DNA of 64,000 nt from Candidatus Micrarchaeia archaeon (GTDB taxonomy: Archaea > Micrarchaeota > Micrarchaeia > CAILAH01). This document shows, piece by piece, positions 1 through 64,000 of this stretch. The notes beneath the pieces were generated by a model. That model was not told where the DNA came from. It searched no databases and saw only the letters and a list, made by a program, of their open reading frames with translations. The translations under genes and the position numbers were made by a program. The stretch lies in assembly GCA_038874595.1 (NCBI GenBank), contig JAVZCB010000002.1, positions 1-64,000 of the forward strand, in the 5' to 3' direction. Within the stretch, counting starts at the first letter, position 1; every line of letters begins with the position of its first letter.

Positions 1-479
1 GGCAGGAAGTACTTGAGCATATAAGGGATGCTGAGCAGCACTATGTTGCTCTGTTTAAAGATACACCTGTGGGTTTTGGGTTCATCAAGATAAATAAAAC
101 CAATCTCTACTTGAGCGGCGATGCGGTATGCCTTGAGCACCAAGGCAAAGGGTTGCACACACTGCTAACTATAGCAAGGATAGTTTATGGCAGGATGATT
201 GGGTGTGATTCAGTATCGGTAAGAACGCAAAATCCAAGGGTTGAGTATTCAGTAAGGAAAGCGTTCAGGACGCTCGGCATACCTTTTGAACTAGAGAGAA
301 TTTTCAAAAAAGCGCATTACGGCCGCAGGCTCTCTACATATCCATATGTTTGCCCTGAGAGGGAGATAAACGATATTTACTCGGGGCTAGATGTGGAAAG
401 GGGAGATGCGTTTGAGCTGCTTTTCAGGCTGCCAGCAGTCCAAATTACAAAAGAGTATAGGAGGATCTGCTGTATCTGA
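1..479 (+). CDS. GNAT-fold acetyltransferase-like protein, 5'-truncated by window edge
   Basis: Frame is open from position 3; acetyl-CoA-binding-like motif HQGKGLH. Confidence 0.5.
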   Translation, partial: QEVLEHIRDAEQHYVALFKDTPVGFGFIKINKTNLYLSGDAVCLEHQGKGLHTLLTIARIVYGRMIGCDSVSVRTQNPRVEYSVRKAFRTLGIPFELERIFKKAHYGRRLSTYPYVCPEREINDIYSGLDVERGDAFELLFRLPAVQITKEYRRICCI

Positions 480-555
480 AGGCACAAATAATTTTTTTCC
501 TTTTTTCAATACCGGTTTGCTAAATCTTTAAATAAACTTATGTCTCAAAGAATAC

Positions 556-682
556 GGGCCGGTAGATCAACGGCAGATCGCGTCCTTGGCGAAGTTTTTT
601 CTTGGAAAGAAAAACCTTGTAAAAAGAATAAGAAAAAACTCTGAAATGGACGAGGTTGCGGGTTCAAATCCCGTCCGGTCCA
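556..682 (+). tRNA. tRNA-Ala(GGC) with 55-nt canonical 37/38 intron (592-646)
   Basis: Acceptor GGGCCGG/CCGGTCC with G3:U70 Ala identity pair; anticodon GGC 588-590; T-loop TTCAAAT; BHB (TTGG/CTGA central helix, outer helix AGTTTTTTCTT/AAGAAAAAACT); TATA-like TTTAAATA at ~528. Confidence 0.93.
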
Positions 683-815
683 TCCTGTTCTATGCTCCTG
701 TATCGGACGTTGCTCACACAAAAGTGTTCGCTCCCGTCCGGTCCATCCTGTTCTATGCTCCTGTATCGGACGTTGCTCACACAAAAGTGTTCGCTCCCGT
801 CCGGTCCATCCTGTT
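669..815 (+). repeat. 63-bp tandem repeat (2.3 copies) that re-iterates the tRNA-Ala 3' end
   Basis: TCCCGTCCGGTCCATCCTGTT at 669, 732 and 795, separated by identical 42-bp spacers. Confidence 0.95.
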
Positions 816-823
816 TTTGAAAA

Positions 824-1111
824 TTATTCGAGGCCGAGTAGGTATCTCCAGTTCTTGAGGTCTATTTTCTTATCGGGTTCTTTGCTCGCCTGGCTTGCGG
901 GCTTTTGCCCGGCCGGCGCCTGCATTTTTGTAAGCGGTGCACTCCTTTGTATATAATGGTATTTTTTGGGGGACGGTTGCAAATCAAACCTGTTAACCAC
1001 GGGCTGCGCGCGCTGCTGTTTTGCAAGCACCTGCTCAAGGCGCTCAAGGCGCTCCTCGATTTCTTCGAGCTTTATATAAATATCAGAAAGGGTTACACTC
1101 GGCCCTGCCAT
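824..1111 (-). CDS. Hypothetical protein with N-terminal coiled coil
   Basis: 95-aa ORF filling the gap; heptad-like LEEIEERLERLEQ. Confidence 0.6.
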   Translation of the reverse strand: MAGPSVTLSDIYIKLEEIEERLERLEQVLAKQQRAQPVVNRFDLQPSPKKYHYIQRSAPLTKMQAPAGQKPASQASKEPDKKIDLKNWRYLLGLE

Positions 1112-1162
1112 GGTGTATAATCAGAAATAAACATTAAAAAGCGTTCAAGACACTAAATATGC

Positions 1163-1651
1163 ATGGACGCAACAATATCACTCGTAAGTATAGATATACC
1201 GCAGGATTGTAATGTTATAGTTGGGCACGCACATTTCATAAAGACGATTGAGGATTTGTATGAGGTGCTTGCTGAAAGTGCGCCTGGGATTAAGTTTGGT
1301 GTTGCGTTCTGCGAAGCGAGCGGCCCAAGGAAGATACGCACAGAAGGGAACGATGATGAATTGATAGACAAGGCCGCTGAGGAGATTGCAAAAATAGGTG
1401 CCGGCCACACCTTCCTTATTTTCCTAAAGAATGCATACCCCGTCAATGTGTTAAACTCGATCAAGAACGTAAGTGAGGTGTGCAGGGTATACGCTGCAAC
1501 AGCAAACCCATTACAGGTTATAATTGCTGAGAGTGAGCAGGGGAGAGGGGTGCTTGGTGTGATTGACGGCAGCTCGCCGCTTGGTGTTGAAAGCGTCCAG
1601 GAAAAAGCGGATCGGTATGACCTACTGAGAAAGATTGGTTACAAGCTGTAG
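1163..1651 (+). CDS. Adenosine-specific kinase family protein (DUF355)
   Basis: [31 protein letters not shown] motifs. Confidence 0.85.
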
Positions 1652-1662
1652 AAGATGATTCT

Positions 1663-2691
1663 ATGAAAGTGAGCGCTCCTACAAAGATTATACTTTTTGG
1701 GGAGCATTATGTAGTTTATGGCGCACCTGCATTATCGGTTGCAGTCAACCAGAGGAGAGAAGTGCTGCTTGATGAAATTAAGAATGCACAAGAAGATAAA
1801 ATAGAGATTATAAACCCTGTTTATGGTGAAGATGGTGTAATATACCCTGATGGACATTCTGTTGGCCACAGGCACGTGCAGATGCATGCAGCAATATACA
1901 AGGAGATATACAACAGAGTGGCTGGAAAGCTCACTGGCAGGGCGTTCAGTGCAACATTCCTTGGTGGGAGAATATTCAAAGGTATGGGTGGGTCATCTGC
2001 ACTTGGCGCGTGCATTGCAAAGGGCCTGTATTTGTATGCTGGCATTGATGCTGATGATGAGGAAATTTTTAGGTGTGCACAGATTGGGGATGAGATTGAC
2101 CACGGCGGGAGACCGAGCGGGATTGATGCAAGGACTGTTGTGCACGGCGGGATGATAAAATTCTGGAGAGAGTTCAACCCTTCAAGATATAATTTTGAGC
2201 AAATGAAAATCCAGCTCCCAGAAAACACAACAATAATAATTGTTGATACTTTTAGGGGCGTGAGATGCAATACCGGCGACCAGGTGCTCCTGTTCGCCAA
2301 AAATAACGGGGTAACAAAAAAACCTGATGAGATGAGTAAAGAGGAGAGGAGCAAGGTGGTAGAGAGTTACACCCAGATTTTTGAGGCGGCATTAAATGAG
2401 CTTAAGGGTGGCGGGGATGCACACAGGCTTGGCCTGTTGATGGATGAGAACCACGCACTACTCAAAAAATATGGGATGTCAACACCTGTGATTGAGCAGG
2501 CAATAGAAATCATAAAGAATAACGGTGGGCTGGGTGCAAAGATTACAGGTGCTGGCGGCGAGGGCGGTGCGCTTATTGGATACTTGTATAAGGAAGACCT
2601 GCAAAGGATACAGCGCGCTTTAAAGGAAAACGGGTTTGATTCGATAGAACTCGAGCCCACAAACGATGGGGTCCGCCTCGACACGCCATAG
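1663..2691 (+). CDS. mvk: Mevalonate kinase
   Basis: GHMP motifs APTKIILFGEHYVVYG, GMGGSSA, PSGID, GAKITGAGGEGG; adjacent to MVA-pathway genes. Confidence 0.9.
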   Translation: MKVSAPTKIILFGEHYVVYGAPALSVAVNQRREVLLDEIKNAQEDKIEIINPVYGEDGVIYPDGHSVGHRHVQMHAAIYKEIYNRVAGKLTGRAFSATFLGGRIFKGMGGSSALGACIAKGLYLYAGIDADDEEIFRCAQIGDEIDHGGRPSGIDARTVVHGGMIKFWREFNPSRYNFEQMKIQLPENTTIIIVDTFRGVRCNTGDQVLLFAKNNGVTKKPDEMSKEERSKVVESYTQIFEAALNELKGGGDAHRLGLLMDENHALLKKYGMSTPVIEQAIEIIKNNGGLGAKITGAGGEGGALIGYLYKEDLQRIQRALKENGFDSIELEPTNDGVRLDTP

Positions 2692-2694
2692 TAA

Positions 2695-3102
2695 TTATAA
2701 ATAAAATTTCACTATTGAATTGGTTGCATCAACTTCGATGTGCATTCCATCTTTTATCGCTGAATATGCATCATCCTCAAGCTTGTCAACCATAGGGATT
2801 CTTGATATTATTGCACCCACTGCAACCACCGTCTCCGCTTCCCTGTTTATGATTGCTACTGGTGCAACGCCGTTCTTTTTCAAACGGTATATTGTATATG
2901 AGCCGACCGTTGAGCCCTTGCCGTGCGGAAACACAAGCACCTTGCCGGCAACACTTTTCCCTTCAAGAGGATGCCCTTTCTCAACAACAATACCCGTATT
3001 AGGGTCGACACCGCCATAAAATGAAATTGGCTCACTGCTAACCAGCACTTCCCCTTCCGCAACACCTGGGGATATCTTCCTGCATTTTATTGAGCGTTCC
3101 AT
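2695..3102 (-). CDS. Aconitase X small (swivel) subunit, putative phosphomevalonate dehydratase small subunit (DUF126)
   Basis: ISFYGGVDP, GKGSTVGSY motifs; downstream of AcnX large subunit. Confidence 0.88.
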   Translation of the reverse strand: MERSIKCRKISPGVAEGEVLVSSEPISFYGGVDPNTGIVVEKGHPLEGKSVAGKVLVFPHGKGSTVGSYTIYRLKKNGVAPVAIINREAETVVAVGAIISRIPMVDKLEDDAYSAIKDGMHIEVDATNSIVKFYL

Positions 3103-3116
3103 AAACACACCTTATT

Positions 3117-4340
3117 TCATAAATCTGGCTTTTGCATTTTCTTATCTTCGGAGGCACTCCACCTGCCGTTCACAGCCGCCTCAACACACTGCTCAAGCGT
3201 GCCAAACCTCGTCTTGAATCCGTTCGAGCCGCGCGCATAATAACAGCCCTTTGCCGAATCAATTGCCATAACACGGAACCGTCCCTTAAGCGGTGCAACG
3301 GCCATGCACGTATCACAAGCAAACTTGGCACCTGCATCTTCTATTATCTTTGAGTAACCGGCACGGTCGGCAAGCTCTTTCGTCTGGCGCGCAGTTGCAA
3401 TCCAGAATTCCGCCTTTACGCTCCTACCTTTAAGCAGCTCAGCTATTCTTCTTATCTCGTTGATGCTCGCGTGCGGGCACCCTATCGCAACAAAATCAAC
3501 AACATCTTCTTCCTCATTAAGCGCATTATACGCCTCATCAATATCGCGCTGTTCAATCACGGCCAACTCCTTCGGCTTCCTCGTCTTGTTAGGCGTAATC
3601 CCTTTAATGTGGAAAAGCGAGGGGCCACCATAAGTTGGCAGTGCTGCACAGAGTGACTTTAACTCTTCCATCGTGGCGCTCCTTATCCCTGTGATGAATG
3701 GGATTTTTGTGCCGAACTTTTTACCGAGTACCCAGCCAAGCGCACTGAAATCAGATGTATTGCTTAGGTTTGCATTGACTTTAACTAGTATCTGGGCCTG
3801 CCTGTTCTCATCAAGATGCAGGCCGTACGCAGGTGTCCTGCCTGTAAGCGCAGCAGCAAGCGCGGATGGGCCGCCTTCCCTGTTTGTGCGTGCGCCTATA
3901 ACTGAGTTTGCAAACGTTACTGCTGACGATTCGCCCCACGCAAGATGGTCATTAAACCGCGGGAGATTGCCCACAAGATATGGAGTGCACGTGCAAGATA
4001 CAGTTATGCCCATTCTTGCAAATGCGCTTATTACCTTGAGCTGTTTCTGTGCAAAATCATCGCTTATACCAAGATGCTTCCAATCCTCCAAGTCCATCCC
4101 TGCCGGGTTAAGTGTTGTCAAAACACGGACCTTCCCCTCCTTTGCTAACTCTTCGAGAAACTCAAGGCCGGCATCTCCAAGGTTATGGTATGATACACCG
4201 CTCACCTGGACTGAAGAAACCGGTACCATCCTTTTTGCACCGTAAATCTCACCAAGCGCAACTAGGATTTCCATTGCTGTCTGCACTGCACTGCCATGTG
4301 CACCTGAGTACATTTTTTTCTCTTCGGCTGTGAGTTTCAT
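3117..4340 (-). CDS. Aconitase X catalytic subunit, putative phosphomevalonate dehydratase large subunit (DUF521)
   Basis: CTCTPY, WGESSA, GARTNREGG, IGCPH, DTC motifs. Confidence 0.9.
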   Translation of the reverse strand: MKLTAEEKKMYSGAHGSAVQTAMEILVALGEIYGAKRMVPVSSVQVSGVSYHNLGDAGLEFLEELAKEGKVRVLTTLNPAGMDLEDWKHLGISDDFAQKQLKVISAFARMGITVSCTCTPYLVGNLPRFNDHLAWGESSAVTFANSVIGARTNREGGPSALAAALTGRTPAYGLHLDENRQAQILVKVNANLSNTSDFSALGWVLGKKFGTKIPFITGIRSATMEELKSLCAALPTYGGPSLFHIKGITPNKTRKPKELAVIEQRDIDEAYNALNEEEDVVDFVAIGCPHASINEIRRIAELLKGRSVKAEFWIATARQTKELADRAGYSKIIEDAGAKFACDTCMAVAPLKGRFRVMAIDSAKGCYYARGSNGFKTRFGTLEQCVEAAVNGRWSASEDKKMQKPDL

Positions 4341-4350
4341 AATAATCAAC

Positions 4351-5655
4351 TCATATGTATTCGTTAATGTTAATTGTGGGATATTTCACTTTCTCAAAAT
4401 TCTTGCCGTGCGCAACCAGTGGCTTGGTTGCATCTATCCCAACCTTCGAAGTTGCATACGTGTGCGGGTCTGCTGATGGGTCAAGTGAGGAGCCCTTCTC
4501 ATTTAATTTGAGGATGAGGTCCTTGCTAGCCTGGAACCGTGTGGCTATCGCCCACTCAACTTCAAGCGGGTTGTAAATATCTATGTCATCATCCACAATA
4601 ACAACGTGCTTCATCGACTTGTGGCCGTTAAACGCCGCCTCAATTGCCTTCTTGCCGTCATCCTCGGATTTCTTCCTGATGGAAATAACACCGTGCAGCC
4701 ACGAGCAGCCGCCTGGTGTCACGTTAACACCTGTGCACTCAGCGACCTTATTAACTTCCAAAAATATTGTGGGCTCGCGCGGCATACCCATAAGTATCTT
4801 GTGCTCAAACCCTCCTGGAAGCAGAGCGTGGAACAGCGGATTGTTCCTGTGATAAATGCGGTGCACTTTCATCACACGCTGTTGCCTAACTATATCATAA
4901 GTCTCGGTAAGGTCAACAAAAGGCCCTTCATCATGCATCTCCTTTGTGATTGTCGCATCAAATACAAACTCCGCATCTGCTGGCACGCTGATGTTGCTCT
5001 GCGGCAATTGTACAGTGTTAAATGGCATAAGAGTATTTGCTATCCCAAACTCGTCTTCTTTTATATCAACTGAGATGGCGGATGCAAGTAGCACGTTTAT
5101 TGGTGAGCCGATTACAACCGCCACTCTGAGTTCACCTCCTGCACGCTCAATATACTCATTTAAGTGCCGCGGTAGTATGCGCACAGCAAGCTTATCCTTG
5201 CCTATGAGCATCATCCTGTGGAATGATGAGTTCCTCCCATACTCGGGATCGTTTGCAACGATGATTGCAGAAGCGATGTATGGGCCGCCGTCTCTTTCAG
5301 TATACAAAGGGATAGGTAACTTCGTGAGGTCCGGGTCATCGATTACGTTCTGCATCACAGGTGCTTCCGCTGGAGGTACACCGAGCGGTGCTGATGGCCT
5401 GCTTATCGCCGTCGCAAGCGCTTTCACCAGCTCACCTTTGTGAAGGTTAAGATACCTGGCAACCAGCTCCTTGTTTGAAAATATATTTCCAATCACAGGA
5501 ATTTCAGACTCCTTTACCTTCTCAAAAAGGAGCGGTGTTTCACCGGCGTGGTGCATAACAGAGGCGAGCTCATACCTCAGTGAAACCGGCTTCTTCACCT
5601 TTTTGAGTATGCCTTCCTTCTCAATTTCATAAATGAATTCCCGCAGTGATTTCAT
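4351..5655 (-). CDS. UbiD-family decarboxylase, putative anhydromevalonate phosphate decarboxylase
   Basis: RDGGPYI, EGPFVD, VDDDIDI, WAIATRFQ, GSSLDPS motifs; operon context. Confidence 0.88.
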   Translation of the reverse strand: MKSLREFIYEIEKEGILKKVKKPVSLRYELASVMHHAGETPLLFEKVKESEIPVIGNIFSNKELVARYLNLHKGELVKALATAISRPSAPLGVPPAEAPVMQNVIDDPDLTKLPIPLYTERDGGPYIASAIIVANDPEYGRNSSFHRMMLIGKDKLAVRILPRHLNEYIERAGGELRVAVVIGSPINVLLASAISVDIKEDEFGIANTLMPFNTVQLPQSNISVPADAEFVFDATITKEMHDEGPFVDLTETYDIVRQQRVMKVHRIYHRNNPLFHALLPGGFEHKILMGMPREPTIFLEVNKVAECTGVNVTPGGCSWLHGVISIRKKSEDDGKKAIEAAFNGHKSMKHVVIVDDDIDIYNPLEVEWAIATRFQASKDLILKLNEKGSSLDPSADPHTYATSKVGIDATKPLVAHGKNFEKVKYPTININEYI

Positions 5656-5659
5656 TATA

Positions 5660-6214
5660 TCACCTTTTTCTTGGGCTGCTTTCGCCTTTCCATCTCCTGT
5701 AAATATTGTGATTTACGCCTAACTGGTCCAACACACGGCCAATAACAAAATCCACCATATCATCCACAGAGCGGGTTTCAGAATAAAACGCCGGGCATGC
5801 TGGAAGGATTACACCACCTGCAAGCGCAACAAGGCGCATATTCTCAATTGCAACCAGGGAAAGCGGCGTTTCACGGACCACGAGGATGAGCTTGCGCCGC
5901 TCTTTCAAGCATACCTCGGCGGCTCTCGTGATAAGCGTGCTCCCAATACCGTGCGCCACCTCGCCAAGTGTCTTGAGCGAGCAGGGAATGATGACCATGC
6001 CATCAAATTGGTAGGAGCCGGATGCAAACGGCGCAGCCAAATCATCCTCCGCATAATCTGGCTTTGGGAGGGTTGTGTGCTCATACCGTGCCACCTTTTC
6101 TGCACCTGCACTTATCACTACCTTTACCTCGTGCCCTTCCTTCCTGAGAACATCTATAAGCCGCCTTGCATACACCTGGCCTGAAGCCCCGCTTACCCCT
6201 ATGAGTAGTCTCAT
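5660..6214 (-). CDS. ubiX: Flavin prenyltransferase
   Basis: GVSGASG, ASGS, PCSLKT, RETPLS, PAFY motifs. Confidence 0.93.
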   Translation of the reverse strand: MRLLIGVSGASGQVYARRLIDVLRKEGHEVKVVISAGAEKVARYEHTTLPKPDYAEDDLAAPFASGSYQFDGMVIIPCSLKTLGEVAHGIGSTLITRAAEVCLKERRKLILVVRETPLSLVAIENMRLVALAGGVILPACPAFYSETRSVDDMVDFVIGRVLDQLGVNHNIYRRWKGESSPRKR

Positions 6215-6279
6215 TATAATTATTTTCAAATGTTAAAAATATAAAGGGTATCAAAAACAGCAGGCAAATGACAAAATTG

Positions 6280-7050
6280 CTAAGGCATAAATTTTGTATA
6301 TATGTCCGCTTTGCCTTCAAGAATGCTCCTTATCCTGTTTGGGTGCTTGCCATTCACAATGTAAGAGGGGCACTTGAGGGACATAAGGTTCTTTATCTTG
6401 CCGGCCATACCACCTGTTACATCAATGTGTTGCGAGCCGCTCACGAGCTTGTAAATATCTTTGAAATTTTTCATGTTAACATCGCGGATGAGCTCGCCAC
6501 TCCCGTCAAGGGAGGTGAGCAGGCCGTCCACATCACTAGCATAAATAAGCATATCTGCTGTCCCCTTCCCGAAATGGTCCATCAAGGCGTCACCTGATAT
6601 GATTGATGTCCGGGTTGAATTATCAAGGACAACATCGCCGTGTGTTACTGGCACAAACCCTTCTTTAAGATAGCGCAAAAGAAGCTTGTCATCAATCTTT
6701 AATGGCTGCTTGTTCTTTTGGACTACAAACGTTGCAGGATGGAACGAGACCGCGGGAACCCTATTATCCACAAGCGTGCTTACGATTATCGTTGAAAGCT
6801 CCTCACACAGAGAATGCACATATGCATAGTGCACTAGCCCATCATCATTTTTTATCCCGTCGGCAAGCCCATACTCTTTAGAGGGGATATGTGCGTATGA
6901 CCCTGCACCGTGCACAACGATAAACTTGACACCTTTGCGGTAATATTCGGCTATGAGTGTGCACAGCGCGCTTATGGCCTGGGTGTTTGCTGTCTTAAAT
7001 TTTGATTTTTGGGTTATGACGCTGCCACCGAGCTTGATTGCAACTATCAT
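6280..7050 (-). CDS. ipk: Isopentenyl phosphate kinase
   Basis: Amino-acid-kinase fold KLGGSVIT, HGAGSYAH, SGD, DVTGGMAGK. Confidence 0.88.
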   Translation of the reverse strand: MIVAIKLGGSVITQKSKFKTANTQAISALCTLIAEYYRKGVKFIVVHGAGSYAHIPSKEYGLADGIKNDDGLVHYAYVHSLCEELSTIIVSTLVDNRVPAVSFHPATFVVQKNKQPLKIDDKLLLRYLKEGFVPVTHGDVVLDNSTRTSIISGDALMDHFGKGTADMLIYASDVDGLLTSLDGSGELIRDVNMKNFKDIYKLVSGSQHIDVTGGMAGKIKNLMSLKCPSYIVNGKHPNRIRSILEGKADIYTKFMP

Positions 7051-7110
7051 GCTATCTCATACAATCACAAAGTATAAAAGAATAAAAATTGCACAAAACG
7101 ATGTGGTCTA

Positions 7111-8220
7111 ATGATAGAAACTGCAAAAGCCAGGGAACTAATGGAAAAAACATTAATGAAAAGAAGGGTAAATGGTGTCTTGAGCACACCGCATAATGAG
7201 ATGCACGCGATAAACGTTGCAAGGTATGGCAGGATACTTGCAGAGAAGATTGCCATAAAGGAAGGGTTTAACATACAAAAGATAATACACATAGCAGACT
7301 TGGCCGAGGTTGCGGGATACCTGCATGATATTGCACGCCTTCCAAAAGAGTATATACCACACCCAATAGAAAGTGCAAGATGGGTTGCATATGCATCAGG
7401 TTATTTAAGGGAACCTATGCTGTTCTGGGTTGTACAACCTGAACACGCGCTCAAACTTTCAAAAGATGAGCTTGCAACTGTTACCTTTGCGATTATACAG
7501 CACGAGAAACCGCTATATGATGTGATAAGGGCGTGTGGATTTGGATTCAAAACAGATGAGAGGGCAATAGTTACAGTCTGCATCAAGATTGCAGATTCAT
7601 TATTCGAAAGGTCCGGGTTTAGGGCGATTGAGAAAAGATGCTATTTTGTTGGAAATGAGCGGCTCCATTACGGTGATTTCCAATTCCTAAAAGAAAATGA
7701 GCTGACACGAGAGAAACCATACTTGTGGGCAGTGCTTGGTGAAACAATAGTACGATTGTACTCAAGAAACCATTTGAGAGGATATCCAAAATGGCTTGAG
7801 GGCACGGCCGCAAGGCTCCACGCTATCCAGTATAGGTTTTACTCAAATCTTATAAGAATGGTTGCTCCTTCCGTCCCTGCAGATGAGCTTGTGATTGCAC
7901 AGTTGCTTGCAAGAATACAATTCCCTGGCATTGATGACAAGCTGCTGTATAAGGTAAAGAATGAAAGGCACATAACGAGTGCATACTGGAACAATTATCC
8001 TCAAATCAAAGAAGCAATACGTGCATCTGAAATGGATAATCAGAAAATATTGCTTAGGCTAATCGAAAAGATAAGTTGCTCAAACTCCATAGAAGATGCA
8101 TACAACCTTTGGAAAAAGGCCGTTCATCTTAATTATTTTGCGCATGGTGTTGTTGAGTATAACGAGGGCGCTTGTGATTATTTAGATTCTACGGCTGATG
8201 ATTACACGCCATATAGGTGA
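7111..8220 (+). CDS. HD-domain phosphohydrolase-like protein
   Basis: H...H, YLHDIAR, HPIESA, HE, ADS arrangement typical of the HD superfamily. Confidence 0.7.
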   Translation: MIETAKARELMEKTLMKRRVNGVLSTPHNEMHAINVARYGRILAEKIAIKEGFNIQKIIHIADLAEVAGYLHDIARLPKEYIPHPIESARWVAYASGYLREPMLFWVVQPEHALKLSKDELATVTFAIIQHEKPLYDVIRACGFGFKTDERAIVTVCIKIADSLFERSGFRAIEKRCYFVGNERLHYGDFQFLKENELTREKPYLWAVLGETIVRLYSRNHLRGYPKWLEGTAARLHAIQYRFYSNLIRMVAPSVPADELVIAQLLARIQFPGIDDKLLYKVKNERHITSAYWNNYPQIKEAIRASEMDNQKILLRLIEKISCSNSIEDAYNLWKKAVHLNYFAHGVVEYNEGACDYLDSTADDYTPYR

Positions 8221-8280
8221 TATAAGCATGCTAACAGCAAGCTATAATATTATTATAAAGGTTCAATGAGAGGGGATTAT

Positions 8281-8520
8281 ATGAAAGGCCAGATTTCAAT
8301 AGAGATGATACTGGTGCTCGCCGCGATACTGGCGATTGCGTTTATACTTGTAACACAGTTGCAGAAGACTGCTACAAACGCGGGCGCGATGGTTGAGAAT
8401 AGGAGCAATGCAATCCTAGGTATTGGTAACCAGTCATCAAACCTTTTGGATAAAGGTGCATACTGCACATCAAGCCAGCAGTGTAAGAGCAAATCTTGCA
8501 CGTTCAACATCTGCGATTAG
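8281..8520 (+). CDS. Class III signal peptide (pilin-like) small protein with Cys-rich tail
   Basis: MKG|QISIE followed by hydrophobic helix; C-terminal CxxxxxCxxxxCxxxxC. Confidence 0.8.
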   Translation: MKGQISIEMILVLAAILAIAFILVTQLQKTATNAGAMVENRSNAILGIGNQSSNLLDKGAYCTSSQQCKSKSCTFNICD

Positions 8521-8615
8521 CAACAAGCAAAAACTGCGAGTGGTCCTGATAAAAGGATTCAGCTCCACTGGCATTTTATTATGTTGGCAGCCAGATAGCC
8601 CTGCGGTGTAATCTT

Positions 8616-8966
8616 ATGATTAGCACAGAGATGCTCATCGTAATGCTCGTTTTTCTTGCCTACGTTGGGGTATGGTACTTGTATATGAGCAATTTCATGC
8701 AGTCTGTGGAGAGCGCAACTGACCGGCTGGAGAGCGGTGCGTATGCTGATGAGATTCAGCATAAAGTTAATATTATGTGCATAGGGGAAGGCTCAACATC
8801 AGCTGAGTTCAAAAATCCCGTGGATATCTCAGGAAATGGCAGGGTTATTTCCGTGAACAATATGACACGTGACGTTGCCTGTGATGTTGATGTTAGGATT
8901 GGTGGGAAGACTAAAAAGGCAAATATAAGAAAAGATGCACAAAACAATGCTGTTGTAATTGATTAA
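8616..8966 (+). CDS. Pilin-like membrane-anchored hypothetical protein
   Basis: N-terminal ISTE plus hydrophobic helix; follows pilin-like gene. Confidence 0.6.
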   Translation: MISTEMLIVMLVFLAYVGVWYLYMSNFMQSVESATDRLESGAYADEIQHKVNIMCIGEGSTSAEFKNPVDISGNGRVISVNNMTRDVACDVDVRIGGKTKKANIRKDAQNNAVVID

Positions 8967-8970
8967 TAAA

Positions 8971-9903
8971 TTACTCCTTGCTTTTCAAGCCCTGGACATA
9001 TATGCTGCATTCAATACCTGCCGTCATCCCCTGTGCAGCTGCGTTGATTGCCTGCGCCCATCCTTTCCCTGTCAGGTCGCCTGCAACGTATACACCTGGC
9101 ACTGTTGTGGCCTGCTTATCATCTACCTGCACAAACCCTTTCTCAGATATTGGTATACCTAGCTGCTTTGCAAGCGTATTGTTTGGGTCTTCACCCACTG
9201 CTATGAATACTCCATCTACATCAAGAACACGCTCATCACTACCAGATGTGCCCTTAAGCCGTATGCGCCTGAGCACGGTATCCCCCTCAAATGAAACCGG
9301 AGTATAGCCAAGCTGTAACTCAATCTTGTTGCTTGACAGGACCTTATCAACAACCGCTTTCTCTGCACGGAACTCGTTCCTCCTGTGCACCAGGTAAACT
9401 TTGGATGCTATGCTCTCAAGGTATAATGCATATGTGAGTGCAGTATTCCCGCCACCGATTACCGCTACAGTCCTACCTTTGAAAAAGTAACCGTCACAAG
9501 TTGCACAGTATGAAACACCTCTCCCAGTAAAAGCTTCCTCGCCAGGTATGCCAAGGTGCCTGTGCGAGGAGCCTGTTGCAAGTATCAGGCCGAGAGAGCG
9601 CACCATCACACCTGATGATAGTTCAACCTCAAACCATTTATCAGATTTCTTAACACTCTTAACCGTATCAATCTCGACAGGTATATTCAGGTGCTCGAGA
9701 TGTTTTCTTATGCTCTCAGCATAGTCCATCCCGCTGATTTTTGAAAAGCCTGGATAATTCTCAATCTCCGTTGCCCAGCTCAGCTGGCCGCCGATTGCCC
9801 CGGACTCAAAAACAACAACGTTCATCCCATAACGTTTTGCATAAATTGCCGCTGCAGAGCCGGCAGGACCGGCACCAACCACCACAATATCGTATTCTTT
9901 CAT
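8971..9903 (-). CDS. trxB: Thioredoxin reductase
   Basis: GAGPAG, GVSYCATCDG, GGGNTA motifs. Confidence 0.95.
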   Translation of the reverse strand: MKEYDIVVVGAGPAGSAAAIYAKRYGMNVVVFESGAIGGQLSWATEIENYPGFSKISGMDYAESIRKHLEHLNIPVEIDTVKSVKKSDKWFEVELSSGVMVRSLGLILATGSSHRHLGIPGEEAFTGRGVSYCATCDGYFFKGRTVAVIGGGNTALTYALYLESIASKVYLVHRRNEFRAEKAVVDKVLSSNKIELQLGYTPVSFEGDTVLRRIRLKGTSGSDERVLDVDGVFIAVGEDPNNTLAKQLGIPISEKGFVQVDDKQATTVPGVYVAGDLTGKGWAQAINAAAQGMTAGIECSIYVQGLKSKE

Positions 9904-9920
9904 CTTAAACACCTATCCGC

Positions 9921-10568
9921 TCAGAATACAAGCCATACAAGAAGTGCGCCTGCAACAGAGCATATGAAATTCGTTGTGTACTTGTTTCCGATGCCGCGCT
10001 CTTCAAGAATTCCAAAAATGCTATCTATAAACCCTCCCAGGAATCCTATCAGCCCTATAAAGAAGGCTACCTGGATAGGGATACCCAACAGGTAAACTGA
10101 GGATAATGAGATGACAAACGCACCGCTGAGGGATGCCATTGTCCCAAGCACGGATACTGCGCCACTCGTGCCTGGTTTTACCTTGCGCATCCCCCAAAGG
10201 AAGAATGGAATATCAAAAACACCAAGCTCTGATGCAAACTTGTCGGCTGTAACGCTCGCAATGCTTGCCACATATGCAAGAAGAAACATATTATCGCCGG
10301 TAAAGAATAGCGCAACGACCATAATTGTAGGCACAAGACCGTTTGAAATTACATTTTTCCAGCCGCGCTCACCCTCAAATATGTTGAGGCGCTTTTTTGA
10401 GCGCGCGCCATACTTTGTGGCAATAACACTAACAAGCAGGAATACAAACATAAGAAGTAACATCTGGATACCTTGCGGATAACCAAGAACCAGTATGATT
10501 ACACCCATCATGAGAGCAAGCAGGAACCCTGCCTTGTCAAGCATAAATGTACTCACCATTTCATCCAC
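9921..10568 (-). CDS. DUF92 integral membrane protein
   Basis: ERGWKNVISNG, ADKFASELG, PGTSGAVS, DSIFG motifs; multiple TM helices. Confidence 0.85.
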   Translation of the reverse strand: MDEMVSTFMLDKAGFLLALMMGVIILVLGYPQGIQMLLLMFVFLLVSVIATKYGARSKKRLNIFEGERGWKNVISNGLVPTIMVVALFFTGDNMFLLAYVASIASVTADKFASELGVFDIPFFLWGMRKVKPGTSGAVSVLGTMASLSGAFVISLSSVYLLGIPIQVAFFIGLIGFLGGFIDSIFGILEERGIGNKYTTNFICSVAGALLVWLVF

Positions 10569-10779
10569 CTATCTGAAATAATAACATTAGGGCATTTGGC
10601 CACACGCGGTAAGCAACCAAATAACATATACCCCAGTGCATTTGCTGCTACACGAATATTACTCATACAAACATTTATTTGTTGTATGCGTGCACTGCAA
10701 CATACATAGTATAGATGTATAAAAATTCCCATAGACAGAATCTTATTTTTGTGTGTGGTGTGGCATCATATAATAATTT

Positions 10780-11679
10780 TTACCTGTAATCGCCACCTAT
10801 AACATGAAACCCGTTTTTCTCGACGAGCACTGTGCACTCGTGCTGTGATACCATACTGCCAGGCTCCTCTGAAAGCGGTGGGTAGCTCACAAGCACCTCT
10901 GCCTGCTCCATATCCCTGAGTGCGTTCTGGATTGCAAAGCTGGACCTCTCAATCGCATGTAGCCACCTCTCAGCAAAAGGAAGTGTCTGGCGCTCTGTGT
11001 AAACCTTTGAGAGGATTTTGCGTGCCACCGCGTTGCGCACATTTTTCGGGTTAACTATCGCATATATCCCGGGCCTGCCGCGGTCGTGTACATATCCGTT
11101 GCCTGTTGATGCAAACGTTTCTATGGCAACCACCATCCCCTCAGTAAGCCGCTGCTGGATGTTGTTATCATGGTTTAATATGCTCACGCCTGCGTGCACC
11201 GTATACTGGCCAACCGTATGGCCTGTCAGGTTAAATATTGGATTGACATTATGCTCGCGCATCACAGAGTGTATCGCATGGCCAAGCTCTGCAATTGTTA
11301 CCCCATCTTTTACAAGCTCGACTGCGGCCTTGAGCGATTGGCGAGATGCCTCTTCAAGGTGCCTTAATGCTGGGTTGAGGCAGATTGTTGTTGCACAATC
11401 GCATATGTAGCCGTTCACGTGTACCCCAAAATCAATCTTGGATATTGAATTATCAGGTATAGTTGCCTTATCACCAAAGAGCGGTGCGTAGTGGGCTGCA
11501 TACTCATTAACAGCAACACTGCAAGGGAATGCTGGTTGTGCACCCAAATCAATAATTTCTTTCTCTATCTGGTCACAAATTTCTGCCAGCACAGCACCTG
11601 CCTTGACCTTGCTGCTCACTTTCTTAAGCACTTCATTTGCAATCTCTCCTGCTTTATCGTGATCCTTGCCTCCATACAT
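10780..11679 (-). CDS. map: Methionine aminopeptidase type II
   Basis: AAHY, KIDFGVHVNGYICD, NLTGH, AIETF, SQHE motifs. Confidence 0.93.
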   Translation of the reverse strand: MYGGKDHDKAGEIANEVLKKVSSKVKAGAVLAEICDQIEKEIIDLGAQPAFPCSVAVNEYAAHYAPLFGDKATIPDNSISKIDFGVHVNGYICDCATTICLNPALRHLEEASRQSLKAAVELVKDGVTIAELGHAIHSVMREHNVNPIFNLTGHTVGQYTVHAGVSILNHDNNIQQRLTEGMVVAIETFASTGNGYVHDRGRPGIYAIVNPKNVRNAVARKILSKVYTERQTLPFAERWLHAIERSSFAIQNALRDMEQAEVLVSYPPLSEEPGSMVSQHECTVLVEKNGFHVIGGDYR

Positions 11680-11801
11680 AATCAACACACTCTATTTATG
11701 ATAGATGAAAAAAGCTTATATGAATAGAAATACTCAAGCAAATTTTTCGCCATCTCAATACAGAAGTTTAAATAGTTTGTGATTGCTAATAAAACACAGA
11801 T

Positions 11802-12202
11802 GGCCGCGATGGTGCAATGGTAACATGGGGGGCTGTGGTGTGGTTTTCTTTTGGTGTTGTGCTAGCGCATTTCACCGAATGAAAACACCTAAAAACAAAC
11901 ACGGCCCTTTGCTCTTCGTGCAAATGGGCACGCAGAGATCCCCAGACCCGGGTTCGATACAGGGCCCCAGCGGGCCCCGTACCCCTTGCAACCATGAAAT
12001 ACAGGGCCCCAGCGGGCCCCGTACCCCTTGCAACCATGAAATACAGGGCCCCAGCGGGCCCCGTACCCCTTGCAACCATGAAATACAGGGCCCCAGCGGT
12101 GCACTTTTGCGATAGCAAAAGGCACCAACAAACCTTCAGGTTTGCTCGGCCCTGTACCACTTGCAATATTGTAGGGTATGTGCGAAAATCCCGGTCGCGG
12201 CC
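11802..12202 (+). tRNA. tRNA-His(GTG) with two introns: 99 nt at 37/38 (11839-11937) and 230 nt at T-loop 59/60 (11959-12188)
   Basis: Encoded G-1 and C73; acceptor GCCGCGA/TCGCGGC; anticodon GTG 11835-11837; BHB CTGT/GCAG; T-stem CCGGG/CCCGG split by an insert with TTCG/CGAA central helix. Confidence 0.9.
11957..12099 (+). repeat. 42-bp tandem repeat (3.4 copies) inside the tRNA-His T-loop intron
   Basis: ATACAGGGCCCCAGCGGGCCCCGTACCCCTTGCAACCATGAA at 11957, 11999 and 12041, partial at 12083. Confidence 0.95.
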
Positions 12203-12219
12203 TTCCTTTTTTTAATTCA

Positions 12220-12696
12220 TTAGCCTGCAACCTGCTGGCTTACACTCATTGACATCTTTATCAACAAGTCGCCTATGTATGATTCAAATGAGAAGCCGCA
12301 CTTCCTCCAAAACGCGAATGCGTGCTTGTTGCCGTTTACTACTGTAAGGTAAAGGCTTGTGATACCGTGAGATTGGGACCATTTAAGCGCTTCCTTGAAC
12401 AATTCAGTCATAATCCCATTTCCACGGTACCTCTCCTCAACATACGCTTCTGAAACCTTCCCATGCCCGTTTTCCTTTCTTGCAACCTTAATTATACCTA
12501 TTATGTTTCCATCTGATTCGGCTACAAAGTACGCACACCTACCTCTCTCCAAAAAATCATATGCCACGCGCTCCCGTATCTGGTCAGGGGAAGGCTTATT
12601 ATGTGTAAACTGGCTTTCAAATTCGGCCAGCTTGATGCATAATGTAATTACCTCCTCTATATCAAGGCTCGTGGCCTGCCGGATGCTGAACTTCAC
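12220..12696 (-). CDS. GNAT family N-acetyltransferase
   Basis: YVEERYRGNGI and N..A..FWRKCGF motifs. Confidence 0.85.
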   Translation of the reverse strand: MKFSIRQATSLDIEEVITLCIKLAEFESQFTHNKPSPDQIRERVAYDFLERGRCAYFVAESDGNIIGIIKVARKENGHGKVSEAYVEERYRGNGIMTELFKEALKWSQSHGITSLYLTVVNGNKHAFAFWRKCGFSFESYIGDLLIKMSMSVSQQVAG

Positions 12697-12727
12697 ATAT
12701 CAATTTAACGGCAAAAGCACAAAAGCG

Positions 12728-13702
12728 TTACTGTATTCGTGTTGAATAAGAAGAAAGGATACATTTCAAAAGGGTTATTCGTGATGCGGCATCCTTATTT
12801 TCAAGGGAGTACCCGCCCAAACGTCTAAGTATATTTTGTGTAAACGCCTCAACATCCTGCATCTCAGGCATGTTTTCTTTTTTGAGACGCCTGCGTGAAT
12901 AGCCAAGATGCATATAGGATTTTACTTCAACAAAATCTGGCTGTGCAAATGAGATTAATTTCGCAAAACCTTCAGCATCCGCATCAGAATCGTTCAGGCC
13001 CTTAATATGCGTAATACGGATTACCCTCCTTGTCCGGAACGTTTTCCAGATTTCCAGGGATTTCATAAGGCGCTCCCAGCCATCCCTGTAAAATGGCTGG
13101 CAAAGTTCATTATATTTCTCCTTGCAAGGCGCAACAAGTGATATGTAAAGCTGGGTTGGAAGCGCATCCTCATTCGCCAGGCGTTGCAGCATCTCAGGTT
13201 CTTGGCCGTTTGTTACCAGGAAAATTGTTTTTGTGTGGGGGCGCGCACGGATTGATTTTATCAGCTCTGGGAGTTTTGGGTATAATGTGGCCTCACCACT
13301 CAATGAGATTGCCCAGTGGTCAGGCTCGAGCGCCCGCTCCCACTGCATGCGCGGTGTGCGCACATCACCACCAAAGCCGTTTATCTGCTTCCTGCGCTCT
13401 GCAATGCACCCATTAATTATTAGCTCCGGAGAATCCATCTCACCAGTGAATTTAACCGGGTTTCTGAACATCTCCATTGGCCGCCAGCAATGCAGGCAGT
13501 TATGCTCACACCATGCCATTGCAGGGCTTATTTGTGCACAGCGGTCTGCGTGCACACCATAAAATTTCTCTTTATAGCACGTGCCACGGCCTGTTAGGGA
13601 TTTCTTTGTCCAGCCGCACACTTCAACGCCTGAATGCCTGCCCACTATACCGTAGTGCTTCTTCATGAAATTGGCCTTTAGCACATCATCAAGCGAAACC
13701 AT
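12728..13702 (-). CDS. taw1: 4-demethylwyosine synthase TYW1 (radical SAM)
   Basis: CYKEKFYG, CEHNCLHCWR, AISLSGEATLYP, VEVKSYM motifs. Confidence 0.93.
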   Translation of the reverse strand: MVSLDDVLKANFMKKHYGIVGRHSGVEVCGWTKKSLTGRGTCYKEKFYGVHADRCAQISPAMAWCEHNCLHCWRPMEMFRNPVKFTGEMDSPELIINGCIAERRKQINGFGGDVRTPRMQWERALEPDHWAISLSGEATLYPKLPELIKSIRARPHTKTIFLVTNGQEPEMLQRLANEDALPTQLYISLVAPCKEKYNELCQPFYRDGWERLMKSLEIWKTFRTRRVIRITHIKGLNDSDADAEGFAKLISFAQPDFVEVKSYMHLGYSRRRLKKENMPEMQDVEAFTQNILRRLGGYSLENKDAASRITLLKCILSSYSTRIQ

Positions 13703-13858
13703 ACAAAGAGTTGAAACACATAATTAATAAAAAAAGAAATTTGGCCATTGAGAGTTCTGCTTTCAGGGCATTTACAAAAATAAAACACAACTATTTGGCT
13801 AGAAAAACCATGTAAAAAGATTGCCTGTTTTAATTAAAAAAAGAATTAGGGATGCATT

Positions 13859-13924
13859 TTACTTTTTCTTGGAGGATTTCTTTTTTGCTGTTTTCTTTTT
13901 TGAGCCACAGCATTTACATGCCAT
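13859..13924 (-). CDS. Putative 21-aa Cys/Lys-rich microprotein MACKCCGSKKKTAKKKSSKKK
   Basis: Translated by hand; GGTGA SD 6 nt upstream; TATA-like TTTTTATATA ~35 nt upstream. Confidence 0.6.
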   Translation of the reverse strand: MACKCCGSKKKTAKKKSSKKK

Positions 13925-13989
13925 ATTTAATCACCAAATCCTATTCGTTGCATAAGTATATAAAAATAACTTCTGATTTCTGATATGAC

Positions 13990-14260
13990 TATGAGGAATT
14001 GCTTATACAAAAGCCAATAGATAACGTTGGCGCAATATCAGGGATGGCAAAAAGGTTCGAGAGAGCATACATCTATTAAATGCTGGGGATGTGGATAAGC
14101 TGCAAGCTTAAGGATTTGGGATTAAAACGGTTCAGGGAAAAGGGGCTGAAGCGTACTGATATTGGCACATATTGTGAAACAAAATGGCAATGGCAATTTA
14201 CAAGAAAAGTGGTTTGTGCCCACGGAGATTTGGCCGTGGAAAAAGATTGAAAAGTAAAAA
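13990..14260 (+). pseudogene. Possible decayed GNAT acetyltransferase remnant
   Basis: Fragments in different frames resemble GNAT motifs (LQA*GFG, FREKGLKR, AMAIYKKSGL). Confidence 0.25.
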
Positions 14261-14279
14261 GCAGGATAAGAATTGCCTT

Positions 14280-14648
14280 CTACCTCTCCTCATCTTCAAG
14301 CTCGAGCTCTTCCTCTTCAGCCTCGGTTTCTTCCAGCTCGTTCCACTCGTGCTCATACTCTTTGTCCCAATTAACCTCCCTCTTCTCATCCTCCTCCTCT
14401 TCGATAATCTCTTCTTCTTCGCTGTGAGTCAGCTCTTTCTCTTCCTCAAGCCTCTCTTCATAATTTTCGTGCATTGGAAATGCGGCTGCCTTTTGTGTCT
14501 TGCGCCTGCTTTTGTCCTTCTTAGGCTTTTTAGCTGTTGCGCGTGGCTTGCCAAGCTTTATAGATTTCTCTTTCTTTGCTGGATTTAAGGCCTTCTTTTT
14601 CAGTTTCTTGGCAGCTTGCTTTCTTGCCCTTTTTGCCTTGTGAGCCAT
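14280..14648 (-). CDS. Charge-segregated low-complexity protein (basic N-half, Glu-rich C-half)
   Basis: K/R/A-rich first ~55 aa, E-rich last ~60 aa; SD-like AGGTG upstream. Confidence 0.7.
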   Translation of the reverse strand: MAHKAKRARKQAAKKLKKKALNPAKKEKSIKLGKPRATAKKPKKDKSRRKTQKAAAFPMHENYEERLEEEKELTHSEEEEIIEEEEDEKREVNWDKEYEHEWNELEETEAEEEELELEDEER

Positions 14649-14708
14649 ACGAACACCTATCCCATTTCAAGCAAAAGGATTATTAATGTTGATTTTGCTA
14701 ATCCTCCA

Positions 14709-15311
14709 ATGGTGAGCTCTACAATAGAGGTAATAGGAAAGGGTGCAGAGGCATACATATACAAAGAGGGCGAATGTGCCGTTAAAGCCAGAGAAAAAAA
14801 GGATTATAGGCATCCTGCGCTGGACCTGGCACTCAGGAAAAAGAGGGCAAAAAAAGAAATGACTGCACTCAGAAAATGCTATGAGGCAGGGATACCGTGC
14901 CCGCGCCCCATATCACTTAGCGAAAGTACTATCATTATGGAGTATGTTGGTGGCGTGAGGTTGAGCGAGATATTTGAAACTGAAAGCCAAACGTCAAAGA
15001 AGAAATATGCGCAGGAGTGCGGCAGGCTTCTTGCAAGAATGCATTCAATTGGGATTTGCCATGGGGATTATGCACTCACAAACCTAATTTATAGCAACGG
15101 GGTTGTGCGCCCAATAGATTTTGGGCTTTGTGAGTTCTCAACATATCATGAAAAGAAGGCTGCGGACCTTGCCGTGATGTACAGCTCACTGGGTGATAGG
15201 GAAGTATTTAATGCGTTTATTGAAAGTTATAAGAAGGAATACGCTGATTCTGCACAGGTGATTGCAAGATTTGAAAAAAACTTAACACGCGGCAGATACA
15301 AGAAAAGGTGA
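14709..15311 (+). CDS. bud32: KEOPS kinase Bud32
   Basis: GKGAEA, K.YRHPALD, HGDY..TN, IDFGL motifs. Confidence 0.9.
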   Translation: MVSSTIEVIGKGAEAYIYKEGECAVKAREKKDYRHPALDLALRKKRAKKEMTALRKCYEAGIPCPRPISLSESTIIMEYVGGVRLSEIFETESQTSKKKYAQECGRLLARMHSIGICHGDYALTNLIYSNGVVRPIDFGLCEFSTYHEKKAADLAVMYSSLGDREVFNAFIESYKKEYADSAQVIARFEKNLTRGRYKKR

Positions 15312-15317
15312 TTCCCA

Positions 15318-16604
15318 CTGAAAATAAGATTTTATGGCGGGGCAGATGAAGTTGGGCGGAGCTGTATAGAAGTTATTGACGGTAGGAATTCACTTGTCAT
15401 GGATTACGGTGTTAAAATAGGAAAGGAGGAAGAGTACCCAATCATCAAAAAAGTACCAAAAAATATTGTAATAACACACGCACACCTTGACCATGCGGCA
15501 TACCTGCCGCACCTGTTTCGCAAAAGCAGGAAAACTGCTGTGTATATGACAAAGCCTACAAGGGACCTTATCCAGCTTATGATTGCAGACTATATGAGAG
15601 TAAGCAGGAACAATTTTGTTGATAATGGGAATGTCCTCAATAACATACTAAAAAATTGCAGGATTGCCGAGTATGGGGCTGTGGTAGATGCGGGAGTGAG
15701 GTTCAGCCTGCATAACTCGGGGCATATCCTTGGAAGCTCTTCCGTTTTGGTGTATAATGCAAAGGGGAACGTGCTGTACACATCTGATTTCAGCACGCGC
15801 GCATCAAGAATAATGGACCCTGCAGAGATGGGGCTTACTGCAAAAACTGCAATTGTTGAGAGCACTTATGGCGGAAAAGAGGATATGCTGCCTTCGAGCA
15901 AGGAGCTCGGCAAAAAGCTTATAGAGATAGTAAACCGCACACTTAAGAAAAACGGGCGGCTGCTCATACCCAGCTTTGCGGTTGGCAGGGGGCAGGAGCT
16001 CATACTAATGCTTGACTCTTATATGAAAGGGGGGCTGATAGAGCCTGCACCTATATACATAGATGGGATGATCAAGAAGGCTCTGCATATTTTCAGGCAT
16101 GATGTAATGTATGCACGAAAGGAGCTGCAGCATTCAATCCTATCAAGCGATTATGACCCTTTCAAGAGTAGGTACGTGTTCATCCCACAGAGCAGGGATA
16201 GGAAGGATGCAATAGAAGAAGGGAGCATTATCATCACAACATCAGGGATGCTGAAGGGAGGGCCTGTGATGACATACCTGAAAGAGCTGGCCGGGGATAA
16301 AAAGAACACACTGCTGTTTGTAGGGTACCAAGCGCCAGGGACGCCTGGGCGGGCAATAATAGATGGTACAAAAAGCATCCGGATACAAGGGCAGGAAGTA
16401 AAACTGAAAATGAAAGTTGAGATACTAAGGATGAGTGCACACGCTGACCACAACGGCCTTGTGCAATATTTAAATAATGTGAAGGGGTTGGAAAAGGTGT
16501 TTATTGTGCACGGTGAAGATAAAAAGCGGAAAGAGCTTGCAGAATCGCTCGACAAAAAATATGAAGTGTACCTTCCAAAAATCGGTGAGGAATTCAAGAT
16601 ATAA
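15318..16604 (+). CDS. Metallo-beta-lactamase/beta-CASP ribonuclease (aCPSF2-like), apparent CTG start
   Basis: HAHLDH, GHILGS, VESTYG, FAVGRGQE, SAHAD, VHGE; in-frame N-terminus KIRFYGGADEVGRSC begins at CTG 15318. Confidence 0.88.
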   Translation: MKIRFYGGADEVGRSCIEVIDGRNSLVMDYGVKIGKEEEYPIIKKVPKNIVITHAHLDHAAYLPHLFRKSRKTAVYMTKPTRDLIQLMIADYMRVSRNNFVDNGNVLNNILKNCRIAEYGAVVDAGVRFSLHNSGHILGSSSVLVYNAKGNVLYTSDFSTRASRIMDPAEMGLTAKTAIVESTYGGKEDMLPSSKELGKKLIEIVNRTLKKNGRLLIPSFAVGRGQELILMLDSYMKGGLIEPAPIYIDGMIKKALHIFRHDVMYARKELQHSILSSDYDPFKSRYVFIPQSRDRKDAIEEGSIIITTSGMLKGGPVMTYLKELAGDKKNTLLFVGYQAPGTPGRAIIDGTKSIRIQGQEVKLKMKVEILRMSAHADHNGLVQYLNNVKGLEKVFIVHGEDKKRKELAESLDKKYEVYLPKIGEEFKI

Positions 16605-16619
16605 CAAAAGCAGGGATGT

Positions 16620-16811
16620 TTACTTTATCTTGAGTGCATACTTGCCTGACATCTTAACATCCATCTGCTTGGCAAGTTCGGATGTTTCTGGATTAAGTAT
16701 TATAACAAACCCAGACCAGTTATCTGTGAGCTCGCTTGAGCCGCATGCTGGGCAGCTTTCTGCTCCGGTGCTCACATACCTGCATATTCTGCATGCCTTC
16801 TCAACACTCAT
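16620..16811 (-). CDS. spt4: Transcription elongation factor Spt4 (RpoE'')
   Basis: ACRICR...CPACGS, W.GFVII..PE.S..AK, GKYAL. Confidence 0.93.
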   Translation of the reverse strand: MSVEKACRICRYVSTGAESCPACGSSELTDNWSGFVIILNPETSELAKQMDVKMSGKYALKIK

Positions 16812-16828
16812 CTAAATTCACCTATACG

Positions 16829-17413
16829 CTACTCTTTCTTTTTCTTGGCGGCCTTCTCAGCACGGCCTTTTGCACCTTTTGTCTCCTTGTTCCACTCTTC
16901 CTTGCCAAGCCCGGGCGTCCTCATTGAGAGGCCAACCTTGGTCTCAAGAATTGTCGGTTTTATGCTCACTGTGATTATGCGTGCCTTAACAGTATCACCT
17001 TTCTTGAGAGTGCGCTTTGTATTCTTGCCTATGAGCTGTGCAGTCTTCCTGTCAAGCCGTACTATGTCATCTGTTACCTGCGAGAGATGAACAAGACCCT
17101 CAAGAGGCCCAAGTGACAAGAATGCCCCAAACTCAACAACTTCGGTCACTTCGCTCTCAACAATCTCGTTTATTTCTGGAAGATATGTTAGCATTTCAAA
17201 ATTTGCATCATAATATGCTGCGCCATCACCTGGCACAACATAGCCACCGCTTATATCGCGCACGCCTTGTATGCTGAGGACGACCCCCATATCAGTGTCC
17301 ATCTTCCGCTCATACTTCTCCCTTAAAATCTGGAGTATTGCATCCTCCTTTTTCATCGCGAACATCTCGGGCGGCACGCGGACTGTATCCATTATATTAT
17401 AAACCTTGTACAT
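16829..17413 (-). CDS. rpo7: RNA polymerase subunit Rpo7 (E')
   Basis: DTVRVPP, PGDGAAY, FGAF..LGP.EGLVHLSQ, MRTPGLGK motifs. Confidence 0.95.
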   Translation of the reverse strand: MYKVYNIMDTVRVPPEMFAMKKEDAILQILREKYERKMDTDMGVVLSIQGVRDISGGYVVPGDGAAYYDANFEMLTYLPEINEIVESEVTEVVEFGAFLSLGPLEGLVHLSQVTDDIVRLDRKTAQLIGKNTKRTLKKGDTVKARIITVSIKPTILETKVGLSMRTPGLGKEEWNKETKGAKGRAEKAAKKKKE

Positions 17414-17421
17414 CCTGACAC

Positions 17422-17805
17422 CTACGTGACTGCTATTTTGTTAGATTTAGTTATGCTTATAACTCTTATGCCACGCGCCCTGGCCGCTCTTGCGAGCCTG
17501 ATATCGACGGTGGCAATAAAGGGCTGTTTGAGCAGCCACTCATCCGGCTTTTCATATGAAGGGATTATTTTTATGCCCAGGCGACTGGCCAGCTTTAGTG
17601 CAAGTGCAGCATAGCCAGCCGCTGCCCGCGTTGAGCGCGAAATCAGCGATAGCTCGTTAATAACACCCTGGCTGGTGTAAAGGATTACTGGACCGTTGAG
17701 CGCTTCGCTTACCCTTTCCATTGGAATTTTCCTCTTCACCATAAATATAAGAAAGCTTGTGTCAACGGCAAGGCGCTGTTGCATAACCTTATTTATTTGA
17801 GGCAC
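17422..17805 (-). CDS. PIN-domain protein (Fcf1/Utp24-like)
   Basis: VDTSFL, V.NEL, ATVD..L; conserved position upstream of rpo7. Confidence 0.8.
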   Translation of the reverse strand: MPQINKVMQQRLAVDTSFLIFMVKRKIPMERVSEALNGPVILYTSQGVINELSLISRSTRAAAGYAALALKLASRLGIKIIPSYEKPDEWLLKQPFIATVDIRLARAARARGIRVISITKSNKIAVT

Positions 17806-17817
17806 TTATATATATCC

Positions 17818-18582
17818 ATGCCTGAGGGTGAAATCGAGGTTATCATTGACCCACGGAAAACCGTTAACGAGAATGCAAATGATTATTTTGAAGCTGCCAA
17901 AAAAGCAAAAGAGAAAGCAAAGAGGATACGCGAGATGATTGAGAGTGGGTTTGAGCTTGAGAATAAGAGTGCCGGGGCAAAAGAGGAAAAAGCAATGGCC
18001 AATGAAAAGCAGAAATGGTTTGAGCATTTCAGGTGGTTTTATTCCCAGAAGGGTTTCCTGGTTGTTGCAGGAAAAAACGCAAACCAGAATGAGAAGATTT
18101 ACAAAAGGGTAATGAGGGAGAATGACCTGTTTTTGCATGCGGAAATTGTGGGTGCGCCCTTCACAGTAATAAAAAACGGTCTTAACGCAGATGAAAGGAC
18201 TATTGCCGCGGCAGCACAGTTTGCAGCGAGCTATTCGCGTGCGTGGAAGTTTGGGTACGCATCTGTGGATGTTTATTCTGTAAGGAAAGAGCAGCTGACA
18301 AAAAAAGTGAGCGGGGCATATGTAAAAAAAGGAGGCATCATAATTACAGGTGAAAGGACGTGGTACAGAAATACGCCTCTTGGGCTGGCGGTTGGGTATT
18401 ACAATGATAAGTTGGCCTGTTTTCCTGTGATGTGCGCATCACTCCTAAAAAATCATGCTAAGATAGTTCCGGGGACACGTGAAAAGGAGGATGTTGCGAG
18501 AGAGATTGCACAAAAAATTGGTGCACGTGTGGATGATATAGTTGCACTGCTGCCAGCAGGAAACACTGCTATAATCAACTGA
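17818..18582 (+). CDS. NFACT RNA-binding domain protein (short Rqc2/FbpA-like)
   Basis: ENANDYF..AKK, WFEHFRWF, GKNA.QNE, FLHA...GAP, AASYSRAWK. Confidence 0.85.
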   Translation: MPEGEIEVIIDPRKTVNENANDYFEAAKKAKEKAKRIREMIESGFELENKSAGAKEEKAMANEKQKWFEHFRWFYSQKGFLVVAGKNANQNEKIYKRVMRENDLFLHAEIVGAPFTVIKNGLNADERTIAAAAQFAASYSRAWKFGYASVDVYSVRKEQLTKKVSGAYVKKGGIIITGERTWYRNTPLGLAVGYYNDKLACFPVMCASLLKNHAKIVPGTREKEDVAREIAQKIGARVDDIVALLPAGNTAIIN

Positions 18583-18750
18583 GCGCTTAAACTCAATTTG
18601 GCCATATGACCTGTTATAGCGACCTGCTCTTTAAGATTGCGCTAAAGCACAATATCCTCTATCTGTTGGCTCAACCATCTAAATATTTCTGGAAGAGGGT
18701 TATACCTCAATCAAATTATTTTTATTTCTTGCTCTTGTTAAAAATAGCAA

Positions 18751-18872
18751 GCTCCAATCGTCTAGTCCGGTTAAGGACACGGGCCTTTCAAGCCTGTAAC
18801 CCGGGTTCAAAGCAGGGCCTGCAGCCCGCACCTTTTGCAATGCTGGCGCCTGTGAAAGTCCCGGTTGGAGCT
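18751..18872 (+). tRNA. tRNA-Glu(TTC) with 47-nt T-loop intron at 59/60 (18812-18858)
   Basis: Acceptor GCTCCAA/TTGGAGC; anticodon TTC 18787-18789; strict BHB (TTCA/TGAA, outer CAGG/CCTG). Confidence 0.93.
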
Positions 18873-18947
18873 CTGATTTTTAAAAATGAGTGTTGAAAGC
18901 AAGATTAGGTAATATTTATATAATTGAAACCGCCTAACCATAACCCC

Positions 18948-20252
18948 ATGCAAAACAAAATTGGGCCAAAACCAACCTCCAATAATCGGCCAAAAAGACC
19001 TAACACTGCAGAGAGAAAGCAATCCTTTATCCAAACGCACACCCAGAACTCTGAAAACCCATACAAAATACTGGCAGACTGCCAGTATGATATAATAGCA
19101 AGCACGACGTTTGAGGAGGACGGTCTTAGCGAGACGATACGGCTTGGCTTCCAAAATGTAAGAGGCATTTCGCAGCTTAACCTTTATTGGTGTGAGGGGG
19201 ACTCGCTGGCAATCAGGCCATATCAAACATATTTGCTCAATAGCAAATATGAGATAATTGGAAAGAATCTACGCGAGGTCTCACGCATAATCGGTTTTGT
19301 AGTCAAAGAGAATCTTCTTGCAGAGTACTTACGCTGTTCTGGGATATCTAATGAGAAAGGGCTTTACGGCTCTATTATGAATGGAGAGATATCCCTTCCT
19401 TTTGGAATATGCTGGAATAAAAAAGAAGAAATCTTCTTGATATATGACCTAAACCCATACAATAAAGCAGTATTGAAAGCTGATAAAGACGAGCTTAAAC
19501 GGTTCGAAAATATACTTGAGATGCCTAGCGGTGTGATAGTACCTTTGCTGTATAAAAAATCATTGCAGGGTGTAATGGAAATTACTGGAAACAACTTATA
19601 CTTTGATGGGAATGCAAAAAATGCTGACAGCTTGGTTAAATATACAACGTTTATGGCACGCGTGCTGGCGATACATAAAAAAATGCAAACCGACCCGCTT
19701 ACAAGGCTTTTATCAAAAGAGGCGTTTGAGTATAACCTGGATAAGAAAATATGGGAATATCTTGAGTTTGGGAAGCCGTTTTCCCTGTTATATCTTGATG
19801 GTGATGACTTTAAGAAAATCAATGATAACTATGGACATGCGGTTGGTGATAAGGTGCTCAGGAACATCGCAAAGCAGATGTTTGAGAGCACGCTGCCGCA
19901 GGACCTAAACCACAGGATTGGCGGGGAGGAGTTTGCAATCATTACCCCTGTGCCTTTGCATACTGCAATCAAGATTGCACAGAGGGTCGCAAGGAATATG
20001 AGGGAGCCGGTGCATGTTACGCTTAAGCCTGACAACGGCGAGGAAGTTGTAGTCTCAAAAACGGTGTGTATAGGTGTTGTGGATGTTGCCACGGTGGCCT
20101 GCCTGGGAAATGGCAATATAAATGAAATTGCTGCCGGGATGAAAAAACTGGCTGATACTGCACTTTATAGGGCTAAAGCTGAGCCGGGCAAGGGTTCTAT
20201 ATACGCGGTTGTGCTTGAGAATGGACTACTTGAATACAAGAAAATAGATTAA
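18948..20252 (+). CDS. GGDEF-domain diguanylate cyclase with GAF-like N-terminal region
   Basis: TDPLT.L, DGDDFKKINDNYGHAVGDKVL, RIGGEEF, ADTALYRAK. Confidence 0.9.
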   Translation: MQNKIGPKPTSNNRPKRPNTAERKQSFIQTHTQNSENPYKILADCQYDIIASTTFEEDGLSETIRLGFQNVRGISQLNLYWCEGDSLAIRPYQTYLLNSKYEIIGKNLREVSRIIGFVVKENLLAEYLRCSGISNEKGLYGSIMNGEISLPFGICWNKKEEIFLIYDLNPYNKAVLKADKDELKRFENILEMPSGVIVPLLYKKSLQGVMEITGNNLYFDGNAKNADSLVKYTTFMARVLAIHKKMQTDPLTRLLSKEAFEYNLDKKIWEYLEFGKPFSLLYLDGDDFKKINDNYGHAVGDKVLRNIAKQMFESTLPQDLNHRIGGEEFAIITPVPLHTAIKIAQRVARNMREPVHVTLKPDNGEEVVVSKTVCIGVVDVATVACLGNGNINEIAAGMKKLADTALYRAKAEPGKGSIYAVVLENGLLEYKKID

Positions 20253-20276
20253 GGTTGTTAATCTAATTATACTGCA

Positions 20277-21254
20277 ATGAAAATTGATTTCGAAGATATT
20301 GCTAGGATTGCTGCTGAAAAAGCGGAAGGGATTGAGTATAAGACGTTCTCCATATCTTTACGGCTCCCAGAGAGTGCCATTAAAGAGGAAGAGAACACAT
20401 TCAAGAAAGATGGGCTGCTCGGGAGGACTGCACTTAAAACTAGAATAAGCAGGGAGCTACGTGACCTGATTTCAAAAAGGAACGGCAAATTATTTGAGGT
20501 TGATGGGGAAGTGAATTTCAGGATAAATCTAGAAAAAAAGGATGTTGGTGTTGAGATAAAGCCAATATTCCTGCTTTGCAAGTACAGAAAGCTCAAGCGT
20601 GGCATTTCCCAGACAAGATGGGATAAGTATGATAGTTCTGTGGAGGGGTATGTCGTAAAGGCTGCGGGGGAGTTGTACCACTCAACAAATGCATTCCTGC
20701 ACGGTGCCGGAAGGGAGGATGTGGATGTGAGAATGCTCGGTGACGGAAGGATATGTACTGTTGAAATTGTTGGCCCAAAAAAGAGGACCGTTGCGCATGA
20801 TGAGCTTGAGAGGAAGGTCAGGGAGGTATCTGGTGGGGATATTGAGCTGGATGTCCTGCGCGAGGTCACGCGCGATTATGTCTGGATTGTAAAGGAGGCG
20901 CATTTTGACAAGGTGTATGATGCGGAAGTGAAGTTTGAAAAGGAGATTGGGCAAGAGCAAGTAGATAGGGTAACTGCAATAAGGAAGATTGAACAGCTGA
21001 CACCAACCAGGGTAATGCATAGGCGGGCGGACCTGGTACGGCATAAGAATGTGCTTGGGATATGGCTTATTGAAAAACACGGGAATTCTGCAAAATTCAG
21101 GATTAAAACTGAGGCAGGGACATATATAAAAGAGCTCATCAGCGGGGATAGCGGGCGGACACGGCCCAGCTTTGCTGAAACTGCTGGGTGCAATGCATCT
21201 TGTACCGCATTAGATGTCGTAAAGGTTCACGAATATGTTTCTGATTGGTGGTAA
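20277..21254 (+). CDS. pus10: tRNA pseudouridine(54/55) synthase Pus10
   Basis: HGAGREDVDVRMLG, Q.TPTRV.HRRAD, AGTYIKELISGD.GRT. Confidence 0.93.
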   Translation: MKIDFEDIARIAAEKAEGIEYKTFSISLRLPESAIKEEENTFKKDGLLGRTALKTRISRELRDLISKRNGKLFEVDGEVNFRINLEKKDVGVEIKPIFLLCKYRKLKRGISQTRWDKYDSSVEGYVVKAAGELYHSTNAFLHGAGREDVDVRMLGDGRICTVEIVGPKKRTVAHDELERKVREVSGGDIELDVLREVTRDYVWIVKEAHFDKVYDAEVKFEKEIGQEQVDRVTAIRKIEQLTPTRVMHRRADLVRHKNVLGIWLIEKHGNSAKFRIKTEAGTYIKELISGDSGRTRPSFAETAGCNASCTALDVVKVHEYVSDWW

Positions 21255-21310
21255 AACACAAAAATGGTGTTATAAAGATTAGAGGGCACATTTTTAAGCG
21301 GTGATTAACA

Positions 21311-22096
21311 GTGGCTCTGGAGTTTGCAATCGCAATCCTCTTTCTTGCGGTGGCGTCGTATTATGATGTGTTCAATAAGAGGACCATTCCTGACTGGCTC
21401 TCATACTCATTTATTATTGTAGCACTCTTGTCCACAGTGCTAACGGCTGGCGTTGATTTTATCAAGATAGGTGTTGCAATTGCGGTTTTTGCAATTGGGT
21501 ATCTTATTTACAGGGTTGGATATATCGGCGGTGCCGATGTATTCTTTATAACCGGGCTGGTGCTGTTGCTCCCCATCACAGAAAACAGCAACGGTGTAGG
21601 AATCCCTGTAATAGTAAACGTGCTGCTCATATCAACACTCACAATGGCAGTATACCTTGAGTTTTCATTCTTTGCACAGAAGCGCAAAGTTGAGCCGAGA
21701 ATGCAGGAAATAATAACCGCGATAGTATGGATAGTTGGGTATCTTGCAATTGCATACCTCCTAAGCTCTCTCGGCCTTGTACTGTTGGCAGGGCTTGCAG
21801 TGGTTGTAGGCGCAATCTCATCGGTGTTCGCGCTCATTAAGCGTGACCTTGCAAAAAGCCTTATCATTGAGGTTGCACCGAAAGATATAATTGAGGAAGA
21901 CATACTCGCGGTTGAGGAAATGGACCCAAAGGTTGTTGAGCGGCTTAAGCTTGAGAGGCTGCTAACCAAAGAGCAAATCAAAAGGATAAAGGATGCCGGT
22001 CTTGAATCCGTGCCTATATACGGAAAACTCCCACCGTATATGCCTTTCCTTCTTGTTGGTGTGGTTGCAGCGCTTGTGCTATCATTAATGCCATAA
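21311..22096 (+). CDS. A24 prepilin/class III signal peptidase
   Basis: SYYD...RTIPD and GGAD aspartyl motifs, P.MPFL C-terminal motif, multiple TM helices. Confidence 0.85.
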   Translation: MALEFAIAILFLAVASYYDVFNKRTIPDWLSYSFIIVALLSTVLTAGVDFIKIGVAIAVFAIGYLIYRVGYIGGADVFFITGLVLLLPITENSNGVGIPVIVNVLLISTLTMAVYLEFSFFAQKRKVEPRMQEIITAIVWIVGYLAIAYLLSSLGLVLLAGLAVVVGAISSVFALIKRDLAKSLIIEVAPKDIIEEDILAVEEMDPKVVERLKLERLLTKEQIKRIKDAGLESVPIYGKLPPYMPFLLVGVVAALVLSLMP

Positions 22097-22191
22097 TATA
22101 CAAAACTAATCTCAAAGTGCGCGGCCTCCTATAGACGCTTGTGCTATCATTAATAATAAATAGGTAAGTGCAAATACGAAAATAGTGTTAA

Positions 22192-23802
22192 TTATGATTT
22201 CCCGGTAAGCCTGCTTATAACTGTTTTCTTGTCAAGCGCAAGTATGAACGGGAACAGCTTCGGGCCGCGATCCTTCCCGAGCAACAGTGAGTACGCACTC
22301 CTGAAAAACTCTGCTATTGGTACTTCGTGCTCTACACAGAGCTGTTTTGCGCGAGCTGACAGGACTTCCTCTGTTGCTTCAGGCATCTCGTACATCACAC
22401 AGAACTCCTTAAGCACGCGCTTTACATTGTCAGGGAGCAGTATATACCTCGTGAGTGAATCTTCCAATGGCAATATCATATACTTTGCCTCAGGTGGTGC
22501 ATACAACTGCACCCAGTTGCGTGCCAACCGTATTCGCCTTCGCGCATTTTCAGTGTCTTTCTCTGATGCACCATTCAGGTGGCCGAGCTCTTTTAATTTG
22601 CCAAGAACACGGTCGTCATCCATCAGCTGTGCAAGAACTGAAACAAAACCGTACGGGACACGGACAGGCATCTTATCCGGCACTTTCGGCATTGAGAGCT
22701 CATACATCCTCTTTGAGTTCTCCTCCCTATTTTCACTGCGCGCTTCCGCTTTGCCAAAATAGATACGCTCGGTCTCATCAAAATCATCAACGAGCTGCGG
22801 CAAGCGGGCCAGCTCCAAGTCGCGCTGCTTCTCAGGCCTGCGCGTGTAAAACATCGTGAACACTTCTGGCTCCATCACCTTAAGCATATCCTGCACAATG
22901 TATACGTTGCCTTTGCTGGCGCTCATCTTCTCGCCGTTTACCAGGAAGAACTCGTACATAAAAGGGATTGGCGGCTCGCGGCCGAATACTTTTGGCATTA
23001 TTTCAATAAGGCTCTTCCAGCTGCCTTCATAATGGTCCTTGCCGAACGGCTCAAACGTTGTGTTAAAAATGCACATCAGTGCAGGCCACTCAAACCTCCA
23101 TTGCAGCTTGCCCTCACTCCACGGCACTTCACCTTCATAACCGCAGCCCTCACTTTTCTTTTTCTTTATTGCCTTGCCACCACAAGTGAAATGTACTGTT
23201 TTTTTCTGTAGGTCAAAAGAGTCAATGTTTGCAAGCCGGCCACATTGCGGACATATCGCATCGAACGGGATGTAATCGCTGCTTTTTGTTGCCTGGAACT
23301 TAGAAACTATTTCACCTACAATCTCGCGCTTCTCAAACACCTGCCTGATGTATGGCTCAAACCTGCCTTCCTTGTAAAGTGCATCAACCGAGTATAAGGT
23401 TGGGTTAACATCAAGCGCACGCAGCCCCTGCATCCATACTTCCGTAAAGTGCTCGCTCCAGGAGTTGCAGCAGCCAAACGGGTCGGGGATCCTGCACAGC
23501 GGCTTGCCCAGATGCCCGTGCAATTCTGGAAATTTTGATGATGGGTGCCAGTTCCCATCTAAATCTGCAATGCGTGATGGTATATCTTTTAATGGGTCCC
23601 GGTCATCTGTTGTATGCACAAACTCGCACTCTACACCTCTCTCGCGCACCGCCTTCACAGGGAACCATGCACGCAAAACATCATTGAGGTTACCAATGTG
23701 CTTGCCACCGCTGGGCGTCTGCTGGCATTTGACATTTGGAATTCTGCCTTCTTTTTTTGAGCGTTCTATTATCTGCTCTGCAAGCTGGTCTGCCCAATGC
23801 AT
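22192..23802 (-). CDS. lysS: Class I lysyl-tRNA synthetase
   Basis: HWAD, TPSG..HIGN, KLQWRFEWP, FEPFGKDH, KMSASKGN. Confidence 0.95.
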   Translation of the reverse strand: MHWADQLAEQIIERSKKEGRIPNVKCQQTPSGGKHIGNLNDVLRAWFPVKAVRERGVECEFVHTTDDRDPLKDIPSRIADLDGNWHPSSKFPELHGHLGKPLCRIPDPFGCCNSWSEHFTEVWMQGLRALDVNPTLYSVDALYKEGRFEPYIRQVFEKREIVGEIVSKFQATKSSDYIPFDAICPQCGRLANIDSFDLQKKTVHFTCGGKAIKKKKSEGCGYEGEVPWSEGKLQWRFEWPALMCIFNTTFEPFGKDHYEGSWKSLIEIMPKVFGREPPIPFMYEFFLVNGEKMSASKGNVYIVQDMLKVMEPEVFTMFYTRRPEKQRDLELARLPQLVDDFDETERIYFGKAEARSENREENSKRMYELSMPKVPDKMPVRVPYGFVSVLAQLMDDDRVLGKLKELGHLNGASEKDTENARRRIRLARNWVQLYAPPEAKYMILPLEDSLTRYILLPDNVKRVLKEFCVMYEMPEATEEVLSARAKQLCVEHEVPIAEFFRSAYSLLLGKDRGPKLFPFILALDKKTVISRLTGKS

Positions 23803-24082
23803 ATGAGTACACCGGTCTATGTTAGAGAGGGATTTTATTTTAAGCGTATTTATATGAAGAAATGCTCTGGCTAAATAGATAACCAAAAGATTCAGAAGCA
23901 CCTACAGCAATTCTCACACTTGCCGCATTTGCCGCATATGATATCCTTTCTGCCACAGTATTTGCAAACACCCGGCTTTGGATATTGCATGCAATAGTTA
24001 AGAAAAACAATAAATTTATACTGTGCACACAAAAACACAAAGGTTTATATAACAAGAATTGGATATATTCTAAGTGATTGTT

Positions 24083-24816
24083 ATGGAGACCAACCTAAAG
24101 CAACGAGAAGAAGATACCTGAAAGCTGTTGCAACACCTATCACTACTCCTGAGATACGTCTTGAAAAGACGGATAAGTATACCGCCACATTTAACTATGG
24201 GACATCTTCCTTGAAATTTGACATAAACATAAAAGGAAAAAAGGAGGATGCACTAAAAGTTATAGAGCAAATTAAAGAGAAGGGGTCTGATTACATAGCA
24301 CAATTACATAATATGGGTATTATTGAGAATATAAGATGGCTTAGCTATGGAAATGTCACCGCTGGTATGCCGGTTACCAGGGAAGACGGTGGTGTTTATA
24401 TTCTCATTAAAGAACCAGATAAAGAAAATTTCAAGGATGTTTATAAGCAGATGAAACTTGCAAAAACACCAACTTTAATGAATACGGGTGAGATAGGAAG
24501 CCGCGCAACGTATGAGCACGTTGTAACTATTGGTGCAAAAGGAGGGATAAATTATACATTTACATTAAATTTGAGTACCCCTGCACCAAAAAAGGAAGAG
24601 TTGATAGGGATTATAAAAACCATTAAAGAGGACCCAGCTCTTGCTGAGATGTACATAAAAGAAGGGATAATTTCAAGTGTGAAGTTTGGTATGAGCGACA
24701 AAGAGCTGGTTCAAAATGGAAAGATAAATAAAGAATCGTTAGAATCATTTAAATATGCACTTAAGACCACTGTTGGTGTGAAAAGAGAAAATGATAGTAA
24801 TTTTACTAAGATTTAA
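24083..24816 (+). CDS. Hypothetical protein; start uncertain (possible frameshift near 24118)
   Basis: Long frame is open upstream of the track start (24211); ATG at 24083 lies in the adjacent frame and stops at 24119-24121. Confidence 0.5.
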
Positions 24817-24818
24817 GC

Positions 24819-25406
24819 GTGGGTGAAGTGATGCAAAAGAAAGTGAAGGTCGCAGCTGCAGTTACCGGAGCATTGTTATTTGCACATGGAATGGTTGATG
24901 CAAAAAGCAAATACACTGGAATAAAAGGTGTTGAGCCACTTGCCAGCCATATTACAAAAGATGTAGACGATGGGAAAAAGAGGAATGAATACTACAATTT
25001 GCTTAAAAAAATACATATGCAAGAGTTGACTTTTGACACAAAAGCGATGTACAAAACTGCGGATAATGATAGGATAATTATTGTACTTAGTGATTCGATA
25101 ATCACTGTGTACAATTATGATGATGGGGTTACAAGCTTGAGAAGGCATAATCTGGGGGGTGAGGTTAAGAGGCTCGGCAAGATAGTTAGCTCGCACTGCC
25201 CTGATGAAAAAAACCCAATGGAGCTTTGGCTCATTACAGAAAAAGGCAATGTGATTATTATTTATAACCCGGAGGAGCCGACAGATACAATTCAGTTGCA
25301 AGAGATACATAAGGAGAAGGTTGGTTTTGAAATAAAAAATGTTAAATTTATAGAGAAGGATATCCTTCTTGAAGGAGATAAAAAATCGATGCTCCTGAAA
25401 CGCTAA
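24819..25406 (+). CDS. Hypothetical secreted protein
   Basis: Signal-peptide-like KKVKVAAAVTGALLFAHG..A. Confidence 0.6.
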   Translation: MGEVMQKKVKVAAAVTGALLFAHGMVDAKSKYTGIKGVEPLASHITKDVDDGKKRNEYYNLLKKIHMQELTFDTKAMYKTADNDRIIIVLSDSIITVYNYDDGVTSLRRHNLGGEVKRLGKIVSSHCPDEKNPMELWLITEKGNVIIIYNPEEPTDTIQLQEIHKEKVGFEIKNVKFIEKDILLEGDKKSMLLKR

Positions 25407-25419
25407 TTAAAAAAGAAAA

Positions 25420-26541
25420 TTACGGGAGCACTGCACCGCTCTCAATTTTTTCCCTTACATAATCACCAACGAAGGTGAGCTTCTGGCCCTGCAACGCATC
25501 CTGCTCAATCTTCTTCTTTGTCTTAAGCACGATATCAAGCTCCTGCACCCACTGCTTATGCCTGGATATCCACGGGTATGATTTCATCTCCTCCGCCCTC
25601 TTTATGTCAACTTCCTTTGCATTAATGGTTAGCTTTTTCAGGAAATCATAGCGCTCAATATCACTCATCGTCACACCTATGAAGCGCGCCTCCGGTGTTG
25701 CAAGGCTTTTGGAGAGATATGCGAGGTTCATTGAGCCAGTCTTGATTGCCCAGTATATATACCACCCCCACGCATCGCAGTCCGTGAACACGTATATCGG
25801 AAGCTTCATATCAGCAAGCTTGCGTATGAGCCTGCGCGTGCCGCGTGATGCCTGGCCCTTAGGAGTTATGAGGATACAGTTATTCTTTTTCCAGAACTTG
25901 TCCTCGTTAAGCCTCTGCCACAGTGCATCTTTTTCAACTACTAGCACGTAATCTGCGTCCACATCAACAAACTCCATACCGTTATCAACATCGCTCGGGA
26001 TCATCCACCCTGAACGGCCCTGCTTTGATGCATCTATTATGTTCTCCTCACCGCCAAACTTGTCCTTGATTACCATATTACCAGCGACCACTCCTTTTCG
26101 GTCCGTTGACAGATTAAAGTCCTCACGCTTCAGGTCAAGTGCAGCCTCTAAATCCTCAATCAAGGGGTTTGACTCGGATTGCTCGCTGAACAGCTCCTCA
26201 TCAACATCCTCACCTATCGTAAACTTGAGCTGGTAGTAAAGGCCCCTGATAGATGTGTGAAGGCCCTGCTCAAGAAAAGATTTCAGCTTTGCTGCAATCG
26301 CAACTGTCTGCATAAACTTCTTAGCCTGCGAAACGTGGACAAACGTGCGCCTTTCCTTTGAATCGCCCAGGTAAAGCGCGCCAGTCTCAGGGTCGGACTT
26401 GACATTGGAGCGGGAGCGTACTGGTGTCAAAAATGAAGGGGACTCGTTTGAATTAATTTCGCTTATCATCTCCCTGCCGAGAGATACGAGCTTGTTGTAT
26501 GCAACTGATGTCTTATCATCCGTGTTTTTTTCCTTTGCCAT
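25420..26541 (-). CDS. top6A: DNA topoisomerase VI subunit A
   Basis: SIRGLYY, EQSES, VVEKDA, KGQ, D.DAWG, EQDAL. Confidence 0.95.
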   Translation of the reverse strand: MAKEKNTDDKTSVAYNKLVSLGREMISEINSNESPSFLTPVRSRSNVKSDPETGALYLGDSKERRTFVHVSQAKKFMQTVAIAAKLKSFLEQGLHTSIRGLYYQLKFTIGEDVDEELFSEQSESNPLIEDLEAALDLKREDFNLSTDRKGVVAGNMVIKDKFGGEENIIDASKQGRSGWMIPSDVDNGMEFVDVDADYVLVVEKDALWQRLNEDKFWKKNNCILITPKGQASRGTRRLIRKLADMKLPIYVFTDCDAWGWYIYWAIKTGSMNLAYLSKSLATPEARFIGVTMSDIERYDFLKKLTINAKEVDIKRAEEMKSYPWISRHKQWVQELDIVLKTKKKIEQDALQGQKLTFVGDYVREKIESGAVLP

Positions 26542-26594
26542 AATCATAACCTCCTATTCTTTGCTAGCTTTCTTAGGCATCCCAAAGAAAGCTA

Positions 26595-28304
26595 TTACAT
26601 ATCTTCCTCATCAAACTCAATCTTGCCCTCCTCAGAAGAAGAGGAGCCGCCTTCCTCCTCCATAATTACGCGGGTCTTCTTCTCCTTCTTCTCCTCTTCT
26701 GCCTCATCAGCCTTGAACTTCTCAAACACAAGGAAGGTAAGCTTCTTCTCAATCTCCTCCTTCTGCCCGGTGTTTGCGAGCTGAGGCAGGTTTTCTGCAA
26801 GAAGCTGTATGTAACGCATAATCGCTTTCCTCTTCGTTGCCTTTGTCTCCTCACGCACCTTACCTGCAAGGTACCTCTGCAGGTCGCGCGCAACATCCAT
26901 CACCGCAAACTTTATCTCATCAAGAACCTCCGGCTCGGAAGATATTGACTGCTTCCCTGCACCTGTGTAAGGCACGAATGCAGAAACAATATTTACAAAA
27001 ATCGTTACAGGGGAGCTGTCAAAATCCTGCAGCTCATACCTTTTCCAGTCAACGCTTTTTACTGCTTTTGTGATTGCACAGCCGCCGGCATCAAAGAGCA
27101 ATGGGGAGCGGTTGGCGAACCGCATTATCTCACCGCTTATTGAGCCGGATTCAGTGCGTGCACCGGACTTGCCGCCGTAACTGATTGCAACCTCAACGAT
27201 GAACGGCACACCGCCGCGGTACACCTTTGGCGGGCGCGAACGCACTGAGAGAAACTCTGGATTGAGCAGGCTCCTTAACGAAATCTCAATCTGCTCGTTA
27301 CCAATCGGGCGCAACCCGTCAGCGGAGGGTGCCACCCATTTGACTTTCTTGAATGCCGCAACTAACCGGCGCGCATCCTCCCATGTTACATCCTTCGGTG
27401 ACATATCAAAGTCGAACTGTGGGAGCACTGCGCGCAGCTCATCAACTTTTGAGGGCGTGACGCGCGCAAGCTCTGTTGTAAGGAATGAGCTCACCTTGCG
27501 TGCCGGTGTCACGCGCAGCATTTCATAAAGCGTGTGCCCCTCAATACCGAGCGGGTGCGGCTGCACTTCCGTTGGCCTCTGGGGAAGCACTTCCGAAACC
27601 CTCGGGAACCTCACCTTCCTGCCTTCAGGATCAATGAATAATATTTCAGCGTGCGGGTTTGCAATTGCTGTCCTTTTCAGGTACTCAAGCGGGCTGTACT
27701 CGCTGCGGTCATACTTCACATCCGCAAACTCGGCCATTATCTCAAGCCCCCTGAAATCCCCCTCATACTCCTGCACATCTGTCACGTGCGGCGCGTTCGT
27801 CTTAATATTCACAGAAACGTTGCATTCGTAAACCTTGCCGTTGCCGGTTGACGAGCGGACGTGTATGGGCTTACCGGAAGTGAGCTGTGCAAACATCGTA
27901 CAGCCAGTTGCACCTATCCCCTGCTGCCCGCGCTGCTGCATATACCTGTGGAATTTCGTCCCTGAAAGCATCATCCCAAGCGCTTTTCCGATATGGTCAA
28001 TTGGGATGCCAGGGCCATTATCGGTAATCTTTACAAGGTAATGCTCATCCTGCACCGCTGTTATCTTAACTGTAATTTCAGGAAGTATACCTGCCTCTTC
28101 GCACGCGTCAAGGCTGTTCGTCACATACTCGTGAATCACAGTTGTGAGCGAGCGTACCTTCCCGGAAAACCCAAGCATCTGCTTGTTTTTCGTGAAGAAC
28201 TCAGCAACTGAATGCTCCTTGAACTCCTCGAAAATCTCCTCAGCCGATTTCAAGCCGTTGTTCCCGTTTTTTATTGGGGGTGTTTCGTTTGCAGCCATCT
28301 CCAC
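26595..28304 (-). CDS. top6B: DNA topoisomerase VI subunit B
   Basis: HEYVTNSLDA, DNGPGI, RGQQGIG, RFANRSPL GHKL motifs. Confidence 0.95.
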   Translation of the reverse strand: MEMAANETPPIKNGNNGLKSAEEIFEEFKEHSVAEFFTKNKQMLGFSGKVRSLTTVIHEYVTNSLDACEEAGILPEITVKITAVQDEHYLVKITDNGPGIPIDHIGKALGMMLSGTKFHRYMQQRGQQGIGATGCTMFAQLTSGKPIHVRSSTGNGKVYECNVSVNIKTNAPHVTDVQEYEGDFRGLEIMAEFADVKYDRSEYSPLEYLKRTAIANPHAEILFIDPEGRKVRFPRVSEVLPQRPTEVQPHPLGIEGHTLYEMLRVTPARKVSSFLTTELARVTPSKVDELRAVLPQFDFDMSPKDVTWEDARRLVAAFKKVKWVAPSADGLRPIGNEQIEISLRSLLNPEFLSVRSRPPKVYRGGVPFIVEVAISYGGKSGARTESGSISGEIMRFANRSPLLFDAGGCAITKAVKSVDWKRYELQDFDSSPVTIFVNIVSAFVPYTGAGKQSISSEPEVLDEIKFAVMDVARDLQRYLAGKVREETKATKRKAIMRYIQLLAENLPQLANTGQKEEIEKKLTFLVFEKFKADEAEEEKKEKKTRVIMEEEGGSSSSEEGKIEFDEEDM

Positions 28305-28312
28305 TCACCTTA

Positions 28313-28840
28313 TCATTTCCAAAGTTTCATCTTCTCTTCGCGCACCTTCCTTCTCCCCGCCTCAAGCAGGCGGTATACTTTCTTATGCGGTGCACCGCGC
28401 ACAAGCGCATCAATCGCATCTGATGCAAGACTGACCCCTTCGATTGTGCCTATAAGATATATCCGGCCTTCCTGCACCGTCATGCAAACCTCGGTTATCT
28501 GCTCGATTATCTTTTTTGTCTTTCCATCTGTTCCTATTATGCGTGCCAATACCCTGTGTACATCACGCTCTTTATCCCCAACGACTTCACTTATGTCAAT
28601 CACTTTAAGCACGAGCTCATCAGAAAAAAGGCGTAACGCCTCCCTGTAGGGCACGCCGCCCGTGCCGAGCGCTGTGAGCACATCCTTGCCTTTAAGCTCA
28701 ATAAAAGGGTCCTCAGATTCAAATTCAACAGTGAGGTCTTTCGGGTTGAATTCAAGCGTGAGACCCCTTTTCTTAAGCTCCCTCATAACAACAGGGCTAA
28801 ATTTCTTTAAGTGCTTCTTCTCAATAGATAGGATTTGCAT
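28313..28840 (-). CDS. KH-domain ribosome biogenesis factor (Dim2/Pno1-like)
   Basis: RIIGTDGKTK.IIE, G.PH.KVY..LE. Confidence 0.85.
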   Translation of the reverse strand: MQILSIEKKHLKKFSPVVMRELKKRGLTLEFNPKDLTVEFESEDPFIELKGKDVLTALGTGGVPYREALRLFSDELVLKVIDISEVVGDKERDVHRVLARIIGTDGKTKKIIEQITEVCMTVQEGRIYLIGTIEGVSLASDAIDALVRGAPHKKVYRLLEAGRRKVREEKMKLWK

Positions 28841-28986
28841 AACAGCTAATTAAAGTAGTTTATAATTATAAAGTTACTGCTATGGGGGTTAGTGGTGTTT
28901 CTAAAAGATTGTAAAAATACTAAAAATGTGCGTATATAATTAAAAAATGTATAAAATTCGCACAAATTAAGTTCAGAAGAAAGAAA

Positions 28987-30891
28987 CTATGCAACCCTAA
29001 ACCCGTCCAGGTTCATGGGCGCACGGGCCTCTGTCTTAAATATATAGCCGAGTGTGTGTGCCATATCCTCACATTTGCCCTGCTCGCCGTGCATCGTGAA
29101 TATGTTCCTGTAATTCTGGCGCATATCCCTCACGAATGCTATAAGCTGCCGGCGGTCGGAGTGGCCTGAGAACCCTTCTATGGTCTTGTGTTGTATGTTA
29201 AGCTGGAGGTTTCGTATCCTACCGTTCTCATCAGACACCTGGAGCTCCTTCTCACCGTTCTGTATCCTTCTTCCAATGGATGTCGGGGACTGGTAGCCTA
29301 CAAAGAAGAGTGCATTCTTTGGGTTCTCCGCCATCATCTTGAGATATTCAAAAGATGGGCCACCTGTAAGCATACCGGAGGGTGCAAGTATAATGCACGG
29401 GTCACCATCAACAATATCCTGCCTGTTCTTTTTCACGGGCTCGAATATCGGTGATTCAAATGGTGACTCATCTGAAAGTATCCTGCGCTGGATCCCCTTC
29501 TTCAGGTACTCTGGGTATGCTGTATGGAACGCTGTCGTCTCAAGAATCATCCCATCAAGATAAACTTTGTATGGAAAATCTGCTTCCTTGCCGCGGACGA
29601 ATTTCTCTAAAGTTAGCATTACTTCCTGTGACCGCCCAACTGAAAACACCGGGATAAGCACCTTGCCACCATTTTTCAAAGTGGCCATTGCGGAATCCCA
29701 TAGGTTCTGGTCCCTCTCATACGAGCGCGGCATTACGTCATTCTTTGCACCGTACGTGCTCTCAATGAATAGCGTCTCAACACGCGGGAACAAAGTGTCT
29801 GCTGGCTCAAATAATGTGGATGGTGTATAACGGATGTCTCCTGAATATACAAGGTTGTGCTTGCCGTTGCCTATGTGCAAATGCACTGTTGCACTCCCAA
29901 GTATGTGGCCGGCGTTCCTGAACGTGAGCTTCATGTGTGGTGTAATATCTGTAACTTCGTTGTAGTTCCGTGTTATCGTATGTGCCACCGTCTTCCGCAC
30001 ATCCGAATCTGAATATGGTGGCTCCTTGCCTGTCATGTTGAGCACTTTTATGATATCAAACTGTAGAAGAGTCATAAGGTCACGTGTCGGGGGTGTGCAA
30101 AACACTGGGCCGTCATACCCAAGCTTGAAGAGATACGGTAGGAAACCGCTGTGGTCAGTGTGCGCGTGTGAAATTATAACTGCATCAATATCCTCAATCG
30201 TGAGGCCCATACTGCTCAAGTATGGGTATGCACGGTTAGGGTCGGTTGTATCGTTGTTCATCCCTACATCTATGAGCACGTTCTCCTTGTTTGTCTGCAC
30301 AAGAAGGCAGGAGCGCCCTATCTCCTTGAATGCACCGAGCGCGACCGCTTTCACCCATTCAATATCACCCTCCGCCTGTGTTACGTTGACCTTTTTGCCG
30401 AAGTTTCCAAGGAAACGCTTACGCTCACCCGCAGACTGCGCCTCCGAGCCGCGGATGCCTCTTATGATGTTAGATGGAATTGTAGGTGACCGCTGGACAC
30501 GCGCACTCCACCCTGTCTTTATCATAATCTCTTTGAGGTTTGCTCCCCCTTTGCCTATCACAAGGCCTGGCTTGAGCGCGTTTATCACTATCTCCCCAAA
30601 CTCTGGGATGAACGTAATATCATTCTCGCCTACGCCTGCCTCTTCAGGGATTAGGCTGCGCACAAGTGCTAGAGTCTCCTCAGGTGGCTTGCGCACGGGA
30701 GCGTCACAGCGCACAAGGATTTTCTTGCGCAGGCCGCGCGAGAGGTTCTTCATCGTCTCCTCGTTCTCATAAAAAGGGGCTGGGTCTGTTAAATAAATCG
30801 CCACATCCGGCCCTTCAAGCTCTATCTTTACAAGGCCGCACGCGGGCGGCAGCAGCTCTTCTGCCTTCTTCTTAAGTTCTGCTTTATCCAT
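28987..30891 (-). CDS. beta-CASP ribonuclease aCPSF1 (FttA)
   Basis: N-terminal KH (KPGLVIGKGG), HAHTDH, GHILGS, ESTYG, FSGHSD; downstream of psmB. Confidence 0.93.
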   Translation of the reverse strand: MDKAELKKKAEELLPPACGLVKIELEGPDVAIYLTDPAPFYENEETMKNLSRGLRKKILVRCDAPVRKPPEETLALVRSLIPEEAGVGENDITFIPEFGEIVINALKPGLVIGKGGANLKEIMIKTGWSARVQRSPTIPSNIIRGIRGSEAQSAGERKRFLGNFGKKVNVTQAEGDIEWVKAVALGAFKEIGRSCLLVQTNKENVLIDVGMNNDTTDPNRAYPYLSSMGLTIEDIDAVIISHAHTDHSGFLPYLFKLGYDGPVFCTPPTRDLMTLLQFDIIKVLNMTGKEPPYSDSDVRKTVAHTITRNYNEVTDITPHMKLTFRNAGHILGSATVHLHIGNGKHNLVYSGDIRYTPSTLFEPADTLFPRVETLFIESTYGAKNDVMPRSYERDQNLWDSAMATLKNGGKVLIPVFSVGRSQEVMLTLEKFVRGKEADFPYKVYLDGMILETTAFHTAYPEYLKKGIQRRILSDESPFESPIFEPVKKNRQDIVDGDPCIILAPSGMLTGGPSFEYLKMMAENPKNALFFVGYQSPTSIGRRIQNGEKELQVSDENGRIRNLQLNIQHKTIEGFSGHSDRRQLIAFVRDMRQNYRNIFTMHGEQGKCEDMAHTLGYIFKTEARAPMNLDGFRVA

Positions 30892-30941
30892 CTAAAATGC
30901 ACCTCAAGTGATTGAATTAGTGTTTATAATAACCCAAAAGA

Positions 30942-31571
30942 TTAGTGGGAAGAAAGAAAGGATTGGACCTCCTCCTTAGAATACGCCCTGTACCCCTTAG
31001 AGGTTATTGAGACGAGCGCAATACCGTCCCCTGTTGCAATATCGCGCTTCATCGCAATTGCGATGGCGCGCGCAGCTATCGGCAGCAAATCTTCAACTTT
31101 CATATCCTCCTTGTAAACGCTTTCAAGGTATCCAAGCGCTGTCGGGGAACCGCTGCCTGTGGACGTACACTTCTCTGAAGTTACTCCACCAACCGGGTCC
31201 AAGTTATATATGGAGCCTCCCTTCTCATCATAACCTGCAACCAAGAGCTGCACTAGGAATGGGAAGAATTTCTGCTGGAACAGGATGTTTGAGAGAAGTG
31301 TTGAGACGCCTTTAACAGGCATCGGTTGATTATTCTGAAGCCTGAATATTTTGAGCTCTGCCTGCATATAGCGTACGAGCGCCTGCGCATCACCAACACT
31401 GCCTGCAATTGTCATGCCAACGTGGTCATCAAGCTTGTGAATCTTCTCAACTTCCCTATTGGCTATGAAATAGCCCATGCTGGCGCGCATATCAGCTGCA
31501 AGCACCACTCCATCCCTACCAACTAACCCTACGGTAGTTGTGCCTTTCTTCGGGTCAAAATTCTGCTCCAT
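30942..31571 (-). CDS. psmB: Proteasome subunit beta
   Basis: KGTTTVG propeptide junction, AADMRA, AGSVGDAQ, TGSGS. Confidence 0.95.
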   Translation of the reverse strand: MEQNFDPKKGTTTVGLVGRDGVVLAADMRASMGYFIANREVEKIHKLDDHVGMTIAGSVGDAQALVRYMQAELKIFRLQNNQPMPVKGVSTLLSNILFQQKFFPFLVQLLVAGYDEKGGSIYNLDPVGGVTSEKCTSTGSGSPTALGYLESVYKEDMKVEDLLPIAARAIAIAMKRDIATGDGIALVSITSKGYRAYSKEEVQSFLSSH

Positions 31572-31660
31572 CAAAAATCACCATGCTTTCTATAAGCCAA
31601 TCAAATGCTTACAGAGTAATTAGCTGTATGAATAGAAAAAGAAAAACTTAAAAACGTTTT

Positions 31661-33277
31661 TTATTGCGATTTGCCCTGTTTGTAAGTAAAACTTATTTTC
31701 CAACCTTTCAGAGCATCATCTTTTGTTTCTATAGAGGAAGTTGTCCAATAATCCCAACCATTACTATTCCCACTATATTCACTTTTACCGCCACTGTCTC
31801 TTATTACAGTGTATTTATCAATAACAGAAATGCTCGCCCATTTCTCAGCTAATGTATACCCTGGTGCAACTTCCCAGACGCGGACCATATACTCGCCTAT
31901 ACGAGCGACACCTTCATCAACACTAACAACACCTTTGGCTATGCTTTCCCCAGTGCTGTTTACTATTTCTAACACTGCTGCATCTGCACGGTTGCCACTT
32001 GCAGGTACCAAATCCTTAACTAAAAGAAGGTTGCCATCACCAAGGTCAAGTTGATCAGAAATGTGCAGCAATTGGTATTTCTTCTCTGTTACCAACTCAA
32101 CACTTTTATCATCGGCCTTTGAGAGTATCATCTCACTATCTAAATACATAACCCTTTTGCGAAGGTGCACATCACTAAAAGGTATTGCATACTTAAAACT
32201 GCTGGCGTGCTCAACAAGCAAGCGATTACCACCACAATTTGTACCCTGCGCAGAACCAATGGATGCCCATACATTCTCTATATACTGCTCATTGTCTGTG
32301 CCCATATAACCCATTTTATACGTTGATGTTTCAGCACTCAACTCTTGTGTTGGCCAGCATGAATCAACACTTGATACTATACCCAACTTGGCCCATCTGT
32401 TACCTAATGTATATCCTAGGCCTACCTCTTCTACATATATTTTGTACACCTGCCCATTCACTGAAACTTCATGGATACAGCTTAAACCAAGAGAAGCTTC
32501 CTTAAGCAAGACGCCATCCTTATCAACAATGTTTACAACTACCTGCGTTTCTTCCGGGTTGGCCGTAGCTAATATGTCCTTAAGCATTAACCTCCTGCCA
32601 TTATCCAAAGGAAGCGATTCACCTATATGCAGCATACCGTTTGCACTCAAGTTTATTGCCGTTGATGGGAATTCACATGTACTTTTAATAGGCGTCACAT
32701 CTTCCTTTATTAATTGCAGTGATTTATCACTCGCGAACACTGCTTTTTTTGCAGTAAGTGTGTACCCTGCAATAACCGAGCAGCATTCAAGCACCTGCTC
32801 AACACCATCAGGATTCACCACCGTAATTGAATCTCCAACACCTACAACTGCCTCTTTTGCATTGTCTCTTCCAGCATACCAAAGCTTGAGCACGGCCTTG
32901 CTTTTTTCATTATTGGTATTAATTATATCCTCTAAATACGCGATAACATCATTCTCAAGCTTCATAAAATTTCCCATATCCATCGTTGCAGTTTTATCCT
33001 CCTTACTAAAATCAATCTTTGAAGTGCCGGGGCAAAACTTAAACTTAGGCTCTTCATTATCATTTACTACTTTAACTATTGGTGTCTTCTGCTCTGGCAC
33101 ATTTACCTCCACATAGGGTGTGGCTTCATCGGCACATTGGACTGCCATCAGGCCGGAGGCAAGCACGGCAACCTTTAAAAATCTCTTTGTGCTCTCCTTC
33201 ACATTGTTCCATGCCTTAAAAACATACCCGTCATCCTTCGGGATGCTGGTTATTTTTTCTGGTTTGTAATTTTTCAT
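31661..33277 (-). CDS. S-layer-like surface lipoprotein with three internal repeats
   Basis: Lipobox-like AVQC after hydrophobic stretch; repeated motif V..GYTL..(K/R)(K/W)A x3. Confidence 0.6.
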   Translation of the reverse strand: MKNYKPEKITSIPKDDGYVFKAWNNVKESTKRFLKVAVLASGLMAVQCADEATPYVEVNVPEQKTPIVKVVNDNEEPKFKFCPGTSKIDFSKEDKTATMDMGNFMKLENDVIAYLEDIINTNNEKSKAVLKLWYAGRDNAKEAVVGVGDSITVVNPDGVEQVLECCSVIAGYTLTAKKAVFASDKSLQLIKEDVTPIKSTCEFPSTAINLSANGMLHIGESLPLDNGRRLMLKDILATANPEETQVVVNIVDKDGVLLKEASLGLSCIHEVSVNGQVYKIYVEEVGLGYTLGNRWAKLGIVSSVDSCWPTQELSAETSTYKMGYMGTDNEQYIENVWASIGSAQGTNCGGNRLLVEHASSFKYAIPFSDVHLRKRVMYLDSEMILSKADDKSVELVTEKKYQLLHISDQLDLGDGNLLLVKDLVPASGNRADAAVLEIVNSTGESIAKGVVSVDEGVARIGEYMVRVWEVAPGYTLAEKWASISVIDKYTVIRDSGGKSEYSGNSNGWDYWTTSSIETKDDALKGWKISFTYKQGKSQ

Positions 33278-33411
33278 GAGCTTTTTAGAAAAAATTAGTA
33301 TTTAAAAACATTTTGATTATGCTGTCAAACTATTTAAGAAAGACAACAAAAATCACATCCAGCTATTTTTTTAGCAGAGGAAAAGCAAAAAAAATGAGTT
33401 GGGTAAGTACT

Positions 33412-34818
33412 TTAATAATCTCCTACTGATTCATCTTCGCTGGTTGATGATGGGTTCCACGTATAGTTATATTTAACATACCACTCGGTTACCCCGCCAT
33501 CATTTCGATTTGTTGTGAAGATATATTCATAATCCCAATCGCCTTTCTTGCCTTTTTCAAAAACTTTTCCTTCAACCAAGGTTATCGGCGCACTTACAAC
33601 AGCTATTTCTGCGGTGCTTATGCCCGGGTAGTTTGGATCAATCTCAACACTATAAATGCGAATAAAGTAATTGCCAATTTTACCCAGCTCACCGCTATTA
33701 ATCGTGCCTTTCGCAACCTCTGTGTTTGTGGAATCCACTACTTTTATGACTGCAACTGGTGGCTGGCCGTTTGTTCCTTCTGATATGCTCTCTATCTCAA
33801 TCTTGTTACCGCTATTATCAGGCACAACAAGCCGTTCCTTAACAAAGAGCCGGCCATTATAAATTATTTCTTTGTAAAGCGTTATGCTGTTCTCGGTAAC
33901 TTCATAGAGGTTAAAAAATTTGCGGCTCCAATTGATAAAGAAAAACAGTGCTGTCGCATGCCCATACGCTTTAATAGTAAGGGGTCCGCCAAACTCAGTC
34001 CTGACTTGAACAAGCAACTTATCTATACACGTGTACCCTCCATCCGGAAAGTAGCCATCAACATATCCATATGTTTCATACATTATCTGCCGATTTCCGT
34101 CCTTCATCACGTTTAAGAACGGGAAATCATCATACGTTCTATCAGATAATTCACACCTATCAATAACACTAGTGTCTGGCACGCCGCCTGTATCGGAATC
34201 CAACACATCTCCAGCATCAGAAACGTCCTCTGAATTGACGTCTTTAACATCTATATCTGGTAGTGCCCCGCCATCACTTGAAACATCGTCAACATCGGTA
34301 TCTGGTAGTGCCCCGCCATCACTTGAAATATCGTCAACATTATTATCTGGTAGTGCCCCGCCATCACTTGAAATATCGTCAACATCGGTATCTGGTAGTG
34401 CCCCGCCATCACTTGAAACATCGTCAACATCGGTATCTGGTAGTGCCCCGCCATCGCTTGAAACATCGTCAACATTAGTATCTGATGGCCTTCCTTTATC
34501 CGCTGAATCACTAACATCCGCAACTTTTATATCTGCTGGTGAATTTGCACCTTGCTGTGGGTTCTCACCACAATTAGTCAGAGTATTGAAAACAATGGCT
34601 GCGGTAAGAAGAGCTGTTGCCAACGCCCTTTTTCCTTTCTTTAGTGCACTAACACCTGCATTCTCTTCAGATTTTTCGTGTGGTTTTTTTGTATTCTCCC
34701 CTGCAATCTCGCAAGCGTTCTCATATGGCTGCTGCTTATGCATTTTTGCAAAAGCTTTCCAATTCTTACGGCATCTTTCAATCTTAGCATTTTCATTAGA
34801 TGGTTTGTATGTTCTCAT
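33412..34818 (-). CDS. S-layer-like surface lipoprotein with acidic 15-aa repeat stalk
   Basis: Hydrophobic stretch + TNC; DTDVDDVSSDGGALP x5; C-terminal domain similar to the neighbour 31661-33277. Confidence 0.6.
   Translation of the reverse strand: MRTYKPSNENAKIERCRKNWKAFAKMHKQQPYENACEIAGENTKKPHEKSEENAGVSALKKGKRALATALLTAAIVFNTLTNCGENPQQGANSPADIKVADVSDSADKGRPSDTNVDDVSSDGGALPDTDVDDVSSDGGALPDTDVDDISSDGGALPDNNVDDISSDGGALPDTDVDDVSSDGGALPDIDVKDVNSEDVSDAGDVLDSDTGGVPDTSVIDRCELSDRTYDDFPFLNVMKDGNRQIMYETYGYVDGYFPDGGYTCIDKLLVQVRTEFGGPLTIKAYGHATALFFFINWSRKFFNLYEVTENSITLYKEIIYNGRLFVKERLVVPDNSGNKIEIESISEGTNGQPPVAVIKVVDSTNTEVAKGTINSGELGKIGNYFIRIYSVEIDPNYPGISTAEIAVVSAPITLVEGKVFEKGKKGDWDYEYIFTTNRNDGGVTEWYVKYNYTWNPSSTSEDESVGDY
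34246..34484. repeat. 45-bp in-frame coding tandem repeat (~5 copies)
   Basis: TATCTGGTAGTGCCCCGCCATCACTTGAAACATCGTCAACATCGG, period 45. Confidence 0.95.
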
Positions 34819-34894
34819 GTATTAACCTAAAATGCTAAGATATATTAAGTTTTCTCTGCAACAGCTTTTGCCTCACACCTGGGTTCAAAAAAAG

Positions 34895-35440
34895 CTACTC
34901 TTTTCCTAATGCACCGCCAGTATCTTTCGCTTTAGGGGGCCTGCTTCTTGCATCATCAATAAGCGCAAGCCACGATTCGCCTATCTTGTTCAAGTAATTC
35001 CCAAAGGTCTTACTTAAGGAGATAACCATGGGACGGTACTTCTGCTTGCTATGCTCTGCACTTATAGTTTCACGCTCTACCTTAACAAGGCCGACGCGCT
35101 TTAAGCGGGGGAGGACACGGTTATAGAATGTGGCCTTTGAAATTGAGTTCACCTTGATAAAGTTTGATATCTCCTTACCTTCCATCTTATGTACCTGCAT
35201 AAGCTCTTTCATAAAAACAAGTGATATCTCGTGATATGTGGGCTGGTATTTTTTAGGAAACACAAAGTTGAGAAGCTCTTCGAGGGACCAATAATTCCTG
35301 AGAGGTGACTCATTGTCATCCTGGAACTTTCGGAGCTCGGGCGAATAGTGCGGTGGGAGGTAAAAAGACTCCTTGCTCGGGATGCCCCGGGTTGCAATCG
35401 CTCTTTTTAATTTATATTCAGTTTGTAGCGCCTCCTCCAT
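34895..35440 (-). CDS. Hypothetical protein with probable winged HTH
   Basis: ISKATFYNRVLPRLKRVGLV. Confidence 0.6.
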   Translation of the reverse strand: MEEALQTEYKLKRAIATRGIPSKESFYLPPHYSPELRKFQDDNESPLRNYWSLEELLNFVFPKKYQPTYHEISLVFMKELMQVHKMEGKEISNFIKVNSISKATFYNRVLPRLKRVGLVKVERETISAEHSKQKYRPMVISLSKTFGNYLNKIGESWLALIDDARSRPPKAKDTGGALGKE

Positions 35441-35482
35441 ATCTCTATATCACGCTCCGAATTTATAAATATTTGAAGTTAA

Positions 35483-35713
35483 ATGAGTGTTATGTCAAGT
35501 GAAGGCGGGCTGTACAAGGAATCCCAAAAAGAAGAAAAGAGAAAAGGGGATGTTTTCAAGGAAAAGGAGATTCTTAGGGAATCAAAAAAAGAGCACGCCT
35601 ACAAGGCACATGCTAAAAGATTGTCAAACAAGGAAATATTCTCCATGCTCTCGGGGTTCAAGAAGAAATGGGTGAAAGGCCTGCTCGGAGCGCTGAGAAA
35701 ACTGCTCGGCTAA
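35483..35713 (+). CDS. Small basic hypothetical protein
   Basis: 76-aa ORF downstream of TTTATAAA. Confidence 0.45.
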   Translation: MSVMSSEGGLYKESQKEEKRKGDVFKEKEILRESKKEHAYKAHAKRLSNKEIFSMLSGFKKKWVKGLLGALRKLLG

Positions 35714-35773
35714 AAATAACGAGCAGGGAAATTACGAAAGGGCGTCTCGCTTTGTTTTAATATGTGCATTGCA

Positions 35774-36352
35774 TTATGTTAAGAATTTCTTTTTCAGCTT
35801 ATCAATAGCGGCCTTGACAGCAACTTTCTCATCGACCGTTATATTTTCATCTTTCAGGACAAGCTCTGCATACATCTCATCAAAAAAGCTAAGCGTCGAT
35901 TCCTTATCCTTCTCAAACGCGCGCCTAAACCAGGCAACGGCCTCATCCTCATTTTCAAGCATTACATAACAGAGACCTATCAGGCAGGCGGCATGGTAAT
36001 CCATGCCCTTAAGAAACGCCTCGTTAAGCGCCTTTATCGCATCCGAGAACCTGAACATCTTTATGAAAACGTATGCCTTGCCCATAAGAGGCTCAACAAG
36101 ATTTATGTCCAGCTTGGAGGCCATATCAAAGGCAAGCAATGCCTCCTCGTATTTCTCCATCTTAAAAAGCGTCATCCCCTTCATATACCATGCGAGGCCC
36201 TGCTTTGGGTCAAGCTTGGTTGCATCCTCATATTTCTCCAAAGCCTCCTTGTATTCACCGCGCTCGTACATCTCATTTGAGTGTGCAACCAACCCTTCAT
36301 ATGCATTGTCAACCGCATCCTGCTTGTTGTCGCCACTATCCTGGGAGGACAT
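35774..36352 (-). CDS. Tetratricopeptide repeat protein
   Basis: Several TPR-like units (AWYMKG..L...EKYEEAL.AFD.A). Confidence 0.85.
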   Translation of the reverse strand: MSSQDSGDNKQDAVDNAYEGLVAHSNEMYERGEYKEALEKYEDATKLDPKQGLAWYMKGMTLFKMEKYEEALLAFDMASKLDINLVEPLMGKAYVFIKMFRFSDAIKALNEAFLKGMDYHAACLIGLCYVMLENEDEAVAWFRRAFEKDKESTLSFFDEMYAELVLKDENITVDEKVAVKAAIDKLKKKFLT

Positions 36353-36404
36353 AACCCTTATTCTGCGGGAATGTTTAAATACATTGGAGGGCAAAAGCGC
36401 TACT

Positions 36405-36689
36405 ATGCATTGCAGGAGGCATGAGTATAAAGGAAAGGTTGTGTTTGCGCTGTGTGACAAGGACCTAATAGGCAAAAAGCTTGAGGAAGGAAGCATTGTG
36501 CTTGACCTTGATAAGTATAGGAATTTTTACATTGGTGATGACCTTGAATCGTTTGATGGCACATTTGAATCCATAAACGCGGTGGGTGAAAAAAGCACAA
36601 CCTTCCTTATCGAGAAGGGAATAGCGGCAAAAAAAGATTTGAAATATATAGCGGGCGTGCCAATTTTACAAGTGTACAAAATAAAGTAA
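36405..36689 (+). CDS. DUF424 family protein
   Basis: ALCDKDLIGK, NFY.G, INAVGE, I.GVP. Confidence 0.8.
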   Translation: MHCRRHEYKGKVVFALCDKDLIGKKLEEGSIVLDLDKYRNFYIGDDLESFDGTFESINAVGEKSTTFLIEKGIAAKKDLKYIAGVPILQVYKIK

Positions 36690-36756
36690 AAACATAATTA
36701 TGTGCTGGATTCTTTCTTGATCCACACAAGTTTTACAAATGTGCAAAATAAAGTAA
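36664..36756. repeat. 26-bp direct repeat of the DUF424 3' end flanking a 41-bp hairpin spacer
   Basis: TTTTACAAGTGTACAAAATAAAGTAA (36664) vs TTTTACAAATGTGCAAAATAAAGTAA (36731). Confidence 0.8.
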
Positions 36757-36889
36757 GTTGGGCAGTTAATAAGATTTCCCCTTATTAAGCAGCATAAGGA
36801 GATATACCACGAGCACGATATGGTTACCAAACTATTCCTGTTTTGCTCTGGGCTGGCAATCCTGCTGCAAGTGCTGTGCGGTCTTCACT

Positions 36890-37354
36890 CTATTCCTGCT
36901 TTCCTTTAAGCATTGATGATATTACAGGAACATCTATATCCTCGCCAAGTGCCGCCTTATATCCAACATAAATCCCATAGAGCCATACAACCCAGCCAAG
37001 GAATAACATCCAGAATAACACGCTCACTGCCCAAAGCATGGCAGACTGCTTGCAATGAAACACTGTGCGCTCTTCTTTATTTAGCAGGTATAGTATGAGC
37101 GAGCCGAGCGGGAAAAAGAAATATGCAAGGAAAATGTCCCATCTCCCTGCCGGTGCGCTTTTTTCCTCCCCTGGCTTTTTTAGGTCCTCAGCAAGCCCCT
37201 TTGACATCTCGGCTGGCACAACCATCTCGCTCTCACCTGTATCGTGCCTAAGCTTATTTTTCTCGTCTTCAAGGAACTTGCCAGCTATTTTCGGCTTTGC
37301 CTCTTTTGGCTCGGTTTTCTTGAAATCTGTCTTTTTCTTAAATGTGTCCACCAT
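36890..37354 (-). CDS. DUF4870-like membrane protein
   Basis: LAY...G....., FHCKQS, Y.GYKA..GE...VPVI. Confidence 0.7.
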   Translation of the reverse strand: MVDTFKKKTDFKKTEPKEAKPKIAGKFLEDEKNKLRHDTGESEMVVPAEMSKGLAEDLKKPGEEKSAPAGRWDIFLAYFFFPLGSLILYLLNKEERTVFHCKQSAMLWAVSVLFWMLFLGWVVWLYGIYVGYKAALGEDIDVPVISSMLKGKQE

Positions 37355-37362
37355 CCAACCAC

Positions 37363-37719
37363 CTATAACAACTTTAAGTGTTTTGTAAGAGGGTCAATAT
37401 CAGATGATTTTGCAGGGCCGATTGCAAGTGCAGTTATGGTACCCGGCTCAAGCTGCGTAAGGCCAGCATCCTGTATGAGTGCACACGGCAGGCCCGCTTT
37501 CCTTGCTAAGGTAAAAATTGATTGCATCTCTGCAAGAGAGGCCTTTACTGCAATCTTTTTCTCGCCCTGTAGTTTCCAGTCAGATACAGTGCGCGGCGTG
37601 CTTCTGGCTGCATCCTCAAACGCACGCACAGCTGCGTGGCACGCCTGCGCAACCGCTTTCCCCTTTCCCATCTGAAGGTCACTACGGATAATTATCACTT
37701 GCTTTATCTCATCAAGCAT
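37363..37719 (-). CDS. pth2: Peptidyl-tRNA hydrolase Pth2
   Basis: KQVIIIRSDL.MGKGK.VAQACHA, DAGLTQL.PGT.T.LAIGP. Confidence 0.95.
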   Translation of the reverse strand: MLDEIKQVIIIRSDLQMGKGKAVAQACHAAVRAFEDAARSTPRTVSDWKLQGEKKIAVKASLAEMQSIFTLARKAGLPCALIQDAGLTQLEPGTITALAIGPAKSSDIDPLTKHLKLL

Positions 37720-37764
37720 ACAGGAATCATTCTGCACTAAGTGTTAAATACATTTCAGAATGCA

Positions 37765-38763
37765 ATGATAAGGATGGAAGACATACGAGGGCTTGTCGAA
37801 GAGCTTCAAAAGGCCGAGCAGGCACGCATAAGCACTGCAAAGGAGCTACTAAAAATTGATGGGATAAAGGCTAAATGCGCAAACACGAATAGTGAAATTA
37901 ATATTAGGGTTGGGGCTGTTGATACGAGCATTATCCTGCAGGAGTTCCATGCGTTTGACCTTATGATAACAAAAACTGTTGGGGTTGTGTTTGAATACCA
38001 AAATGGGAGATTGAAAAGCCACGAGTATATACCTTCGCCGATGCCAAAGGAAAAGCTGCACGTTCACGGCTCAATGGACTTGATGGAGCTTGGGAATTAT
38101 AAGAGCATTGTGCGGCTGAAAGAGGAGATTTCGCTCGCAATCAGGATTGCTGAAAAGTGCGACCTCCTTTTGCTTGATGGATCGCTCGTTCCTCTCCCAG
38201 GTGATAAGCCATCATCAAAAGAGCTAAGAAAGGAATATGACGAATTGCTCGCGCTTTATAGGGAGCTGTTCTCAAAATATGAAAGCAAAATCGTAGGTGT
38301 AATTAAGGATTCACGAAGCAAGAGGCTTATGGAGGAATACTCCACACTTATTGATAGCTCTGTGATGTGCAATTCAACTGACAGCACACTGCTTGACCTG
38401 ATGCTTGAAAAAGGTGAGATGAGCAGGGTGCTTTCATACTCAAAGGACCCTAAAAGCAATGGTGTGCTGAAAGACCTCCTACCATATTCGGAGAGATTGA
38501 ATTGCGTGTACATCAAGCCTGGAAAGAATGACCGGCCAGTGCGGATTGAGATGTTTGGTAATGGGGAGGGTGTAATTGATAAGGTATATGCATTATGTGA
38601 TATAAACGATAACTATTCTTACCCCGCCGTACTTATTGATGTTGACCTGCGCGCGCTGATGGACCCCAGGAATGTTGAGAGGATATACAGGGAGATTGAG
38701 GTTGCACCTTACCTGAAAGATGTGCGCGCGCTCAGAAGGAACTCGCGGCCGTTCAGGACCTAG
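37765..38763 (+). CDS. nurA: NurA-family nuclease
   Basis: AVD.S, E, LLDGSL, G..K.S, YP..L..VD motifs. Confidence 0.8.
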   Translation: MIRMEDIRGLVEELQKAEQARISTAKELLKIDGIKAKCANTNSEINIRVGAVDTSIILQEFHAFDLMITKTVGVVFEYQNGRLKSHEYIPSPMPKEKLHVHGSMDLMELGNYKSIVRLKEEISLAIRIAEKCDLLLLDGSLVPLPGDKPSSKELRKEYDELLALYRELFSKYESKIVGVIKDSRSKRLMEEYSTLIDSSVMCNSTDSTLLDLMLEKGEMSRVLSYSKDPKSNGVLKDLLPYSERLNCVYIKPGKNDRPVRIEMFGNGEGVIDKVYALCDINDNYSYPAVLIDVDLRALMDPRNVERIYREIEVAPYLKDVRALRRNSRPFRT

Positions 38764-38837
38764 GGCTCCGAGAGAGTTCAGAATGAAAGCGCATATTTTT
38801 AGCAAAAAAGCTTATAAATGTTCTTTGGGAAAGTATT

Positions 38838-38918
38838 CCGTAGCTCCACTCCGAGTTGCGGCCATAGTGGTCGCCAAAACGCCACCGCCAGTCCCGATGG
38901 ACTGGCCTAATTCTTTTT
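38838..38918 (+). ncRNA. Candidate small structured RNA (three hairpins + U-tract)
   Basis: BRE/TATA AAAAAGCTTATAAA at 38804-38818; hairpins 38838-38861, 38867-38885, 38887-38906; T-tract 38911-38918. Confidence 0.45.
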
Positions 38919-38964
38919 AATGGCTTTGCATTAGCGTTAGCCTTACACACAGGCAAGACGCTGG

Positions 38965-41646
38965 TTACTGGCTTGCCCTGCGCATTGTGAGAATTCCTAT
39001 CCCTAAAAGCCCTATGAGAGCAGGGAGCACAAGGCACACTGATGGGCCAGATGGTTCCCCGGAGCGGATACACTTGTGTGCCTGGCACACATAGCCCGGA
39101 TCGCAATCGCTGTTTTTGTTGCAACTGCCCGTGCCTGCCGGCATATTTTGCCCTCCGCTTGCTGGCTTTTCGGAACAGACACCATTCCTGCACGAAATCC
39201 CAAGACCTTTGTAAACACACTCATAATCCTGCTGGCAGGGGATTTCCTTTGATAGTGGAACGGTTGCAGAGTAAACACCTATCGGCCTGCTCCCATCAAC
39301 CTTATCGTAGAACTCCTTTGTTGTTATTGTAAATGTTTCTGATGCCCTGTTGTTTGTATTGGGCTGGTACGCATACATTGTAATTGTTGCATCATACTCG
39401 CGCGGCGGGTACGGGACGTGTAATGCCCCTTCGGAAACTGGTACATCGTAGGAGTACGACAGGTGTGCATTTTCACCGCTAAACTTAACTTCTACGTGTA
39501 TCATAGCACCAGCGGTAACTGGATTGCCGTTTTGGTCAACAAGTGCAAGCTGGATTTCACTCCCGTTAAGCGCCTCAAGGTCGCTGCGGTAATCGGACGG
39601 CGCTGCACCGTTCCCTGAATAACCGAACGGCTCGCCCTGGTCCCATCTCCCATTATTATTTAGGTCCTGGTAGGCACCGTGCATAATAAATATCTTGTCA
39701 AGCTGTGTGATTCTCTTATCCTTGTCATAGTACTCAAGCAATGGCTTGTAGCCGGATGCGTTAAGCGCGATATACAGGTCACGCAGTGTTTTCACGTGCC
39801 TCACACCCTTTCCGTCACCGAAATCGCGCTTCTGCGAATATGCATCCATTAACGTTGAGATAGGGATAACTACAAAATCATCATCAATGCCCCCGCGCGC
39901 CTGCGGTGAATCGCGAAGGTCAATCAGCAGGGATGCAATCGCCATCTCCTCCATCATGCTGGGGTCGCTGTATTTGTTCTTCTCTCGGAAAACCTTCTCT
40001 TGCATCTGGTAATTGAGCTCAAGGTTGAATGCAACACCGCGTATGCGGTAAAGGTCATAATCAGGATTATCCTTGTAATAATTCTTCATCTCCCACGCAC
40101 AATACTCCGCCCATCCTTCAAGAAGGCCCCACTCTGAATTCGGGTTTGTGTAATAACCACCGTGGTCTACGCCCGGACGGCCTTCCTTTGTGCTGAACAG
40201 CTCGTTCTGTATGTGGTGGCAGTACTCGTGGTATATTGTATCTTCTATGTACGATGAAGTAAAAGAGGAGCTCATATCAAGAAGGCGCATCCCCGGCGCA
40301 TTTGGGTCATCGTCCTGCCACACCTCATCAACGTGGGTGTTGCCTTTCTTGTTATATATGAAGACCCTCTCTTTTACTGTTGAGGTTTTCTTGAATACAT
40401 TCTCCTTGAACTCAACCGCTTTCTGAGCGGTTACAAAAACCTTTGCAGCATCCGAGAGCTCCTGCACCTTATGACTTGTCAAGTCCATCTGGTAGTTTGA
40501 AAGGCGCGGGTCTGAAACCGGGATTGCATCTTCATATGAAAACCGTAATGGATAGTTTGGGTTATCCTCAACCACATACAGCCTTCCCTTTGACTCATCA
40601 AATACAACCTCAACCGAGATCTCATACCCGGGCTGGAATGCTTTCGGGTCATCCCAAACAAACCTGCCATTTTCATCTGTGGTAAGGTGGCCGTATGCGT
40701 AGATGTGAGTGTCCTTTACTGCAATCGTCTCTATTTTCACAAATTTGAGAGGAACCTTCTTGCCCACTGGGCTGTAATAAAACACCTCCCCCTGCATCTT
40801 CACCTGCCTGCACTTCGTGTTATCTTCACACCCCTGCGGGCACTGCTCCTCTTTATATGTACACGCACCCGTGCCTGGATCACACACGCCTTCAGTGTAC
40901 ATTACACCATTCTCGCACTTGTCAGGGCACTCTATACCAATACACTTGTTTTTTTGTGGTTGTGCTGCGGGCAGTGGCTTGGCGCAATCTATTTTGTAAA
41001 AGGTCTCACCACCATACGGGCAGTTGCACGAGCAGTCCATTACTGTATCCTTCCACTGCACATATGCCACAAACGCGCAGTCATTCCCAAGCTTTGCCTT
41101 GCAGTATGAGTTGCAGTAATCTGTAAGTGTTGTTGAACCATAGCAGGGATTCTTTTCCCCTGTGGGCTGTTCAGGGGGTTTCGATTGCCTGCATTTTGAT
41201 TCACAGGATGTTTGCACGGGCTTGCAGTACTTATCAAGAAGCGCATTGTAGCAATCGCTCTCCTTTTTCCTGCAATAGTCATCAAGCTCTGAGTAATCTG
41301 CCTGAATCTCGTTCGCTTTCATGCAGGACATATATAGGTTGTCACAGGTTGCCTCCTTTTCGGCCCTATAAGCTGCCCCTGGGTTTTCATAGTATTCAGA
41401 TGTGCCCCCTGATGACTGCACACCGCTCTTGCAGCGCCTGTATTCCCAGATGCAGTCAAAAGCGCACTGCTCCTCTGATGACATTGCATTGTAAGCAGTC
41501 ATGTCATAGAGTGCACAGTAGGAATATTCACACGCCCAGATTCCGGACATTGTCTCGCAATTTCTTGCGCATTCTATATAATCCATCTCGGCAAACACAA
41601 ATGTGATGCTGGACAAAACAAGCAGGAGCATTAGGTAAAATCTCAT
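38965..41646 (-). CDS. Large secreted Cys-rich zinc metalloprotease-like surface protein with C-terminal anchor
   Basis: Signal peptide; Cys-rich N-terminal region; HEYCH...EGWAE gluzincin-like motif; C-terminal TM + RR. Confidence 0.75.
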   Translation of the reverse strand: MRFYLMLLLVLSSITFVFAEMDYIECARNCETMSGIWACEYSYCALYDMTAYNAMSSEEQCAFDCIWEYRRCKSGVQSSGGTSEYYENPGAAYRAEKEATCDNLYMSCMKANEIQADYSELDDYCRKKESDCYNALLDKYCKPVQTSCESKCRQSKPPEQPTGEKNPCYGSTTLTDYCNSYCKAKLGNDCAFVAYVQWKDTVMDCSCNCPYGGETFYKIDCAKPLPAAQPQKNKCIGIECPDKCENGVMYTEGVCDPGTGACTYKEEQCPQGCEDNTKCRQVKMQGEVFYYSPVGKKVPLKFVKIETIAVKDTHIYAYGHLTTDENGRFVWDDPKAFQPGYEISVEVVFDESKGRLYVVEDNPNYPLRFSYEDAIPVSDPRLSNYQMDLTSHKVQELSDAAKVFVTAQKAVEFKENVFKKTSTVKERVFIYNKKGNTHVDEVWQDDDPNAPGMRLLDMSSSFTSSYIEDTIYHEYCHHIQNELFSTKEGRPGVDHGGYYTNPNSEWGLLEGWAEYCAWEMKNYYKDNPDYDLYRIRGVAFNLELNYQMQEKVFREKNKYSDPSMMEEMAIASLLIDLRDSPQARGGIDDDFVVIPISTLMDAYSQKRDFGDGKGVRHVKTLRDLYIALNASGYKPLLEYYDKDKRITQLDKIFIMHGAYQDLNNNGRWDQGEPFGYSGNGAAPSDYRSDLEALNGSEIQLALVDQNGNPVTAGAMIHVEVKFSGENAHLSYSYDVPVSEGALHVPYPPREYDATITMYAYQPNTNNRASETFTITTKEFYDKVDGSRPIGVYSATVPLSKEIPCQQDYECVYKGLGISCRNGVCSEKPASGGQNMPAGTGSCNKNSDCDPGYVCQAHKCIRSGEPSGPSVCLVLPALIGLLGIGILTMRRASQ

Positions 41647-41697
41647 GGATTAGAATAGATAAGAAACTATTTAAACACTCGAACCAAATAGTTATGC

Positions 41698-42615
41698 ATG
41701 GCGCAAACCACCGTTGCAAAAAATAAGGCCGAACTCCTGGAAGAAGCTAAGCTTACAGAAGCTGCAAAGAAGCCGATACTTGATATACTTAACGGTAAAA
41801 CTAGATATGCCGAGCTGTGGTATGGGACTAATGCTTCTATGGAGAAGGCGTTTGCACAAATAAAAGATATTTTGCCGGAAAGGGAGTTTTACCTGAAAAA
41901 AAAGACTGCTATCGACACTGATGGCAAAGAATACCATATTATAACAATCGCTGCACGTGTAAGTGCAAAGGAAGTGCCTGTTGTTAAAAGCAAGCCAGTG
42001 GTTCCTGTTAAAAAAGCACCTTCAATCCAGGTTGATAAGACTGATATGGATTACGGTGTGCTTTCAGATAAGTTTGGGGATAAGATTGCAACACAGATTG
42101 TATACTGGTCAAAAAAGTATGGTATTGACCCGCTGTTCGTGGCATCGCTGATTGTTGCAGAGCAATCCGGAAGAGCTGATAAAAATGCCCTTGAAATTGT
42201 TGGGAAGAGGCTTGCCAAAAACCCAAATTACTATAATAAGACAGTTTCAGGTGAGGGAAATATAGACAAGGAATCGCGCGGCTTGATGCAGATTACAAAG
42301 CCAACTTATGAAACAATCACAAAACTGATGGGATTGGGGAAAAGCGCAAAATCATATGAGGAAGTTGTTGGGGATCCTGCACTGTCAATAAGGTATGCTG
42401 CCAGGTATGTTGCATACCTGAAGAAAACACTTAATACTGAGGATATGGATGAGCTTGCCGCAGCATACAATGCTGGCCCTGGAAGAGTCAAGAGTGCAAA
42501 AGAGAAAAACAAAGATATGGGGAAACTATCGCTTGAATACAGGCAAAAAGTAAAAACTGCTTATATGCAGCTCGAGGCTGAAAAGAAGAGATTAGGAAGT
42601 GAAATAAAGGAATAG
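41698..42615 (+). CDS. SLT-family lytic transglycosylase domain protein
   Basis: YGIDP.FVASLI.AE(Q)S, GLMQI, AAYNAGPGRV. Confidence 0.88.
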   Translation: MAQTTVAKNKAELLEEAKLTEAAKKPILDILNGKTRYAELWYGTNASMEKAFAQIKDILPEREFYLKKKTAIDTDGKEYHIITIAARVSAKEVPVVKSKPVVPVKKAPSIQVDKTDMDYGVLSDKFGDKIATQIVYWSKKYGIDPLFVASLIVAEQSGRADKNALEIVGKRLAKNPNYYNKTVSGEGNIDKESRGLMQITKPTYETITKLMGLGKSAKSYEEVVGDPALSIRYAARYVAYLKKTLNTEDMDELAAAYNAGPGRVKSAKEKNKDMGKLSLEYRQKVKTAYMQLEAEKKRLGSEIKE

Positions 42616-42647
42616 CTTAATTTTGATTTTGCAATGCCCAGCATCTC

Positions 42648-43364
42648 TTAATCTTCCATAAAATATGCTGCTGTTGGGTCTCCCATATCAGCAAGCTCTT
42701 TCAAATAAGAGGTAAGCTTTTTGTTGGATTTTACCCTTTTTATATCCAGCCAAATATCTGCCCACTTGTTGCCGCATTCTATTGCATCCAACACTTTAAG
42801 CATAGAACTCATATCGTTTTTTAGGCCTAACCACGTAAGAAGGCGGTATTTGAGTGAATTTGTTACAACCTGTTTTACGTAAGCACGAATGCTAGAAATC
42901 TTATTCTTAATTTGTTTATTTGAGATTGATTGATTTTCTGGGATTTGCTGTGGATTTGCAGTATCGTCCAATACGCTCCCTTTATTTCTTAATGCAACCA
43001 AGATTGCATCCATTATCTTATTTATATCGTCCGATGGTTGCTTATGATCTTCCTTCGGGGCCATCTCTTGAGTAGGCTGCTTATGGTTTTCGTCTTTGGG
43101 CGATGGGTTCTCCTTCGGGGCCATCTCTTGAGTAGGCTGCTTATGGTTTTCGTCTTTGGGCGGTAGGTTTTTCTTTTGGGCCAATTCACGAAGCTTTAAA
43201 GCTACCGCAGATGCCAAAATACTCTGGTTTTCTGCCGCATCCTTCATCATACCAAAATTTGATTGCCTTTTCTCAATTGAAGAATCTCTCTTATCTATGT
43301 TTTGTGTGGTTATCTTTCCAGTACCCATAAAAACGTACCCGCTTCCTAAGTATTTATTTGCCAT
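42648..43364 (-). CDS. Hypothetical protein with 20-aa internal repeat
   Basis: PKDENHKQPTQEMAPKE x2. Confidence 0.6.
   Translation of the reverse strand: MANKYLGSGYVFMGTGKITTQNIDKRDSSIEKRQSNFGMMKDAAENQSILASAVALKLRELAQKKNLPPKDENHKQPTQEMAPKENPSPKDENHKQPTQEMAPKEDHKQPSDDINKIMDAILVALRNKGSVLDDTANPQQIPENQSISNKQIKNKISSIRAYVKQVVTNSLKYRLLTWLGLKNDMSSMLKVLDAIECGNKWADIWLDIKRVKSNKKLTSYLKELADMGDPTAAYFMED
43039..43162. repeat. 60-bp coding tandem repeat (~2 copies)
   Basis: TCCTTCGGGGCCATCTCTTGAGTAGGCTGCTTATGGTTTTCGTCTTTGGGCG at 43051 and 43111. Confidence 0.9.
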
Positions 43365-43432
43365 ATCTTGTATTTATATGTTTCCCTTTATGGTTACAAA
43401 TTCGCTAAGGCGCAGGGCATACAATGAGCATC

Positions 43433-43750
43433 TTATTTCTTTGTTTGTTTTGTATTTTTAGCAACCCATTTCTCAAAAGCAGGCGTTGATGAAGAATTCC
43501 ACGTAATAATTGCTGGAAGCTCGTAAGGGTGTGATTTATTGATTATTGCAATTGCGCTCTTTCTTTTGGCAGGAGTGGTCTTGGCAATAAGAATAAACTC
43601 AATAGTATCTTGTAATGTGCCTTTCCACTCATAAATGCTACGTGATTTTATAATGTTTGCGCAAGCCGCTACACGTGCTGTAATGAGCTGCCTTGCAACA
43701 ACCTTTGCGGATTTGAAATTCGGAAATGGCGAGTAAATTAATGTAACCAT
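43433..43750 (-). CDS. cutA: Divalent-cation tolerance protein CutA
   Basis: AACANI, SIYEWKG, KT, HPYELPAI. Confidence 0.92.
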   Translation of the reverse strand: MVTLIYSPFPNFKSAKVVARQLITARVAACANIIKSRSIYEWKGTLQDTIEFILIAKTTPAKRKSAIAIINKSHPYELPAIITWNSSSTPAFEKWVAKNTKQTKK

Positions 43751-43842
43751 GTATTCAGATGTTCATAAAATAATAAAAGCCTGTGCCACTATAAAAAATC
43801 AATAAGCAATTAGTACCGGCAAGCCGAAAGGTTTAGGAGCAT

Positions 43843-43986
43843 GGCTCCCTACAACTTCGGGTTGCCGGGGTGGTAGGGCCAAGCAAACCGAAAGGTTTGC
43901 GGGCACCTTTTGCAGACGCAAAAGTGTGGGCGCCGGCTCCCTACAACTTCGGGTTGCCGGGGTGGTAGGGGGCGCCGGCTCCCTAC
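43843..43986. repeat. Hairpin-element array (92-bp long unit + 42-bp short unit) abutting the tRNA-Cys 5' end
   Basis: GGCTCCCTACAACTTCGGGTTGCCGGGGTGGTAGGG at 43843 and 43935; GGCTCCCTAC again at 43977. Confidence 0.9.
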
Positions 43987-44227
43987 GCCGAGGTGGCAGA
44001 TTGGCTATGCGGCCGGCTGCAGAGAGCCTTTTCTTTACAAAAGAAAAGTCTCGCGAAAAGAAAGTGTGATTGGCACTATCCACTATCCTTAGGGGATAGG
44101 TGTAAACCACACTAAGGACAACGTTTGGCGAAGCCAAACGATGCGCCATTCGCTTATGCGAATGTGCGAGGAGGTACCTCCTTCCATCAGCAACCGGCAG
44201 AGAGGGGTTCAATTCCCTTCCTCGGCT
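43987..44227 (+). tRNA. tRNA-Cys(GCA) with 170-nt multi-hairpin 37/38 intron (44023-44192)
   Basis: Acceptor GCCGAGG/CCTCGGC, U73; anticodon stem GCCGG/CCGGC, GCA 44019-44021; T-loop TTCAATT; relaxed BHB. Confidence 0.88.
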
Positions 44228-44341
44228 TGTACTTTCTTTTGGTTTCGCCTCCGGCGAATATCCTAAAGAACCTACACTAAGAAACTCCTTCTGTACTCTC
44301 TTTTGGTTTCGCCTCCGGCGAATATCCTAAAGAACCTACAC
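44228..44341. repeat. 50-bp hairpin direct repeat (period 64) directly after tRNA-Cys
   Basis: TGTACT(T/C)TCTTTTGGTTTCGCCTCCGGCGAATATCCTAAAGAACCTACAC at 44228 and 44292. Confidence 0.93.
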
Positions 44342-44446
44342 CAAAAACAAGCCTATGGTTATTTTAGTGATTAATGCAAAATACGTCGTGTGCTATTTTT
44401 TTCAAAAATAGATATGTATATATATAACATTAAACAAAATATGTAT

Positions 44447-45265
44447 ATGCCAACGCACCCTTACCTCTCAAAGGGACCCACCACTGCACTAAAGGAAAAA
44501 AGCGCTGAGGAGAAAAAGAGGTCATTCAACAAAATGAAAGTATTGGGCGCGCTCATTATAAGTATCCCTTCAATTATTGGTGCGTGGCAAACCTACCAAT
44601 ATGCAAGCACAAATTATCCTATATGGAATGCAAGCATATACAAAATTAATGGCGAGGGCAAAATGAAAAAGGTATGGGATAAGGGGAATGTGAATAATAT
44701 TAAGGAATTCACGCAGCTGCTTCCGGGCGTGCTCAACACAGATAATGAGAGATTGCTGGAGGGCCTGAAAGGTGTTATTATCCAATTCCATACAGAGGAC
44801 CGGCCGGAGATGATTGGCGGCAATTACGATTCTAAAAATAACATAATCCACATATACCCTGACACAACCAACGGTGTGCTGCTGCACGAATTACTGCATC
44901 ATATTTACGAGAAGGTGCTCACGGATGCGGAGAGGGCTGAGTTTAATGCATTTGCAAAAAAGGTTTACTCGCTTGCAAAAAAGGATACTGCTGAGCTATA
45001 TGATGCGCTTAAAGGCGGGCTTACCCCTGAAGGGATAAAATACTTTGAAAGGGCATATGAGATTTCATTGAGAGTAGAGCAATACAAGAACAATTTTCAA
45101 TCATCTCAGGAATTTGAGCGGTTTGCTGCGTCTGAACTGTTTGCCGCAGTGTTTGATTTCAAAGATTTTGGGGTAGCATACCCAATAAAAGCGATATATG
45201 AGAACTACCTTGATGAGTCGTTTGTTTCACAACTTGTAAATCAGCACACCAAAGATATGTTTTAA
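44447..45265 (+). CDS. Membrane-anchored zinc metallopeptidase-like protein
   Basis: Single TM; GGNY..., LLHELLH, distal SELFA. Confidence 0.7.
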   Translation: MPTHPYLSKGPTTALKEKSAEEKKRSFNKMKVLGALIISIPSIIGAWQTYQYASTNYPIWNASIYKINGEGKMKKVWDKGNVNNIKEFTQLLPGVLNTDNERLLEGLKGVIIQFHTEDRPEMIGGNYDSKNNIIHIYPDTTNGVLLHELLHHIYEKVLTDAERAEFNAFAKKVYSLAKKDTAELYDALKGGLTPEGIKYFERAYEISLRVEQYKNNFQSSQEFERFAASELFAAVFDFKDFGVAYPIKAIYENYLDESFVSQLVNQHTKDMF

Positions 45266-45297
45266 ATATGATGCACAGAAAGAATAAAGGTGAGATT

Positions 45298-45729
45298 ATG
45301 CCAGAACAAGCAGAAAAATATTGGTTAAGCAACAAGCAAGGTTTTGAAAAGGCGTTGGAGGAATTTAATTATGCTGCAAAAAATTTCGTAGATGCTAGTA
45401 TTCTAGGAAAACTTGAAGCATATTTTAAACTGAGGAATGCGGGAAGGAAGCTTGATGATGCTGCGCGCAACCTGGCTGCGGAAATAAATGGATTTAGAAA
45501 ATATGGCTCAAGAGACATCGAAAAGCAAGTGAAGGGTGATCCAGTATTGCAGCTTGCACTCAGGATTGCCGAAGAGCAAAACAAGACCCTTCAGGCCGTT
45601 CCAACAAAGAATGTTGGAACTACCTCAGAAACTAAGAAGCGTACTGGAAATAAAGAGAGTATTGGTCATACCGGAAAAGTTTATGGGTATTATATCGATA
45701 AAGAAACTGGGGAAGTAAGAAAAAAATAA
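45298..45729 (+). CDS. Hypothetical protein
   Basis: ORF with AGGTGA SD. Confidence 0.55.
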   Translation: MPEQAEKYWLSNKQGFEKALEEFNYAAKNFVDASILGKLEAYFKLRNAGRKLDDAARNLAAEINGFRKYGSRDIEKQVKGDPVLQLALRIAEEQNKTLQAVPTKNVGTTSETKKRTGNKESIGHTGKVYGYYIDKETGEVRKK

Positions 45730-45863
45730 TAACAGCACATCATCTTTTTCCGAATTTTTTTGATTACTAGAAGTAAGGTTATAGAAACATTAATAAACCT
45801 TACCAAAGAGAGTATTACCTACCAAGATACCTTTATATTTGTATTGTAATAGAGGGTGTAAAA

Positions 45864-46790
45864 ATGACCACTGTAAAAGAATGTCCCGAGTGTAAGGGCT
45901 CTAAAATTATACAGGATTATGAGCGTGGAGAGCTCATCTGCGCAACCTGCGGCCTAGTTATAAGTGATAGCATGGTCGATGAAGGTCCTGAATGGAGGGC
46001 TTTCGACAGCGACCAGCGTGATAAAAGGGCAAGGACAGGAGCGCCAATAAAGCTTATGAGGCCGAATAAAGGTCTCTCAACTGAAATTGACCAGTACAAC
46101 AGGGACATTCGTGGTGTCAAGATTAATACAAAGAAACAGGCACAGCTCTACAGAATGAGGAAATGGCATAAGAGAAGCAGCATCCAGAGCTCTGTGGAAA
46201 GGAATCTCGCAATTGCACTCACCGAATTGGATAAGATTGCATCATATCTCGGGCTGCACGAATCAATCCGTGAGGAGGCAGCGCTGATGTACAGAAGATG
46301 CATCGAGAAAGGAGTAAGGGGTAAGAACATTGAGGCACTCGTTGCAGCAGTAATTTATGCTGTGTGCAGGCAGAGAAACATGCCAAGAACGCTTGCTGAG
46401 ATCGCACAGGTTTCAGGTGTGAAGAGAAAGGATATAGGCAGGACATACAGGATACTTGTGCAGGAACTCAACGTTGGTGTGCCTCTTGCAAACCCGCTAC
46501 ACTATGTACCCAGGTTTGTAACGGCACTCGGCCTGAGCGGCAGGGTACAGGAGACTGCAATGGACATACTAAAAGATGCAATCGATAGGAAGCTCATTTC
46601 CGGTAGGGGGCCAACTGGGCTTGCGGCAGCCGCTGTTTATGCGTCATGCCTGCACCACGCAGAGCACAGGACACAGAAAGAAGTTGCGGAAGCTGCTGGT
46701 ATCACAGAGGTTACGATAAGGAACAGGTTTAAGGAGCTCAAGGATACGCTTAACCTTGACCTGCCTGAGATTGAAGGCCAGTTCGCATAA
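45864..46790 (+). CDS. tfb: Transcription initiation factor IIB
   Basis: CPEC..C..CG zinc ribbon, GPEWRAFD, two cyclin repeats, TEVTIRNRFKEL. Confidence 0.96.
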   Translation: MTTVKECPECKGSKIIQDYERGELICATCGLVISDSMVDEGPEWRAFDSDQRDKRARTGAPIKLMRPNKGLSTEIDQYNRDIRGVKINTKKQAQLYRMRKWHKRSSIQSSVERNLAIALTELDKIASYLGLHESIREEAALMYRRCIEKGVRGKNIEALVAAVIYAVCRQRNMPRTLAEIAQVSGVKRKDIGRTYRILVQELNVGVPLANPLHYVPRFVTALGLSGRVQETAMDILKDAIDRKLISGRGPTGLAAAAVYASCLHHAEHRTQKEVAEAAGITEVTIRNRFKELKDTLNLDLPEIEGQFA

Positions 46791-46795
46791 TCCTG

Positions 46796-47527
46796 ATGAT
46801 GCGCAACATAACAAACAAGATAAAGCGCGAATGTGATGTTGTGCTCGTGGTTGCTGATGCGCGCAGCCCGGGCACGATTTTTAGGTTTCGCCCTTACCCT
46901 GGGCAGGAAACAATCCTTATCTTGAATAAGATTGACCTGTGCACAGAGGAGGAGATTCGCACACTGAGAGAGAAATACAGGGGCGCAATCCTCATGTCTG
47001 CACGCACAAGAAAGGGGAAGGGGCACTTATTGCATACGCTAATCAGGATAGCAAAAGAAAAGGAGCACCTTATCAAAGTAGGTGTTATAGGGGTGCCTAA
47101 CGTTGGAAAGTCATCAATTATCAACCTGCTACGCGGAAAAAGAAGCGCACGGACGAGCCCTACCCCTGGCGAGACAAAGGGGATTCAATGGCTCAAGCTT
47201 AACAAGAACATTCTGCTCTATGACTCACCAGGGGTGTTCATAAGGGATCCGGGGGAGGAGGCAATCGCACACGCATCTACAGTTTCAGCTGAAAAAATGA
47301 AAAACCCTGAGGAAGCTGCCACAAAAGTGCTGTCACACATAATAAAAACAAGGGGAAGGATACACGTCGCCGCACACTACGGGATTGAGATTGCAGAAAG
47401 CGATGACGAATACGCAATCCTTGAGAAGATTGCGGTAAGAAACGGGATGCTGCTCAAAGGCGGTGAGCTTGACACCGACCGGGCAGCCAAGCGAGTAATA
47501 CACGATTGGCAAACGGGAAAAATCTAG
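46796..47527 (+). CDS. YlqF/RbgA-like circularly permuted GTPase
   Basis: DAR.P, NKID before GVPNVGKSS, G.TKG.QW, DSPG. Confidence 0.9.
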   Translation: MMRNITNKIKRECDVVLVVADARSPGTIFRFRPYPGQETILILNKIDLCTEEEIRTLREKYRGAILMSARTRKGKGHLLHTLIRIAKEKEHLIKVGVIGVPNVGKSSIINLLRGKRSARTSPTPGETKGIQWLKLNKNILLYDSPGVFIRDPGEEAIAHASTVSAEKMKNPEEAATKVLSHIIKTRGRIHVAAHYGIEIAESDDEYAILEKIAVRNGMLLKGGELDTDRAAKRVIHDWQTGKI

Positions 47528-47573
47528 CGCACCATTGTGAAAGAATATAAGAGTTTAAAACCCAAATTTTATT

Positions 47574-48872
47574 ATGAGAGCAACAATCACGATTGCGCTG
47601 GCAGTGCTGCTTCTGGCAGCACCTGTGCTTTTTGCTGAGTGGACTGAGAAAATAGAGATTCATGTAGTGGACAAATTAGACAGGCCCATCAACGGTGCTG
47701 TCGTTACCGTACTTTACCAGAAACATTCTTTCCCTGTAACAAGCGATGAATCCTCTCTCGATGGGAAAATTGTGATGAAAACCAATGAAAGCGGTAAGCT
47801 TGTAATACCATTTGCAAACATGGTAAACACAAAAGAGAGCGAAATAAGATTTTACATTGTGAAGGCAAACTACAGCACGAGCAAGCAGCAAAGCGAAAAG
47901 ATATTATGCAGCAGCATGGGCCCAACGTGCCACGATAACCAGCCATACTTGAAAACATTCACTTTTGATGCATATCGTGTAAATATCCTGGTACTGGACC
48001 AGAACGGAAAGCCGATTGAGGGCGCAATGGTGTATTCGGGTGGTAATGAGTATGCAACATCAAAGGACGGAAAGGTATGGGTAACTGTGCCCAATGGTGC
48101 CACATATACGATAGTTGTTGAGTACGGCGGCAAGAAAAGGACACTAACCGGAAAAATCAGCGGAAGTGATGACCAGAAGACTGTCACGTTCAATAGGTAT
48201 ACTGTGCGTTTCAGGGTGCTGAATGATAAGGGAGAACTTGTACCAGCGGAAGTGCTCTTGGATGGCAAGATTGCACACACAGATGAGCAGGGGTACGTGG
48301 AGTTTGCAGATATACTTAGTGATAATATAGATATTTTCCTTAGGTATGGTGGAGGGTCCAGGAATTACAACTTTGCGCTTACAGGAAACCTTGATAGTGA
48401 GCTTATTGTTGATGAAAGCGAGCCAGCGGTATCCATCTCAGGGAAGACCGTAGATGAAAAAAGCAACGCTATATTCATATCTGTTGTTGCATCCGACCCA
48501 AACCCAAAATCAAGCGGGCTGCGCACTTCCGAACCGGTTATATTGAAATACAACGCGGGGGAAGGTTGGAGAACTGTTGCTATGTACCAGACCGGTAAAG
48601 GAACGTTCCAGACAACAATCCCTATAGTGTATGATAAGCAGATATTGCTTGAAGTCAGCGCTTATGATGCACAGGGTAATTCAAGGACAATTACGGACAG
48701 CATTACTGCAAGCAAAGAAGCCAAGCCAGGCACAGAAAACGAAAACACACAACAATCATCTGGTGGAGCCGGTGAGAGTAGCGGGCTTGATATGGTCACG
48801 CTTGCAGGCGGTGTAATCGTTGTGCTTATTGTGTTGATTATCCTATACAAGAAATACACTGGTGAGATTTAA
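47574..48872 (+). CDS. Secreted beta-sandwich repeat (carboxypeptidase-regulatory-like) protein with C-terminal TM anchor
   Basis: Signal peptide; V.D...PI.GA.V...T...G repeats; C-terminal TM. Confidence 0.7.
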   Translation: MRATITIALAVLLLAAPVLFAEWTEKIEIHVVDKLDRPINGAVVTVLYQKHSFPVTSDESSLDGKIVMKTNESGKLVIPFANMVNTKESEIRFYIVKANYSTSKQQSEKILCSSMGPTCHDNQPYLKTFTFDAYRVNILVLDQNGKPIEGAMVYSGGNEYATSKDGKVWVTVPNGATYTIVVEYGGKKRTLTGKISGSDDQKTVTFNRYTVRFRVLNDKGELVPAEVLLDGKIAHTDEQGYVEFADILSDNIDIFLRYGGGSRNYNFALTGNLDSELIVDESEPAVSISGKTVDEKSNAIFISVVASDPNPKSSGLRTSEPVILKYNAGEGWRTVAMYQTGKGTFQTTIPIVYDKQILLEVSAYDAQGNSRTITDSITASKEAKPGTENENTQQSSGGAGESSGLDMVTLAGGVIVVLIVLIILYKKYTGEI

Positions 48873-48943
48873 GCCCGAGTAAACCGCAGATTACAAAAAC
48901 ATGCAGGTAGGTTATACATACAAGAAAACATTTGGTATGATAA

Positions 48944-49957
48944 CTAATCACTGAGCTTATACTGCCGCACTTTCACACCTGCCTCTTCAAGGAGTGCAAG
49001 CGCATTTCTGGAAAGAGGATACTTATCATTAAACACAACTTCAATTATGCCTGCATTAATTATCATTTTTGTGCATAGCAGGCAGGGGGAAAACGTTGTA
49101 TAAATTGTGCACCCTTTCGTGCTGACACCGTTGTATGCGGCCTGCACGATTGCATTCTCCTCACCGTGGGAGCAGAAGCACTCTTCGAGATTCTTGCCCG
49201 ATTCAGAGAATGAATTACAGCGTGGGCATCCACCCTCACTGCAATTTCTTGTGCCGCGCGGAGTGCCATTATAACCGGTAGAAACTATCTGCTTGTCGCG
49301 CACAATGACAGCACCAACCCTTCTCTTAACACAGTTGCTCCGTGTTGCAACCTGTTGTGCGATGCCCATAAAATATGCATCCCATGTCGGGCGCTCCTGC
49401 TTAAACTCCTTTGAGAGCTCACCAAGCACAAAATCTATCTTCTCATAAAACTGCTCGCGTGTGCCGTTGTTTTCTATCTTCTTATCAGCAAGCGCAAACG
49501 TCTTCTTAAGGTTCTGCATAGTGCTTTTCTCGTTTTCCATCTCAAACTGCTCGATTTCCCTGAACGCCTCAAACGTCTTCGGGTCTTCTTCACGGCCGCG
49601 GCTGCGCTGCCTCTCAAACCTCACATATGCATCAGCAGTCACATAAATAAGGTAAAAATTCCCAAGACGCCTGAGCTCCTCAACCTCAACCGGGTTGCGT
49701 ATGGAATCAATCACATAATTCTTATCCCTGCTCATCTTCTCTTTTGCGCGCACTGCAAGCACACTGGCACCAAACTTCTCCCTCAGCTCGTTGCCTTTCT
49801 GGATGAGTGTTTCTCTCGTGATTGGCCGGCCTTCCTCCTTAAGCGCCTCACGTATAATATCAGAAAGCGAGAGCGGGTAAAACCCTTTTTTTACAAGGTA
49901 ATCTATCGCTGTCGTCTTGCCAGCGCAATTTTCCCCTGTGAACCCTATGACTAGCAT
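48944..49957 (-). CDS. P-loop NMP-kinase-like (dephospho-CoA kinase-like) domain fused to dCMP deaminase
   Basis: GENCAGKTT Walker A; RPTWD.YFM, TGYNG.P.G, HGEENA, PCLLC. Confidence 0.85.
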   Translation of the reverse strand: MLVIGFTGENCAGKTTAIDYLVKKGFYPLSLSDIIREALKEEGRPITRETLIQKGNELREKFGASVLAVRAKEKMSRDKNYVIDSIRNPVEVEELRRLGNFYLIYVTADAYVRFERQRSRGREEDPKTFEAFREIEQFEMENEKSTMQNLKKTFALADKKIENNGTREQFYEKIDFVLGELSKEFKQERPTWDAYFMGIAQQVATRSNCVKRRVGAVIVRDKQIVSTGYNGTPRGTRNCSEGGCPRCNSFSESGKNLEECFCSHGEENAIVQAAYNGVSTKGCTIYTTFSPCLLCTKMIINAGIIEVVFNDKYPLSRNALALLEEAGVKVRQYKLSD

Positions 49958-50011
49958 ATGGATATTGCAAGTGATAATGCTAATAAATATTGCTTTGCCT
50001 AAAAAAGATGT

Positions 50012-50132
50012 GCTCCGGTAGTGTAGCGGATAGCATTCAGCCCTGTCACGGCTGCGACCCGGGTTCGAAGCACCTCTTTTGGGATGCCTAAAGAGCTGCA
50101 CCAGAAAGGTTTCGAAAATCCCGGCCGGGGCG
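50012..50132 (+). tRNA. tRNA-Asp(GTC) with 49-nt T-loop intron at 59/60 (50070-50118)
   Basis: Acceptor GCTCCGG/CCGGGGC, G73; anticodon GTC 50045-50047; TTCG/CGAA central helix. Confidence 0.92.
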
Positions 50133-50145
50133 CTCTTTTTTTCAA

Positions 50146-50412
50146 TTATATTTGGGAAAAAATTAGCTGTGCTATTTTCTCTGCATCTCCCTTTTCACTT
50201 GCTTTCTTAATTATAACCTTACCGCGCCTGTAAAGTGCAACCTCAACCTCGCCTTTAGTCCCTATTGCGAGCACATCGCTTTTCATTTTTATGCTAAACC
50301 CTGCCTTTTGCAGGATAGAGCACATCTTCTCAGGAGATAATTCCACCTCGCTTTCAGGTACCACATCAAACGTGTTGCTGCCGCGGCACGGCGAGCTTAA
50401 CCGGTATTTCAT
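50146..50412 (-). CDS. Small hypothetical protein
   Basis: 88-aa ORF with alpha/beta pattern (VALYRRGKVIIK). Confidence 0.6.
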   Translation of the reverse strand: MKYRLSSPCRGSNTFDVVPESEVELSPEKMCSILQKAGFSIKMKSDVLAIGTKGEVEVALYRRGKVIIKKASEKGDAEKIAQLIFSQI

Positions 50413-50473
50413 TAATTATTTTGTATGCTATGAAATTATAAAGCATTATTTGAGTGTGGGGTGCATACCAAAA

Positions 50474-51070
50474 TTACTTGCGGGATTGGAGAAACACCAA
50501 AAAAAACCTCTGCAAAAACGCAAGCACTGAAAGGAGTGCACCCAAGGAAAGGAGATACATCGAATAAATAGGTGCAAAAAGGTATATGGTAAGCGATATG
50601 AATATCAGTGCCACCCGCTCGGCCCTTTCAAAAAAGCAGTGCAGCCTACTTATTTTTTGCTTGCCGAGCGTGCCGCGGTGGTCCGCATACGCTTTTGCAA
50701 ACGAAGTAAGGAACGTGCCGAATGCAATCATTATAAGGATAGAGTAAAGTGCAAGCGCCTGGTTTGGCCAGGTGAGGCTTATCATGGAGGCAAGCACAAA
50801 AAACTCAACTATGCGGTCTGAGATGCCATCAAAATAAGCACCAAACGGCGTTTCCTGCTTTTTTGCGCGCGCAACTATGCCGTCTACCCCATCAAGCATA
50901 AATGCAATGAAAACAAAAATAATGCCATAAGTCACATCCCCTAGAAATATGAGATATGAAGCAACAGCTGCTGAAACTATGGACAAGAAGGTAATCGTGT
51001 TTGGAGAGAATGGGATATATTTTGCAAAATGCTCAAACGCGGTTGTTTTTATTGCCTGCTTAACTCCCAT
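50474..51070 (-). CDS. CDP-alcohol phosphatidyltransferase
   Basis: PN.IT, DGVDGIVAR......FGAYFDGISDR signature. Confidence 0.92.
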   Translation of the reverse strand: MGVKQAIKTTAFEHFAKYIPFSPNTITFLSIVSAAVASYLIFLGDVTYGIIFVFIAFMLDGVDGIVARAKKQETPFGAYFDGISDRIVEFFVLASMISLTWPNQALALYSILIMIAFGTFLTSFAKAYADHRGTLGKQKISRLHCFFERAERVALIFISLTIYLFAPIYSMYLLSLGALLSVLAFLQRFFLVFLQSRK

Positions 51071-51106
51071 ATAGCAGCATTCACCTCAAACAAATAAATA
51101 TCCTTT

Positions 51107-52072
51107 TTATGCTGGTGCATCCTCTATCCTGTATTTGGGGCTTATTACCAATTCATTATCAGGATAGTTGCCATTGTACTTGCCATACAAAAAATGTGCC
51201 GTATATGCTATCATTGCCCCGTTATCCCGGTTGTACTCATTTTGCGGGGCACAAAAAGAAACCCCATTCTCTTCTGACATTGCACGGAGCATCCATTGAA
51301 GGCGCGTATTCTGGGCGACACCACCGCATAAGAGCACCTGCTTTTTCTTTGTTAGCATAAGAGCGCGTTCTGCCGCCTCACACAGCATCGCAAACGCAGT
51401 CTCCTGAAATGAATACGCAATATCCTCGGGGGCATTTGACGTGAGCAGTTGTGTACACCGCGTAAGGAGGCCTGAGAACGCAAAATCCATCCCCTTAACT
51501 GTATAGGGGAGCTCAATATACTTACCAGATTTAGCAATACGCTCAATCTCACCACCGTGCGCACGCTCAAGCCCCATCTCGCGGGCCAGTGTGTCAATCG
51601 CATTGCCAAGACCTATATCCAGCGTCTCACCAAGCACACGGTAGCGGTTGTTTTCTTTTATTAGCAGTTGCGTATTGCCACCGCTTGCATAAACAACCAG
51701 CGGGTCATTGAATTTACATTCGTGCCTGCCCACCTCTATGTGCGCAACACTGTGGTGTACTGGAATTATCGGGATTTTATAATGCGTAGCAATAAGCACC
51801 GCCGCAACACGCGAAACACGCAGGCACGGGGCAAGGCCAGGGCCTTTTGAATACCCAACCAGCCCTAGCTCAGAGAGCCTGATGCCTGCCTTATCTATGG
51901 CGGCATTGAGCACAGTGCTAAAATTTGCAGAGTGCGAATCTGCTGCATCGCTCGGTTTCATACCACCAAACGGCTTGGAATATGTAACACTCTCGTTTGC
52001 AATAATCCTTTTGCCATCGTATATCCCTATGCCGAGAGTATGGGCAGTGCTTTCAATCCCAAGCGATATCAT
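51107..52072 (-). CDS. kae1: tRNA N6-adenosine threonylcarbamoyltransferase Kae1
   Basis: GIESTAH, GPG, HHSVAHIE, SGGNTQ, GGVAQN, DNGAMIA. Confidence 0.95.
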   Translation of the reverse strand: MISLGIESTAHTLGIGIYDGKRIIANESVTYSKPFGGMKPSDAADSHSANFSTVLNAAIDKAGIRLSELGLVGYSKGPGLAPCLRVSRVAAVLIATHYKIPIIPVHHSVAHIEVGRHECKFNDPLVVYASGGNTQLLIKENNRYRVLGETLDIGLGNAIDTLAREMGLERAHGGEIERIAKSGKYIELPYTVKGMDFAFSGLLTRCTQLLTSNAPEDIAYSFQETAFAMLCEAAERALMLTKKKQVLLCGGVAQNTRLQWMLRAMSEENGVSFCAPQNEYNRDNGAMIAYTAHFLYGKYNGNYPDNELVISPKYRIEDAPA

Positions 52073-52090
52073 AAAAACCACTAAATGATG

Positions 52091-52837
52091 CTAGAACTGC
52101 ATATACTTAATCATATAAAGCGAGCCCGCATTTATCATCATATGCGCAAAAATAGGCGATTTCAAGTCCCCTGAAATCTTAAAGAGGAGGTAGAGAAATA
52201 TGCCTAGACCGAACGCCCCAACTATTTCATATACCGAGCCATATGAAAGATGTGCAAATGCAAAAATGATGTTTGCGGGGATTGGCCCTACATACCTTGT
52301 TAGAAACGAGCGGAAAAACACCTCCTCAGCAAGCGGTCCCACTGTAACTGCGTAAAGCAGTATATACGGCGGAAGCGCTGTTATTTTCTGGTCAACCTTA
52401 TGCGCATCATCAAAGCCAAGGTAATATGCGACCTGTGAGAGCAGGAATACCAGAACCAATGCCGGGAGCATTGATACCACTGCGAACAGGAAGGCGCGCA
52501 CAATCCCCCCTTTAAACCCGAGCTTTGAGAGTGTTTCAGCAAGCGTGGCACCGGTGCGCATATCCACACATATTGGCGTAAGCAGCATAATCAAAGAGAG
52601 CAATATAGGTGTGAAATAAATCACTTCATGCATACCAATCGCAAGGAGCGCTGTGAAAAGAATCATAAGAAAGGCATCTGCTTCCCTGCGCAATAACAGG
52701 ATTATTGGCAGCACCAATGCCGATGCTATATAGTATGAGCTTACGTTAGTGAAAAAAGAGATGGCTGCTGACACCAGCACAACACATGCTGCTGCGAGCA
52801 GTGCAAGCAGGGATTCTCTAACCTTGCTTTTTCTCAT
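52091..52837 (-). CDS. CPBP (CAAX/Abi) intramembrane metalloprotease
   Basis: EEVFFR, FAFAH, H...N motifs. Confidence 0.88.
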
Positions 52838-52961
52838 AGTAACCGCATTTACCGCAGGAGAACCTGTCTTTATGTTCTGCAAGCCGTGTTCCTGCGCCAC
52901 ACCGCGGGCAATCGCGACCCTTCTTGTATATACGTGGCTTCTCCTTCTTTTTATCGGCCAT
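52818..52961 (-). CDS. rps27ae: Ribosomal protein S27ae (eS31), not in ORF track
   Basis: Hand translation [47 protein letters not shown]; follows S24e; GAGGTG SD. Confidence 0.93.
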
Positions 52962-52976
52962 TTTTACACCTCAAAC

Positions 52977-53294
52977 TTATGCTGCTGGCTTTTCCTTCTG
53001 GGTTTCGGTTGTTTTTCCCAGAGACTTAGCTGCCCGTGCAAGCAGGTGCTTAGGCTCAATGCGCATATCCTGCTCAGATTTATAAATACGTGCCTTGCCA
53101 TAGCACATCTTCTTGCCGAACGGCTGTCTTATATACTCAACCACTATCAGATTTTCATCTGCTTTAAGCGCGCTTGCAAGTTCCTTTATTACTGATGCCC
53201 TGGACGGTGTCTCTGCATCATGCCTAATCTCAAACGCAACTTCCATCCTGTTGAAAAAGGGGTTTGTGCTTTTACTCGTAATATCCATCTTCAT
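52977..53294 (-). CDS. rps24e: Ribosomal protein S24e
   Basis: NPFFNR.E, TPSR, FG.....G.ARIY, EPKHLLAR. Confidence 0.93.
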   Translation of the reverse strand: MKMDITSKSTNPFFNRMEVAFEIRHDAETPSRASVIKELASALKADENLIVVEYIRQPFGKKMCYGKARIYKSEQDMRIEPKHLLARAAKSLGKTTETQKEKPAA

Positions 53295-53318
53295 AACAAC
53301 ACCTCGGAACATGATGCG

Positions 53319-53714
53319 CTACTCTTTACCTACCCTAACCACCATTTTCTTGCCCATTGTCTCAATATATTCAATCTCCTTGCCGGCAACCGCCTCCTCT
53401 GCCATATCACTTGGGATTGCAATGTCAAAATTCTCAAATGTGGTAAGGTCCATAACGACCATACTGTCGCCGCTCACTGAAATTATCTGGCCACGCTTCC
53501 TCTCAATTATAGGTGCCTCAACATCATCACCGGAATGCGTGAACAGCATACGTTTCTGCCCATCAAAGATACCTATCCCTGTTATCTGAACCTTTGCCGC
53601 GCCGTGCTTCCCTGGTTTGGAGGAGCTTATATCCACCACCCTGCACGGGAAACCATCTATCATTACGAATTTTCCGGGCTTTATATCCCTTGTATTAACA
53701 AACGTTGTGCTCAT
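53319..53714 (-). CDS. eif5a: Translation factor aIF-5A
   Basis: SKPGKHGAAK hypusine motif. Confidence 0.96.
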   Translation of the reverse strand: MSTTFVNTRDIKPGKFVMIDGFPCRVVDISSSKPGKHGAAKVQITGIGIFDGQKRMLFTHSGDDVEAPIIERKRGQIISVSGDSMVVMDLTTFENFDIAIPSDMAEEAVAGKEIEYIETMGKKMVVRVGKE

Positions 53715-53814
53715 AAGCTGATTTGAGCCTAATAAAATATATAAATGGTAAATAACTATTGATTGCTAATAAAATGCCTAATGCTGCACATAAATGGCGA
53801 AAGGAAGTGCAACT

Positions 53815-54537
53815 ATGATAGATGCGCATTGCCACCTCGTGGATATAAAAAATGTGGATTTTACCCAATTCTCCGAAATGGAGGCAATAGTTAATTCGGG
53901 GTATGATGTGTGCTCAAGCAGCAAAGCTGTTTATATGAAGCTGAACCGTGCTGCAGGTGATGTGCATTTGTATGCAAATGTGGGGATAGGCCCGCAAAAA
54001 TGCATGGGTCCTGACGCAATGCAGGGAGTTAGAGAGATTGAGGGGATTATAAGAGGGAATGAGAAAGTTATTGATGCGATAGGAGAGGTTGGGCTTGATT
54101 ACCATTGGGGGGATACTGAAGATAAGCGGAGGATGCAAAAGCAAGCATTTGTTGCAATGATTGCACTGGCAAAAGAACTGCAAAAGCCAATTGTGATACA
54201 CTCACGGCAGGCCACTGCGGAATGCATTCGCATTCTTGACGAAGCTAAATTTGAATATGGTGTCATGTTCCACTTTTTCTCTGGCAATCTGGAAGAAGCA
54301 AAAGATATTTCTGATAGGGGCTGGCTTGTATCCTTGCCTCCATTAAGAGGTGGGAGAATAAGCATTGCGCGTGCACTGGACCTTGAGAGTATTGCTGCTG
54401 AAACCGATGCACCTTATGTTGGGAAAACACCCTTGGATGTAAAGGAATCCATACGCATTATTGCAGAGGCCAAGGGCGCAGAGTTTCATGAGGTCGAGAA
54501 ATGCACAAGCGCAAACGTGAGAAGACTGTTCAAATAG
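53815..54537 (+). CDS. tatD: TatD-family nuclease
   Basis: DAHCH, AIGEVGLDY, IHSR, H.F, ETDAPY. Confidence 0.9.
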   Translation: MIDAHCHLVDIKNVDFTQFSEMEAIVNSGYDVCSSSKAVYMKLNRAAGDVHLYANVGIGPQKCMGPDAMQGVREIEGIIRGNEKVIDAIGEVGLDYHWGDTEDKRRMQKQAFVAMIALAKELQKPIVIHSRQATAECIRILDEAKFEYGVMFHFFSGNLEEAKDISDRGWLVSLPPLRGGRISIARALDLESIAAETDAPYVGKTPLDVKESIRIIAEAKGAEFHEVEKCTSANVRRLFK

Positions 54538-54734
54538 CAGTATTGTGCCAGTGAATTAACTAATATGACTAAAAACAAAAAAGCAAAAGATGCATAGCAA
54601 AATTACAGCTTATCTAAAATGCACAAGCGCAAACGTGAGAAGACTGTTCAAATAGCAGTATTGTGCCAGTGAATTAACTAATATGACTAAAAACAAAAAA
54701 GCAAAAGATGCATAGCAAAATTACAGCTTATCTA
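54499..54734. repeat. Exact 118-bp tandem duplication spanning both convergent stop codons
   Basis: 54499-54616 identical to 54617-54734. Confidence 0.93.
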
Positions 54735-57700
54735 TTATGTCCCTTACCCTATCTGCAGCCTTTTTCATCGTGAGCAGGACAAAACCAAGGTCCTCATCAG
54801 GCCTTATTATTGCAAGAATAAGCGACTGCTCGCCTGCACGCACTATAACCTGCCTGCCAAGCGTTGCGTTGAAAGCAACATAGTTTACATCACCCTTGTT
54901 AAGTGCCTTTGATGCTGCCTCTGCCTTCTGCATCGCCCTGGCGCTCATAGCAGCCACGGATTCGGGGTTGCTGCCTTTAGGCAGGTTTGAGCTTATCACC
55001 AGCCCATCTTTCCTTAATATAATCCCACCGAGTATGCGCTGCGTATCAATCATCTCTTTCATTATGTTATCTAGGTCAGATTTTGTAACGCTCTTTATTG
55101 CCTTCAACTTCACAATCGTATTGCCTTCAAGCGCGACGGGCAGGTCGGTCTCTGAAATAAACCTTTCAACAACCCACGGCCTCCACTCTGGCGGTATCGT
55201 GCTCAGCATCGCTGGGTCGACACGCTCTTGCTTACGCAGCAGGCCTTCAATTGAAGATTTCCATCCCGGCCATGCAGAAAGCACTTCGCTCTTCTTGCGA
55301 AGCGTGAATAGTATTGAGTCAACCTTTGTGTTAAGTGAGATTATCTCGTTCTTTATCTGCTCTATCTCATCCAACCCAAACTTCTCAATCCTATCGCGCA
55401 AAGGACCGGTGCTTGTTGCATAGAGTCTTTCCATCTCATCAAAAGGAATGAGATTGTTCTTCTTGCACACCTCAACAAGAGTGCCTGCCTCATGCAATTT
55501 TGCATCAATCGCATCAAGCTGCTCTGAAAACTGCTGTACTGCCGAGACCTTCTTGCCGAGCTCAGCTGCCATATCCGAGAGAATACTGACCGTTGTAGCC
55601 AGCTCCTTCTCATCAACTTCATTCCTTTCTATCGCGTTTATTAATGAGTCAACATTTAACCCACCCAGCCTCTTTGAATATTCCTCAACCCGCATGCCAT
55701 ACCCTTTGCCGCGTGTGATCAGCGTAGATACCTCCGTGAAAAGCTCATTGACACGCTCAAAAGCACTAACGGAAACCATAAACCTTGCTATTGTGTTCTT
55801 AATGTCCGATTCAATCTGGCCATAACTGTCTGCAAGCTCCTTACTCCTGATAACTGCTTCTTCGATAGGCATCTGCTCCAATGATGCTATTGCCTCCCTT
55901 CCACCAAACGCTGCAAGCCTCTTCTCATAAATTGAAACATCAATCCCGTTTTCTTTGGCCTGTGTAATCAATGAGGGGATTGTATCCAAATGCTTAATTA
56001 TCCTGGCAATATGTTGTTTCATTTCATCTTCTTCTGCAATTATCTTGCCAAGCACTTCACGGAGGTATTTCATTTTTTCATTAATGGTTGCAACCAGCTC
56101 TGAGGCCTTATCAAACTGCTTTGCAGCAACGTTCTCACGCATATGTGAAAGCAGTGTTTCAACAGAAGCAACAAGGCGGTCTGCACGCGCAACCTTCTTT
56201 CCCCTGAGTTCTATTGCAAGCGCTTCAAGCTCGTGCCTCAGCTCACTTTCCCTGGATGCAAACCCCTCTTCTAGAGGCACACCACAGCTTTCGCACCTGT
56301 CTGATGCAAGCGAAGTTGTGCGGTTACATACAGGGCATGGGAATTTTGTAAGCTTGAGACGCTCAACCTCTGATAGCTTACCCTCTATCGAGCTGCGCTC
56401 CCTGCGTATCGCTTCCTGTATTGAGTCCAGGTACGTTTTCGCTGCGACAAACCCCTGCCCGGAATATATTATAGAATATCTGTTAGCCTCAACACGCCAA
56501 TCTTTCTTTTCAAGCTTAATACCATACCCTGTAAGTTTCCTGTAAAGTGGTTCCAGCTGGTCTATCTCATCCTCAATATCACTGCGCGCCTTCTCAAGCA
56601 CCTTCTCCTGGTCCATGCTCACTGAGAGCAGCTCATGCAGTGCAGAGTACTCCTTGCGAAGCTCTTTTTCAAGCAGCAGTTCCGCCTCTTCAAGCTCACC
56701 GCGCGACATTCTGGTCTCGGCTTCAGAAAGCTTTGAAAAGAACCTATCTATACGTGATATATCAAAGGAAATACCTGCAACTGCCGCGCTTTCCTTGAGT
56801 GACATTATATCCTTGCGCATTTTCAGGAGCTCATCCCTCATCTCTTTCTCAACAAGAACCTTGCGCAGGCCGTGCTCAACAGGCGCGCGCATATACCTCT
56901 CACCAAGGAAACGGGCTTTCAGCAGGTCTTCCAAAACGAACCCTATCAGGACAAGGCCAATAACTGTTATTGACACACCAAGCAGCAGGCCTATGCTTGT
57001 GGTCATTGCAAGTATTACATCATCAGTTTGTGGCTCTCCTGTGGAGGCTATTAGGTATCCACCTATTATAAGTGCAATCACTGCTGCAATTGTAAATTCT
57101 TTCCTGCCACGGCCGCCAAAACCGGCAACCCTATATATTGCTTCTGATATAGGCTCGTGCCTGGCTGCACTTACAAAAAGACTGTATACTAAGTAAAGAA
57201 GCGTATACAAAATATAGATTATAAGAAGGATAGCAAACAAGACAAGTGCCAACCCAAAGCCAAATCCAACATATGCGCGGATGGCTGCAAGTGCAGAGTT
57301 GAATAGCGCTCTCCCTTCAACGTAAATACCTATATTTTCAAGTGCAAGCACACGTATAGTCCCTGAAGGGTAAGTTATTTTCTGCATCTCAAGGTCCCAA
57401 TTTGCCGGAGGCGCCTGCACTTTATACCCAAAATCCACCCGTGTATCTGATGGTTTCTTAAAACTAATGCGATATCTTGCAGTAAGCGGTACCGAATCAG
57501 AAACATAGACAGGAGGCACAGTAAGAAAAGTTATGTCGGATTTGCGCACTGCAAATGATTCTGGGATTATTTCATCTGCATCAATGATGGCGTTCTCATC
57601 ATAAATGTAAGATGTCCTTGATGTTATCTCATACCTGGAATATGCAGAATAATACTGTGCCCTTGTTGCACCTGCATCTTCCACGTATATGACCTGCAAC

Positions 57701-58377
57701 TGCCTGAGCTGCTCGCGCGCAATTATAAGCTCATTCTGCGAGCATATCCCTAAATCGAATGCCTTATCCCAAATCAGCTTGTTTATTGCCTTTTCAAGCT
57801 CATCACGCTGCAGCAGGATATTATCAACCTCGGCTTGAGCGAGCTGGCTTTTTGATGCTATGATTGCGCGGAGATCCGCTGCCTTCCTCTTAACATTTGA
57901 AAAATCAACTGATGTCTGGTAAAGCGTGCCATTTAGGGCGGGATACTTGTTCAGGCCGTTATTGCAGCGCACGTTTGAAGTGCACAGGTTTTGGCATTCT
58001 GATTCACTGCTGCATACCGTAATAACATCATCCAATGCATAGTTACAGTTCAGGTTTATTGTTGCGAGCCTTGTTAATAAATCGTAATATGTATTAGCTG
58101 CCTGCTCATCCCTCTTGTAAACGGGTTGCAGGCTGAAATCCGGGTTTTTCTGTATCCCTATTATGATTATTTCCCGTGCCATCTGGAGCTTGCCGTCCGC
58201 CTGTGTTACAAACGTATACTTCCACACGTTAGGTATACCATCCCCATCCGTATCTGACTGCTGTGTTTTCTCAAGCACAGCTTTCTTTTGCGCAAGCGGA
58301 GTGGCACTCTCCAAACAACCCATACTCATAATAAATAGTGCAATAAAAAAGAGCAGTAGAGCCCCACGATAATTCAT
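54721..58377 (-). CDS. Large membrane protein: lipoprotein signal, Cys-containing extracellular domain, 3-4 TMs, long coiled coil with zinc ribbon, C-terminal Roadblock/LC7 domain
   Basis: SMGC lipobox; DTDGDG; TM block; CPVC..CESCG; KDGLVISS....VAAM.A...DLG Roadblock pattern. Confidence 0.75.
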   Translation of the reverse strand: MNYRGALLLFFIALFIMSMGCLESATPLAQKKAVLEKTQQSDTDGDGIPNVWKYTFVTQADGKLQMAREIIIIGIQKNPDFSLQPVYKRDEQAANTYYDLLTRLATINLNCNYALDDVITVCSSESECQNLCTSNVRCNNGLNKYPALNGTLYQTSVDFSNVKRKAADLRAIIASKSQLAQAEVDNILLQRDELEKAINKLIWDKAFDLGICSQNELIIAREQLRQLQVIYVEDAGATRAQYYSAYSRYEITSRTSYIYDENAIIDADEIIPESFAVRKSDITFLTVPPVYVSDSVPLTARYRISFKKPSDTRVDFGYKVQAPPANWDLEMQKITYPSGTIRVLALENIGIYVEGRALFNSALAAIRAYVGFGFGLALVLFAILLIIYILYTLLYLVYSLFVSAARHEPISEAIYRVAGFGGRGRKEFTIAAVIALIIGGYLIASTGEPQTDDVILAMTTSIGLLLGVSITVIGLVLIGFVLEDLLKARFLGERYMRAPVEHGLRKVLVEKEMRDELLKMRKDIMSLKESAAVAGISFDISRIDRFFSKLSEAETRMSRGELEEAELLLEKELRKEYSALHELLSVSMDQEKVLEKARSDIEDEIDQLEPLYRKLTGYGIKLEKKDWRVEANRYSIIYSGQGFVAAKTYLDSIQEAIRRERSSIEGKLSEVERLKLTKFPCPVCNRTTSLASDRCESCGVPLEEGFASRESELRHELEALAIELRGKKVARADRLVASVETLLSHMRENVAAKQFDKASELVATINEKMKYLREVLGKIIAEEDEMKQHIARIIKHLDTIPSLITQAKENGIDVSIYEKRLAAFGGREAIASLEQMPIEEAVIRSKELADSYGQIESDIKNTIARFMVSVSAFERVNELFTEVSTLITRGKGYGMRVEEYSKRLGGLNVDSLINAIERNEVDEKELATTVSILSDMAAELGKKVSAVQQFSEQLDAIDAKLHEAGTLVEVCKKNNLIPFDEMERLYATSTGPLRDRIEKFGLDEIEQIKNEIISLNTKVDSILFTLRKKSEVLSAWPGWKSSIEGLLRKQERVDPAMLSTIPPEWRPWVVERFISETDLPVALEGNTIVKLKAIKSVTKSDLDNIMKEMIDTQRILGGIILRKDGLVISSNLPKGSNPESVAAMSARAMQKAEAASKALNKGDVNYVAFNATLGRQVIVRAGEQSLILAIIRPDEDLGFVLLTMKKAADRVRDIIDKL

Positions 58378-58429
58378 AATGATACATCTCTGAGAATGTT
58401 TAAATACATTCCAATGTTTAAAGTAAACT

Positions 58430-58689
58430 GGATAGGCCGGGGGGCCAGGGGTCCCTTGTTACCGCAAATCCCCTTCAGGCGGGGCCGAAAAGCCGGGAGA
58501 GGCTTCAGGATGGTGAGCGGGTCCGTACGTCCCGCGTCGATCTCCTGCCTTACGCGGCGGCTCGCTGTGCGAACCGGGTTAGGCCGGAAGGAGCAGCCCT
58601 AAACACTGCGTGCCGTGCCGTAAGTCAACAGGAGGGAGTTGGCGTGCGGGGTGCCTTAACATTATCTTGCTGTCCATCCCGGTGAATCC
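58430..58689 (+). ncRNA. ffs: Archaeal SRP (7S) RNA
   Basis: Helix 8 motif AGGCCGGAAGGAGCAG; Alu-like 5' domain; complementary ends GGAT..CCGG/CCGG..ATCC; TTTAAATA upstream. Confidence 0.88.
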
Positions 58690-58756
58690 GCTTATGTTAG
58701 AAAACGGGTGAGAAGGAACAACCTTCTTCTCCAAAGAGCCATTGCCATCTGAAGGC

Positions 58757-58869
58757 ATGAGATTAGAAGGAGAGAGGGGGCGAAGCCCACTTCCTCTCAA
58801 AAAACACTCTGCCCCTTTCGGGGGGTATGAGATTAGAAGGAGAGAGGGGGGCGAAGCCCACTTCCTCTC
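58757..58869. repeat. ~42-bp hairpin-containing direct repeat (period 70) upstream of tRNA-Ser
   Basis: ATGAGATTAGAAGGAGAGAGGGGG(G)CGAAGCCCACTTCCTCTC at 58757 and 58827. Confidence 0.92.
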
Positions 58870-58873
58870 CTCT

Positions 58874-58957
58874 GCTGGGGTCGCCTAGTCCGGTAGGGCG
58901 CTGGATTGCTAATCCAGTGGCCGAAAGGCCGCGGGAGTTCAAATCTCCCCCCTAGCG
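58874..58957 (+). tRNA. tRNA-Ser(GCT), no intron
   Basis: Acceptor GCTGGGG/CCCTAGC, G73; anticodon GCT 58908-58910; long variable arm GGCC-GAAA-GGCC. Confidence 0.95.
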
Positions 58958-59031
58958 TCCTATTTTATAAGTAAACCCGCAATTGAAACTTTTAAAAAGG
59001 GTGCATGTGCTAATAATAGAAGGTGTTGTGT

Positions 59032-59415
59032 ATGATGAAGCAAATCACTGTTGTTGTGCAGAATAGGGTAGGGGCACTTGCAGACGTGACAGAGGTATTG
59101 AGCAGGAGCGGCATTAACATAATCTCAATTTCCGCGCAGGGGTTTGAGAACAACGGTGTTATCAGGGTGCTGACAACTGATATGAACACTGCACTGCACG
59201 ATTTGAGCAAGGCGGGGTTCAATGCAATCGTTAATGATATTATTGTGTTGAAGTTGCCTGACAGGCCGGGTGAGCTTTACAAGGTAACAAAGAAGCTCTC
59301 AAAGGAAGGGCTGAACTTAAGGGCGGTTTACATAATCGGCAAGGAAAATGACAGGACGGTTGTAGCGATTGACCCTGAGGATTACCAGAAGGCTGTCAAG
59401 GCACTCGAAAAATAG
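59032..59415 (+). CDS. Tandem ACT-domain protein
   Basis: NRVGALA.V...L...GINI and DRPGEL..V...L...GLNL. Confidence 0.88.
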   Translation: MMKQITVVVQNRVGALADVTEVLSRSGINIISISAQGFENNGVIRVLTTDMNTALHDLSKAGFNAIVNDIIVLKLPDRPGELYKVTKKLSKEGLNLRAVYIIGKENDRTVVAIDPEDYQKAVKALEK

Positions 59416-59437
59416 CATTTCCCTTTCTTTTTCTTAT

Positions 59438-59815
59438 TTATGGGAGTCGTGTTATTATTATTGCGCCGTCCCGGTTTTCTATCCTGAACTCCCCAGCCAC
59501 ATTCTCGCTTACTTGGGACGTGTATTGCTCTGGCACTACACAAACATATGATTCAGCAATATATACCTCACGCGAAGTGCCATTGAACGCAACTGGCAAT
59601 TGCGAATAAAAAGTCCTCACAGCACCGTTACCACTTATTTTTGCAGAAAGGATTTTCTGTGAGATTTCTTCGCATGTGCGCTCCATTACAAGCCGCGATG
59701 CATACACTACTGACTGCTGCCCCTGTGTATGTGCAACCGCAAGCAAAGCCGTAAACACAACTGCAAGCGCACTTAATGCAATTAAAAAATCAAACACTAT
59801 CTGGCCGCGCTGCAT
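59438..59815 (-). CDS. Class III signal peptide (pilin-like) protein
   Basis: RG|QIVFD + hydrophobic helix. Confidence 0.75.
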   Translation of the reverse strand: MQRGQIVFDFLIALSALAVVFTALLAVAHTQGQQSVVYASRLVMERTCEEISQKILSAKISGNGAVRTFYSQLPVAFNGTSREVYIAESYVCVVPEQYTSQVSENVAGEFRIENRDGAIIITRLP

Positions 59816-59816
59816 C

Positions 59817-60491
59817 TCAGGACACCTCAACTGTAATTGTCTCGCGCTCGCCGCTTGGGCTCCTTAATATAACTTTTCCTGATGAGGTTGCTGTTATTGT
59901 GAGCTGTGCCTCACTCCCTGCAGCAATTTTTTGTGACTGCCAGCTTAGTGTGATGCCTGTACTTGGTGATGCTGTTATTGTTGTTTCCTTCTGGCCCGGG
60001 TTTTTTACAGTTATCGATACCTCTTCTCCAGGATTGGTATATACGAGCACTCTTGAAACAGCAAGTGATGGGCTATCAGTAATAAACACATATCCGGAAT
60101 GTGATACTACATACACCTCATAATCCCCGGGTACAAAAGATAGGTTGCCGCTTACCGGAACATCAAAAAGCTGCGGGATATCTCTGGCACCGTACTTCTG
60201 CTCTGTCCTTATGTTAATTATGTTATTAGAGATGTATGATTCCTCTGGAACTACCGTTGTTGGGATATGAATCACTGATTTCTGCACCGAGCCGGGACCT
60301 CCCTCATATGCCTGCCTGGCAAGCTGTGCCAGCTCACGCAGGCTGCGCTCTGTTAACTTTGAATCCAGCGTAGCCTGCATATCCTCAAACGAGGAGCGAG
60401 AGGCTGCAACCAGTACACCTAACACGAGCAAGGCAACTGCAAGTATTGAGATAAGCTCTATCGATGCCTGGCCTTTATGCGAATAAGCCAT
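59817..60491 (-). CDS. Class III signal peptide (pilin-like) protein with Ig-like C-terminus
   Basis: KG|QASIE + hydrophobic helix; G.GS motif. Confidence 0.8.
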   Translation of the reverse strand: MAYSHKGQASIELISILAVALLVLGVLVAASRSSFEDMQATLDSKLTERSLRELAQLARQAYEGGPGSVQKSVIHIPTTVVPEESYISNNIINIRTEQKYGARDIPQLFDVPVSGNLSFVPGDYEVYVVSHSGYVFITDSPSLAVSRVLVYTNPGEEVSITVKNPGQKETTITASPSTGITLSWQSQKIAAGSEAQLTITATSSGKVILRSPSGERETITVEVS

Positions 60492-60601
60492 ATGCAATGA
60501 AATATGCACAGAGTAATATATACCTATTTCTTGGTGGGTTTGGCTGTTATCCAGGAAATTAACAAAAGGTTTTTAAACATATAAGTATATACTTATATGT
60601 T

Positions 60602-60877
60602 ATGGGCAGGATGGCTGAGGCATTTAAGGCGATGGGTGACGAAACTAGATTAAGGATACTAAAACAGCTCTTAAAGGAAAGATTGTGTGTTAATGACATC
60701 TGCAAAAGGATTGGCACCACACAGCCAAACATATCACAGCACATCTCTGTGCTGAAAAGGGCTGGCCTGATAGAAGTTTCAAGGCGTGGTAAGAAGTGTT
60801 GCTGCAGAGCCAAAAAGCCAAAAACTGTGCTTAAAGCCATTATGCTGCTTGAGAAGGTGATAAGACATGAGAGTTGA
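60602..60877 (+). CDS. ArsR/SmtB family transcriptional regulator
   Basis: FKAMGDETRLRIL, LCV.DI, ISQH...LKRAGLI. Confidence 0.92.
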   Translation: MGRMAEAFKAMGDETRLRILKQLLKERLCVNDICKRIGTTQPNISQHISVLKRAGLIEVSRRGKKCCCRAKKPKTVLKAIMLLEKVIRHES

Positions 60878-61184
60878 TATGGATAAAGACCTGGAAGAAC
60901 TGCGTAGGAAAAAAATGGATGAAATGCTTAATAGTAACAAGAATGGCCATAACATCATAATATACAGGACGCCAACGTGCCCATACTGCCATATGGCTGC
61001 GGAGTACCTGAGGAGGTTGGGTGTTGAGTTCAGGGAAGTTGATGTAAGCAGGGACCAGGCCGCTGCAATTGAGATGATAAGAAAAAGCGGACAGATGGGC
61101 GTACCTGTGATTGATATAGATGGAATGATAATTATTGGGTTTGATAGATTGGCCATAGATAGTGCGTTATCAAAAGTAAGATAA
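60867..61184 (+). CDS. Glutaredoxin (NrdH/YruB-like)
   Basis: CPYC, SGQMGVPVI, IIGFD. Confidence 0.9.
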   Translation: MRVDMDKDLEELRRKKMDEMLNSNKNGHNIIIYRTPTCPYCHMAAEYLRRLGVEFREVDVSRDQAAAIEMIRKSGQMGVPVIDIDGMIIIGFDRLAIDSALSKVR

Positions 61185-61199
61185 GCTAAGTCAGAAAGG

Positions 61200-61688
61200 C
61201 TAGTACGGCCTTCCTCCTTTCATTTTCCATCTTTCAAAAAGCTGAAGACATTCCTTGCGCATAAAAGATGGGATGATATTTATTTTCAGTCGGCCGAGAT
61301 GCTTTAGTTGTATGTCCCGCACCTTTATCTCATTAAAGCCGTAGCGCGCCGCATCAGATATCGTTGTACCGTATATGATTGTGCTTATTCGCGCCCAGTG
61401 TATTGCTGAGAAGCACATCGGGCACGGCTCGGTAGTAGAGTATATTGTGCATCCAGATAGATTAAGAGATTTGAGCTTCTTGCACGCTTTCCTGATGGCG
61501 TTAACCTCCGCGTGTGCTGTAGAGTCACAGCTCTTGAAGACAGTATTATGGGCGATTGATATAACCTTGCCATCCTTGCTAACTATAGACGCACCGAACG
61601 GGCCGCCTTCACCTTTTGTAATTCCTTGAATTGCCGATTTTATGGCAAGCTGCATATACTCTTCTTTTGGTGTTTCTAACTTTCTCAT
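61200..61688 (-). CDS. Nucleoside/guanine deaminase (CDA fold)
   Basis: GGPFGA, HAEVNAIR, EPCPMC.SAIHWARI. Confidence 0.88.
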   Translation of the reverse strand: MRKLETPKEEYMQLAIKSAIQGITKGEGGPFGASIVSKDGKVISIAHNTVFKSCDSTAHAEVNAIRKACKKLKSLNLSGCTIYSTTEPCPMCFSAIHWARISTIIYGTTISDAARYGFNEIKVRDIQLKHLGRLKINIIPSFMRKECLQLFERWKMKGGRPY

Positions 61689-61738
61689 TAATGTAAACTC
61701 TCCACCAAACTTAAAAAGTGTTAAACAGAAGATAATTC

Positions 61739-62602
61739 ATGGCAAAACCCTCTTGGCTGAAGATAGGGTTACCAAGCCGAAAGTATGAAGATACAAAACG
61801 TATCCTTTCATCCCTGGGAATTACTACTGTGTGCAAGGAGGCAAAATGTCCTAACGTGAATGAGTGCTGGGGAAGAGGGACTGCAACGTTTATGGTCCTA
61901 GGTGATGTATGCACGCGCGGGTGCAAATTCTGTAACACAAAAACGGCACAGTGCGGCAGGGAGGTGGACCAGAAAGAGCCGGACAGGATTGCAAAGGCCG
62001 TGCTTGCACTTAACCTTAATTATGTTGTTATTACTAGTGTTGACAGGGATGACCTTGACGATTTAGGGGCGGGGCATTTTGCAAGATGTGTTGCTGAGGT
62101 TAAGAAAAAAACTAACGCGAGAGTTGAGGTATTAACACCAGACTTCCAGGGAAAAACAAGCCTTGTTGATATGGTTTGTGAGGTGGGTCCTGAAGTGTTC
62201 GGGCATAATGTTGAGACTGTTGAGAGGCTGCAGAAAATTGTCCGGGATTCAAGGTGCGATTATGAAACCTCACTTAAAGTGCTGAGGCATGCTGCAAGCA
62301 AGCACAGTGGCATTATCACAAAATCTGCACTTATGGTAGGGATGGGAGAGAGTGTGGAGGAGGTTATTGGAACACTTGAAGATTTGAGAAATGCTGGTGT
62401 GCGGGCGGTTGCAATCGGGCAATACCTCCAGCCAACAAAAAGGCATTATCCTGTAAAGGAGTATGTTACGCCGGGAAAATTTGCTGCGTATGAGAAGGCA
62501 GCAAGGGAGATGGGGTTTGACTTTGTTGAGTGTGGCCCATTCGTTAGGAGCTCATACAAGGCGTGGGAGATGTTCTCCACAGGATATAATACTTTGTGCT
62601 GA
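61739..62602 (+). CDS. lipA: Lipoyl synthase
   Basis: CKEAKCPNVNEC, CTRGCKFC, TSVDRDDL, VRSSY. Confidence 0.96.
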   Translation: MAKPSWLKIGLPSRKYEDTKRILSSLGITTVCKEAKCPNVNECWGRGTATFMVLGDVCTRGCKFCNTKTAQCGREVDQKEPDRIAKAVLALNLNYVVITSVDRDDLDDLGAGHFARCVAEVKKKTNARVEVLTPDFQGKTSLVDMVCEVGPEVFGHNVETVERLQKIVRDSRCDYETSLKVLRHAASKHSGIITKSALMVGMGESVEEVIGTLEDLRNAGVRAVAIGQYLQPTKRHYPVKEYVTPGKFAAYEKAAREMGFDFVECGPFVRSSYKAWEMFSTGYNTLC

Positions 62603-62629
62603 TTTCTTAGTTGGGGGAAGAGGTGCTGT

Positions 62630-63715
62630 GTGATGGTAATAAAGAAGGTATTTTCTGCGGGTGTTGATTATATACAGGTGCTTGATGAAAACGGAAAGGC
62701 CGATAAGGCACTTGAAAAAGAGCTTGTTAAGGACGGGCTGAAAAGGGAGCATCTCATCGCGCTTTACCGTTATATGGTCACTGCGCGCGTGCTTGATGAG
62801 AAAGCCATAAACCTGCAGAGGCAGGGCAGATTGCTTACATATGCACCGTGCAAAGGAGAGGAGGCAATATCAGTAGGCACATCATTTGCGCTCAATAAGG
62901 ACGATTGGGTTGTGCCTTCGTACAGGGAGCAGGGGATGTACGTTACAAGAGGCGTGCCCCTGAAATATTTCATGATGTATTTTATGGGGTTTGAGGAAGG
63001 CAACCACCTTCCTGATGAATTCAACATAACACCTGTATGCGTACCAGTAGCAACGCACTTCCCGCACGCTGCTGGGATTGGGATTGCACTCAGGTATAAA
63101 GGGGAGAACAAGGTTGTGATGACATATACAGGAGATGGCGGGACTTCTGAAGGAGATTTTTATGAGGCAATTAATTTTGCAGGTGTTTACAACGCGCCCG
63201 TGGTTTTTGTCATAAGAAACAACCAGTGGGCGATTTCTGTGCCAAGGAAAAAGCAGACTGCTGCAAAGACTATTGCACAGAAAGGCATTGCTGCAGGGAT
63301 TAATTGTATGCAGGCAGATGGGAACGATGTGCTCGCAATGTATTACACTGCCAAGAAAGCCGTTGAGAGGGCAAGAAAAGGGGATGGCCCAACGCTTATT
63401 GAAGCAGTATCATATAGGATGAGCATGCACACAACTGCTGATGACCCTAAGAGGTATATGCCGGAAGAAGAGATTGAGGCATGGAAAAAGAAAGACCCGA
63501 TTGAGAGATTCAGGAAATACCTGAAAGCAAAGAGAATATTGAACGAGGCACTTGAAAAGAGAATCTTAAAGCAGGCGAACACAGATGTTGAGCATGCTGT
63601 TGAAGAGGCCGAGGCGTTCAGGACTGATTACACGCATATGTTCAAGAGCGTTTATGAGAGGATACCTGCCGAGCTTGAAGAGCAGATGGAGGAAGCGGGA
63701 AGATTTGCAAGGTAG
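62630..63715 (+). CDS. pdhA: Pyruvate/2-oxoacid dehydrogenase E1 alpha
   Basis: LQRQGR, GDGGTSEGDFYE..N, NNQWAIS, YR...HTTADDP. Confidence 0.93.
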   Translation: MMVIKKVFSAGVDYIQVLDENGKADKALEKELVKDGLKREHLIALYRYMVTARVLDEKAINLQRQGRLLTYAPCKGEEAISVGTSFALNKDDWVVPSYREQGMYVTRGVPLKYFMMYFMGFEEGNHLPDEFNITPVCVPVATHFPHAAGIGIALRYKGENKVVMTYTGDGGTSEGDFYEAINFAGVYNAPVVFVIRNNQWAISVPRKKQTAAKTIAQKGIAAGINCMQADGNDVLAMYYTAKKAVERARKGDGPTLIEAVSYRMSMHTTADDPKRYMPEEEIEAWKKKDPIERFRKYLKAKRILNEALEKRILKQANTDVEHAVEEAEAFRTDYTHMFKSVYERIPAELEEQMEEAGRFAR

Positions 63716-63768
63716 GTGATCTTATGAATGGTTATATGAAGATGTGTTGTTTTGTGAGGGGTGGTTGA

Positions 63769-64000
63769 ATGGCTGAAGTTAATATGATTCAGGCAATCAA
63801 CATGGCGCTTGCACAGGAGATGGAGAGGGATAAGAGGATTGTAGTGTTCGGTGAAGATGTTGGCAAGAACGGTGGAGTGTTCAGGGTGACGGACGGACTT
63901 CTGGAAAAGTTTGGCGAGAAAAGGGTGTTTGACACGCCTCTTGCCGAGTCTGGGATAATTGGCACTGCTGTTGGGATGGCATATGCTGGGCTGCGGCCAA
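63769..64000 (+). CDS. pdhB: Pyruvate/2-oxoacid dehydrogenase E1 beta, 3'-truncated by window edge
   Basis: Hand translation [11 protein letters not shown]...[33 protein letters not shown]. Confidence 0.92.

Follow-up and report, generated by a model that had tools for sequence, protein, structure and literature searches.

A hairpin element occurs in opposite orientations in the T-loop intron of tRNA-His(GTG) and in the leader of tRNA-Cys(GCA) of a tiny hot-spring archaeon (Candidatus Micrarchaeia; genome G000, completeness 93.5%), within a window of 64,000 nt (the whole stretch of DNA analysed). The base at which its hairpin end meets a gene depends on its orientation, and this offset-by-orientation polarity rule is new here. 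The element is best, if tentatively, explained as mobile, non-autonomous and derived from RNA, with copies entering DNA where RNA-processing ends lie, a reading which we place a little short of an even chance.

Element copies in the window

The following features were assigned:
556..815, plus strand: tRNA-Ala(GGC) with two copies of its own 3' end, which begin at position 60 (63-nt period)
11803..12202, plus strand: tRNA-His(GTG), exons 11803-11838, 11938-11958 and 12189-12202
11839-11937 (37/38, 99 nt) and 11959-12188 (59/60, T-loop, 230 nt), plus strand: introns of tRNA-His(GTG)
11959..12084, minus strand: three identical 42-nt short units in the His 59/60 intron
12085..12160, minus strand: His long unit, a terminal stem around two inner hairpins, preceded by a G-rich flank
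12161..12188, plus strand: tail of the His 59/60 intron, which supplies the BHB partner: T-loop TTCG is paired by CGAA (12183-12186), with an inner helix of 2 bp
18751..18872, plus strand: tRNA-Glu(TTC) with a T-loop intron (18812-18858, 47 nt), a degenerate short unit
43815-43986, plus strand: leader of tRNA-Cys
43815..43852, plus strand: head of the Cys leader array, a degenerate, 5'-truncated unit
43853..43944, plus strand: Cys leader long unit (92 nt); hairpins capped by UUCG and GAAA tetraloops
43945..43986, plus strand: Cys leader short unit, 42 nt, whose terminal hairpin ends one base before G1 of tRNA-Cys
43987..44227, plus strand: tRNA-Cys(GCA), 37/38 intron 44023-44192
44122..44192, plus strand: module family B in the Cys 37/38 intron, sense, ending at the 3' splice site
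58754..58873, plus strand: purine-rich variant hairpin, 70-nt period, ending at +1 of tRNA-Ser(GCT)

The tRNA-His(GTG) gene was detected neither by ARAGORN nor by Rfam. The neighbouring genes are ordinary (GNAT, M24 peptidase, CutA).

That the His and Cys loci share one inverted element had been proposed in the first-pass annotation and was confirmed by alignment and shuffles. The reverse complement of 12102-12160 is identical to 43870-43926 at 47/59 positions (E 7e-8 against the genome), with a local alignment score of 57 inverted vs 23 on the same strand. None of 5000 structure-preserving shuffles reached 57 (maximum 30); therefore, the inversion is real and no hairpin artefact. Together with the strand scores, these shuffles ruled out both a hairpin palindrome and a circular permutation on one strand. 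Folding evidence marks the His copy as the inverted one.

The 42-nt period earlier noticed at both loci was found again, and homology between their short units holds in inverted orientation (p 0.001). In the His array, the minus-strand 3' hairpin of the last short unit ends on the first intron base (5' splice site offset 0). The Cys copy, formerly called a leader insertion, is placed more exactly than this term implies, as its hairpin abuts G1; its long unit shares 98% identity with the leader of tRNA-Phe on contig C5. The Glu(TTC) intron had been taken for a shortened forward copy. It is a degenerate short unit, but forward orientation is not established: the His orientation (p 0.001) is at least as good as the forward one (p 0.008). 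The build of module B resembles that of the main element (two hairpins plus a terminal hairpin), and the variant array at tRNA-Ser(GCT) sits downstream of the SRP RNA.

Structure and distribution of the element family

Short forms measure about 35-45 nt and long forms 75-90 nt (92 nt in the Cys leader). A G-rich flank, which resembles the 5' end of Ser, Leu and Cys tRNAs, is followed by the terminal hairpin. The last base of this hairpin forms the element's fixed 3' end, the opposite end is ragged, and arrays are tandem. The stem sequence differs from copy to copy and the stems covary (95.6% paired, 17 compensatory cells, 0/500 shuffles), with G.T vs A.C pairs at 7:1 on the element strand. Six forms of the hairpin foot were found (GTAG, GCAG, ATAG, GCGG, CGAAG, AAAG), one variant in G000 carrying GTAG...CTAC. 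The element has no covariance-model match to any Rfam family. Literature searches, subscription papers being outside their coverage, yielded no description of it.

All 11 model matches in G000 lie at tRNA genes, which bears out the expected further copies and the preference for tRNA loci. Among nine Micrarchaeia genomes of the host family (completeness 61-93.5%), eight contain the element. Copies away from tRNA genes lie at gene ends in G099 and in metagenome contigs, with others at glmM and at stop codons; none flush with a start codon was seen in G000. No copy was found in the viral contigs searched. Five loose-pattern matches occurred there, and the two examined were unrelated to the element.

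Filled and empty orthologous sites, the comparison suggested at first pass, were both found. Empty sites include those of Phe (G005, G006), Leu-GAG (G007, G008) and Ser-GGA (three genomes); the tRNA-Ala(GGC) T-loop is empty in G000 and element-filled in its relative G002. Leader copies are closer to same-genome paralogues than to orthologues in 10/13 cases.

A repeat-driven assembly artefact is scarcely conceivable. Unitigs do break at repeats and some relatives have N gaps in such arrays, but the same architecture with differing sequence recurs in seven other assemblies and one other family, and the Cys locus, with its long unit, is covered by unitigs of two studies, in which one run may come from the source sample. 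No unitig spans a tandem junction with 31 bases on each side; therefore, the tandem copy number lacks independent confirmation.

Position and polarity of the joints

In sense leader matches, the 3' hairpin ends exactly at tRNA +1 in 18/22. Antisense matches in T-loops have a 5' splice site offset of 0 in 11 and of 1 in one (n=14), and those in anticodon loops (37/38) an offset of 0-2 nt in 13/14, while the mirror orientations show no phasing. The element's 3' end joins RNA 5' ends when sense (tRNA +1, positions 38 and 60) and RNA 3' ends when antisense (positions 37 and 59, one D-loop site, one tRNA 3' end and several stop codons). Module B obeys the same mirror rule in 7/7 intron copies.

In a flank-free control, a hairpin closes at offset 0 in 21/199 leaders vs 0-5 at any of 25 other offsets, and in 21/83 T-loop introns. 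The T-loop cases cover 19 tRNA species, 17 of them in a single genome only; joints recur independently across many tRNAs, and similar element sequences are found in introns of unrelated tRNAs. Most joints are followed by G at +4. Flush leaders are confined to tRNAs bearing G at position 4 (11/11 species; 20/45 have this base).

An ordinary repeat might also have inserted randomly, with deletion bias and selection then eroding the spacers until the hairpin met the exon. G000 is streamlined (91% coding) and gene-end duplication is general in it (16/827 ORFs), which would suit such erosion, but the process predicts neither the orientation rule nor the offset of 0 seen in T-loop introns, for which an offset of 1 is favoured by BHB geometry, and recent near-identical copies (98%) are flush already. 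We regard this explanation as very improbable.

Folding and splicing of element-containing introns

In introns which open with the element, the transcribed strand gives the poorer fold in 20/27 cases, whereas in other introns it gives the better one in 159/231 (p 2e-4, with rows that are not independent). The His 59/60 intron is predicted to form a 4-bp H helix (TTCG/CGAA) and, at each splice site, a 3-nt bulge. At least 12 introns end in the element and have no BHB helix; at the 3' splice site of the Asn, Val-CAC and Thr introns the H helix is absent (0-1 of 4 pairs). Genes for EndA, RtcB and RNase P RNA are present, with an assembly gap inside endA; the EndA of relatives is a three-unit protein of about 390 aa. 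The earlier idea that insertions are tolerated because they are spliced out through BHB motifs fits the antisense intron copies, but neither the leader copies, which would fall to RNase P, nor the element-ending introns lacking an H helix.

Some of these data would suit a host-selected, non-selfish hairpin for RNA processing or stability, marking cut sites (+1, splice sites) and spread among tRNA loci by gene conversion. A flush copy is present at tRNA-Cys in 6/6 genomes of two genera, its sequence differing, introns of tRNA-Asn that end in the hairpin and have no H helix have persisted in four genomes from two genera, and UUCG and GNRA loops lie on the leader strand. This account is nevertheless improbable: orthologous sites are often empty, the better fold of intron copies is on the untranscribed strand, gene conversion does not produce inversion, and copies exist at glmM and stop codons.

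Target and gene-end duplications

Intron joints have no target duplication (2.4 vs 2.7 matches), which ruled out that intron ends are decayed remnants of such duplications. Elsewhere than in introns, duplications of the target over 11-50 nt are frequent. Trailer copies of tRNA 3' ends start at 59-60 in 16/27 rows, including genes without a T-loop intron, and no added CCA was found on duplicated tRNA 3' ends. Synonymous differences occur in some gene-end duplicates and point to another allele as the source of the DNA.

Search for a mobilising enzyme

No mobilising enzyme had been visible in the window, and the wider search of G000, over the enzyme classes named below, found none either. Over cut-off, G000 has no Y2, IS110, TnpB or Cas1 (found in G007 only), and its HUH motif scan gave no match. 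Neither a Y1 enzyme (RAYT/TnpA-type) over cut-off nor a tyrosine integrase was found in any of the nine family genomes (completeness 61-93.5%); a weak Y1 match on contig C6 of G000 was rejected for want of an HUH motif. Reverse transcriptase searches of G000 (Pfam RVT_1, tblastn, motif scan) were negative, and the sole enzyme of this type found is a single DGR-like one in G001. Thg1 was not found over cut-off in the 9 genomes; therefore, 3'-5' tRNA extension is unsupported. A LigD-like Prim-Pol at C2:140570 was rejected as a general driver, as within the family it occurs in G000 and G002 only, with no match to the query used in the element-rich G001, G006, G007 and G008. The stand-alone RNA ligase family PF09414 was not found in G000 or G008.

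These searches bear on a DNA-level non-autonomous element (REP/REPIN- or IS91/Helitron-like), the origin first proposed. Here, an unrecognised HUH-type or other enzyme would nick the foot of the terminal hairpin, single-stranded copies would enter folded tRNA genes or gene ends with a weak NNNG preference, and RNA processing would merely permit survival. The fixed hairpin end, the covarying stems, the tandem arrays, the occurrence of both orientations, non-tRNA copies with duplications, the G at +4 and the GTAG...CTAC foot all agree with it. Besides the missing enzymes, the variable foot, the lack of target-matching guide sequences and the element's absence from the viral contigs searched speak against it. 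In addition, the joints of both strands at 37/38 and 59/60 use the same bond, although the position of this bond within a DNA hairpin is strand-dependent. We consider this origin unlikely, if a serious contender; joints lying on RNase P and EndA cut sites with strict polarity give it no advantage over an RNA-templated route. The companion claim, that reverse splicing alone is insufficient, was upheld by a dispersed, apparently mobile tRNA-associated element in both orientations.

Proposed RNA-derived route

For the preferred RNA-derived element, copies flush at +1 would be transcribed and freed by RNase P, giving an RNA with exactly the element's 3' end. A template-end-jumping polymerase, or ligation followed by reverse transcription, could link this end to processed fragments of tRNA or mRNA, or to the cDNA of these, and the copying enzyme may act in trans. 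The joined product would recombine into the cognate gene, where a single crossover would duplicate the fragment. Antisense copies at 37/38 or 59/60 would become or enlarge introns removed by EndA/RtcB, and leader and trailer copies would be trimmed by RNase P or tRNase Z. A precedent from another domain is given by RtcB-ligated U6/L1 chimeras, which are retrotransposed (PMC6789731).

In favour of the RNA-derived reading are the phased joints and their flank-free control, the spread of T-loop cases over many tRNA species, the mirror rule of module B, the strand bias in folding and in G.T pairs, the trailer copies that start at 59-60, the leader copies closer to paralogues, and the presence of RNase P RNA, EndA and RtcB. 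Counting against it are the lack of a reverse transcriptase in G000, of added CCA and of target duplication at intron joints; the synonymous differences in gene-end duplicates and the non-tRNA copies at gene ends; and the restriction of flush leaders to position-4 G, which RNase P does not explain.

Comparison with known systems

REP/REPIN sequences with RAYT and hairpin elements derived from IS200/IS605 are short and GC-rich, form tandem arrays at non-coding sites and encode no enzyme of their own. The element is likewise an imperfect GC-rich palindrome in dispersed and tandem non-coding copies without its own enzyme, but it has no invariant GTAG/GGAG foot and no Y1 was found, and it sits base-exactly at RNA-processing sites. 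Its earlier assignment to MITE/REP-like elements was therefore not retained: only one end is fixed, there is no shared pair of terminal inverted repeats, and target duplications of short fixed length are missing (none at introns, 11-50 nt elsewhere). From IS110 bridge-RNA elements it differs in that neither a recombinase nor a target-matching guide was found.

Transposed BHB tRNA introns are described in Thermoproteales (Fujishima 2010, as summarised in PMC4090602). Element sequences likewise occur in introns of unrelated tRNAs, but also outside introns, reversed, flush with +1, 3' exons and gene ends, in both orientations, with polarity and tandem arrays, and introns here reach 230-386 nt. 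ARMAN-2 (Micrarchaeum) has 59/60 introns of 13-25 nt with an H helix, an epsilon2 EndA and relaxed BHB motifs (PMC3239211). Archaeal class, intron position, three-unit EndA and relaxed BHB are shared, but no repeat family is described there, and the H helix is missing from some of the introns studied here.

U6/L1 chimeras (PMC6789731) and SINEs share the fixed 3' end, ragged 5' end, variable target duplication and joints at processed RNA ends; the element is, however, archaeal, has neither an A tail nor duplication at intron joints, and lacks a partner retroelement, the only reverse transcriptase found being the DGR-like one of G001. tRNA-integrating elements (Caldiarchaeum model, PMC3293823) also combine duplicated tRNA fragments with intron gain tied to an inserted element, but no recombinase gene was found here, inserts measure 40-200 nt, and duplicates begin at 59-63, after the T-loop.

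Significance for tRNA intron origin

The mechanism of tRNA intron transposition in Thermoproteales is called unknown in PMC4090602, and a 2026 Asgard census found no general route by which tRNA introns arrive (10.64898/2026.10.13.758758). Here a donor outside introns can be named, some copies are recent and nearly identical, sites occur both filled and empty, and the polarity is exact to the base, so that tRNA intron origin becomes testable. It is a distinct possibility, on which we would not yet rely, that the family represents an undescribed archaeal retro-element class which takes its RNA 3' end from host RNase P and is rewritten into DNA at RNase P, EndA and tRNase Z cuts, creating tRNA introns, some of them removed without a BHB helix. 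Most tRNA genes of the host's Micrarchaeia family escape standard tools, and the range of substrates known for archaeal splicing would be widened by single-copy tRNAs (Asn) whose introns have no H helix.

Inverted match at the His and Cys loci

The element is a non-coding hairpin repeat with a short unit of about 42 nt and a long unit of about 75-92 nt. In the window, the following features were considered:

11803-12202, plus strand: tRNA-His gene
11959-12188: T-loop (59/60) intron of tRNA-His
43815-43986: tRNA-Cys leader
43987-44227, plus strand: tRNA-Cys gene
44122-44192: second module, in the Cys intron

The first-pass annotation had claimed that the His intron matches the Cys leader in inverted orientation, and this match proved to be real: 47 of 59 positions are identical (E 7e-8), and the inverted alignment scores 57 versus 23 on the same strand and a maximum of 30 in 5000 structure-preserving shuffles. 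The short units, with the 42-nt period noted at both loci, are likewise homologous when inverted; the Glu intron, read as a shortened forward copy, is ambiguous in orientation. The Cys locus is tiled by unitigs of two studies, which leave the tandem junctions unbridged.

tRNA gene set

The source genome, G000, comprises 918 kb in 7 contigs (93.5% complete; window, C2:1-64000). A custom tRNA parser gave 45 tRNA genes including a permuted Ala gene, and ARAGORN called just one tRNA in the window. Among 205 parsed tRNA genes of eight family genomes, 163 have an anticodon-loop (37/38) intron and 115 a T-loop intron, and intron lengths vary widely between orthologs. The permuted tRNA-Ala(TGC) lies on the minus strand in the 16S-23S spacer (L058, G000:C3:80600-80970), its 5' half after its 3' half, with inserts in both. 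The 49-nt T-loop intron of tRNA-Asp(GTC) (window 50012-50132) is another shared module, present also in Ala, Asn, Cys and Glu introns of G000 or relatives. A 45-nt tandem repeat (6 copies) lies within a 468-aa ORF at window 34196-34529.

Copies and distribution

The expected family of further copies with a tRNA bias was found. G000 leader copies precede two Leu genes, Ser-GGA, Ser-TGA and tRNA-Phe, the Phe copy sharing 98% identity with the Cys leader; intron copies lie in Gln-CTG, Trp, Pro-CGG, Ile and Leu-TAG, and one copy lies between protein genes. Matches of a search model trained on leader copies alone fell at tRNA genes in 11/11 cases in G000 and 8/8 in the relative G002, and, after unplaced matches were read, in 14/16 (G007), 11/12 (G008) and 6/7 (G006). 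tRNA genes plus 250 nt make up 3.4% of G000; using a crude gene mask, 5 of 34 tRNA-bearing versus 1 of 278 other intergenic segments held a copy (p 6e-5). Among 150 genomes of the class, the element occurs in 8 of 9 family members and, outside the family, in 3 of 141; G099, one of the three, has clear copies, every one at a gene end. A pattern built from the element retrieved Micrarchaeota/Micrarchaeia MAGs, and metagenome runs containing the Cys locus were hot-spring samples. Covariation in the two inner hairpins (95.6% paired, 17 compensatory cells) exceeded all shuffles and slid controls, values which related sequences may inflate.

Polarity of insertion

On one strand, units run from a G-rich flank to a terminal hairpin. 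The hairpin's last base is the base before +1, the first tRNA base, in 18 of 22 leader matches; three of the remaining four are upstream tandem units. Intron copies are reversed and begin at the 5' splice site, with an offset of 0-1 in 12/14 T-loop and 0-2 in 13/14 anticodon-loop matches. The same peaks appeared when the flank was left out of the test and 25 other offsets served as control. T-loop cases involve 19 tRNA species, 17 confined to one genome, and are therefore largely separate events; the Cys leader copy, flush in six genomes, may go back to a single old event, later homogenised. Other end points of sense copies are position 38, within introns, and position 60, in trailers that contain a duplicated tRNA 3' end; single antisense cases lie at a D-loop site and directly past a tRNA 3' end. 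The second module obeys the same mirror rule. Non-tRNA copies stand antisense against stop codons, take the place of the glmM start, or are flanked by 11-50 nt duplications of gene ends. In G007 glmM (L007/L210), the element replaces the first codons and supplies an in-frame GTG; a related strain is different at the ATG.

Strand of the element

Of introns that begin with the element, 20 of 27 have their poorer fold on the transcribed strand; for 159 of 231 other introns, the transcribed strand gives the better fold. Taken by itself, the terminal hairpin folds more favourably on the element strand (17/21), and wobble pairs favour that strand 7:1. Because folding and wobble pairs favour the element strand, the sequence in the His intron is a leader-type copy turned round rather than one shaped as intron RNA. 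Therefore, a copying step is needed and reverse splicing alone is excluded, as the first-pass annotation had argued from the opposite orientation and the occurrence outside exons.

Joints, duplicated ends and enzymes

All tRNA joints coincide with bonds that RNase P, EndA or tRNase Z cleaves; the element stands in sense where it adjoins an RNA 5' end and in antisense where it adjoins an RNA 3' end. We infer that the element's 3' end is joined to termini of processed RNA or cDNA: one reaction would serve both orientations if that end met a processed RNA, or the run-off cDNA made from it, at the 3' terminus, and RNase P would generate exactly this end from leader copies.

Trailers contain copies of tRNA 3' ends (n=27 in G000 and relatives, most from position 59-63) that are set apart by other hairpin modules; in some of these modules, the tRNA 3' strand recurs as a short antisense segment. 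Added CCA was not found on the duplicated ends. Besides those in relatives, such copies lie at:

window 669-815
G000 C6:28300-28680
G000 C3:54770-54975
G000 C4:79070-79190

The last 24 nt are repeated downstream in 16 of 827 G000 ORFs, some diverged (e.g. window 22096 and 54499-54734); in ORF-end repeats of G001 (L285) and G099 (L262), differences are mostly synonymous.

Leader targets carry G at +4, for which the RNA-joining route gives no explanation. A DNA-level route via an unrecognised enzyme is a somewhat less probable alternative. The window had shown no mobilising enzyme, and a search widened to G000 found no Y1, Y2, IS110, TnpB, integrase or Cas1, nor a reverse transcriptase (RT). Tyrosine recombinases, even Xer-type, were absent from all nine family genomes at E 0.05. 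Within the family, Cas1 occurs in G007 only, adjoining a 629-aa Cas12f/TnpB-like gene (L236, L254; G007:C1:57841-60513). G001 encodes a 426-aa RT of DGR look next to its likely target gene (L060:1255-2535), and a similar gene adjoins endA (L248). A stand-alone LigD-like primase-polymerase (L238:3568-4449, minus strand; G000:C2:140570-141448) is patchy in Micrarchaeia (15/121 genomes).

Splicing and tolerance

Genes for EndA, RtcB and RNase P RNA are present. That copies are tolerated through splicing at BHB motifs would fit the His T-loop intron, which has a proper H helix (the motif's 4-bp helix), but not at least 12 anticodon-loop introns ending in the element's hairpin with only 0-1 of 4 H pairs:

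Asn-GTT: G005, G006, G007, G008
Val-CAC: G000, G001, G002, G006
Thr: three cases
Ile and iMet: copies

The inner helix is also absent from 68 of 160 canonical introns. The epsilon2 enzyme cuts relaxed motifs, H still being retained (PMC3239211). Besides the three-unit endonuclease, a second EndA-like gene (161 aa) is present in G006 (L252, C32), with an orthologue at G000:C2:131201-131647. A 965-aa RtcB frame with a split match (G006:C49:39632-42307) is probably intein-bearing.

Comparison with known elements

In its behaviour, the element resembles the transposed introns of Thermoproteales (PMC4090602). It is similar to REP in look, yet it fails defining tests for REP, MITE and integrative island, and the MITE/REP-like identity first assigned to it is not supported as stated. 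As a SINE, it fails in that no RT was found. Rfam gave no match. The element is real, and no paper describing it was found in the searchable literature. Its kin are the mobile tRNA-intron and hairpin elements; that it forms a new class is a tentative possibility. The element bears on how archaeal tRNA introns arise (10.64898/2026.10.13.758758).

Follow-up and report, generated by a model that had tools for sequence, protein, structure and literature searches.

A perfect tandem array of a two-hairpin DNA repeat within the T-loop intron of a micrarchaeal tRNA-His gene

In Candidatus Micrarchaeum acidiphilum (ARMAN-2), tRNA genes contain non-canonical introns of the hBH type at position 59/60, and these are cut in vitro by the organism's own EndA, a three-unit endonuclease of the epsilon2 type (Fujishima et al. 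2011, PMC3239211). In the Thermoproteales, families of similar introns have spread between tRNA genes, an event referred to as 'large-scale intron transposition' in the work as it is cited by a later paper (Fujishima et al. 2010, via PMC4090602). For Caldiarchaeum, a model was proposed in which mobile DNA disrupts tRNA genes as it integrates and recombines (Sugahara et al. 2012, PMC3293823). Once excised, bulge-helix-bulge (BHB) introns are circularized by an RtcB-type ligase, and the resulting circles are known from archaeal circRNA-seq data (PMC3326292) and as metazoan tricRNAs (PMC4536317). The arrival of archaeal tRNA introns is an open question, and no general route for it emerged from the 2026 census of Asgard tRNA genes (bioRxiv 10.64898/2026.10.13.758758). 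In the papers on tRNA introns that we consulted, no report of an intron composed of tandem units was found. Here, we describe such an intron in a tRNA-His gene of a tiny hot-spring archaeon of the Candidatus Micrarchaeia and weigh the explanations for its structure.

The tRNA-His gene and its intron in the T-loop

The DNA under analysis (hereafter, the window) is a 64-kb stretch of contig C2 from a metagenome-type assembly of 918 kb in seven contigs that is 93.5% complete (G000, hereafter the source genome). The window encodes an archaeal SRP RNA, which identifies it as archaeal. Its tRNA-His gene was missed by both ARAGORN and Rfam at default settings. The gene model was obtained by parsing the sequence by hand and was checked by in-silico splicing; the intron boundaries were set by the BHB rule, while a brute-force scan of boundary combinations was uninformative. 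The features of the gene are the following:

11767..11774, + strand: TATA-like box (TTTAAATA), about 28 nt 5′ of tRNA-His, read from the sequence
11802..11838, + strand: tRNA-His exon 1 (G-1, nt 1-37, anticodon GTG), from in-silico splicing and ARAGORN
11839..11937, + strand: intron 1, 99 nt, at the canonical position 37/38, with central helix CTGT/GCAG and bulges GG|G and AG|A
11938..11958, + strand: tRNA-His exon 2 (nt 38-59), from in-silico splicing
11959..12188, + strand: intron 2, 230 nt, at position 59/60 in the T-loop, from sequence reading and in-silico splicing
12189..12202, + strand: tRNA-His exon 3 (T60, T-stem 3′ strand, acceptor 3′ strand, discriminator C73)

The spacing of the TATA-like box is compatible with an archaeal promoter, and we take the box for a predicted promoter; at the other end, the gene is directly followed by a T-run (12203-12213). 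The sequence of exon 1 is identical, or differs by a single base, in four relatives and one metagenome contig, and the 3′ part of intron 1 (hairpin GTGC...GCAC followed by GCAGAG) is likewise kept in relatives. Exon 2 consists of the anticodon-stem 3′ strand, the variable loop, the T-stem 5′ strand, and the T-loop TTCGAT, a region that reads GGGTTCGATTCCCGG in the intron-free orthologues. When positions 11839-11937 and 11959-12188 were removed in silico, ARAGORN recognized the product as a tRNA-His(gtg) of 73 nt with a G-1:C73 pair. The first-pass annotation of the window had proposed a 230-nt intron in the T-loop, and this was borne out by the canonical form of the spliced tRNA and by the His genes of five relatives, in which TTCGATT, the T-loop predicted for the spliced product, is uninterrupted. 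Its start had to be moved from 11957 to 11959, since 11957 is the beginning of the tandem array, which includes the last two bases of the exon (AT). The possibility of an intact second tRNA-His gene had also been raised, and none was detectable in the 93.5%-complete assembly.

The outer helix of the intron 2 splice motif is the T-stem itself (CCGGG/CCCGG, 11948-11952 with 12190-12194), and its central helix comprises the 4 bp formed by TTCG (11953-11956) and CGAA (12183-12186). The two bulges, AT|A and AA|T, are 3 nt each, with the cuts falling after the second bulge base. As only 2 bp (CA/TG) are possible in the inner helix h′, the motif is of the relaxed hBH type and not of the strict hBHBh′ type. 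In folds of the T-arm plus intron, the true junction belongs to the minimum-free-energy structure at 60 °C and lies within 0.4 kcal/mol of it at 37 °C; for the whole 401-nt precursor, a length at which folds are unreliable, the minimum-free-energy structure lacks the junction. Intron 2 is thus a genuine archaeal BHB intron of the relaxed hBH form, located between T-loop positions 59 and 60 of the only tRNA-His gene detectable in the genome.

Components of a processing pathway were also found in the assembly: an RtcB gene (C3:116748-118052, E = 1.8e-172), the RNase P RNA, and PF01974 matches to EndA in two overlapping frames at the start of a contig (C7:3-733), where the gene is incomplete in the assembly. 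By analogy with published work (PMC3239211, PMC4090602), the tRNA-His gene would be transcribed from its own promoter. RNase P would then trim the 5′ end, and EndA would cut both introns at their BHB motifs, the 230-nt intron leaving in a single step at the junction formed by the T-stem and TTCG/CGAA. RtcB would join the exons and probably circularize the 230-nt intron, which may be regarded as cargo tolerated by the cell.

Architecture of the intron and the repeat family to which it belongs

Tandem Repeats Finder (TRF) reported a single array at 11957-12099, with a period of 42, 3.4 copies, 100% identity, and a score of 286; the copy number of this perfect 143-nt array is as read in one metagenome-derived assembly. 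The window contains exactly four copies of the 15-mer that opens each unit (at 11959, 12001, 12043, and 12085), and the intron can accordingly be divided into three perfect 42-nt units (126 nt, 11959-12084) and a segment of 104 nt (12085-12188):

11959..12000, + strand: short unit 1, 42 nt (TRF, sequence comparison)
12001..12042, + strand: short unit 2, identical to unit 1 (TRF)
12043..12084, + strand: short unit 3, identical to unit 1 (TRF)
12085..12166, + strand: long unit, composed of the short-unit start, a 48-nt insert, the 3′ arm of hairpin 1, and a ...TTGCAAT tail
12167..12188, + strand: 3′ splice module of intron 2, 22 nt, ending in ...GTGCGAAAA

The earlier description of the intron as a stack of 42-nt units in register with the 5′ splice site therefore holds for its first 126 nt, with the first unit starting exactly at the first intron base (11959), but not for the last 104 nt, which represent a longer relative of the unit carrying a 48-nt insert. 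Short unit 1 is made up of hairpin 1 (a 9-bp stem with one A.C apposition and the loop CAGC), a conserved ...TTGCAAC tail and, finally, CATGAAAT. The long unit has its first 15 nt (12085-12099) in common with the short units, and its insert (12100-12147) folds into two hairpins. Copies at 43870-43926 (−) of the window and on contig C5 match this insert with about 80% identity across 59 nt; in a longer alignment of 106 nt, the identity with the C5 copy is 73.6%, and that with a copy on C3 is 75.5% over 49 nt. An HMM of the long form matched at six loci. Outside the part that they share, the short unit and the adjacent long unit show two to three differences in about 20 positions of the 3′ half, in addition to an 8-nt tail, and because of these differences the short unit is not a simple fresh copy of its neighbor. 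Other T-loop introns of this archaeal family have ...GTGAAAA ends that are similar to the 3′ splice module; within the window, the T-loop introns of tRNA-Glu and tRNA-Asp end in TGAA-AG and CGAA-AA, respectively, as first read. We also looked for a C/D-box guide RNA in the units, and on reading the sequence neither C nor D boxes were found.

The repeat family was defined by BLAST and HMM searches of the source genome and by inspection of 12 loci from relatives, all of which carry family units. Each unit starts with hairpin 1, a GC-rich stem of 9 bp with a CAGC or CGGC loop, followed by a tail with the consensus ACCCCTTGCAACCATGCAAG, in which a second small hairpin (CTTGCA/TGCAAG) is present in many copies. 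In the long form, a conserved double-hairpin insert is situated within the loop of hairpin 1. Homologous units in the source genome are located at 43853-43986 (−) and 18812 of the window, and at C1:18.6k, C2:175551, C3:55244, C4:78.8k, C4:126.5k, and C5:96.7k. Two of the window's copies deserve separate mention:

18812..18858, + strand: 47-nt 59/60 intron of tRNA-Glu(TTC), consisting of one degenerate family unit and a 3′ module that ends in TGAA-AG
43853..43986, − strand: one short and one long unit, inverted, abutting nt 1 of tRNA-Cys(GCA), which starts at 43987 (+)

Many tRNA introns in this Micrarchaeia family have units as their 5′ part, invariably in sense and beginning with the first base of the intron. 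Such copies were found in the source genome in tRNA-His, tRNA-Glu (18812-18858), and tRNA-Gln, with a remnant at C2:175551, and in relatives in Ile-like, Met-like, Ala, Glu, Gln, and other tRNAs. Inverted copies, on the other hand, end exactly at nt 1 of a tRNA: in the source genome, those of tRNA-Cys, tRNA-Phe, and two further tRNA-like genes (Ser or Leu by hand-parsing), and in relatives, those of the tRNA-Phe of G007 and of one tRNA of G006. G099, a member of a different family, has a short-plus-long pair between genes, in a spacer where ARAGORN found no tRNA. By BLAST, the repeat is largely confined to the taxonomic family of the window.

Hairpin 1 differs in its stability between the two DNA strands. 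Among 16 unique units, the unit-sense strand has 11 A.C and 2 G.T appositions, and in 11 of the 16 the A.C of the pre-tRNA strand corresponds to a G.T wobble on the complementary strand, on which the hairpin is about 5 kcal/mol more stable. Moreover, compensatory changes were seen in the inner stem (for example, GGGCCC, GGGGCC, and GGGACC, each with a matching partner), and hairpin 1 is thus under selection, apparently not as a part of intron RNA. The repeat is a lineage-specific, non-coding, two-hairpin DNA repeat that resembles MITE or REP elements.

To compare the His site among relatives, we searched the DNA of 40 relatives and used the 5′ exon for exact-pattern scans, which contributed five His loci. 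Nine tRNA-His loci were recovered from other genomes or contigs, and the state of their 59/60 sites was as follows:

No 59/60 intron, T-loop TTCGATT: G001 (same genus), G003, G005, G007, and L042 (a small second contig of the G002 assembly)
54-nt 59/60 intron opening with one homologous unit: G006 (another genus)
Unrelated 86-nt 59/60 intron: G002 (same genus)
Unrelated 41-nt 59/60 intron: metagenome contig L038

Over its whole length, the G006 intron can be aligned with the long unit of the source genome minus its 48-nt insert, plus the tail, its own tail aligning with the 3′ splice module; therefore, the terminal segment of the 230-nt intron is the counterpart of an older single-unit intron. 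As shown by this comparison of sequences, the ancestral His intron was about 55 nt long and made up of one unit and the 3′ module; it survives in G006 and, in the source genome, corresponds to the terminal long unit and tail. The three short units are additions made on the lineage of the source genome. The suggestion in the first-pass annotation that each unit could be a whole intron found support here, as single units do form introns elsewhere, both in the His gene of G006 (54 nt) and in the window's Glu gene (18812-18858, 47 nt). Taken together, the loci mark the 59/60 site as a hot spot of intron gain, loss, and replacement, where the content of the intron is not conserved; the intron body has no conserved function. 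Exact-pattern scans of the genome and metagenome contig collections for the 42-nt unit or for the exon-unit junction gave no match.

Origin of the array

The reading that we consider probable is that a genuine relaxed BHB intron is cut out once and that its repeat cargo has grown by slippage or unequal crossing-over. A layout in which one to three short units precede a single long one was seen at seven or more loci; nine of them, from four genomes, are listed here:

Source genome: tRNA-His intron, tRNA-Cys leader, tRNA-Phe leader, and a locus on C3
G002: tRNA-Ala and tRNA-Glu
G007: L025 and L033
G099: one locus

The number of short units varies between loci (1, 1, 2, and 3), and wherever there is more than one, which is the case at three loci, the units form a perfect array of n.3-n.4 copies; according to TRF, these 100% identical arrays are 42 x 3.4 (His), 41 x 2.4, and 40 x 2.3 (G002). 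In each of them, the fractional copy corresponds to the 12-17 nt that the short units have in common with the long unit that follows. At the His locus, this is a direct repeat of 17 nt (ATACAGGGCCCCAGCGG), which opens both the short unit and the adjacent long unit. Fractional arrays bounded by direct repeats in this way bear the signature of slippage or unequal exchange. A BLAST search of the source genome found no other copy of the His-type short unit that might have served as its donor. Furthermore, in the tRNA-Ala intron of G002, the first unit has GCAG at the splice site, whereas the second short unit and the long unit both have GTGT, and the block that was duplicated does not keep the phase of the splice site. 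The extra unit of this intron is of the GTGT type and was therefore duplicated internally instead of being a new arrival at the splice site. The His array is in phase with its 5′ splice site because family units start at this site in all introns examined. We infer that the three 42-nt His copies would be of recent origin in DNA, the likely route being replication slippage or unequal crossing-over between the 17-nt direct repeats. Replication slippage had been mentioned at first only as a simpler alternative; with the perfect direct-repeat-bounded arrays, the lack of a donor, and the phase of the G002 duplication, it has become the best-supported explanation.

However, slippage alone would not place units at the cut points of so many genes. 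Their 5′ ends abut the tRNA exactly at 13 intron 5′ splice sites (in sense) and at six tRNA 5′ ends (inverted), and this exactness at many independent genes hints at a targeted insertion process. According to one explanation, which we consider unlikely for the His array, tRNA processing points are the repeated targets of a small, non-autonomous piece of mobile DNA, which would be either the unit or the short-plus-long composite; since the end of the unit resembles the end of the exon, each insertion would recreate the target, and units would be stacked head to tail at the 5′ splice site. In agreement with mobility, composites that are 95-98% identical reside at three different tRNA genes of the source genome, and a composite is also found away from tRNA genes in G099. 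The compensatory changes in hairpin 1 and its excess of A.C over G.T appositions (11 versus 2) point in the same direction, a strand asymmetry of this kind being typical of elements that act as single-stranded DNA. The enzymes expected of such an element were nevertheless missing: neither the Y1 transposase (PF01797), nor TnpB (PF07282), nor a reverse transcriptase was found in the source genome, and PF01797 was absent from all eight genomes of the same family that were searched. The sequences preceding the units (TTCGAT, TTCAAA, CTCGGC, TGCGGC, and CTGGA) contain no common target, and both the lack of a donor for the identical His units and the internal type of the extra G002 Ala unit, described above, speak for duplication in place.

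An origin from IS200/IS605 elements (of the PATE or REP type) was considered separately and rejected. No transposase was found in the source genome or its family, no RAYT was found in the source genome, and the unit HMMs gave no significant match at eight IS200-type loci with Y1 transposase from five other Micrarchaeia genomes; of the features of such elements, only the strand-specific imperfect hairpin fits. That the 42-nt unit or the composite is an undescribed mobile element acting as single-stranded DNA and homing to tRNA cut points (5′ end, 37/38, 59/60), with the His array reflecting three successive arrivals, is in our estimation doubtful. If it were true, the elements would persist since tRNA-processing enzymes remove them from the transcript, and the family would be a live example of the birth of archaeal tRNA introns.

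Much less probable is recursive splicing, which the first-pass annotation had put forward. It posits that the 42-nt units are mini-introns removed one by one by EndA through TTCG/TGAA pairing, with the same junction being regenerated and a 42-nt circle released each time. The unit ends (TGAA-AT) are indeed in the correct phase, and the 4-bp central helix that they could form with the exon TTCG, also predicted at first reading, consists of three Watson-Crick pairs and one G.U. A 42-nt intron of this form would be a plausible hBH intron if it stood before T60, and relaxed motifs are tolerated by the micrarchaeal EndA (PMC3239211). However, the chance that a 4-mer able to pair with UUCG occurs at the exact phase is about 3% (8 of the 256 4-mers), and the resemblance of the end to TGAA is weak evidence because CCATGCAAG is what the family consensus has at this position anyway. 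One or two substitutions separate the TGAAAT end from the consensus arm of hairpin 2 (CATGCAAG), an arm also present at unit ends devoid of any splice-like character. As the first-pass annotation itself had cautioned, the internal units lack the flanking T-stem helix: CAGGG opposite CCGGG gives three of five pairs, with two central mismatches, and the outer helix fails. When TTCG is forced onto an internal TGAA, the fold is 4-8 kcal/mol less stable than with the true junction, and even in the constrained folds the T-stem still pairs with the real 3′ exon. The other stacked arrays (the Gln intron, the Ala and Glu introns of G002, and the leader arrays) have no splice-like unit ends, and arrays of the same kind are also found where nothing is spliced, in inverted orientation next to tRNA 5′ ends or within an intergenic spacer. 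Given these unspliced arrays, the offset of the G002 duplication, and the energetic cost of the internal ends, stepwise removal of the stack is not supported; it is also unnecessary, since one pair of cuts takes out everything.

An assembly artefact, in which the true locus would have a single short unit and the extra copies would result from mis-assembly of short repeats, is likewise very improbable. The genome is of the metagenome type and in seven contigs, the length of the perfect array (143 nt) is near that of a short read, and the unit itself was unmatched in both scans of contig collections. Yet, a perfect array of the same kind (40 x 2.3) is present in the independent G002 assembly, and several other perfect tandem repeats were resolved in the source genome. 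Assemblers usually collapse such repeats and do not expand them. Finally, a concatemer formed at the RNA level, that is, by rolling-circle copying of a circularized 42-nt intron, reverse transcription, and recombination into the gene, as had also been suggested, would be expected to yield just such a head-to-tail array of perfect period starting from the splice site, but we hold it to be the least credible of all and unsupported, since a search of the genome for a reverse transcriptase domain found none, inverted arrays of this repeat family are present outside introns and in an intergenic spacer, the partial last unit runs on into the diverged long unit as in DNA duplication between direct repeats, and hairpin 1 folds better on the strand that is not the RNA.

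Implications and comparison with known systems

Within one archaeal family, the His site presents a dated series of states: without an intron, with a single-unit intron of about 55 nt, with one of 230 nt swollen by repeat amplification, and with unrelated replacements. As the same repeat is found at other tRNA cut points, ordinary repeat dynamics of DNA can quickly change the length and content of introns, and an endonuclease of relaxed specificity lets essential single-copy tRNA genes bear repeat cargo. On present evidence, the His locus reveals no new splicing mechanism.

Small palindromic non-coding repeats are known as REP/BIME elements, MITEs, and PATEs, the last of which derive from the ends of IS200/IS605 elements. 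The repeat described here shares with them (i) short, GC-rich, imperfect hairpins with compensatory changes and one favored strand (G.T versus A.C), and (ii) clustering and stacking, non-coding character, and restriction to a lineage. It differs from them in that no RAYT, Y1 transposase, or TnpB was found in the source genome, no Y1 transposase was found in the searched genomes of its family, and the units do not match IS200-type ends from other Micrarchaeia. Its strict tie to tRNA cut points is a trait of this repeat and not of REP or PATE elements.

Among tRNA introns, those of ARMAN-2 are similar in several respects: both organisms belong to the Micrarchaeota, most tRNA genes are interrupted in both, and the position (59/60), the T-stem as outer helix, the 4-bp central helix, the two 3-nt bulges, and the weak or absent inner helix are the same. 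However, the 59/60 intron tested in ARMAN-2 is 13 nt long, whereas the present one has 230 nt and repeated units. With the Thermoproteales, as far as they are portrayed in the citing paper, our archaeon has in common that very similar introns occupy different tRNA genes and positions (37/38 and 59/60), which implies spread at the DNA level. Compared with that portrayal, the present element is distinguished by also being present outside of introns, both in inverted copies at the 5′ ends of tRNA genes and in an intergenic spacer, and by its fixed "short then long" composite and tandem amplification. As to circular introns, the presence of RtcB makes a 230-nt circle an expected by-product by analogy with the archaeal and metazoan cases, though there is no sign of a function or template role for this circle. 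Finally, the Caldiarchaeum model resembles our observations in that introns at a single tRNA locus are gained and turned over rapidly, at the population level and in connection with mobile DNA; there, the element is 1.8 kb long and encodes a recombinase, whereas here the elements are gene-less and 40-100 nt in length.

Further tRNA loci and tandem repeats in the window

Inspection of the window revealed the following loci carrying T-loop introns, repeat units or tandem repeats:

556-815 (region): tRNA-Ala(GGC), bearing a 37/38 intron
669-815: perfect tandem repeat, 63 nt x 2.3, after tRNA-Ala(GGC)
18751-18873: tRNA-Glu(TTC), with a 47-nt 59/60 intron at 18812-18858
34246-34484: tandem repeat, 45 nt x 5.3, 93% identical
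43790-44348 (region): tRNA-Cys(GCA), gene start at 43987
44228-44348: tandem repeat, 64 nt x 1.9, 3' of tRNA-Cys(GCA)
50011-50131: tRNA-Asp(GTC), with a 49-nt 59/60 intron at 50070-50118
54499-54734: perfect AT-rich tandem repeat, 118 nt x 2.0

The intron of tRNA-Glu(TTC), the spliced product of which was confirmed by ARAGORN, was found to consist of one degenerate unit of the repeat family and a 3' module ending in TGAA-AG. The repeat unit is absent from the intron of tRNA-Asp(GTC), indicating that a repeat origin does not hold for every T-loop intron in the window. At tRNA-Cys(GCA), a TATA-like box is located near 43790, which would give a leader of about 165 nt, composed of inverted repeat units (partial, long and short). 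The anticodon-loop intron of this gene (about 170 nt) contains a different double-hairpin module, which recurs downstream of tRNA-His in G001, a genome of the same genus.

The splicing endonuclease gene and the hairpin strand

The sole EndA gene of the source genome lies at the very start of a contig (C7:3-733) and is made up of two overlapping frames (3-410 and 356-733), each matching the catalytic domain PF01974. This arrangement could result from a frameshift or from an assembly error, or the two frames could be subunit genes lying side by side. The enzyme could be of the epsilon2 or another architecture.

Across all loci of the repeat family, hairpin 1 contains conserved A.C appositions, the stem position of which differs between two subfamilies. 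Because these appositions occur in the unit-sense strand, it is the complementary strand, with G.T wobbles in their place, that folds into the better hairpin 1; in the intron copies, this strand is the complement of the pre-tRNA. An intergenic spacer of G099 (C22, about 9700-9900), a member of another Micrarchaeia family, also contains a short-plus-long composite of the repeat family, in which the insert is a different one, and ARAGORN found no tRNA near it.

The 3' exons of tRNA-Ala and tRNA-His

The first base of the 63-nt repeat following tRNA-Ala(GGC) is exactly T60 of the T-loop, so every copy opens with the entire 3' exon (T60 to A73), and the copies terminate in the degenerate T-loop-like sequence GTGTTCGC. 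The G002 orthologue (L030) instead harbors a 59/60 intron composed of two short units and one long unit. In the relative G005, tRNA-His is intact (L008; C2, about 10000-10310, minus strand) and is followed by a 17-nt trailer, a 30-nt hairpin element, and then the 3' exon once more, beginning adjacent to T60, together with the trailer. This duplicated 3' exon could represent an initial stage towards a T-loop intron. In G001 (L002, on C13), a double-hairpin module resembling the long-unit insert is present immediately 3' of the tRNA-His discriminator base, and it is flanked on both sides by the 7-nt direct repeat GGCCCTC, a pair that looks like a target-site duplication.
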